A stretch of DNA of 23,397 bases from Capsulimonadales bacterium (GTDB taxonomy: Bacteria; Armatimonadota; Armatimonadia; Armatimonadales; Armatimonadaceae): assembly GCA_033762295.1 (NCBI GenBank), contig JANRLW010000050.1:1-23397 (forward strand), given 5' to 3'. Below, piece by piece: positions 1 through 23,397 of the stretch (position 1 is the first letter of the stretch; each line of letters starts with the position of its first letter). A program made the position numbers and the translations under genes. The notes under the pieces were generated by a model. It did no database searches and had not been told where the DNA came from. It saw nothing but the letters and a program-made list of their open reading frames with translations.

Positions 1-339
1 GCGGATGTCGCCAACAGCAAGTACTCCCAGTTCCCCTGGGGCATCGGTCCTCCGGTCGCGGCGTACGGAACGGTCGGTTATTTCGCCATTATCGCATTTG
101 CCTTCGCACGGACCTTGCCGCAGATGGCCGACAGGGATAAACTCTTGCTTGGTTTGAACGTTCTGCTGGCGGCGATCGGTACGGTTGCGTCCCTCTCGCT
201 GACCTACGCGGAGGCGTTCCTGATCCATGCCTGGTGCAAGTGGTGCGTCGGCTCGCAGATCATCATGCTCTGCCTGCTCGGACTGACCCTGACCGAATGG
301 TTCACCTATAAATCGAGGAAGGTAGCGGAGCAAGCATGA
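1..339 (+). CDS. Vitamin K epoxide reductase (VKOR) family disulfide-bond formation membrane protein, 5'-truncated by window edge
   Basis: Frame 1 is open from base 1 (ADVANSKYSQFPWGIGPPVAAYGTVGY...), upstream of the track's 115 start. It has the VKOR-like 'V..S.YS' and 'PVA..G..GY' segments, hydrophobic helices and the redox motif 'AWCKWC' at the start of the last TM. The stop overlaps the DsbA start (ATGA). Confidence 0.9.
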   Translation, partial: ADVANSKYSQFPWGIGPPVAAYGTVGYFAIIAFAFARTLPQMADRDKLLLGLNVLLAAIGTVASLSLTYAEAFLIHAWCKWCVGSQIIMLCLLGLTLTEWFTYKSRKVAEQA

Positions 340-1019
340 AGGGCAGTGGCGAAACCAAACTGCTGATGATACTCGGGCTGATCGTGGTACTCGGCGTCGG
401 CGCGATGTTCCTGTTGAACAGGATGTCCCCGACGGACGCGACACCGACCCCGCCCCCGACGCCAAAACCGTTCGCCTGGACCGACGAGACCTTCAATCAG
501 TTGACGAAGGACGCGCCGAACGTTCTGGACGCGCCGAACGCGACCGTGACCATCGTCGAGTTCGCCGATTTTGAGTGTGCTTCCTGCCGTCGCGCGTTCA
601 GCGGCGTCCTGGAAAAGCTGAAGAAGGAGAAACTCGCCCGGTTTCACTTCCGACACCTCCCGCTGGTGGAAATTCATCAACGCGCCATGCCCGCAGCGAT
701 GGCGGTCGAGGCGGCGGGAAAACAGGGCAAGTTCTGGGAGATGTACGACAAACTGTTCGAGGGTGAGAAGACGGAACTCACCGATGCGTACATCGAAAAG
801 TCCGCGAAAGGCATCGGTCTTGACATGGCGAAGTTCAAGGCCGATCTGATCGATCCCGCATCGAAGGCGCGGATCGAAAAGGACATCAAGGCGGCCGAGG
901 AGTTCCGGATCGTCAGTACGCCGACCTTCATCATAAAGGATGCCAAAGGAACCTATACCCAGGTGGTCGGCTCCGACGCATTGAAGGCGGCATTGCTAAA
1001 GAGCGGGATCGCGCTTTAG
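336..1019 (+). CDS. DsbA-family thiol-disulfide oxidoreductase, N-terminally membrane anchored
   Basis: N-terminal TM, Pro/Thr linker, 'VEFADFECASC' CxxC, 'FRHLPL..IH..A..AA', 'QGKFWEMYD.LF' and cis-Pro loop 'STPTF'; coupled to VKOR. Confidence 0.92.
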   Translation: MKGSGETKLLMILGLIVVLGVGAMFLLNRMSPTDATPTPPPTPKPFAWTDETFNQLTKDAPNVLDAPNATVTIVEFADFECASCRRAFSGVLEKLKKEKLARFHFRHLPLVEIHQRAMPAAMAVEAAGKQGKFWEMYDKLFEGEKTELTDAYIEKSAKGIGLDMAKFKADLIDPASKARIEKDIKAAEEFRIVSTPTFIIKDAKGTYTQVVGSDALKAALLKSGIAL

Positions 1020-1023
1020 GCGA

Positions 1024-1713
1024 ATGTCGGAGGAGCGGACCTTTCTCCTCGTTCGTCACGGGGAGACGACCTACAACGCCGAGGGACGGTTTCAGGGAGA
1101 GCGGGATATCCCGCTCTCCGAAGTCGGTCGGGCGCAGGCCCGCGCGCTGCGCGATCGGCTGACGACGGCCTGGGAGGCGTACCCGCCGCTTCTGCCCGGT
1201 CCACCCGCCGCCTGCTACGCTTCCCCCCTCTCGCGCGCCGACGAGACCGCGCGCATTCTGGTCGAAGCGCTCCCCGCGCCGGCGGAAATCCGCTCGATTC
1301 CCCTGCTCCGCGAACGTAGTTACGGAAGCTGGGAGGGGATGACCACCGGGGAGATCCGGTCCCGATTCGGGCCGCACGCCACGCCGGACGACGCCGAACC
1401 TTTGGAAACGGTCCGCCAGCGGATAGAGGAAGCCTATGAACGTATCCGTCGGGAGACCGCCGAGTTGACCGACCGAGGCGTTGTGCTGGTCGTCGGCCAT
1501 GGCGGATCGCTTCGATTCTTCCTGTCGGTGGCTCTGGGGCTGTCGGCGGACGCCGTTCGCCGTTTCCAGCTGGATAACACCGGCCTGTCCGTGCTGACGA
1601 TCCGCGAACGCGACGATGGCGAACGCGACGGTCGGCTGGTTTTCTGGAACGATACCGCTCATCTGGCTCCCCTCGGCTACCTCGAACGCCCGCGTGCCAC
1701 ACCGCCCCGGTGA
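1024..1713 (+). CDS. Histidine phosphatase (phosphoglycerate mutase-like) family protein
   Basis: 'LVRHGET..N', 'SPLSRA', 'LRERSYGSWEG', 'VVGHGG', 'LDNTGLS' and 'WNDTAHL' motifs. Confidence 0.93.
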   Translation: MSEERTFLLVRHGETTYNAEGRFQGERDIPLSEVGRAQARALRDRLTTAWEAYPPLLPGPPAACYASPLSRADETARILVEALPAPAEIRSIPLLRERSYGSWEGMTTGEIRSRFGPHATPDDAEPLETVRQRIEEAYERIRRETAELTDRGVVLVVGHGGSLRFFLSVALGLSADAVRRFQLDNTGLSVLTIRERDDGERDGRLVFWNDTAHLAPLGYLERPRATPPR

Positions 1714-1779
1714 CGGTTTCGACCCGTGAGACAGTGTTCGACAGGGTTGGATGGGCGGGATTCGGGGTAAAAAGTACGG

Positions 1780-4686
1780 ATGATCAACCAATGGCTTCTG
1801 ATGGTCGGACTGCTCGTCAACGGCGCGGCGACGTTCGCGCAGGCTCCTCGTGTCGCGGTCTTCGCCCAGCCTGACTTCCCGTACTACGGAGTGAATTCGC
1901 AGGTTACCCCGGAACGAATCGCCGAGGATTTGCGGGCGGCCGGAATCGCCGCCGATCTCTGCGACGGGGCGGCGCTGAGCGATGCGAATCGCATGAATGC
2001 CCGCCGGTATACCACGGTGATCCTTCCCTATGGTAACACCTTTCCGGTGGAGGCGTTCACCAACCTGCGTCGATTTCACCGGGAGGGCGGGTCCTTGACT
2101 CTGACCGGGATTCCGTTCACCCATCCGGCCGAGCGACTTTCGGCGAAGGAGTGGGACGCGACGCCCGGCTGGGGCCAGGACCTTCGGGTCGTTACCGGGG
2201 ACGCCGTTCCGGACGGTGGGGGCCGTGCGGCGGTTCGGGTTCGGGTGGGCGAGGAACGCTGGACCGGATTGACCTCGGCCCGCTTTCCGGTGCTGCCCCG
2301 TCAGTCGGTGGAGGCCAGGGTATCCGCCCGGGAAGTTACCCCGCGAACGACCGACGTCTCCGGCGGGGAAGGGCGGCAGGATGATCTGTTTATCCGGTTC
2401 TTCGACGGACAGGGCAAATACCTTGAGCAGACGGGCGTCATGATGAACGCGCCGTCGGGCCGGTGGGCGGCGTTTCGAGGACGGGCCACGGTCCCGGCGA
2501 ACGCCGTCGCTGCCGATGTCTCGGCGCAGTTGCATCGAACGGGTCGGCAGATCCTGCTGAAGGATTTTGTTGTCACCGTCGATGGAAAAGCGGTTCCCCT
2601 CCCCAATGCCGATTTCGCGCGGCGCGGCGCGGCGTATGTCGATCTCGGTCACGACGGTGACCGGGCGCTTTGGACGGCGACCGGGATCGGGGTGGGCGGT
2701 TTCGCCGGACCGGATACCGACGGAAAACCGGTCCGTGTGTCGGCAGGCGACCCGTTCCGGTTGTCCGGCGTGCTGAAGGAGAGTACGGCAACGTTCCAAA
2801 GGGCGCAGTGGCTGGACCCGGCATCGGTCCCCTCCGGAGTGCGGGTCATCCCGGCGGTGGGCGATCGACGCCGTCCCGTAATGGCGTTGATCGTTCATGA
2901 GAACGATGCCTTCCGTGGCGCGGTCGATGCCTGGACCTACTTTGTACCGGAGGCCGGAGACCGCGAGGAGTACGAGACGCGACAGGCGATCGTTCGTGGC
3001 ACCATCGCGGCTCTGGAACGGAAAGGACGGCTCAACCGGGCGCAGGCGCGTCGCGCCTTCGCCGCCCTCGACGCCCGGCCACGCCCGCCGGTCTATGCGG
3101 GACTGGTACTGCCGGAGGTTCCACGGCGTTACGAAACCTTTCAGCCGAAGATGGCGCCGCCGTCCCGCCATCTCCGCGTCGCCGATGTACGCAAACTCCG
3201 CCGCGAGGAGCGGACCCTGCTTCTCTGTCTGCAGGGACTGGTCAATCGGAAGGAACCGCGAATCTATTTTATCTTCGATGACGCCGACGAGTTCTGGCGA
3301 ACGGAATTGCAGCGACAGAGGGCGACGGACGATCCGATCGCGGTGTCCGATCCCTTCTCGCTGCTGGAAACGTTCAAAGGAGAGTTCCGTGGCGCGGTGG
3401 TCGCCGATCCGAAGGTGTATGCGTCCGCCTGCGTCGCCCTGTCCATTGCCGGTACGGAGAACCTGCTGTTCGCGACGCCCGAACTGGCGGCGCGTTTCGG
3501 AATTCCGATCGTGACCGACCTGCGCGGCCGTTTTCGCGACAACGCCGGGGCGATGCGTTATCTGCGGCAACAGGTCTACCCCCGCTCCGATCCCTATCTA
3601 ACCTGCAGTCTGGACCCGGCGATCTACGGAGAAACGGGCGGTATCGACCAGATTGTCGCGGCCCGTGGGACGGCGTTCTGGATTACCGGGCCGAAATCGC
3701 AGGGGAGAATTCCCGGCGCGGATCAGGCGGCGGAAATGGCCGAGCTTCGGGCCTGGTTTGCGGCGATGCCACTGGGCGCGGTCGTCCGGGGCTTCTGGTG
3801 GCACGGAGACGGTGTCGGACTGGCGGAGGACGAGGGCGTCGCCCTCGGAAGCCGGTTCGGGAAGGTGACGCTGGTCAGTGACCTGATTAACAACCTTTCG
3901 GTGCATAGCGGGGTTCGTCCGGAACGGTTATTGCAAAAAGAGAGACCGAAACCGCCCGCACTGGATCGGACGAAGGTCTATCTGGCGTTCACCATGTCGG
4001 ACGGAGACAATCTCTGTACCTGGCGGGAGTATTTCCGTCGGTATTTCAATGATCCGTTGCGCGGGACGTTTCCGATCGGTTGGGGGATGGGGCCGACACT
4101 GATCGATCTCGCGCCGACCTGGGTCCGATGGTATTACGAGCAGGCGACGCCTAACGACGAGTTTATCTGTGATGTTTCCGGTGTCGCGTACATCTACCCG
4201 CCGTCGTGGGCGACGGCGCTGAAAGATAGGGACGGGGCATTTCGCTGGTTCTACGGCCGGACGCAGGAGTACCTGGAACGCATGGATATGCGGACGATCC
4301 GGTTGATGAACGTCGGCGCGAAGGAAATTGCGGACGTCGCGACCCTGATGCCGCGCATCGATTTCCTGATGCCCGACTACGGTTACGCCGGGGTACGAAC
4401 CTATACGGAAATGACGTACCGGTTACCGGGAGGGACGTCGGTGTTTCGGGCGGCGACAGCCGGACGGGGTCCGCGTAATCTCGCGGATCAGATTCGGGAG
4501 CGGGTGGCGAAGGCTCCTCGCCCGGCGTTTTTGAATGCCTTTATATGGAACTGGGGGTCGTCGCTGGCCGATCTGAAACAGGTGCTGGACCTGCTAGGGC
4601 CGGAGTTTGTGGCAGTGACGCCATCGCAGCTGGCGGCATTATATCGGGAAGCCCGAACGACGACCGGCGAGGGAAACCCGCCATGA
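1780..4686 (+). CDS. Secreted GxGYxYP-family putative glycoside hydrolase/carbohydrate-active protein with additional N-terminal domains
   Basis: Signal peptide ending 'ATFA-Q'. The C-terminal half has 'LQGLVNRKEPRIY', 'NLSVHSG', 'FTMSDGDN' (3997-4011), 'PIGW' and 'SGVAYIYP' (4177-4200), typical of the GxGYxYP family. 968 aa. Confidence 0.8.
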   Translation: MINQWLLMVGLLVNGAATFAQAPRVAVFAQPDFPYYGVNSQVTPERIAEDLRAAGIAADLCDGAALSDANRMNARRYTTVILPYGNTFPVEAFTNLRRFHREGGSLTLTGIPFTHPAERLSAKEWDATPGWGQDLRVVTGDAVPDGGGRAAVRVRVGEERWTGLTSARFPVLPRQSVEARVSAREVTPRTTDVSGGEGRQDDLFIRFFDGQGKYLEQTGVMMNAPSGRWAAFRGRATVPANAVAADVSAQLHRTGRQILLKDFVVTVDGKAVPLPNADFARRGAAYVDLGHDGDRALWTATGIGVGGFAGPDTDGKPVRVSAGDPFRLSGVLKESTATFQRAQWLDPASVPSGVRVIPAVGDRRRPVMALIVHENDAFRGAVDAWTYFVPEAGDREEYETRQAIVRGTIAALERKGRLNRAQARRAFAALDARPRPPVYAGLVLPEVPRRYETFQPKMAPPSRHLRVADVRKLRREERTLLLCLQGLVNRKEPRIYFIFDDADEFWRTELQRQRATDDPIAVSDPFSLLETFKGEFRGAVVADPKVYASACVALSIAGTENLLFATPELAARFGIPIVTDLRGRFRDNAGAMRYLRQQVYPRSDPYLTCSLDPAIYGETGGIDQIVAARGTAFWITGPKSQGRIPGADQAAEMAELRAWFAAMPLGAVVRGFWWHGDGVGLAEDEGVALGSRFGKVTLVSDLINNLSVHSGVRPERLLQKERPKPPALDRTKVYLAFTMSDGDNLCTWREYFRRYFNDPLRGTFPIGWGMGPTLIDLAPTWVRWYYEQATPNDEFICDVSGVAYIYPPSWATALKDRDGAFRWFYGRTQEYLERMDMRTIRLMNVGAKEIADVATLMPRIDFLMPDYGYAGVRTYTEMTYRLPGGTSVFRAATAGRGPRNLADQIRERVAKAPRPAFLNAFIWNWGSSLADLKQVLDLLGPEFVAVTPSQLAALYREARTTTGEGNPP

Positions 4687-4703
4687 GGGGGCGGAACGCC
4701 CCC
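4687..4703 (+). terminator. GC-rich hairpin directly after the stop codon; possible terminator or mRNA-stabilising stem
   Basis: GGGGGCG-GAA-CGCCCCC, a perfect 7-bp stem; no U-tract follows, so intrinsic termination is doubtful. Confidence 0.35.
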
Positions 4704-4755
4704 CGGACAACGGTGTATGACAATCGGTAAGGGACGCGTAAGGAACGGAATCTCC

Positions 4756-5814
4756 ATGACCACGATGAAAGCGATAGTGAAGACCGAGCAGGGGCCGGGG
4801 GCGGAACTTCGGGAAGTTCCGATTCCCTCCGTGCCCCGGGACGGCGTTCTGGTTCGAATCAAGTCGGTTTCCATTTGTGGAACCGATTTTCACGTTTACA
4901 GCTGGGACGCCTGGGCCGCGGGCCGTGTGAAGTCGCCGGTCATCATGGGCCACGAATGGGCGGGCGAGGTCGTGGAGGTCGGTTCCGAGGTAACCAGTCT
5001 GGCCGTCGGCGATTTTGTCTCCGGTGAGTCGCACAAAATCTGCGGACACTGCCTGCAGTGCCGGACGGGGCAGGGGCATGTCTGCCGCAACACCCGCATC
5101 TTCGGCGTCGATACCGACGGCTGCTTCGCCGAGTATTTCGCGGTTCCGGAGGCGAGCGTTCTGAAGAACGATCGGCGGGTTCCACCGGAGATCGCCTGTC
5201 TGCAGGACCCGCTCGGGAACGCCGTTCATGCCGCCCTGGTCGGAGAGATTATCGGGAAGTCGGTCGCCATCTCCGGTTGCGGGCCGATCGGACTTTTTGC
5301 GATCGCTGTCTGTAAGGCGGTCGGCGCGGGACCGGTGATCGCATCGGACGCGTCCGAGTTCCGGCTGAAACTGGCATGTCGGCTCGGAACGGATACGGTC
5401 GTCCACGTTCCCGGGGAAGACATGGAGGCCGTCGTCGCCGAACGGACGGACGGTCAGGGCGTCGATGTCGTTCTGGAAATGTCCGGCGCGCCGTCAGCCA
5501 TACAACAGGCGATGCGGTTGGCCCGGCCCGGCGGAAGGGTATCCCTGATGGGGATACCCTCCCGGAGCGTGAGCCTGGATGTGGCGGAGGACATCATTTT
5601 CCGGGGCCTGACCGTTCACGGGGTGGTCGGACGTCGGCTCTATGACACCTGGTACACCATGAAAGCGCTACTGGCGTCCGGAAAACTGGACGTTTCTCCG
5701 ATTCTGACCCATCGGTTCCCGCTGGAGCGGTATGCCGAGGGGATGGAGTTGATGCGCTCGGGCCGCTGCGGCAAAGTGGTTCTGCACGTTACCGACGGTC
5801 CCGATTCCGTTTGA
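4756..5814 (+). CDS. tdh: L-threonine 3-dehydrogenase (zinc-dependent MDR family)
   Basis: 'MKAIVK', 'SICGTDFH', 'W..WA..R', 'GHE', 'VSGESH..CGHC..CRTG..HVC', 'DPLGNAVH', 'GCGPIG', 'VLEMSG', 'GRRLYDTWY', 'THRFPL' and 'GKVVL'. The start is probably ATG 4756 or 4765 rather than the track's 4717. Confidence 0.93.
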   Translation: MTTMKAIVKTEQGPGAELREVPIPSVPRDGVLVRIKSVSICGTDFHVYSWDAWAAGRVKSPVIMGHEWAGEVVEVGSEVTSLAVGDFVSGESHKICGHCLQCRTGQGHVCRNTRIFGVDTDGCFAEYFAVPEASVLKNDRRVPPEIACLQDPLGNAVHAALVGEIIGKSVAISGCGPIGLFAIAVCKAVGAGPVIASDASEFRLKLACRLGTDTVVHVPGEDMEAVVAERTDGQGVDVVLEMSGAPSAIQQAMRLARPGGRVSLMGIPSRSVSLDVAEDIIFRGLTVHGVVGRRLYDTWYTMKALLASGKLDVSPILTHRFPLERYAEGMELMRSGRCGKVVLHVTDGPDSV

Positions 5815-5837
5815 TTCCGACGGTTCGTCGCCGGAAC

Positions 5838-6116
5838 TTAACGGTGGGAATATTGCCGCGATTCCGCTTCGGCGGAACGCTGCGTTCGCGGAGCATTGCC
5901 TGTCGGGGCATCTTCGGGAAAGAATTCGCGCGGATCGGTCGGCGCGGAACGTTTCCCTCCGGGGCAGGCGTGGATCGGACCCAGTCGCGTCGGGTCCAGT
6001 GCGGCCTCCTCCGGCATCCGTTGTTCGTCCGCCGCTCCTGGCGAACGGGTCTCCTCATTGAGGTCGTCGGACCAGCGACGGCCTCCAACTTTTGAATCGT
6101 CCGAATCGCTACGCAT
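5838..6116 (-). CDS. Small hydrophilic hypothetical protein (92 aa)
   Basis: Fills the gap between tdh and the AT-rich region without overlap. Perfect AGGAGG Shine-Dalgarno (plus-strand 6126-6131) lies 9 nt before the ATG, and an extended -10-like TGcCATAAT lies upstream. No recognisable domain. Confidence 0.5.
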   Translation of the reverse strand: MRSDSDDSKVGGRRWSDDLNEETRSPGAADEQRMPEEAALDPTRLGPIHACPGGKRSAPTDPREFFPEDAPTGNAPRTQRSAEAESRQYSHR

Positions 6117-6154
6117 CGATGTCTCCCTCCTCCCTGCCGGGCAGGGGTGTAGAG

Positions 6155-6163
6155 ATTATGGCA
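6155..6163 (-). promoter_or_regulatory. Candidate extended -10 promoter element (TGnCATAAT) for the 5838-6116 ORF
   Basis: Minus strand reads TGCCATAAT about 40 nt upstream of the ATG; no convincing -35. Confidence 0.35.
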
Positions 6164-6275
6164 GAGTTACCGGTACTTAATCGACAGTATATCGCCTCCC
6201 GACGAGAAATCGGATTGATACTAAAAGAATAAATTACACTTGTATCGCCCGTAAAAAGCAGACAAAGATACTATG

Positions 6276-6303
6276 TAAAGATTCGCGATACTCCGGTCGA
6301 TAA
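6276..6303 (+). promoter_or_regulatory. Candidate sigma-28 (FliA/SigD/WhiG)-type promoter for the PEP-CTERM/exosortase cluster
   Basis: TAAA(6276-6279)-N16-GTCGATAA(6296-6303) versus consensus TAAA-N15/16-GCCGATAA; one mismatch. Confidence 0.5.
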
Positions 6304-6416
6304 TGATCCTGACCCCGTCAGGAAAATGCCGTCAGCTTTACCGGAAATCCGCTCCTTTCGGCGAAACGCCCACGTTTTAACTGAGATTTAACGGCAGGTC
6401 TTTATATCTGAGACAT

Positions 6417-7319
6417 ATGAGAAATCCGAACCTACGAGATTGCACCCGTCGGTCGCGGGAGAGAAGCGGGAAAAGTGCGAATCGCGTTTTTCTCTCGCTG
6501 GTCGCCGCTTCCGTTTTCGGGACAGCCGTCCTCGCACAGACCGATGCGCCGATTCAGTCCTCCGCCCGTCCGTTCGGTCTGAACATTCAGGACAAGGTGA
6601 AGGTCGGCGGCAGCGATACCAAATCGGCGACGTTTCAGAGGAACTACCTATCGAAAATGCGCGAACTGGCGATGCTCAACCTGCCGGAATCGAAACCCCT
6701 CTCCGACGAAACGATCGGTTTGCGGAAGATCGACCCGAACAAGCTGAAGATTTTCAACGATTCCGATGTTCGCGTCTACTTCCTGGGGGAAGGCGCCGGC
6801 TACCGAAACTCCTTCGGATTCAACACGAACGGCGCGGGGGTGACCGGCGGCGACCCGAAACTGCTGTTCCCCGATGCCTCCACGACGGTCGCGAACGGAC
6901 CGAACAATGGTAGCGGGGGCTCGCGGTCGTCGTCCGCGCCGCTGTTGCCCGGTGACTTCGTCGATCTGGGACGGATTACCGGAGGAACGCAGCTCAACTT
7001 CTTCAACATATCGAACGGCGCGACCGGCGGAAACACGGTCTTCTCCACCCAGCATAGCGCCAATCAGGACGGAATGGTCCACGCGGTCGCCTATGCGCTT
7101 CCCGACAGTCCTTACCTGCTGATCGGCTTCGAGGATCTCTGGGGAGGGGGCGATAAGGATTATAACGATGTCCTCTTCACGATCGATATCGGCCTCGCGA
7201 ACGTCGCCAAACTCTCCGGCCCCGAACCGGCCACTCCGTTGATCCTGGGATTGTTCCTGACCATGACCGGGCTGGTCTACCGGCGGCAACGCCGGGCGGA
7301 AGCGTCTGTCCCGAAGTAA
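6417..7319 (+). CDS. DUF4114-domain surface protein with C-terminal PEP-CTERM sorting signal
   Basis: Signal peptide ending 'AVLA-Q'; 'VYFLGEGAGYRNSFGF'; DUF4114-like 'IGFEDLWGGGDKDYNDVLF'; C-terminus 'SGPEP' (PEP at 7221-7229) followed by a hydrophobic helix and the basic cluster 'RRQRR'. Confidence 0.88.
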   Translation: MRNPNLRDCTRRSRERSGKSANRVFLSLVAASVFGTAVLAQTDAPIQSSARPFGLNIQDKVKVGGSDTKSATFQRNYLSKMRELAMLNLPESKPLSDETIGLRKIDPNKLKIFNDSDVRVYFLGEGAGYRNSFGFNTNGAGVTGGDPKLLFPDASTTVANGPNNGSGGSRSSSAPLLPGDFVDLGRITGGTQLNFFNISNGATGGNTVFSTQHSANQDGMVHAVAYALPDSPYLLIGFEDLWGGGDKDYNDVLFTIDIGLANVAKLSGPEPATPLILGLFLTMTGLVYRRQRRAEASVPK

Positions 7320-7364
7320 AGCGGAGTGAAGTCGTCCGGACGTGTCGGGTGAACAGGGGAGATC

Positions 7365-9368
7365 ATGGGACGAAAAACGGGCAATCGAACACCGATCGTG
7401 CTTTTGGTGACGGCGGTTGTGCTGGTGGGGACGATCGCGGGAGTCGCTTTGTGGCGTTCCCGGACCATCGCCCGGCAGTCGGAAAACCGGCGCGTTCGCA
7501 CCGAACGGCTGATTCGGGAGGGCAAGGCGCCCGAAGCGCTGGAAGTCATCGCCATCGAGGAGCGGGTAACCGGGCCGCAGGACGGAAACGATCCGCAGAC
7601 GGTCGTCTGGCGGCGGCTCAAGCGGCAAGCCCTGACGAAAATCGGCAACGCGGCCGGACTCGAGGAGCTGTTTGACAAGTATCCGGCGGAGGTGGAAAAC
7701 GACGAACCGGCCTCTCTCCTTCTTTACCGCGCGAAGTCGGTCGCTCGCCGGAAGGAGGATCGCAAGATCGCCGTCCGACTGGCGAAGCGATGGGAGCCAT
7801 CCACCGACCATCCCGAGTGGTGGCTCAGCGCACGCGCCGACTCCTTGCTGGCGTGTGGCGAGCGTGCTGCCGCCGAAAAACTGCTTCGTTCTCGTTCCTT
7901 TCCCGGTGTCGCTGACACGAACCGTCTCCTGCGGCTGGCGATGCTGTTCGCGCCACGGGACCCGCAGCGCGCGTGGAGCCACGTACAACGGGCCTACTCC
8001 CTTGCTCCACGGAATCCCGAGGTCCGCAGCTTCCGTGCTCGTCTGCTGGAAACGGCCGGTCAGGTTCCGCAGGCCCGGGTCGAGTATGCGGCGGCCTGGC
8101 TGGCCGCCCCGCAGAACGCGATGTGGTGCGATCAACTGGCCGAGTTCTATCGCCGCCATGGTGATCTCAACGCGGCGGTCCGCACCTGGACCGACGGACT
8201 GAGCAGCGGCGCGGATGCGGATTTCCTCCGGGTCAAAGCGCTCTTCTGGAGCCGGGTCGCCGAACCGATCGCCTTTCCGGCGATGACCGGTGACCGGATG
8301 ACCCGGATTCCGCCCGGACCGCTTCAGCCGTTCGCACGGTACCTGCAAAACGTCCCGACCGATGCCTTCTGGGACCCCGATCGGTTCGATGAACTCACGT
8401 CGGCGCGACGCCTGGAACGGGACCGCCAGGAAGCGTTCTGGCTGACGGTGCTTCACGCGTTGAGTGAGGGCAAAGAGAAACGCGCCCACTCGCTGATTGC
8501 GCACAACCCCTTTCGCGACGAAACCTGGAACCCGTTCCTGGAACGCGCCCTCGACCTGATTCTCACCTACCGGTTGACCGGAAAGCTGGAATCGAACGCC
8601 GGGACAGCGCCACGGGGGAACGCCGCCGAACAACATACCTTTCTCGGCGAACTGGAACGGTATGCAAGCGGGGCGGAAGTCCCTGAAACGGTCGCCGTTT
8701 TCCTGAGGAGCGACCATGCGATCCCCGGAGCGCTCCTGGCTTCCGGCTGGACCGAGGCCGCTATCCGGTGTCACCGCGCCACGAACGCCACCGGCCTGCC
8801 GGGCTGGTATGTCTACGGAATGACACAGGCGTTACGGCATAATCGCGGGAGCGCCGAGGCGCTTTCCTTCGCCATGACGCGACGCGGCCCGGACCCGGCC
8901 CTGGAAATTCTGGTCGCCGAACTACGGCTGGCCCTCGGCGAGTCGGAAAGCGCCATGGCGCTGCTGGCACGACATGCCGCCATGCCGGGGGACGTCGGAT
9001 ACCGTGCTGCCTGGATGCTCGCCAGCGAGTATCTGGACCGGAACCAACCGGAGGAAGCGGTGCGCATCACCGACGCCCAGCCGGAACTGGCGAAGAGTGA
9101 CACGGGCGTCGCTCTCAAGGCGCGTGCCGCGCTGGCACGCGGACAACTGGAAAACGCCCGGTCGCTTTACCGGTCCATTCTTGAAAAATCCGGCGAGGCC
9201 AAGATGTTCGTGGCAAAAATGGCGTATGACCGGGGAGATTACGCCGAGGCCGAACGTCTCACCGAGGAACTGTTGCGTCTGTACCCGGACACGCTCGCGT
9301 TTCGGGCCAATCTGCGGCGGATTCGAGAACGGGCGCAGGAAGCCACGCGCCGGGGAGGGCAGGGATGA
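7365..9368 (+). CDS. Membrane-anchored tetratricopeptide-repeat (TPR)-like protein
   Basis: Single N-terminal TM; Ala/Leu-rich helical repeats such as 'RAYSLAPRNPEV', 'AWLAAPQN', 'LARGQLENARSLY' and 'YDRGDYAEAERLTEELLRLYPD'; SD GGGAG upstream. Confidence 0.75.
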   Translation: MGRKTGNRTPIVLLVTAVVLVGTIAGVALWRSRTIARQSENRRVRTERLIREGKAPEALEVIAIEERVTGPQDGNDPQTVVWRRLKRQALTKIGNAAGLEELFDKYPAEVENDEPASLLLYRAKSVARRKEDRKIAVRLAKRWEPSTDHPEWWLSARADSLLACGERAAAEKLLRSRSFPGVADTNRLLRLAMLFAPRDPQRAWSHVQRAYSLAPRNPEVRSFRARLLETAGQVPQARVEYAAAWLAAPQNAMWCDQLAEFYRRHGDLNAAVRTWTDGLSSGADADFLRVKALFWSRVAEPIAFPAMTGDRMTRIPPGPLQPFARYLQNVPTDAFWDPDRFDELTSARRLERDRQEAFWLTVLHALSEGKEKRAHSLIAHNPFRDETWNPFLERALDLILTYRLTGKLESNAGTAPRGNAAEQHTFLGELERYASGAEVPETVAVFLRSDHAIPGALLASGWTEAAIRCHRATNATGLPGWYVYGMTQALRHNRGSAEALSFAMTRRGPDPALEILVAELRLALGESESAMALLARHAAMPGDVGYRAAWMLASEYLDRNQPEEAVRITDAQPELAKSDTGVALKARAALARGQLENARSLYRSILEKSGEAKMFVAKMAYDRGDYAEAERLTEELLRLYPDTLAFRANLRRIRERAQEATRRGGQG

Positions 9369-10207
9369 CCCCGACCGTTCAACGCCCTTCCGCCATTGGC
9401 CTGATCGGTCTCGTCGTGATGGCCGTTTACCTCTGGTGGCGTGACCTTGCCTGGATGGCGCACATGGCGGACGCTCTGCCGATCCTCGCGGGATTTCCAC
9501 TCTTTTTCTTTCTCCGCGGGCCGGCGAAACCGTCGGTCGAAAGTCGCGTCGCTTCGGCAGAAGGACGTGAATTTCTCACCTCGCCCGCCATTGGCCTGCT
9601 TTCGCTCGGAATCGGACTCGTTCTCGGGGCGAATTTCCCGCTGGCGCTGGGATGGACCCTGCTCTTTTTCGCCTGGCTCGCCCCGAGCCTGGATGCGGAT
9701 TCGAGGCGACGTACCGCCCGGCTCCTGCCTCTGTTGCTGCTCTCCTTCCCCTGGCTGCTTCAGGATGGCGAACGGATCGGCTGGTGGTTCCGATTATCCG
9801 GAGCCTGGGCGACCGAGCATCTTTTTTCCTTGCTCGGATTTGCCGTCGAACGGCAGGGGACGCTCGTCCTGATTCAGGGGATCGGAATCGGAGTCGATGC
9901 GCCGTGCGCCGGTTTGAACGTTCTCCAGTCGCTGCTGCTGGCCGGGACGGCGCTGGCGTTCGTCTCGCCGGGCGGTAAGCGGTGGCGAACCGTTCCGCTG
10001 ATGGTCGTCCTCGTCGGAATGGCCTGGCTGGCGAACGTGCTACGCCTGCTGTTGCTCTGCTTTGCCGCCCTGACCTACGGTATCGAGTTCGCGCGTGGCG
10101 CGTTCCACACGTGGGGAGGGTTGTTCGCTCTGATGCTCATGTTCGGACTGTGCGCCGCGCTTTTCTCCCGGGAGGGGCCGCGCCGACGCGAAAGTGAGGC
10201 CCGGTAA
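9365..10207 (+). CDS. Exosortase/archaeosortase-family transpeptidase (EpsH-like)
   Basis: Multi-TM protein with the catalytic triad in canonical contexts: 'VDAPCAGL' (Cys, 9905), 'ANVLR' (Arg, 10043) and 'FHTWGG' (His, 10106); two genes downstream of a PEP-CTERM protein. Confidence 0.92.
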   Translation: MTPTVQRPSAIGLIGLVVMAVYLWWRDLAWMAHMADALPILAGFPLFFFLRGPAKPSVESRVASAEGREFLTSPAIGLLSLGIGLVLGANFPLALGWTLLFFAWLAPSLDADSRRRTARLLPLLLLSFPWLLQDGERIGWWFRLSGAWATEHLFSLLGFAVERQGTLVLIQGIGIGVDAPCAGLNVLQSLLLAGTALAFVSPGGKRWRTVPLMVVLVGMAWLANVLRLLLLCFAALTYGIEFARGAFHTWGGLFALMLMFGLCAALFSREGPRRRESEAR

Positions 10208-10692
10208 TGGGGTTTCCTCCGGCATTACGGCTGGTTCTCCTGGCGTTCGCCGTTTATCAGTCGCGCGACCTGGCCCTCGCCTGGCGGGACGCCCCTTACG
10301 AGCGGTTTTCCCTGATCGCGTTCCTCCTCTGGGTGGTCCCTGTCATCGTGGCCCGGTGGCGAAAGGAACGGAGCGAGGCATCGGACTCCGTTGTCGATGG
10401 AATTGCCGTGGTCTGCCTGGTGGCGAAATCGGTCACCGGACTGAATCTACTCGCCTATATCGGCCTGGCGTTGATGCTTTCCCGGTTCGGAAGGCCGACC
10501 GGACGGGGAGCGTTGTTCGTATGGAGCCTTGGCGCGTTCCTCTGGATGCCGGTCACCGGATGGGGACTGTCGACCGTCGACCCGGCGCTTCTGGGTTGGA
10601 TGCGGGTGACACTGGTCGCTCTGATATCGCTCGGCTCCTGCACGGCGTTACGATCGGAATCCATGCCGCTGGCGGAAGGGAGGTCGGCCTGA
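10207..10692 (+). CDS. Small multi-pass membrane protein resembling the non-catalytic N-terminal half of an exosortase
   Basis: About 5-6 hydrophobic segments; start overlaps the exosortase stop (TAATG) and stop overlaps the EpsI start (TGATG); segment-wise resemblance to the neighbouring exosortase N-half. Confidence 0.7.
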   Translation: MGFPPALRLVLLAFAVYQSRDLALAWRDAPYERFSLIAFLLWVVPVIVARWRKERSEASDSVVDGIAVVCLVAKSVTGLNLLAYIGLALMLSRFGRPTGRGALFVWSLGAFLWMPVTGWGLSTVDPALLGWMRVTLVALISLGSCTALRSESMPLAEGRSA

Positions 10693-11303
10693 TGTGGTCG
10701 TTTTCGAAACCGGCGGTGACCTGGACGATGGTTCTGGTCGGGATTTTCGCCGCCATTCTCTGGGATGTCCTTCCCTCCGGAAACGGACCGTCGCGTTTCC
10801 GTGACCTGCCCCTTCACGGAACGAGATTCCGGATGCGAAACGTTCCGCTGACCGAGACCGAGAAGGCGACGTTCGGCGGCGCGGAAGTGGTCAAACGGCT
10901 GATTCGATGCGAAGGACAGCCGGCGATCCTGTTGACGGTGGTGGATGGGGGAAAAAACAATCATGCCATCCATGATCCGACCTACTGTCTGCGTGGGGCG
11001 GGCTGGACGATTGTCGCCGAAAATCCGCTCCCGATACCCGGCGGAACGGCACGGTGGGTCCGGTTGAAGCAGCGTCTCGCGGGTGCGGATCGCGAAATCG
11101 AGGCCGTCTACTGGTTTTCGAACGGCAGACAATGCTACGACTCTTCGCTTCGTTCCTGGGCGGATGGCGTTCTGGCACGGGTGTCCCGGCACCGGGTCGG
11201 TCCCTCCCCGGCGTTGGTATTGATGCATTCTCTCGGCCAGGAAGAGCAATATCCGGACTGGGAGGCGATATTGCGTAGCCTGCCGGCTTTGTCCCGACGA
11301 TGA
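10692..11303 (+). CDS. epsI: Exosortase-associated EpsI-family periplasmic protein
   Basis: True start is probably ATG 10692 (SD GGGAGG, TGATG overlap), inside the track ORF 10194..11303. N-terminal TM, signature 'IHDPTYCLRGAGW' (H.P..C..G.GW) and 'VYWF'. Confidence 0.85.
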   Translation: MWSFSKPAVTWTMVLVGIFAAILWDVLPSGNGPSRFRDLPLHGTRFRMRNVPLTETEKATFGGAEVVKRLIRCEGQPAILLTVVDGGKNNHAIHDPTYCLRGAGWTIVAENPLPIPGGTARWVRLKQRLAGADREIEAVYWFSNGRQCYDSSLRSWADGVLARVSRHRVGPSPALVLMHSLGQEEQYPDWEAILRSLPALSRR

Positions 11304-11331
11304 TCGTCGATAAACAAATCCCGGACGAAGG

Positions 11332-11359
11332 TGAAAAAAACCGGTTGAACTGCCGAAAA
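11332..11359 (+). promoter_or_regulatory. Second candidate sigma-28-type promoter, internal, ahead of the STAS/glycan genes
   Basis: TGAA(11332-11335)-N16-GCCGAAAA(11352-11359) in a 91-bp A-rich gap; same spacing as the motif at 6276-6303. Confidence 0.4.
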
Positions 11360-11394
11360 TTACGGGGAAAAGACACCTTCGGAAAGCGGAACGA

Positions 11395-11745
11395 ATGGAA
11401 CTCAGGCACGAAAATAGAGTGGGGCAGGCAGGGGAGGTCACCGTCGTCACGGTTCATGGCGAACGACTGGACCTGGTAACGGTCAATAAGTTCAAAAAGC
11501 AGTGGGAGCCTTTGATCGCTCGCTGTGATCGGCTGGTTTTGGATCTGGCCGAGGTGCAGATGGTCGATTCGAGCGGTTTCGGGGCGATTCTCGGGGGGCT
11601 GCGGCAGCTTTCGGATCGCGGCGGGGATATCAAACTCTGCAACGTTCAAAAGCGGGTTCGAATCCTGCTCGAAATGGTCCGGATGCATAAAATTATCGGA
11701 ATTCATAACAATGTCGAGGAGGCGATCGCCGCCTTCGGCGCGTGA
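11395..11745 (+). CDS. STAS-domain anti-sigma factor antagonist (SpoIIAA/RsbV-like)
   Basis: 116 aa; 'GERLD', 'LVLDLAEVQMVDSSGFGAIL' with the conserved phospho-acceptor Ser, 'GGDIKLCN' and 'VEEAI'. Confidence 0.92.
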   Translation: MELRHENRVGQAGEVTVVTVHGERLDLVTVNKFKKQWEPLIARCDRLVLDLAEVQMVDSSGFGAILGGLRQLSDRGGDIKLCNVQKRVRILLEMVRMHKIIGIHNNVEEAIAAFGA

Positions 11746-11762
11746 TCGACCGGAGTTCAGGC

Positions 11763-12941
11763 ATGTCGTCCCGTGAATTGGCGCTGTGCGTCTTTATTGA
11801 TGCGTTCGGTTGGCGGATCGCGGAGCGACATCCGCAGTTTCTGGACGGCATCCTGAAAGTCCGCCGCCCTCTGGGGACGATCTTCGGCTACTCATGTACC
11901 TGTGACCCGACGATTCTGACCGGGAAACTCCCCCGTGAACACGGCCATTTCTCCTTCTTCCGATATGCGCCCGCCGAGTCCCCCTTCCGTCGGCCGGAAG
12001 TTCGCCTCCTGGGCCTTCTGCCGAAGTCGATCACGCGTCGGGGACGCGTCCGGAACGCCCTGAGCCGATGGCTGGGCAGCCGACTTCGATACACCGGGTA
12101 TTTCCAAATTTACAACGTTCCCTTCGAACGGTTGCCGCTTTTCGACTATACGGAAAAGCGCGACCTGTACCTGCACGACGGAATCAACGGTGGATGTCCG
12201 ACCATTTTCGACGACCTGCGAGCCGCCCGTGTACCGTTCTACTGTTCGGATTGGCGACGACCGGAACCGGAGAACCTGCGCACCCTGGAGGCGGCGATTA
12301 CCGGTTCCGATCCGCCACGGTTCGCCTACCTGTACCTGGCGGCGATGGATGCCGTGCTCCATGCCGAAGGGACGGACAGCCGGAAGGTCACGGAAAAAAT
12401 CGCGGGATATGATCGCGCCTTGCGCCGGGTACTGGAAATAGCCTCCGAACGGTACGATCAGGTCCGCCTGTTCGTCTTTTCCGATCACGGAATGACGAAT
12501 GTCGTCGAAACCTGCGATCTCATGGCGCGAATAGACAGGACGGGACTTCGGTTCGGTGAGGATTATGCCGCGGTCTACGATTCCACCATGGCGCGGTTCT
12601 GGTTCCTGCGACCGAACGCCCGGGAACGCATCACCGCGACTCTGTGCGAGGAGAGAAAGGGCACGATCCTTTCCGGGACGACCCTGCATTCCTGGGGCTG
12701 TGACTTCCCGGACCACCGCTACGGGGAACTCTTCTTCCTGATGAAGCCCGGTGTCCTGCTCTGTCCCTCGTTCATGGGCGAAACCCGACTTGCGGGGATG
12801 CATGGCTTCGATCCCACCGATCCGGATTCCCTGGCCTTTTTCGGGGCTGATACGACCCTGCCCGAAGGGGACGCGCCGGCGCGACTCGATGATCTCCATA
12901 GTTTGATGCGGAAAGAGGCGGGCCTTGCCGGATGTGCGTGA
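11763..12941 (+). CDS. Alkaline phosphatase superfamily (nucleotide pyrophosphatase/phosphodiesterase-like) protein, no signal peptide
   Basis: Metal-ligand motifs 'FIDAFG', 'DAVLH', 'FSDHGM' and 'GMHGF'; nucleophile region 'GYSCTCDPTILTG..P.EHG'. ATG 11763 has a GGAG SD; the alternative start is GTG 11742, overlapping the STAS stop. Confidence 0.85.
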   Translation: MSSRELALCVFIDAFGWRIAERHPQFLDGILKVRRPLGTIFGYSCTCDPTILTGKLPREHGHFSFFRYAPAESPFRRPEVRLLGLLPKSITRRGRVRNALSRWLGSRLRYTGYFQIYNVPFERLPLFDYTEKRDLYLHDGINGGCPTIFDDLRAARVPFYCSDWRRPEPENLRTLEAAITGSDPPRFAYLYLAAMDAVLHAEGTDSRKVTEKIAGYDRALRRVLEIASERYDQVRLFVFSDHGMTNVVETCDLMARIDRTGLRFGEDYAAVYDSTMARFWFLRPNARERITATLCEERKGTILSGTTLHSWGCDFPDHRYGELFFLMKPGVLLCPSFMGETRLAGMHGFDPTDPDSLAFFGADTTLPEGDAPARLDDLHSLMRKEAGLAGCA

Positions 12942-12968
12942 CAGGGACGGCGCGGGGAGCGAACGGCG

Positions 12969-14288
12969 ATGAAGTATGCGGTTTTCTTCGCCGCGCTGCT
13001 GTTCGGCGTGCCGATCATGGCCTGGGGAGCGAAGACGTCCGAACGGATTCGCGGCTGGCTCGTCACGATGATGATCGCCATCATCGGCTTCGGGAAAGTC
13101 GGCTCGATCAACTTCGTTTCGATGGAAAACTATCGCGGGCCGGATCGCGGGTTCGAAGTCACCCTGACCGATCTGATCTGCCTGGCACTCATCTGGATGA
13201 TGGTCTCACAGTATCGCGACCGGATCGTCTGGGTTCCGTTTAACAGTCTGTGGCTGCTCGCCCTCTGGCTGTTCGCCTGCATTTCGGTCACCCAGGCGAT
13301 GGACCCGCTGGTGGCGCTGTTCTCGGTCTGGAAATGGGCGCGCGCTTACATGGTTTACTGGACGGTTGTCAACGTGTTTCGGACGCCCTTTCCACGGATC
13401 GCCGTCTGGCGAGCCTTCGTCATCATGGGCATCTACATTACCTTGATCGCTTTAAAGCAAAAATATGTAGACCATATCTATCGAATTCCGGGGCCGTTCG
13501 ACCACTCGAATACGGTGCCGCTCTTCCTCAACCAGTTTCTGCCGGTGATGGCAATCTGGGGTCTGACCGATAAGAAACTGTCCAACGGACAGGCGGCGAT
13601 GACGCTGATTGCCGCCCTCGGACTCTGTGTCGCGTCCCAGTCGACGTTTTCACGGCTCGGTTCCAGCCTGTCGCTCCTCGGGTTTCTCTCCGCCCTCGTC
13701 GTCGCCAACTTCCGCGAACGGACGCCCCGGGTTCGGGTGACGACGGTACTGGCGGTGATTGCCGTCGTCGTCGGCGCGATGCTGGCGTTGCCGAGTATCA
13801 TCGCGCGGATCAACAGCGCCCCGGAGGAGAGCGAGGAAGCACGTAAGGAGTTCAACCAGGCGGCGAAACTGATGTCGCAGGACTACCTTTTCGGGGTCGG
13901 GGTCAATAACTTCCCGCGTGTCCTGACCAAGGTGGGACGCTATAACCAGTTCGTGTCCGTCATGGAGGACGAGGAAGAGGCGGGCGTCTGCCACCACATC
14001 TACTACCTGACCGCCGCCGAACTCGGTCGAGGGGGACTGGTCGTCTTCGCCATCATTCTGATCCGGTTTCTCTGGCGAAACGCGTGGGGAATTCTGAAGG
14101 GAGGAAAGGACCTGAAAACGACCCTTCTCTACGGGTTTCTGGTCGGCGCCTGCGCCCTGCATACCAGCGGGTTCGCCGAGTGGGTCTTCCGAATCACGCC
14201 GGTCACCTATATGTTCGCCATCTGCGCCGGGATGATGGTCGCCTTCTCGGAACCGCCGAAAAAGGAAAGAAAGGCGGTGGCCGCATGA
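12969..14288 (+). CDS. O-antigen ligase/Wzy polymerase-like membrane protein
   Basis: Many TMs; 'GPFDHSN', 'TFSRLG', and a periplasmic loop with 'FGVGVNNF' and 'HHIYYLTAAELG..GL' (Wzy_C-like). Confidence 0.85.
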   Translation: MKYAVFFAALLFGVPIMAWGAKTSERIRGWLVTMMIAIIGFGKVGSINFVSMENYRGPDRGFEVTLTDLICLALIWMMVSQYRDRIVWVPFNSLWLLALWLFACISVTQAMDPLVALFSVWKWARAYMVYWTVVNVFRTPFPRIAVWRAFVIMGIYITLIALKQKYVDHIYRIPGPFDHSNTVPLFLNQFLPVMAIWGLTDKKLSNGQAAMTLIAALGLCVASQSTFSRLGSSLSLLGFLSALVVANFRERTPRVRVTTVLAVIAVVVGAMLALPSIIARINSAPEESEEARKEFNQAAKLMSQDYLFGVGVNNFPRVLTKVGRYNQFVSVMEDEEEAGVCHHIYYLTAAELGRGGLVVFAIILIRFLWRNAWGILKGGKDLKTTLLYGFLVGACALHTSGFAEWVFRITPVTYMFAICAGMMVAFSEPPKKERKAVAA

Positions 14289-15829
14289 ACCCGGTCGGAA
14301 ATCCGCCTCAGCGGGGTGGAGCGTGGAACGGAATCGCCAACTATGCCCGTTTCCTCCTGACGATGGTCGTTCAGTTCGCCCTGACGCCGTTCATCATCGA
14401 ACGGATCGGACAGGCGGATTTCGGTCTCTGGACCCTGACATTTTCGGTGGTGGGGTTTCTGGGATTGCTGGACGGCGGTCTGACGACCGGGAGTGTCAAG
14501 TTCGTGGCCGAGTGTCGCGGTTCGGGCGACGTTGCGCGACGAAACCGGATTATCAGCGCCCTGGCGGCGGCCTACCTGGTTATGGCGGCGGTCGCCGTGG
14601 CGGTCGTTTTCGGATTGTCGTTCGTCTACGGTCGTCTGTTCGGCATTCCTGCCGAACAGACGGCAAAGGCCGTCGCGGTCCTCTGGCTGATCGCGACCCG
14701 TTCGGTCATCCTCGCCCTCCCGCTCGGGCTGTTTTACGGAATCCTTTTCGGCGAACGGCGGCTATCGGTTGTCTATGTGGTCCAGTCGTTGTCGGCGGTT
14801 CTGTACGGGATCGCCGTCGGGATCGGGCTGAAGGCGGAGGGTTCGGTGGTGCTTCTCGCCTGGCTGAACCTGGGGGCGATGCTGTTCGAATACGGAGCCT
14901 ACGTGTTGCTGGCCTTTCGTCTGGTGCCCGACCTGAGGATCGCGCCGCACCGGGCCGATGCCGCTACGCTGAAGGAGGTGGCCGCGTTCAGCGGGTCGCA
15001 GTTACTGGTGAACGTCGCGGCGCTGGTCCGACTGCGGACCGACCCGATCCTGGTTCAGGTGCTGCTATCGACGTCGTCGGTCGCCCTCTACGGAATCGCC
15101 CTGCGGATTTCGGAGAGTGTTTTCCTGCTGTTAAAGCAGGGCATCAACGTCCTGGCGCCGACCTTCGCGGAGCGTCACGGAGCCAGTGATACGGAAAACG
15201 TCCGCGCGGTCTTCCTCCGTTCCTCGCGCAGTGTGCTGGCGTTCGCGGTGGTCCTCTGCGTTCCGCTCTGCCTGATGGCACGGGAGATCGTCTCCCTCTG
15301 GGTCGGGCCGACCTTTGCCCCGGCTTCCCCGGTGCTGATCGTCCTGCTCGCGGCGATGGCGCTGGCGGTTCCGGCGCAGGTGGCCGGACTCGTCCTGGCG
15401 ATGACCGGGCAGCATGCGTTTTCGGCCCGAGCGCAGGTGGTCGGGATGGTTTTGAATCTGGGAGCGAGTATCGTTCTGGCTCCGCTGGTCGGACTGACCG
15501 GCGTGGCGCTCGGGACGCTGACCGCGACGGTGGCGGTCGACCTTGGCTGGGTGCTGCCTGTCGCGTTACGTGCCCAGGGGCTATCGTTGGGGCGGTATGC
15601 CGCCCGCGTTGTGACGCCGTCCCTCGTGGCCGGCGCGGTTCAGGCGGCGATCACGGTCGGTTTGCGCACCGCCTATCCTCCGGAGTCGCTCCCGATGATC
15701 GCGGTTCTCGCCGTTCCGGGGGCGATGGCGTTTGGCGTGACCTTTATCGCCCTGCTCCCGTCGGACGAGCGGACGGGCTTGACGCACGGTATGGCACGGC
15801 GTTTGCGGAAACCTTCATCGACGGATTGA
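14285..15829 (+). CDS. wzx: Wzx-type polysaccharide/oligosaccharide flippase (MOP superfamily)
   Basis: Start probably ATG 14285 (ATGA overlap) rather than 14084; 'TPFIIERIGQADFGLW', 'LLDGGL', 'RTDPILV', 'VALYGIA' and 'GLTGVALGT'; about 12-14 TMs. Confidence 0.88.
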   Translation: MNPVGNPPQRGGAWNGIANYARFLLTMVVQFALTPFIIERIGQADFGLWTLTFSVVGFLGLLDGGLTTGSVKFVAECRGSGDVARRNRIISALAAAYLVMAAVAVAVVFGLSFVYGRLFGIPAEQTAKAVAVLWLIATRSVILALPLGLFYGILFGERRLSVVYVVQSLSAVLYGIAVGIGLKAEGSVVLLAWLNLGAMLFEYGAYVLLAFRLVPDLRIAPHRADAATLKEVAAFSGSQLLVNVAALVRLRTDPILVQVLLSTSSVALYGIALRISESVFLLLKQGINVLAPTFAERHGASDTENVRAVFLRSSRSVLAFAVVLCVPLCLMAREIVSLWVGPTFAPASPVLIVLLAAMALAVPAQVAGLVLAMTGQHAFSARAQVVGMVLNLGASIVLAPLVGLTGVALGTLTATVAVDLGWVLPVALRAQGLSLGRYAARVVTPSLVAGAVQAAITVGLRTAYPPESLPMIAVLAVPGAMAFGVTFIALLPSDERTGLTHGMARRLRKPSSTD

Positions 15830-15839
15830 GAGAGTTTTT

Positions 15840-18047
15840 GTGGCAAGATTGATTCCGGAGACCGACGACGACGAGTTCGACGGGACGCCTGAGGCGGACC
15901 CGCAGACGCCGTCGCGTCCCGCCGCGCCGCTGCCCGACCCCCGGCTGTTGCTTTTCGGGGTGCTCAAACGGTGGTACGTGGTCGTGTTTTTCGGCGTGCT
16001 TTCCTATTATGGCGGCCTGTCCGTCGGCGGTCAGATCGGAACCAAGAAGAGTTTCGAAGCGGAGACGATCGTTCGGTATCAGGCGACCGGCGAAAACAGC
16101 CGGTATGTCGATCAGAAAACGACGATTCTCACCCTTAAGGACACGGTCAAGATCCGGGAGAACATCGAGGAGGTGCGCGATCGCCTCGGAATCAAGGATG
16201 CCATCGGGCAGATCGGCAAGGCGCTCGATGTCCGGGTCCAGAAGAATACGACCCTGCTGATCATCGGCGCGAAGTGGAAGACCGCCCGCGGCGCGGCGGA
16301 GATGGTCAATACGCTCCGGGACCTCTTTCTGGAGAAGTACGAGAAACGCCGAAAGGACGATCTCCGTCGCCAGATCGCCGACCTGGCCTCACGGCTCGCC
16401 GCCGTCCGCGCCGACCTGCGCAAGCGGGATCGCGACCTGCAGCGTTTCACCACATCGAACCGGATCGTCGATATCGAGAAACAGTCCCGCGCCCTGCTCG
16501 AGGAGTTCAATAACTACGGAGTCCTTCTGGAACAGGCGCAGGCGGAGAAGAAGACGGTCGATCAGCAGGCCCGGAAACTGGATCAGGCGATCAACGAACT
16601 GAAGGCGCGCGTCGCCCGCGAAAGCCGGAATATGGCGCAGCTGGAGAACCTCGCCGATGTCAATACCCGCATCGAGCGCATTCGCGACACGATCCGCGAG
16701 GACAAGGAGTTGCGTGCGAATATCGCCGAACTCGCTCTCCGGAAGCAGGAGATGGAGCGGATGAAGGGCCTTCTGGACCGGGGATTCGTCTCCGAGATGG
16801 CCTATCAGCGGGTGGTTACCGAGTACGAAACCCAGCGCATTCGGACGGAGGACAACGAGGAGACCCGGAAGCTGCGCGAGGAACGGGAGAAACTGCAGCA
16901 GCAGATCATTCCGCGGGATGGAGGGACCGCGCCGTCCGCGCCGATCCTGACCGAGATGCTGAAGCGCACGTTCGAAATCCAGCTCGACCAGATCGCGGTG
17001 AACCGTAAGGTCGCCTCACTGACCGAAGCGCGAGCACGGGTGAAGGTCCAGCTGGATCGAGTACCGATCCTGCAGCAGCAGTTCGACGCCCTTCAGCGCA
17101 ACATCAACTCGCGGGAGGCCGAACGCAAGGAACTGGAGACCAGCCTCGCCGGACTTCAGCGCGACCTGGATTCCCGCATGGACGACTTTACGATCGTTTC
17201 CGTCGCCGAGGTGGACAAGGAGGAGGCGAGCGCGGCGAGCAAAACGCAGATGGTCGGCTACGTACTCTGTCTGGTCGGAACCCTTCTGGGGATCGCGGTC
17301 GCCGGTGGCTGGGAATTCCTGGATGTGACGATTCGAACCCCCGGTCAGGTTGCCGCCAAACTGCCGACGGTGCCGCTGCTCGGAGCCTTTCCGAGGCGTC
17401 GGAAACGCCGCGCCCCGCTGGTAACGCCGGACGAGACCGATTTTTCGGAGCGACTTTCGATCACGGCGCGAAAGCTTCGGCAGGCGATGCCCCGGTCCGG
17501 CGGATGTGTTCTGGTCGTGTCCGCCAACCCGGGCGAAGGGGTCGGGACGATTTCCCGTAACCTCGCCGCCGCGCTTTCACGGCAGGATGAACGGGTGGCG
17601 TTGATCGATCTTCGACCGAACGCGTCGGAGGACGTCGCACGCTGGGTCACGGGCGGACGTCCGAATGTCGGTCTCAGCGAGTACCTGGAAGGGGCGGCGG
17701 TCACGGAGGAGGCGCTGGTCACCACCGCGATGCCGGGACTGTCGGTGATCGTCCGCGACGTGTCGACGCTCAGCCCGGACCGACTGGGGTCCCAGAGGAT
17801 GGCGTCCCTGATCGACGGACTCTCCCGGCGGCATGATGTCGCCTTGCTGACATCCGCTCCGCTTCTGAAGAGCAACGAAACGCAATTACTGATGGGTAAG
17901 GTGGACGGGGTTCTGCTGGTGGTTCAGGCCGGCAAGACGTCGGTCGCCCAGATCGAGAAGGCGCGTCAGAAGCTGGAGGAGATGCGGGCGCCGGTGATCG
18001 GAATCGTTTTGAACAAGGCGCGCTGGCCCTACATTCACTGGGAGTAA
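15840..18047 (+). CDS. Wzc/GumC-like polysaccharide co-polymerase with degenerate BY-kinase domain
   Basis: Two TMs flanking a long coiled-coil periplasmic region, 'EFLDVTIRTP', 'PLLGAFP', then a P-loop-like domain ('VVSANPGEG', 'GLSEYL', 'DGVLLVV', 'GIVLN'). Confidence 0.88.
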   Translation: MARLIPETDDDEFDGTPEADPQTPSRPAAPLPDPRLLLFGVLKRWYVVVFFGVLSYYGGLSVGGQIGTKKSFEAETIVRYQATGENSRYVDQKTTILTLKDTVKIRENIEEVRDRLGIKDAIGQIGKALDVRVQKNTTLLIIGAKWKTARGAAEMVNTLRDLFLEKYEKRRKDDLRRQIADLASRLAAVRADLRKRDRDLQRFTTSNRIVDIEKQSRALLEEFNNYGVLLEQAQAEKKTVDQQARKLDQAINELKARVARESRNMAQLENLADVNTRIERIRDTIREDKELRANIAELALRKQEMERMKGLLDRGFVSEMAYQRVVTEYETQRIRTEDNEETRKLREEREKLQQQIIPRDGGTAPSAPILTEMLKRTFEIQLDQIAVNRKVASLTEARARVKVQLDRVPILQQQFDALQRNINSREAERKELETSLAGLQRDLDSRMDDFTIVSVAEVDKEEASAASKTQMVGYVLCLVGTLLGIAVAGGWEFLDVTIRTPGQVAAKLPTVPLLGAFPRRRKRRAPLVTPDETDFSERLSITARKLRQAMPRSGGCVLVVSANPGEGVGTISRNLAAALSRQDERVALIDLRPNASEDVARWVTGGRPNVGLSEYLEGAAVTEEALVTTAMPGLSVIVRDVSTLSPDRLGSQRMASLIDGLSRRHDVALLTSAPLLKSNETQLLMGKVDGVLLVVQAGKTSVAQIEKARQKLEEMRAPVIGIVLNKARWPYIHWE

Positions 18048-18050
18048 CAC

Positions 18051-19286
18051 ATGGTTATCGCACAGGTGCCCCGTCGCTTCGTACGCGAGGAATGGGGCGG
18101 CACGGAAACGGTCATTCTGGAAACGAGCAAACGGATTCTTGCCGCCGGTCATTCGACCGCGATCGTCTGCCCGAACGCCCTGGCCGATCGGGACGGCGAG
18201 GAGATCGGCGGGGTACCGGTCCGTCGCTTCTCCTATTTTTACCCGTACCTCGGCCTGTCTTCGGAGGCGAAGGTCCTGATGGATAAGAAGGGGGGGAACC
18301 TCTTTTCGTTTCCGCTGATGGGCGAGCTGCTCCGCTGGCCCGAACTGGACCTGATCCACCTGCATACATTGAAGCGCACGGGGGGGATCGGGCGGTACGT
18401 CGCCCGACGACGGGGCATCCCTTACGTCGTTTCCCTGCATGGCGGCGTTTTCGACGTACCTGTTGCCGAGGCGGCGACGTTTACCGAACCGACTCGTGGC
18501 GCGTTCGAATGGGGCAAGGCGCTTGGCTGGTGGGTCGGCTCGAACCGGGTGCTGGCGGATGCCGCCTGCATCCTGTGCGTCGGCGATAGCGAACGGAAAG
18601 CGACCGGGGAGCGGTATCCGGGGAACCGGGTGGAATGGCTTCCGAACGGAGTCGATGTGCGGCGTTTCGCCTGCGGGGACGGTCCCGCGTTCCGCGCCCG
18701 GTTCGGCATACCCGCAGACGCATTCGTCGTCCTGACGGTCGGACGGATCGACGGACAGAAGAACCAGTTGTTGCCGGTTCGCGCTTTGAAAGAACTGCGT
18801 CGGATTCAGCCGAGGACGCACCTGCTCCTGATCGGACCGGTGACCAACCCCGCCTACCGACAGCAACTCGAGCAGGAGATTCGGGAACGGGAACTGGGGG
18901 CGCAGGTCACGTTGATCCCCGGCCTGGACAACGCGGGAAACGATCTGACCGACGCCTACCATGCGGCCGATCTATTTCTGCTGCCGTCGATGCATGAGCC
19001 ATTCGGTATCGTCATTCTGGAAGCCTGGGCGGCAGGGCTTCCCGTTCTTGCCAGTCATGTCGGCGGAATCCCGTCCTTTGTCGAAAACGGAACCGATGGC
19101 ATACTTTTTGCACCGTCCGAGGAAAGAGAATTCACGGAATCCTACGCCGGGTTGGCGAAGAACGCCGATCTCCGTCGGCGGATCGCCGAAGCGGGCCGAA
19201 AAAAGGCCACGGAACATTTTGATTGGGATCGCATCACCTCGCGCCTTCTCAATATCTACGCTGAGGTTATTCGTCCCACATCCTGA
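18051..19286 (+). CDS. Glycosyltransferase family 4 (GT-B fold)
   Basis: 'WGGTE', 'LPNGVD', 'VGRIDGQKNQ' and the E-x7-E motif 'EPFGIVILEAWAAGLPV'. Confidence 0.93.
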   Translation: MVIAQVPRRFVREEWGGTETVILETSKRILAAGHSTAIVCPNALADRDGEEIGGVPVRRFSYFYPYLGLSSEAKVLMDKKGGNLFSFPLMGELLRWPELDLIHLHTLKRTGGIGRYVARRRGIPYVVSLHGGVFDVPVAEAATFTEPTRGAFEWGKALGWWVGSNRVLADAACILCVGDSERKATGERYPGNRVEWLPNGVDVRRFACGDGPAFRARFGIPADAFVVLTVGRIDGQKNQLLPVRALKELRRIQPRTHLLLIGPVTNPAYRQQLEQEIRERELGAQVTLIPGLDNAGNDLTDAYHAADLFLLPSMHEPFGIVILEAWAAGLPVLASHVGGIPSFVENGTDGILFAPSEEREFTESYAGLAKNADLRRRIAEAGRKKATEHFDWDRITSRLLNIYAEVIRPTS

Positions 19287-19358
19287 CGTAATTTTTCAGG
19301 TTGTCCGGGTCGTTTAATCTTGAATTAATGGTTACGAACTATATAGAAATCCGTTGTC

Positions 19359-20579
19359 ATGAAAATACTCTGGCTGAACGATTTCGCAAACTTCACGGGA
19401 GGCTGCGAACGCTACATTTTTGATACCGCGACCCTTCTTGCCGCGCGGGGCGTCGAATCGTCCATTCTTTACGATGTGACCGATACCACGTCTCCGGCGT
19501 TCACGAAGGCGTTTGCCGGCGGAGCGTTTCCTCGCGTCGATCTCGCACGTCAGATCCGCGAACTCGCGCCCGATGTGATCTACGTTCACCGTTTGAACGA
19601 TTCCCGGGCGCTGGAAACCCTGGCGAATGGCGCGGTTCCCTCCGTACGTTTTTTCCACGACCACAAACTTTTCTGTCCGCGTGAGCATAAATATACCGTT
19701 CTGACAAAGGAGACCTGCACGAGGACCGTCGGATTCGGGTGTTTCACCTGTCTCGGCGTGGTGAACAAGGTGCCTCGTGAACAGGGTTTGATCCGCCTGA
19801 CGCTTCCCGGAACGCTGCGTCAGGAACAACGGCGGAACGCGGAAACCTTTACGGCGATCGTCGTCGGCTCCCAATATATGGCGGACCATGTCACGGCTCA
19901 CGGCTTCGATCGGGATCGGGTGCATTCCCTGCCGCTGTTCGTCCGACAGCCCGAGGAGTCGATAGCGCTGCGTTCGGTGACGCGGGAAAACGATCTGTTG
20001 CTGTTCGTCGGGCAGTTGACCACGGGGAAGGCGGTCGATATCCTGCTGCGCTCCCTGAAGGCGACCACGACCCCCGCCCGCCTTTTGATCCACGGAACCG
20101 GAAAATTCGAAGCGGAGTATCGCAACCTGACGTCCGAACTCGGTCTCAACGAGCGGGTCACCTTCGGCGGAAAGGCGGACGGCGACACTCTGGCGGCCGC
20201 GTACCGCCGCGCGGCGGCGGTTGTTTTCCCATCGCGCACGCCGGAAACGTTCGGTCTTGTCGGACCGGAGGCGATGAGCCATGGAACGCCGGTCATCGCC
20301 ACCCGGGTCGGAGGGATGACCGAATGGCTCGAACAGGACGTCACCGGACTGGCGGTTCCGCCGAACGACGTTGCCGCGCTGACCGCCGCGATCGATCGGC
20401 TGATGACCGACGACGAACTGCGTCGGCGTCTCGGACAGCAGGGCCGACAGCGATATTTCGAGCGTTTCACCCCGGAACGGCACGTCGAACGGCTTCTGGA
20501 GGTGTTCCATCGATTGACCGGACGATCGATCGGAGCGACCGCGCGAACGGGTCGACCGGAGACAAGGAGAGCCGCATGA
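19359..20579 (+). CDS. Glycosyltransferase family 4 with four-cysteine insert
   Basis: 'MKILWL', 'GGCE', 'FVGQL...KAV' and 'ETFGLVGPEAMSHGTPV'; insert C-x13-C-x7-C-x2-C following 'FHDH'. Confidence 0.92.
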   Translation: MKILWLNDFANFTGGCERYIFDTATLLAARGVESSILYDVTDTTSPAFTKAFAGGAFPRVDLARQIRELAPDVIYVHRLNDSRALETLANGAVPSVRFFHDHKLFCPREHKYTVLTKETCTRTVGFGCFTCLGVVNKVPREQGLIRLTLPGTLRQEQRRNAETFTAIVVGSQYMADHVTAHGFDRDRVHSLPLFVRQPEESIALRSVTRENDLLLFVGQLTTGKAVDILLRSLKATTTPARLLIHGTGKFEAEYRNLTSELGLNERVTFGGKADGDTLAAAYRRAAAVVFPSRTPETFGLVGPEAMSHGTPVIATRVGGMTEWLEQDVTGLAVPPNDVAALTAAIDRLMTDDELRRRLGQQGRQRYFERFTPERHVERLLEVFHRLTGRSIGATARTGRPETRRAA

Positions 20580-21859
20580 GCGAGCGAACGATTGCGCCCG
20601 AGGACTGGGGACGCTTTACCTTCAGCGGTGGTGACGCGGTGGAGGCGCGCCTGCGGGACATCGTTTCCGGGACGGTCCGTACCCTGAAGGATCGGCTTCG
20701 CCCGGAGAGCGTTCGCGCACTGGTTTTGATCGGTGGGTACGGACGCGGCGAAGGCGGGGTGGAAGTCCGCCCGGACGGTACGGAGTATCCGCACAACAAT
20801 CTGGATTTCCTCCTGATCGGGCGGGGCGGGATCGGGGAGGTCGCGGCGCTGAAGGCGGAACTCGATCCGATCCTCGAGGAACTGTCGCTGCGCCTCGATA
20901 TCGGTCTGGACCTGGGTATTACCACGGAGGCGCGCTTGAACGCGTCCCCCTGCCTCATCATGTGGTACGACATGCGCTACGGCCACAAAACGCTCTGGGG
21001 CGACGCCTCCTACGTGCCGTCCCTCACCCGATTCGAGGCGGAGCGGATTCCGACTTCGGAAGCGAGAAACCTTCTGGTGAACCGCGGCACCCTTCTGGTG
21101 ATTAATGACGCCCTGATCGAACGGGGGATCCGTTCGGAAAAGGAGCGTCGGACCGTCGTCCGGCATGCCGTGAAGGCGATCATCGGTTACGGAGACGCGT
21201 TGCTTTATTTTCGGGGGGAGTACCACTGGAGCTACGCGGAGAAGCGGAAACGTATGGCCGGACGCACCGATGTCTCCGCCGAGTTTCGCGCGCTGTACGA
21301 CGTGGCGATGGGGTTCCGATTCCGTCCGGATTACGGTCATTGGAGTATCGGCGATTCGGAAGCGGGGGCGGAGGAACTGCGTCAGGTTCTGGGGCCTATT
21401 CATCTGGAGTGTGAGCGGCTTCGTCTTCGCCGGACGATTAACTGGGACGATTACCTGATGGCAGCCTGCGCCGGGGAGTGGACGACGCACCCGACCCCCT
21501 CGCTGCGCGCCGCCGTCCGCCGTGTCATCAACCTTCTGCGGGTGGAACTTCCGCCGGAGGTGCTGTACGCGTTGCCGGACCTGACCGCTCGCTGGGGCGC
21601 CCGGTCGGCGGGACCGCGCGGCGTATTGCCGCTTCTTTTCCCCGTAATCGCCTATCACCTTCAGGAGGAAACCACCGTTTCCGCCGCGCGAGCGTTCCTG
21701 AACGCGGCGGATACCTCGCTTCCCGCCCTGCGCCGCGCCTATCTTCGCGCCTGGGGCCAGCATGGTGACATCAACTTCGGTTCGGTACTGAGAAAACTGG
21801 GGCTTTCGGTGGAGGAGTCGGTCATGGACGCCCCGGTCCGTACCCGGGAGGCCGCATGA
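20576..21859 (+). CDS. Hypothetical protein with DNA polymerase beta-like nucleotidyltransferase N-terminal motif and helical C-terminal region
   Basis: Start probably ATG 20576 (SD AGGAG, ATGA overlap). 'ALVLIGGYGRGEG' (hG[GS] motif), 'NNLDFLLI' (DxD position) and a third acidic strand 'IGLDLG'. Confidence 0.65.
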   Translation: MSERTIAPEDWGRFTFSGGDAVEARLRDIVSGTVRTLKDRLRPESVRALVLIGGYGRGEGGVEVRPDGTEYPHNNLDFLLIGRGGIGEVAALKAELDPILEELSLRLDIGLDLGITTEARLNASPCLIMWYDMRYGHKTLWGDASYVPSLTRFEAERIPTSEARNLLVNRGTLLVINDALIERGIRSEKERRTVVRHAVKAIIGYGDALLYFRGEYHWSYAEKRKRMAGRTDVSAEFRALYDVAMGFRFRPDYGHWSIGDSEAGAEELRQVLGPIHLECERLRLRRTINWDDYLMAACAGEWTTHPTPSLRAAVRRVINLLRVELPPEVLYALPDLTARWGARSAGPRGVLPLLFPVIAYHLQEETTVSAARAFLNAADTSLPALRRAYLRAWGQHGDINFGSVLRKLGLSVEESVMDAPVRTREAA

Positions 21860-22719
21860 AACGACCGCCGATTTGTCTGACCGGTGACCTGCACCATAGT
21901 AGCCTGGGCACCGGAAACCAGAAGCATTGCGATATTACCGAACTGCAGACGGGGCAGCTTTATCTGGACCTTCTGACGTCCGCCGGGGTCAAGGCCACCT
22001 TCTTCATCTCCGGAAAGTGCTTCGCTGAGGAATGGCAGGACACGCAACCGATCTGCGCCAGTCCGCTCGTCGAGGTCGGCGGGCACAATTATGACTGCTT
22101 TGAGGCGCAGCTTTTTCATCGCCTGAGCAAGAAACTCCTCGGCAGTTACAATGGCCCCCGGTGGTATCAGGAGCGGGATGCGCGACGGACCATCGCTATC
22201 ATCGAGGCAAGGACCGGTCGTCGTACCAGAGTCTGGCGGAACCATATGTACATGCACGGACCGTACACCGAAAGCGTTCTGGCGAAATGCGGCTGCCAGG
22301 TCTGCTCCGACGGGGTGAAGCGCGCGGCGATGGGACCGGAATGGCACGACGCCGGCATTTTCAACTTCCCGATCAATGTCATTCCCGACCACGAGCACCT
22401 CTTTCATGCCGAACGAACCAGGGAATGGGTGGAGCAGTGGGTGCGGCGGTATGACTGGTCCGACGATTTCGGGCCGCAATCCTATGAGGTCGAAGAGTGG
22501 GCGCAGATCGTTCTGGAAAACCTGCAGGAGAATGAAGCGCGCGGGGCGATCAGCAACCTCATCATCCATCCGATCACGATGTATCTTTGCGACCGGTTCA
22601 ACGCGTTCGAACGGATTCTCGACTTTATCGCCGCCCGTGAGACGATCTGGGTGAGCGAAGCGGTCGAACGTGTTGCGGAAGAACGGCGCGAAGTGGTGAC
22701 CGTAGGAGGGCCGAAATGA
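21856..22719 (+). CDS. Polysaccharide deacetylase-like protein (NodB/CE4 superfamily), atypical motifs
   Basis: 'LTGD', 'GVKATFFISG', 'EVGGH', 'WR' and 'LIIHP' occur in NodB order; no signal peptide. Confidence 0.78.
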   Translation: MKRPPICLTGDLHHSSLGTGNQKHCDITELQTGQLYLDLLTSAGVKATFFISGKCFAEEWQDTQPICASPLVEVGGHNYDCFEAQLFHRLSKKLLGSYNGPRWYQERDARRTIAIIEARTGRRTRVWRNHMYMHGPYTESVLAKCGCQVCSDGVKRAAMGPEWHDAGIFNFPINVIPDHEHLFHAERTREWVEQWVRRYDWSDDFGPQSYEVEEWAQIVLENLQENEARGAISNLIIHPITMYLCDRFNAFERILDFIAARETIWVSEAVERVAEERREVVTVGGPK

Positions 22720-23397
22720 CGACAACGCCGCGTGCCACCGTGCTGATGCGCTCCAAGAACAGCGACTGGGTGATCGGGCAGGCGTTGGCCGGGCTCTTTG
22801 CCCAGAACTATACCGATTTCGAGTTGCTGGTCGTCGATTCGGGTTCCACCGACCGGACCCTGGAGTATGTGGCGGCCTATCCCTGCCGGCTGGAACGGAT
22901 CAAGCCGGAAAACTACTATCCCGGTGCGGTTCTGAACCAGGCAATCGAGGGAACGAACACCGAACTCATCGTCTTCCTGAATTCGGACTGCGTCCCGCTG
23001 TGCGCCGAGACGCTCGGACGGCTGGTCGCCGCCTTCGATGATCCGTCGGTGATGGCGGCGTTCGGGCGGCAGGTGCCGAGGCCCGAAGCGGACGGGTGGG
23101 TGCGCCGCGATTATGCGCAGGCGTTCCCGGAGACCGGAGACGCACCGCCCTGGATCACCTTTTCGCTGCCGATTGCGGCGATTCGTCGATCCGCCTGGGA
23201 AAAGCGGAAGTTTTACACCGATGCCTGGGGGTCGGAGGATACGGAATGGGGGAACTGGGCGCGGCAGCAGCCCGGATGGAAGGTCGCGTACGTCCCGGAA
23301 GCGATCACCATGCACTCCCACAACTACACGCTCCGTCAGCTGTACGGTCGTCGGTTCATCGAAGGGGAAGCGGACGCCTTTATCTACCGGGATCGCG
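22716..23397 (+). CDS. Glycosyltransferase family 2, rhamnosyltransferase-like, 3'-truncated by window edge
   Basis: Absent from the ORF track because there is no stop in the window. Hand translation from ATG 22716 gives MTTTPRATVLMRSKN...LVVDSGSTD...VFLNSD...AFGRQVPRP...GSED...HSHNY. 'GRQ.P', 'ED' and 'HSHNY' match RfbN-like rhamnosyltransferases. Confidence 0.88.
   Translation, partial: MTTTPRATVLMRSKNSDWVIGQALAGLFAQNYTDFELLVVDSGSTDRTLEYVAAYPCRLERIKPENYYPGAVLNQAIEGTNTELIVFLNSDCVPLCAETLGRLVAAFDDPSVMAAFGRQVPRPEADGWVRRDYAQAFPETGDAPPWITFSLPIAAIRRSAWEKRKFYTDAWGSEDTEWGNWARQQPGWKVAYVPEAITMHSHNYTLRQLYGRRFIEGEADAFIYRDR

Follow-up and report, generated by a model that had tools for sequence, protein, structure and literature searches.

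A conserved, unnamed exosortase cassette likely joined to a Wzx/Wzy polysaccharide pathway in a Capsulimonadales bacterium

Organization of the locus

Which kind of system is encoded by a locus that begins with a PEP-CTERM protein and its putative sorting machinery and continues into a glycan pathway, and what would the sorted protein do there? The locus lies in the window, that is, the whole stretch of 23,397 nucleotides that was analysed, which is the entire contig C50 of a Capsulimonadales genome. Its parts and overall logic are of known kinds: it is likely a conserved, unnamed exosortase cassette joined to a Wzx/Wzy polysaccharide pathway, a variant of a known system and not a new kind.

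From position 6417 to the window end, 15 open reading frames without internal stops follow one another on the + strand, with overlaps of 1 or 4 nt at 8 of the 14 junctions, in agreement with the initial annotation (at least 15 co-directional genes, many with overlapping stop and start codons). Profile matches are to DUF4114, TPR, Exosortase_EpsH, DUF3485/EpsI, STAS, Phosphodiest, Wzy_C, Wzx-like, Wzc-like, two GT4, polysaccharide deacetylase and GT2 families. The last 77 nt of the window are shared with contig C16, on which the locus continues, to give 19 genes in total: C16 completes the GT2 gene and adds a GT4, a priming phosphoglycosyl transferase, a transferase–WecB fusion and a nucleotidyl-transferase-like/transferase fusion. 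The order of 13 of the 15 window genes is the same in G031, a genome of the same family.

The reference system is PEP-CTERM/EpsH (XrtA) with PrsK, PrsR and PrsT (Haft et al. 2006, PMC1569441; this paper and those below are cited from excerpts of their text). As in the part of that system described in the excerpt, a Cys/Arg/His exosortase is found with an adjacent EpsI and a TPR partner among EPS genes, and sigma-54 sites precede cargo genes in relatives. Unlike the XrtA system, the cassette includes a half-exosortase gene in addition, its cargo belongs to a single conserved family encoded in the same operon, and its TPR protein is TM-anchored instead of a lipoprotein; the scores are 50.8 bits against the PrsT model TIGR02917 (cut-off 312.2) for the TPR protein and 34.3 bits against the XrtA model (cut-off 208) for the exosortase. 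Another difference is the sigma-28-like site found in the host family. The window locus also differs by having no PrsK/PrsR-type gene: as previously noted, family searches find none among the 15 ORFs. The genome carries rpoN and one full-length sigma-54 activator, on contig C9. The locus had also been called self-contained, which is not so for export, since it contains no OPX/Wza gene; five OPX matches are found elsewhere in the genome.

The exosortase and its subtype

The exosortase (9365..10207, + strand, 280 aa) is over cut-off for PF09721 (Exosortase_EpsH, 75.8 vs 25.7 bits) and TIGR04178 (45.3 vs 23 bits), and its intact triad, C181, R227 and H248, is invariant in 71 of 71 family members. 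It scores under the cut-off of every named exosortase subtype of NCBIfam 20.0 (XrtA-Z, CrtA-C, ArtC/E), the best score being that for XrtV (46.6 bits, cut-off 313). Because no already described subfamily model is passed, the enzyme is, by these scores, of an unnamed subtype, which had been put forward as a possibility. All 71 members give weak matches to the XrtA, XrtV and XrtW models, as a divergent member of a named subtype would, but this explanation is hardly credible: the best E-value to any named subtype among them is 4.6e-17, none approaches a cut-off, and the family is tight (37–54% identity) and has conserved partner genes of its own.

A quick tree, in which the outside rows were three other exosortases of the host genome, points to no donor of the cassette, the window exosortase having no well-supported sister in it. 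Sequence searches of solved structures returned no relative of the exosortase. In the literature on exosortase/PEP-CTERM, DUF4114, chlamydial and lectin subjects, none of the titles and abstract openings listed describes the cassette; supplementary subtype tables could bear on its novelty.

The four-gene cassette

The order TPR protein, exosortase, half-exosortase, EpsI is kept, over at most 4.5 kb, in 62 of the 62 loci that have all four genes on one strand, and the cassette is spread over Verrucomicrobia, environmental Chlamydiae, Chlorobi and Desulfobacterota. The TPR protein (7365..9368, + strand, 667 aa, TPR Pfams) is encoded in 72 of the 75 loci whose flanks are long enough; its homologues have an N-terminal hydrophobic segment in 82 cases out of 84 and a lipobox-like motif in 5, which fits a membrane-anchored protein other than the PrsT lipoprotein. 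The EpsI-family periplasmic partner (10692..11303, + strand, 203 aa; 66 of 70 loci) is over cut-off for PF11984 and under cut-off for TIGR02914 and for the V-type and B-type models.

Between the exosortase and EpsI lies a gene for a membrane protein (10207..10692, + strand, 161 aa; 66 of 71 loci) that resembles the non-catalytic N-terminal half of exosortases, and that we call the half-exosortase. PF09721 matches 7 of 63 members (best E 0.00026), hhalign against the enzyme family gives P 23% and E 9e-4, and an exosortase-family cluster of the Atlas aligns with TM 0.62. Conserved Cys, Arg and His were looked for in the family, and none was found. The protein is fused to the exosortase C-terminus in 3 of 78 homologues. 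Its conservation, and its occasional fusion to the enzyme, suggest that exosortases can need a paralogous subunit. A frameshift reading of the half-exosortase and EpsI genes was rejected, because the two recur as separate ORFs in dozens of genomes.

The cargo protein

The cargo (6417..7319, + strand, 300 aa, PF13448) consists of a signal peptide, a DUF4114 domain with a predicted LecB-type lectin fold, and a GPEP-type PEP-CTERM tail, in which PEP motif, TM helix and basic cluster are seen in the sequence. The tail scores 13.5 bits against TIGR02595 when searched as a protein (cut-off 16) and 15–16.2 in the genome scan; the P, E and P of the motif are found in 45, 47 and 47 of 48 homologues.

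With the structure model (pLDDT 86.9), VIA-align ranks LecB first (1gzt, Z 7.4, a range that this tool calls common; 111 of 114 residues, rmsd 3.2), then thrombocorticin (Z 6.2), the next row being at 4.1, and Foldseek ranks 1 to 9 are BclA, LecB and RS-IIL, with lectin E-values of 0.024–0.05. The identity with LecB is only 16%. Sequence searches of solved structures gave no match to the cargo, so that its assignment, like that of the NTase-like protein discussed below, rests on fold searches.

Residues N131, E239, D240, D248 and D251 are kept in 48 of 48 homologues, D246 and N250 in 46, and these conserved positions map onto LecB Asn21, Glu95, Asp96, Asp99, Asp101, Asn103 and Asp104. For the LecB calcium ligands Asn21/Glu95/Asp99/Asp101/Asn103/Asp104, taken from an excerpt of PMC8752737, the equivalents would be N131/E239/D246/D248/N250/D251, a mapping by spacing and aligned end points, not by residue-level superposition; the seventh ligand, the neighbour's C-terminal Gly114, has no clear equivalent. 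Judging from the model, the cargo looks like a LecB-type calcium lectin that would bind glycan. The predicted fold and the kept ligands favour this over a passive subunit of the glycoprotein coat that was first proposed.

The predicted fold and acidic calcium-binding loop are like those of LecB/PA-IIL, BclA and RS-IIL, and also of the DUF4114 domains of Acanthamoeba MBP and Myxococcus PilY1.1, with which they were compared. Unlike the LecB-type lectins, the cargo has a larger domain with insertions, a Sec signal peptide and a PEP-CTERM tail. According to the excerpts, a DUF4114 domain binds mannose resin (PMC11934332), and the EPS Psl is bound by LecB, which keeps cells and EPS in place (PMC6522473), which resembles the role that we propose for the cargo in holding EPS and cells together. 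We consider it fairly probable that the exosortase clips this predicted lectin, and that the lectin binds the polysaccharide exported by the Wzx/Wzy pathway and holds it, likely as a slime layer, at the cell surface.

Pairing of enzyme and cargo

The cargo had been described as a single PEP-CTERM target. This is true of the locus, not of the genome, which has 43 TIGR02595 matches (42 over cut-off) and exosortases beyond that of the cassette (six PF09721 matches, five over cut-off). Nor is it a general property. In the host phylum, 7 of 401 genomes have the exosortase, and these are also the ones that have the cargo, but in 4 of these 7 the cassette is away from both the cargo and the glycan genes, which also speaks against a self-contained unit; no pathway-specific glycan gene is found beside the cassette, read on both sides, in three of the four. 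More generally, the cargo gene adjoins the cassette in 36 of the 64 loci that have sufficient flanking sequence, and it is absent from 17 of 28 outside genomes, a set chosen for lacking an adjacent cargo. In the chlamydial genome G001, the cassette enzyme is the sole exosortase and faces nine PEP-CTERM tails over cut-off; these proteins differ from the DUF4114 cargo, to which nothing in this genome matches.

Dedicated sorting systems with one enzyme and one target have been defined (bioRxiv 10.1101/2023.06.07.544157, excerpt); for the named cases, XrtC/VPDSG and XrtD/VPLPA, NCBIfam has models, neither of which matches the window exosortase. In resemblance to such pairs, the enzyme and the cargo are sporadically distributed, occur together in the host phylum (7 of 7 genomes) and are often encoded side by side. 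Unlike in such pairs, the tail of the cargo is still PEP-like in most phyla, and in chlamydiae the cassette enzyme serves as sole exosortase for several unrelated cargo proteins. Where enzyme and cargo are unlinked, the tails drift to GSEP, GAEP, GTEP or GYEP (all 9 tails that can be seen in three genomes, family f15), which is what a dedicated enzyme would lead one to expect. The host genome, in contrast, shows no distinctive sorting motif by which the pair could be defined: with the family tail profile, the cargo tail (30.1 bits) is barely separable from the other tails (27.7 bits), so that housekeeping exosortases encoded on C24 or C89 could process the cargo.

The polysaccharide pathway

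Downstream, on the + strand, are encoded a Wzy_C-family polymerase or ligase (12969..14288, 439 aa; PF04932 28.7 bits, below the cut-off of 31.7) with nine hydrophobic segments and 56% identity to its G031 orthologue, a Wzx-type flippase (14285..15829, 514 aa; over cut-off for PF13440, below for NF041503), a Wzc-like co-polymerase (15840..18047, 735 aa; TIGR01007 85.9 vs 108.05), two GT4 glycosyltransferases (18051..19286 and 19359..20579, both PF00534, the second being the partner of the NTase-like protein), a polysaccharide deacetylase-like protein (21856..22719, 287 aa, PF01522; 68% identity in G031) and a GT2 glycosyltransferase (22716..23397, 311 aa, PF00535) that is split by the contig end and completed on C16. 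Taken with C16, five of the six parts of a Wzx/Wzy pathway are present, namely priming transferase, glycosyltransferases, flippase, candidate polymerase (Wzy_C, under cut-off) and co-polymerase, while the OPX is absent from the locus.

The co-polymerase had been called a pseudokinase, and its motifs bear this out. At the positions that we take to be those of the BY-kinase motifs, and judged against three paralogues of the host genome, Walker A reads GEGVGT without Lys, neither the Walker A' DxD nor the Walker B Asp is kept, and the C-terminal Tyr cluster is missing; in G031, the domain is shorter and more decayed.

It may be, although we find it unlikely, that the Wzy_C protein is an O-oligosaccharyltransferase that loads a Wzx-flipped oligosaccharide onto the DUF4114 protein or its new C-terminus, giving a glycosylated surface layer. 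The Wzy_C family (PF04932) includes ligases besides polymerases, the locus has no OPX, the kinase domain of the co-polymerase is dead and decays further in G031, and PEP-CTERM proteins are, in the excerpts, often thought to be glycosylated. Against this, the co-polymerase is conserved at full length (50.7% in G031), with two TM segments and an extended periplasmic region, as would suit chain polymerisation; Wzc–Wza fusions and a TIGR03015-like ATPase occur in relatives; and the complete lectin-type calcium site is kept in the cargo. Glycosylation of the cargo and tethering of the polysaccharide by the lectin are not mutually exclusive.

There is a precedent for the co-polymerase: EcpK/EpsV of Myxococcus xanthus is described, in an excerpt of PMC12004946, as a pseudokinase co-polymerase in a Wzx/Wzy pathway. 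The window protein is similar in having a BY-kinase-like domain without catalytic residues or Tyr cluster in such a pathway, and differs from EcpK/EpsV in carrying pseudokinase and co-polymerase on a single polypeptide.

Is the sorting half linked to the glycan half in other genomes? Pathway-specific glycan neighbours are found in 20 of 36 full-flank loci vs 12 of 183 background windows of the host genome, which argues for a link. Of the gene order for which a check across phyla had been proposed, the part formed by the four-gene cassette is fixed; the glycan half, though linked to it, is reshuffled in other genomes or missing from them. Such reshuffling and inversion of the glycan neighbours across loci, with none at all in 7 of the 36 full-flank loci, is what would be seen if a general exosortase unit were hitch-hiking in EPS islands, the lectin being an adhesin for outside surfaces or hosts, unrelated to the polymer. 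That the cassette enzyme is the sole exosortase of G001, whose cargo proteins differ, that in family f15 the cargo gene lies apart from the cassette, and that the Acanthamoeba DUF4114 domain binds host cells (excerpt) also fit this explanation. We think it improbable nonetheless, considering that the same uncommon glycan genes are found next to the cassette in different phyla and that gene order is kept in G031. Among 80 loci, the neighbours include STAS (14), an NTP-transferase fusion (14), a priming transferase (12), an NPP-like enzyme (10) and the NTase-like protein (8).

The NTase-like and NPP-like pair

The nucleotidyltransferase-like and phosphodiesterase-like genes pointed out earlier are real ORFs that form an unnamed module, fused in other genomes. 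The alkaline-phosphatase-superfamily (NPP-like) enzyme (11742..12941, + strand, 399 aa, PF01663), without signal or TM segment, matches ENPP5/6/7 (E about 3e-6), and its residues D20, S51, D203, H207, D248, H249 and H354 are invariant in 11 of 11 sequences. The NTase-like protein (20576..21859, + strand, 427 aa), of the Pol-beta superfamily with a helical domain, has no Pfam or NCBIfam match; its family (3098 cluster representatives at E ≤ 0.001), which Pfam does not model, points to glycan chemistry that is still unassigned.

A search of solved structures by sequence gave no match to the family. With the structure model (pLDDT 94.2), VIA-align finds ANT(9)-type enzymes at Z 14.0 (7uy4, 219 aligned residues, rmsd 3.1) and 12.6. 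Among 140 family members, position 77 is D/E in all and position 112 in 138, while position 75, the first residue of DxD, is D in 73 and N in 67, the window protein having Asn. Like ANT(9)/ANT(4') and the MNT–HEPN pairs, the protein combines a Pol-beta NTase with a helical domain and keeps the G-G-x-G-R motif, D77 and D112. Unlike the ANT enzymes, to which identity is at most 14% for the top rows, it occurs among glycosyltransferases and is fused to GT4, GT2 or NPP-like domains: in 6 of the best 150 relatives, the NTase-like domain and the orthologue of the second GT4 form one protein, and an Atlas cluster of 103 proteins combines this domain with PF01663.

Regulation of the locus

Of the sigma-28-like promoters initially annotated, one holds up. 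This candidate (6276..6303, + strand; 8-nt box, 12-nt spacer, 8-nt box) starts 141 nt upstream of the lectin gene and has 2 mismatches in 16 to what we take to be the FliA/WhiG consensus, whose spacer is presumably 11; it is one of the two best sites, tied, in 5.16 Mb, and three shuffles give 0–1 such sites. In G031, the cargo orthologue is preceded by a similar site with a spacer of equal length, the support thus coming from two genomes. The site proposed before the STAS gene was discarded (6 mismatches in 16, not kept in the syntenic G031). The host genome has one FliA/WhiG over cut-off and no flagellin match; the FliA/WhiG match of G031 contains a TAA stop.

Sigma-28 is not a family trait (0 of 36 relatives at ≤3 mismatches). 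The usual control in the family is by sigma-54: of 36 relatives, 17 have a sigma-54 site with ≤2 mismatches before the cargo gene, where shuffles give 2.5 on average and 7 at most; the best sigma-54 site before the window cargo gene has 5 mismatches. In the host family, the operon head would likely have moved from sigma-54 to sigma-28 control. A pattern made from the two known sites finds 8 sites in 7 of 32 family genomes vs 3 control matches, a count that is circular for its own two; the six others precede unrelated genes, so that no regulon can be defined.

The embedded STAS protein (11395..11745, + strand, 116 aa) is stand-alone, has a DSSG serine motif and, as annotated, is over cut-off for PF01740 and TIGR00377. 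In relatives it is fused or next to REC–SpoIIE–HATPase proteins, or fused to WecB, and chlamydial loci have REC–SpoIIE–HATPase–STAS fusions beside the priming transferase. A REC–SpoIIE–HATPase-type protein is encoded directly upstream of STAS in G031, and the host genome has two homologues (C12, C132). A function as anti-anti-sigma factor for sigma-28 was set aside, these fusions and neighbours pointing instead to the priming transferase and WecB; phosphorylation of STAS by a REC–PP2C–HATPase protein encoded elsewhere may tune the priming step.

Vibrio SypA/SypE and Anabaena All4160/HenR are, in the excerpts, partner switches with STAS in an EPS system, thought to act on glycan synthesis. As in these, STAS is found within an EPS system with putative REC–PP2C–kinase partners, and it would act on glycan synthesis and not on a sigma factor; it differs from the switches so described in being joined with an exosortase cassette and in having its kinase/phosphatase candidates on C12 and C132. 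The pseudokinase co-polymerase and the STAS protein, which had been listed as non-canonical parts, are both present, but each has such precedents in EPS systems.

Proposed mechanism

By analogy with the family, the cargo would be exported by Sec and cleaved near PEP by the exosortase. The half-exosortase and EpsI are probably subunits in the membrane, and the TPR protein is probably a scaffold in the periplasm. The lectin domain, released or re-anchored, is predicted to bind sugars via two Ca ions. A lipid-linked repeat would be built by the priming transferase, WecB and the GT2/GT4 enzymes. A substituent linked by a phosphodiester is probably attached or trimmed in the cytoplasm by the NTase-like and NPP-like enzymes. 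The repeat would then be flipped by Wzx and polymerised by Wzy with a phosphorylation-independent co-polymerase, and the polymer exported by an OPX encoded elsewhere.

A more ambitious reading is offered tentatively, as rather doubtful in its entirety: a multi-subunit machine (enzyme, dead half-paralogue, EpsI, TPR scaffold) would display a LecB-type lectin that grips the cell's own EPS, phosphodiester-decorated by the NTase/NPP pair; the same machine would be the sole PEP-CTERM sorting system of environmental chlamydiae, and it would have been rewired from sigma-54 to an orphan sigma-28 in non-flagellated Armatimonadaceae.

The roles of PEP-CTERM proteins and EPS in flocs and biofilms are open, largely since most systems have dozens of uncharacterised cargo proteins, whereas this subtype offers one conserved cargo, a predictable activity (calcium lectin) and ligands that can be point-mutated. 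The subtype is found in the cultured strains Prosthecochloris vibrioformis DSM 260, Chlorobium phaeovibrioides and Desulfoluna spp., so that, with one conserved cargo, EPS tethering by sorted proteins is directly testable.

Exosortase and its cassette

The exosortase gene (9365..10207, + strand) codes for a protein of 280 aa that scores over the cut-off for PF09721 and for the TIGR04178 signature. The initial annotation had raised the possibility of an unnamed subtype, and scoring against the NCBIfam subtype models bears this out: none was passed (XrtV, 46.6 vs 313; XrtA, 34.3 vs 208). A protein search with this exosortase gave 78 matches, of which the best 71 were aligned; C181, N224, R227 and H248 are invariant across the 71 rows, and the named-subtype models match all 71 relatives weakly (best E 4.6e-17). 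Judged from its sequence, the enzyme is thus a member of the exosortase family that fits none of the named subtypes. No description of the cassette, which also comprises a TPR protein, a half-exosortase and EpsI, was found in the literature searched.

The conservation of the cassette is well supported. Scanning of species-representative genomes yielded 100 confirmed relatives; 80 loci were kept (two from one isolate). Among loci with sufficient flank, 72 of 75 have the TPR gene, 66 of 71 the half-exosortase and 66 of 70 EpsI; a DUF4114 cargo lies beside the cassette in 36 of 64. Wherever one strand carries all four core genes (62 loci), their order is kept, within a span of at most 4.5 kb. In a quick tree of 79 kept loci and the window, to which three other exosortases of the host genome were added, all 80 cassette exosortases branch from a single long stem (support 93), separately from these three. 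The rows are labelled Verrucomicrobiota (37), Chlamydiota (18), Chlorobiota (7), Thermodesulfobacteriota (4), Gemmatimonadota (1) and Lentisphaerota (1), along with unlabelled rows. Cultured carriers include Prosthecochloris vibrioformis DSM 260, Chlorobium phaeovibrioides and Desulfoluna. Among L060 and L041, one "cyanobacterium" row is near-identical to rows of Limisphaerales, and one labelled "Verrucomicrobia" is nested among chlamydiae; both are probably binning or labelling errors.

An N-terminal membrane segment is found in 82 of 84 homologues of the TPR protein, which, as far as sequence comparison tells, is not PrsT. Many chlamydial loci have a second TPR paralogue 5' of the cassette; rpoN adjoins in 5 loci. 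The half-exosortase bears a weak likeness to exosortases in their non-catalytic N-terminal region (hhalign P 23%, E 9e-4): PF09721 matches 7 of its 63 members, its TM score in the Atlas is 0.62 against an exosortase cluster, and it conserves Trp, Pro and Gly residues without the catalytic triad. It is fused to the exosortase in 3 of 78 homologues, and may be a subunit of the exosortase machinery.

An additional sorting system and its likely cargo

The cargo gene (6417..7319, + strand) codes for a signal peptide, a DUF4114 domain and a GPEP-type PEP-CTERM tail. The idea that it is the single target does not hold genome-wide, as the host genome contains 43 PEP-CTERM matches (42 over the cut-off) and six PF09721 matches (five over the cut-off); the exosortases on contigs C24 and C89 pass the general TIGR02602 model. 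The motif APEP occurs in 28 of the 40 tails found by a simple pattern. The presence of other exosortases and of many PEP-CTERM tails indicates that the locus is an extra system alongside housekeeping ones.

Enzyme and cargo occur together in the same 7 of 401 host-phylum genomes, in a survey where six candidates were scored per genome and related genomes are not independent. In four of the 7, which belong to family f15, the two genes are distant from each other; 9 cargo tails could be seen in three of the four genomes, and all read G-S/A/T/Y-E-P. Two observations count against strict dedication: the cargo tail scores 30.1 bits vs 27.7 for the next-best tail of the host genome, and a cargo match is absent from 17 of 28 outside genomes, which were selected for having no adjacent cargo. 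In the chlamydial genome G001, the cassette enzyme is the sole exosortase, and there are 9 PEP-CTERM tails over the cut-off and cargo proteins of other kinds. In environmental chlamydiae, at L130–L135 (G001 and G002) and other chlamydial loci, the cassette exosortase accompanies several PEP-CTERM proteins of other types, among them three in tandem and one rich in Gly.

Extent of the locus and its glycan half

The window covers in full contig C50 of a 5.16 Mb genome that is 94.5% complete. As first described, the genes from 6417 to the window end are co-directional: 15 are intact on the + strand, and 8 of their 14 junctions overlap. Contig C16 shares 77 nt with the 3' end of the window. It completes the GT2 gene and adds four others. 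Their products are a GT4, the priming phosphoglycosyl transferase, a transferase–WecB fusion and a fusion of the hexapeptide/sugar-transferase type, with relatives that match sugar-phosphate nucleotidyltransferases; the next gene has the opposite orientation, so that the locus amounts to 19 genes. It contains no OPX (Wza-type export) gene, and five OPX matches lie at other sites of the genome. Upstream, positions 1–5814 hold unrelated genes: a VKOR and DsbA-like pair, a histidine phosphatase, a GxGYxYP protein (968 aa) and a threonine 3-dehydrogenase. Most named close relatives of this dehydrogenase come from Armatimonadaceae or Armatimonadota, which makes it very probable that the host is of this lineage. 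A separate EPS cluster (L090, contig C62, 59131–80445) has a Wzc with intact motifs as well as an OPX; where the contig ends, there are also two divergent exosortase-like matches.

The proposed linkage of the sorting and glycan halves is upheld by the neighbourhoods of the 36 loci flanked on either side by 9 kb or more: a glycan gene is near the cassette in 29 of them vs 30 of 183 background windows of the host genome, and a pathway-specific one in 20 of 36 vs 12 of 183. In G146, G164 and G128, the neighbours of the cassette include no pathway-specific glycan gene. In G031, from the same family, 13 of the 15 window genes are found in order (34–68% identity) with a signalling block inserted 5' of STAS; G359 has a partial, rearranged set, and outside the host family the glycan gene order is shuffled. 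The locus would work in the manner of the EPS-linked PEP-CTERM/EpsH system (PMC1569441).

The Wzc of the window has no kinase motif and that of G031 is shortened further; pseudokinase co-polymerases are already described (PMC12004946). In L062 (1140–4388) and related Verrucomicrobia loci, one long ORF near the cassette fuses a chain-length determinant to an OPX/Wza domain; such loci also carry a TIGR03015-like ATPase and a divergent sigma-54 activator.

The NPP-like enzyme (11742..12941), of the alkaline phosphatase superfamily, keeps all metal ligands and the candidate Ser nucleophile in 11 of 11 sequences, and no membrane segment was found in it. The NTase-like protein (20576..21859), of the Pol-beta superfamily, has no match in Pfam or NCBIfam; its family has 3098 representatives, and its confident structure model has an ANT-type fold (Z 14.0). 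The NPP-like gene is present in all 8 outside loci with the NTase-like gene, and the latter in 8 of the 10 with the former. Among the best 150 NTase-like relatives, 6 are fused to the orthologue of the neighbouring GT4 and 1 to that of the GT2, and an Atlas cluster of 103 fuses the NTase-like protein to a PF01663 domain. This co-occurrence and these fusions show that the pair is a real module, which may install or trim a phosphodiester substituent.

Regulation

Regions 5' of the cargo genes were surveyed in 36 relatives, 7 more being left out because their flanks were too short. Allowing up to 2 mismatches, 17 of the 36 have a sigma-54 site (2.5 on average and at most 7 in shuffles); allowing up to 1, 10 have one (0.3 on average and at most 2 in shuffles). 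A sigma-28 site is found in none of the 36. Near the cassette, 11 loci have a sigma-54 activator cluster and 5 have rpoN. No sigma-54 site was found in the window, whose sigma-28-like site ties for the best in the host genome. G031 has a similar site 5' of its cargo gene, which makes two genomes in all, and its sigma gene match contains a stop; G359 has the sigma factor and lacks the site. The only FliA/WhiG over the cut-off in the host genome is at L092 (contig C131, 1134–1805), and flagellin has no match there. A non-flagellar sigma-28 regulon in the host family is possible. In other genomes of the family, TAAARRTT-N12-GYCGATA sites lie 41–352 nt 5' of unrelated ORFs.

The STAS protein of the window retains the DSSG serine. 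In chlamydial loci, STAS is the last domain of a REC–SpoIIE–HATPase–STAS protein encoded directly 5' of the priming transferase; the Desulfoluna STAS is fused to WecB. G031 has a REC–PP2C–HATPase-type gene 5' of STAS, with two homologues in the host genome, on contigs C12 and C132. A STAS protein with such a partner is also the point of likeness to SypA/SypE and All4160/HenR. On C12 (8588–16121), ATPase-like, REC, REC–PP2C–HATPase and STAS genes are homologous to the G031 insert. On C132 (13875–22259, L111), a histidine kinase and a REC–PP2C–HATPase-type gene accompany paralogues of the second window GT4 (45%) and of the NTP-transferase fusion; this block probably split off from the same system, as a regulatory part of it.

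The cargo as a predicted lectin

The AlphaFold model of the cargo is confident (pLDDT 86.9). Foldseek gives no match at E≤0.001; ranks 1–9, all above this threshold, are BclA, LecB and RS-IIL. VIA-align gives LecB first (Z 7.4, 111/114 residues, over residues 105–261 of the model), then thrombocorticin (6.2), then 4.1. The calcium and sugar ligands of LecB (PMC8752737) are Asn21, Glu95, Asp96, Asp99, Asp101, Asn103, Asp104 and Gly114 of the neighbouring subunit. In the cargo family, N131, E239, D240, D248 and D251 are kept in 48 of 48 sequences and D246 and N250 in 46 of 48, with a spacing like that of the LecB ligands.

DUF4114 is the mannose-binding domain of the Acanthamoeba MBP (PMC11934332) and a proposed Ca/EPS-binding domain in Myxococcus PilY1.1. 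For LecB, binding to Psl and retention of cells and EPS are described (PMC6522473). The lectin-tether mechanism proposed for the locus, in which the cargo would hold the exported polymer at the cell, is specific and testable. Far from the cassette, at L136 and L137 (G146 and G155), DUF4114 genes for predicted lectins stand in tandem, 3 in one array and 5 in the other; their G-x-E-P tails are possibly a new variant of the sorting signal.
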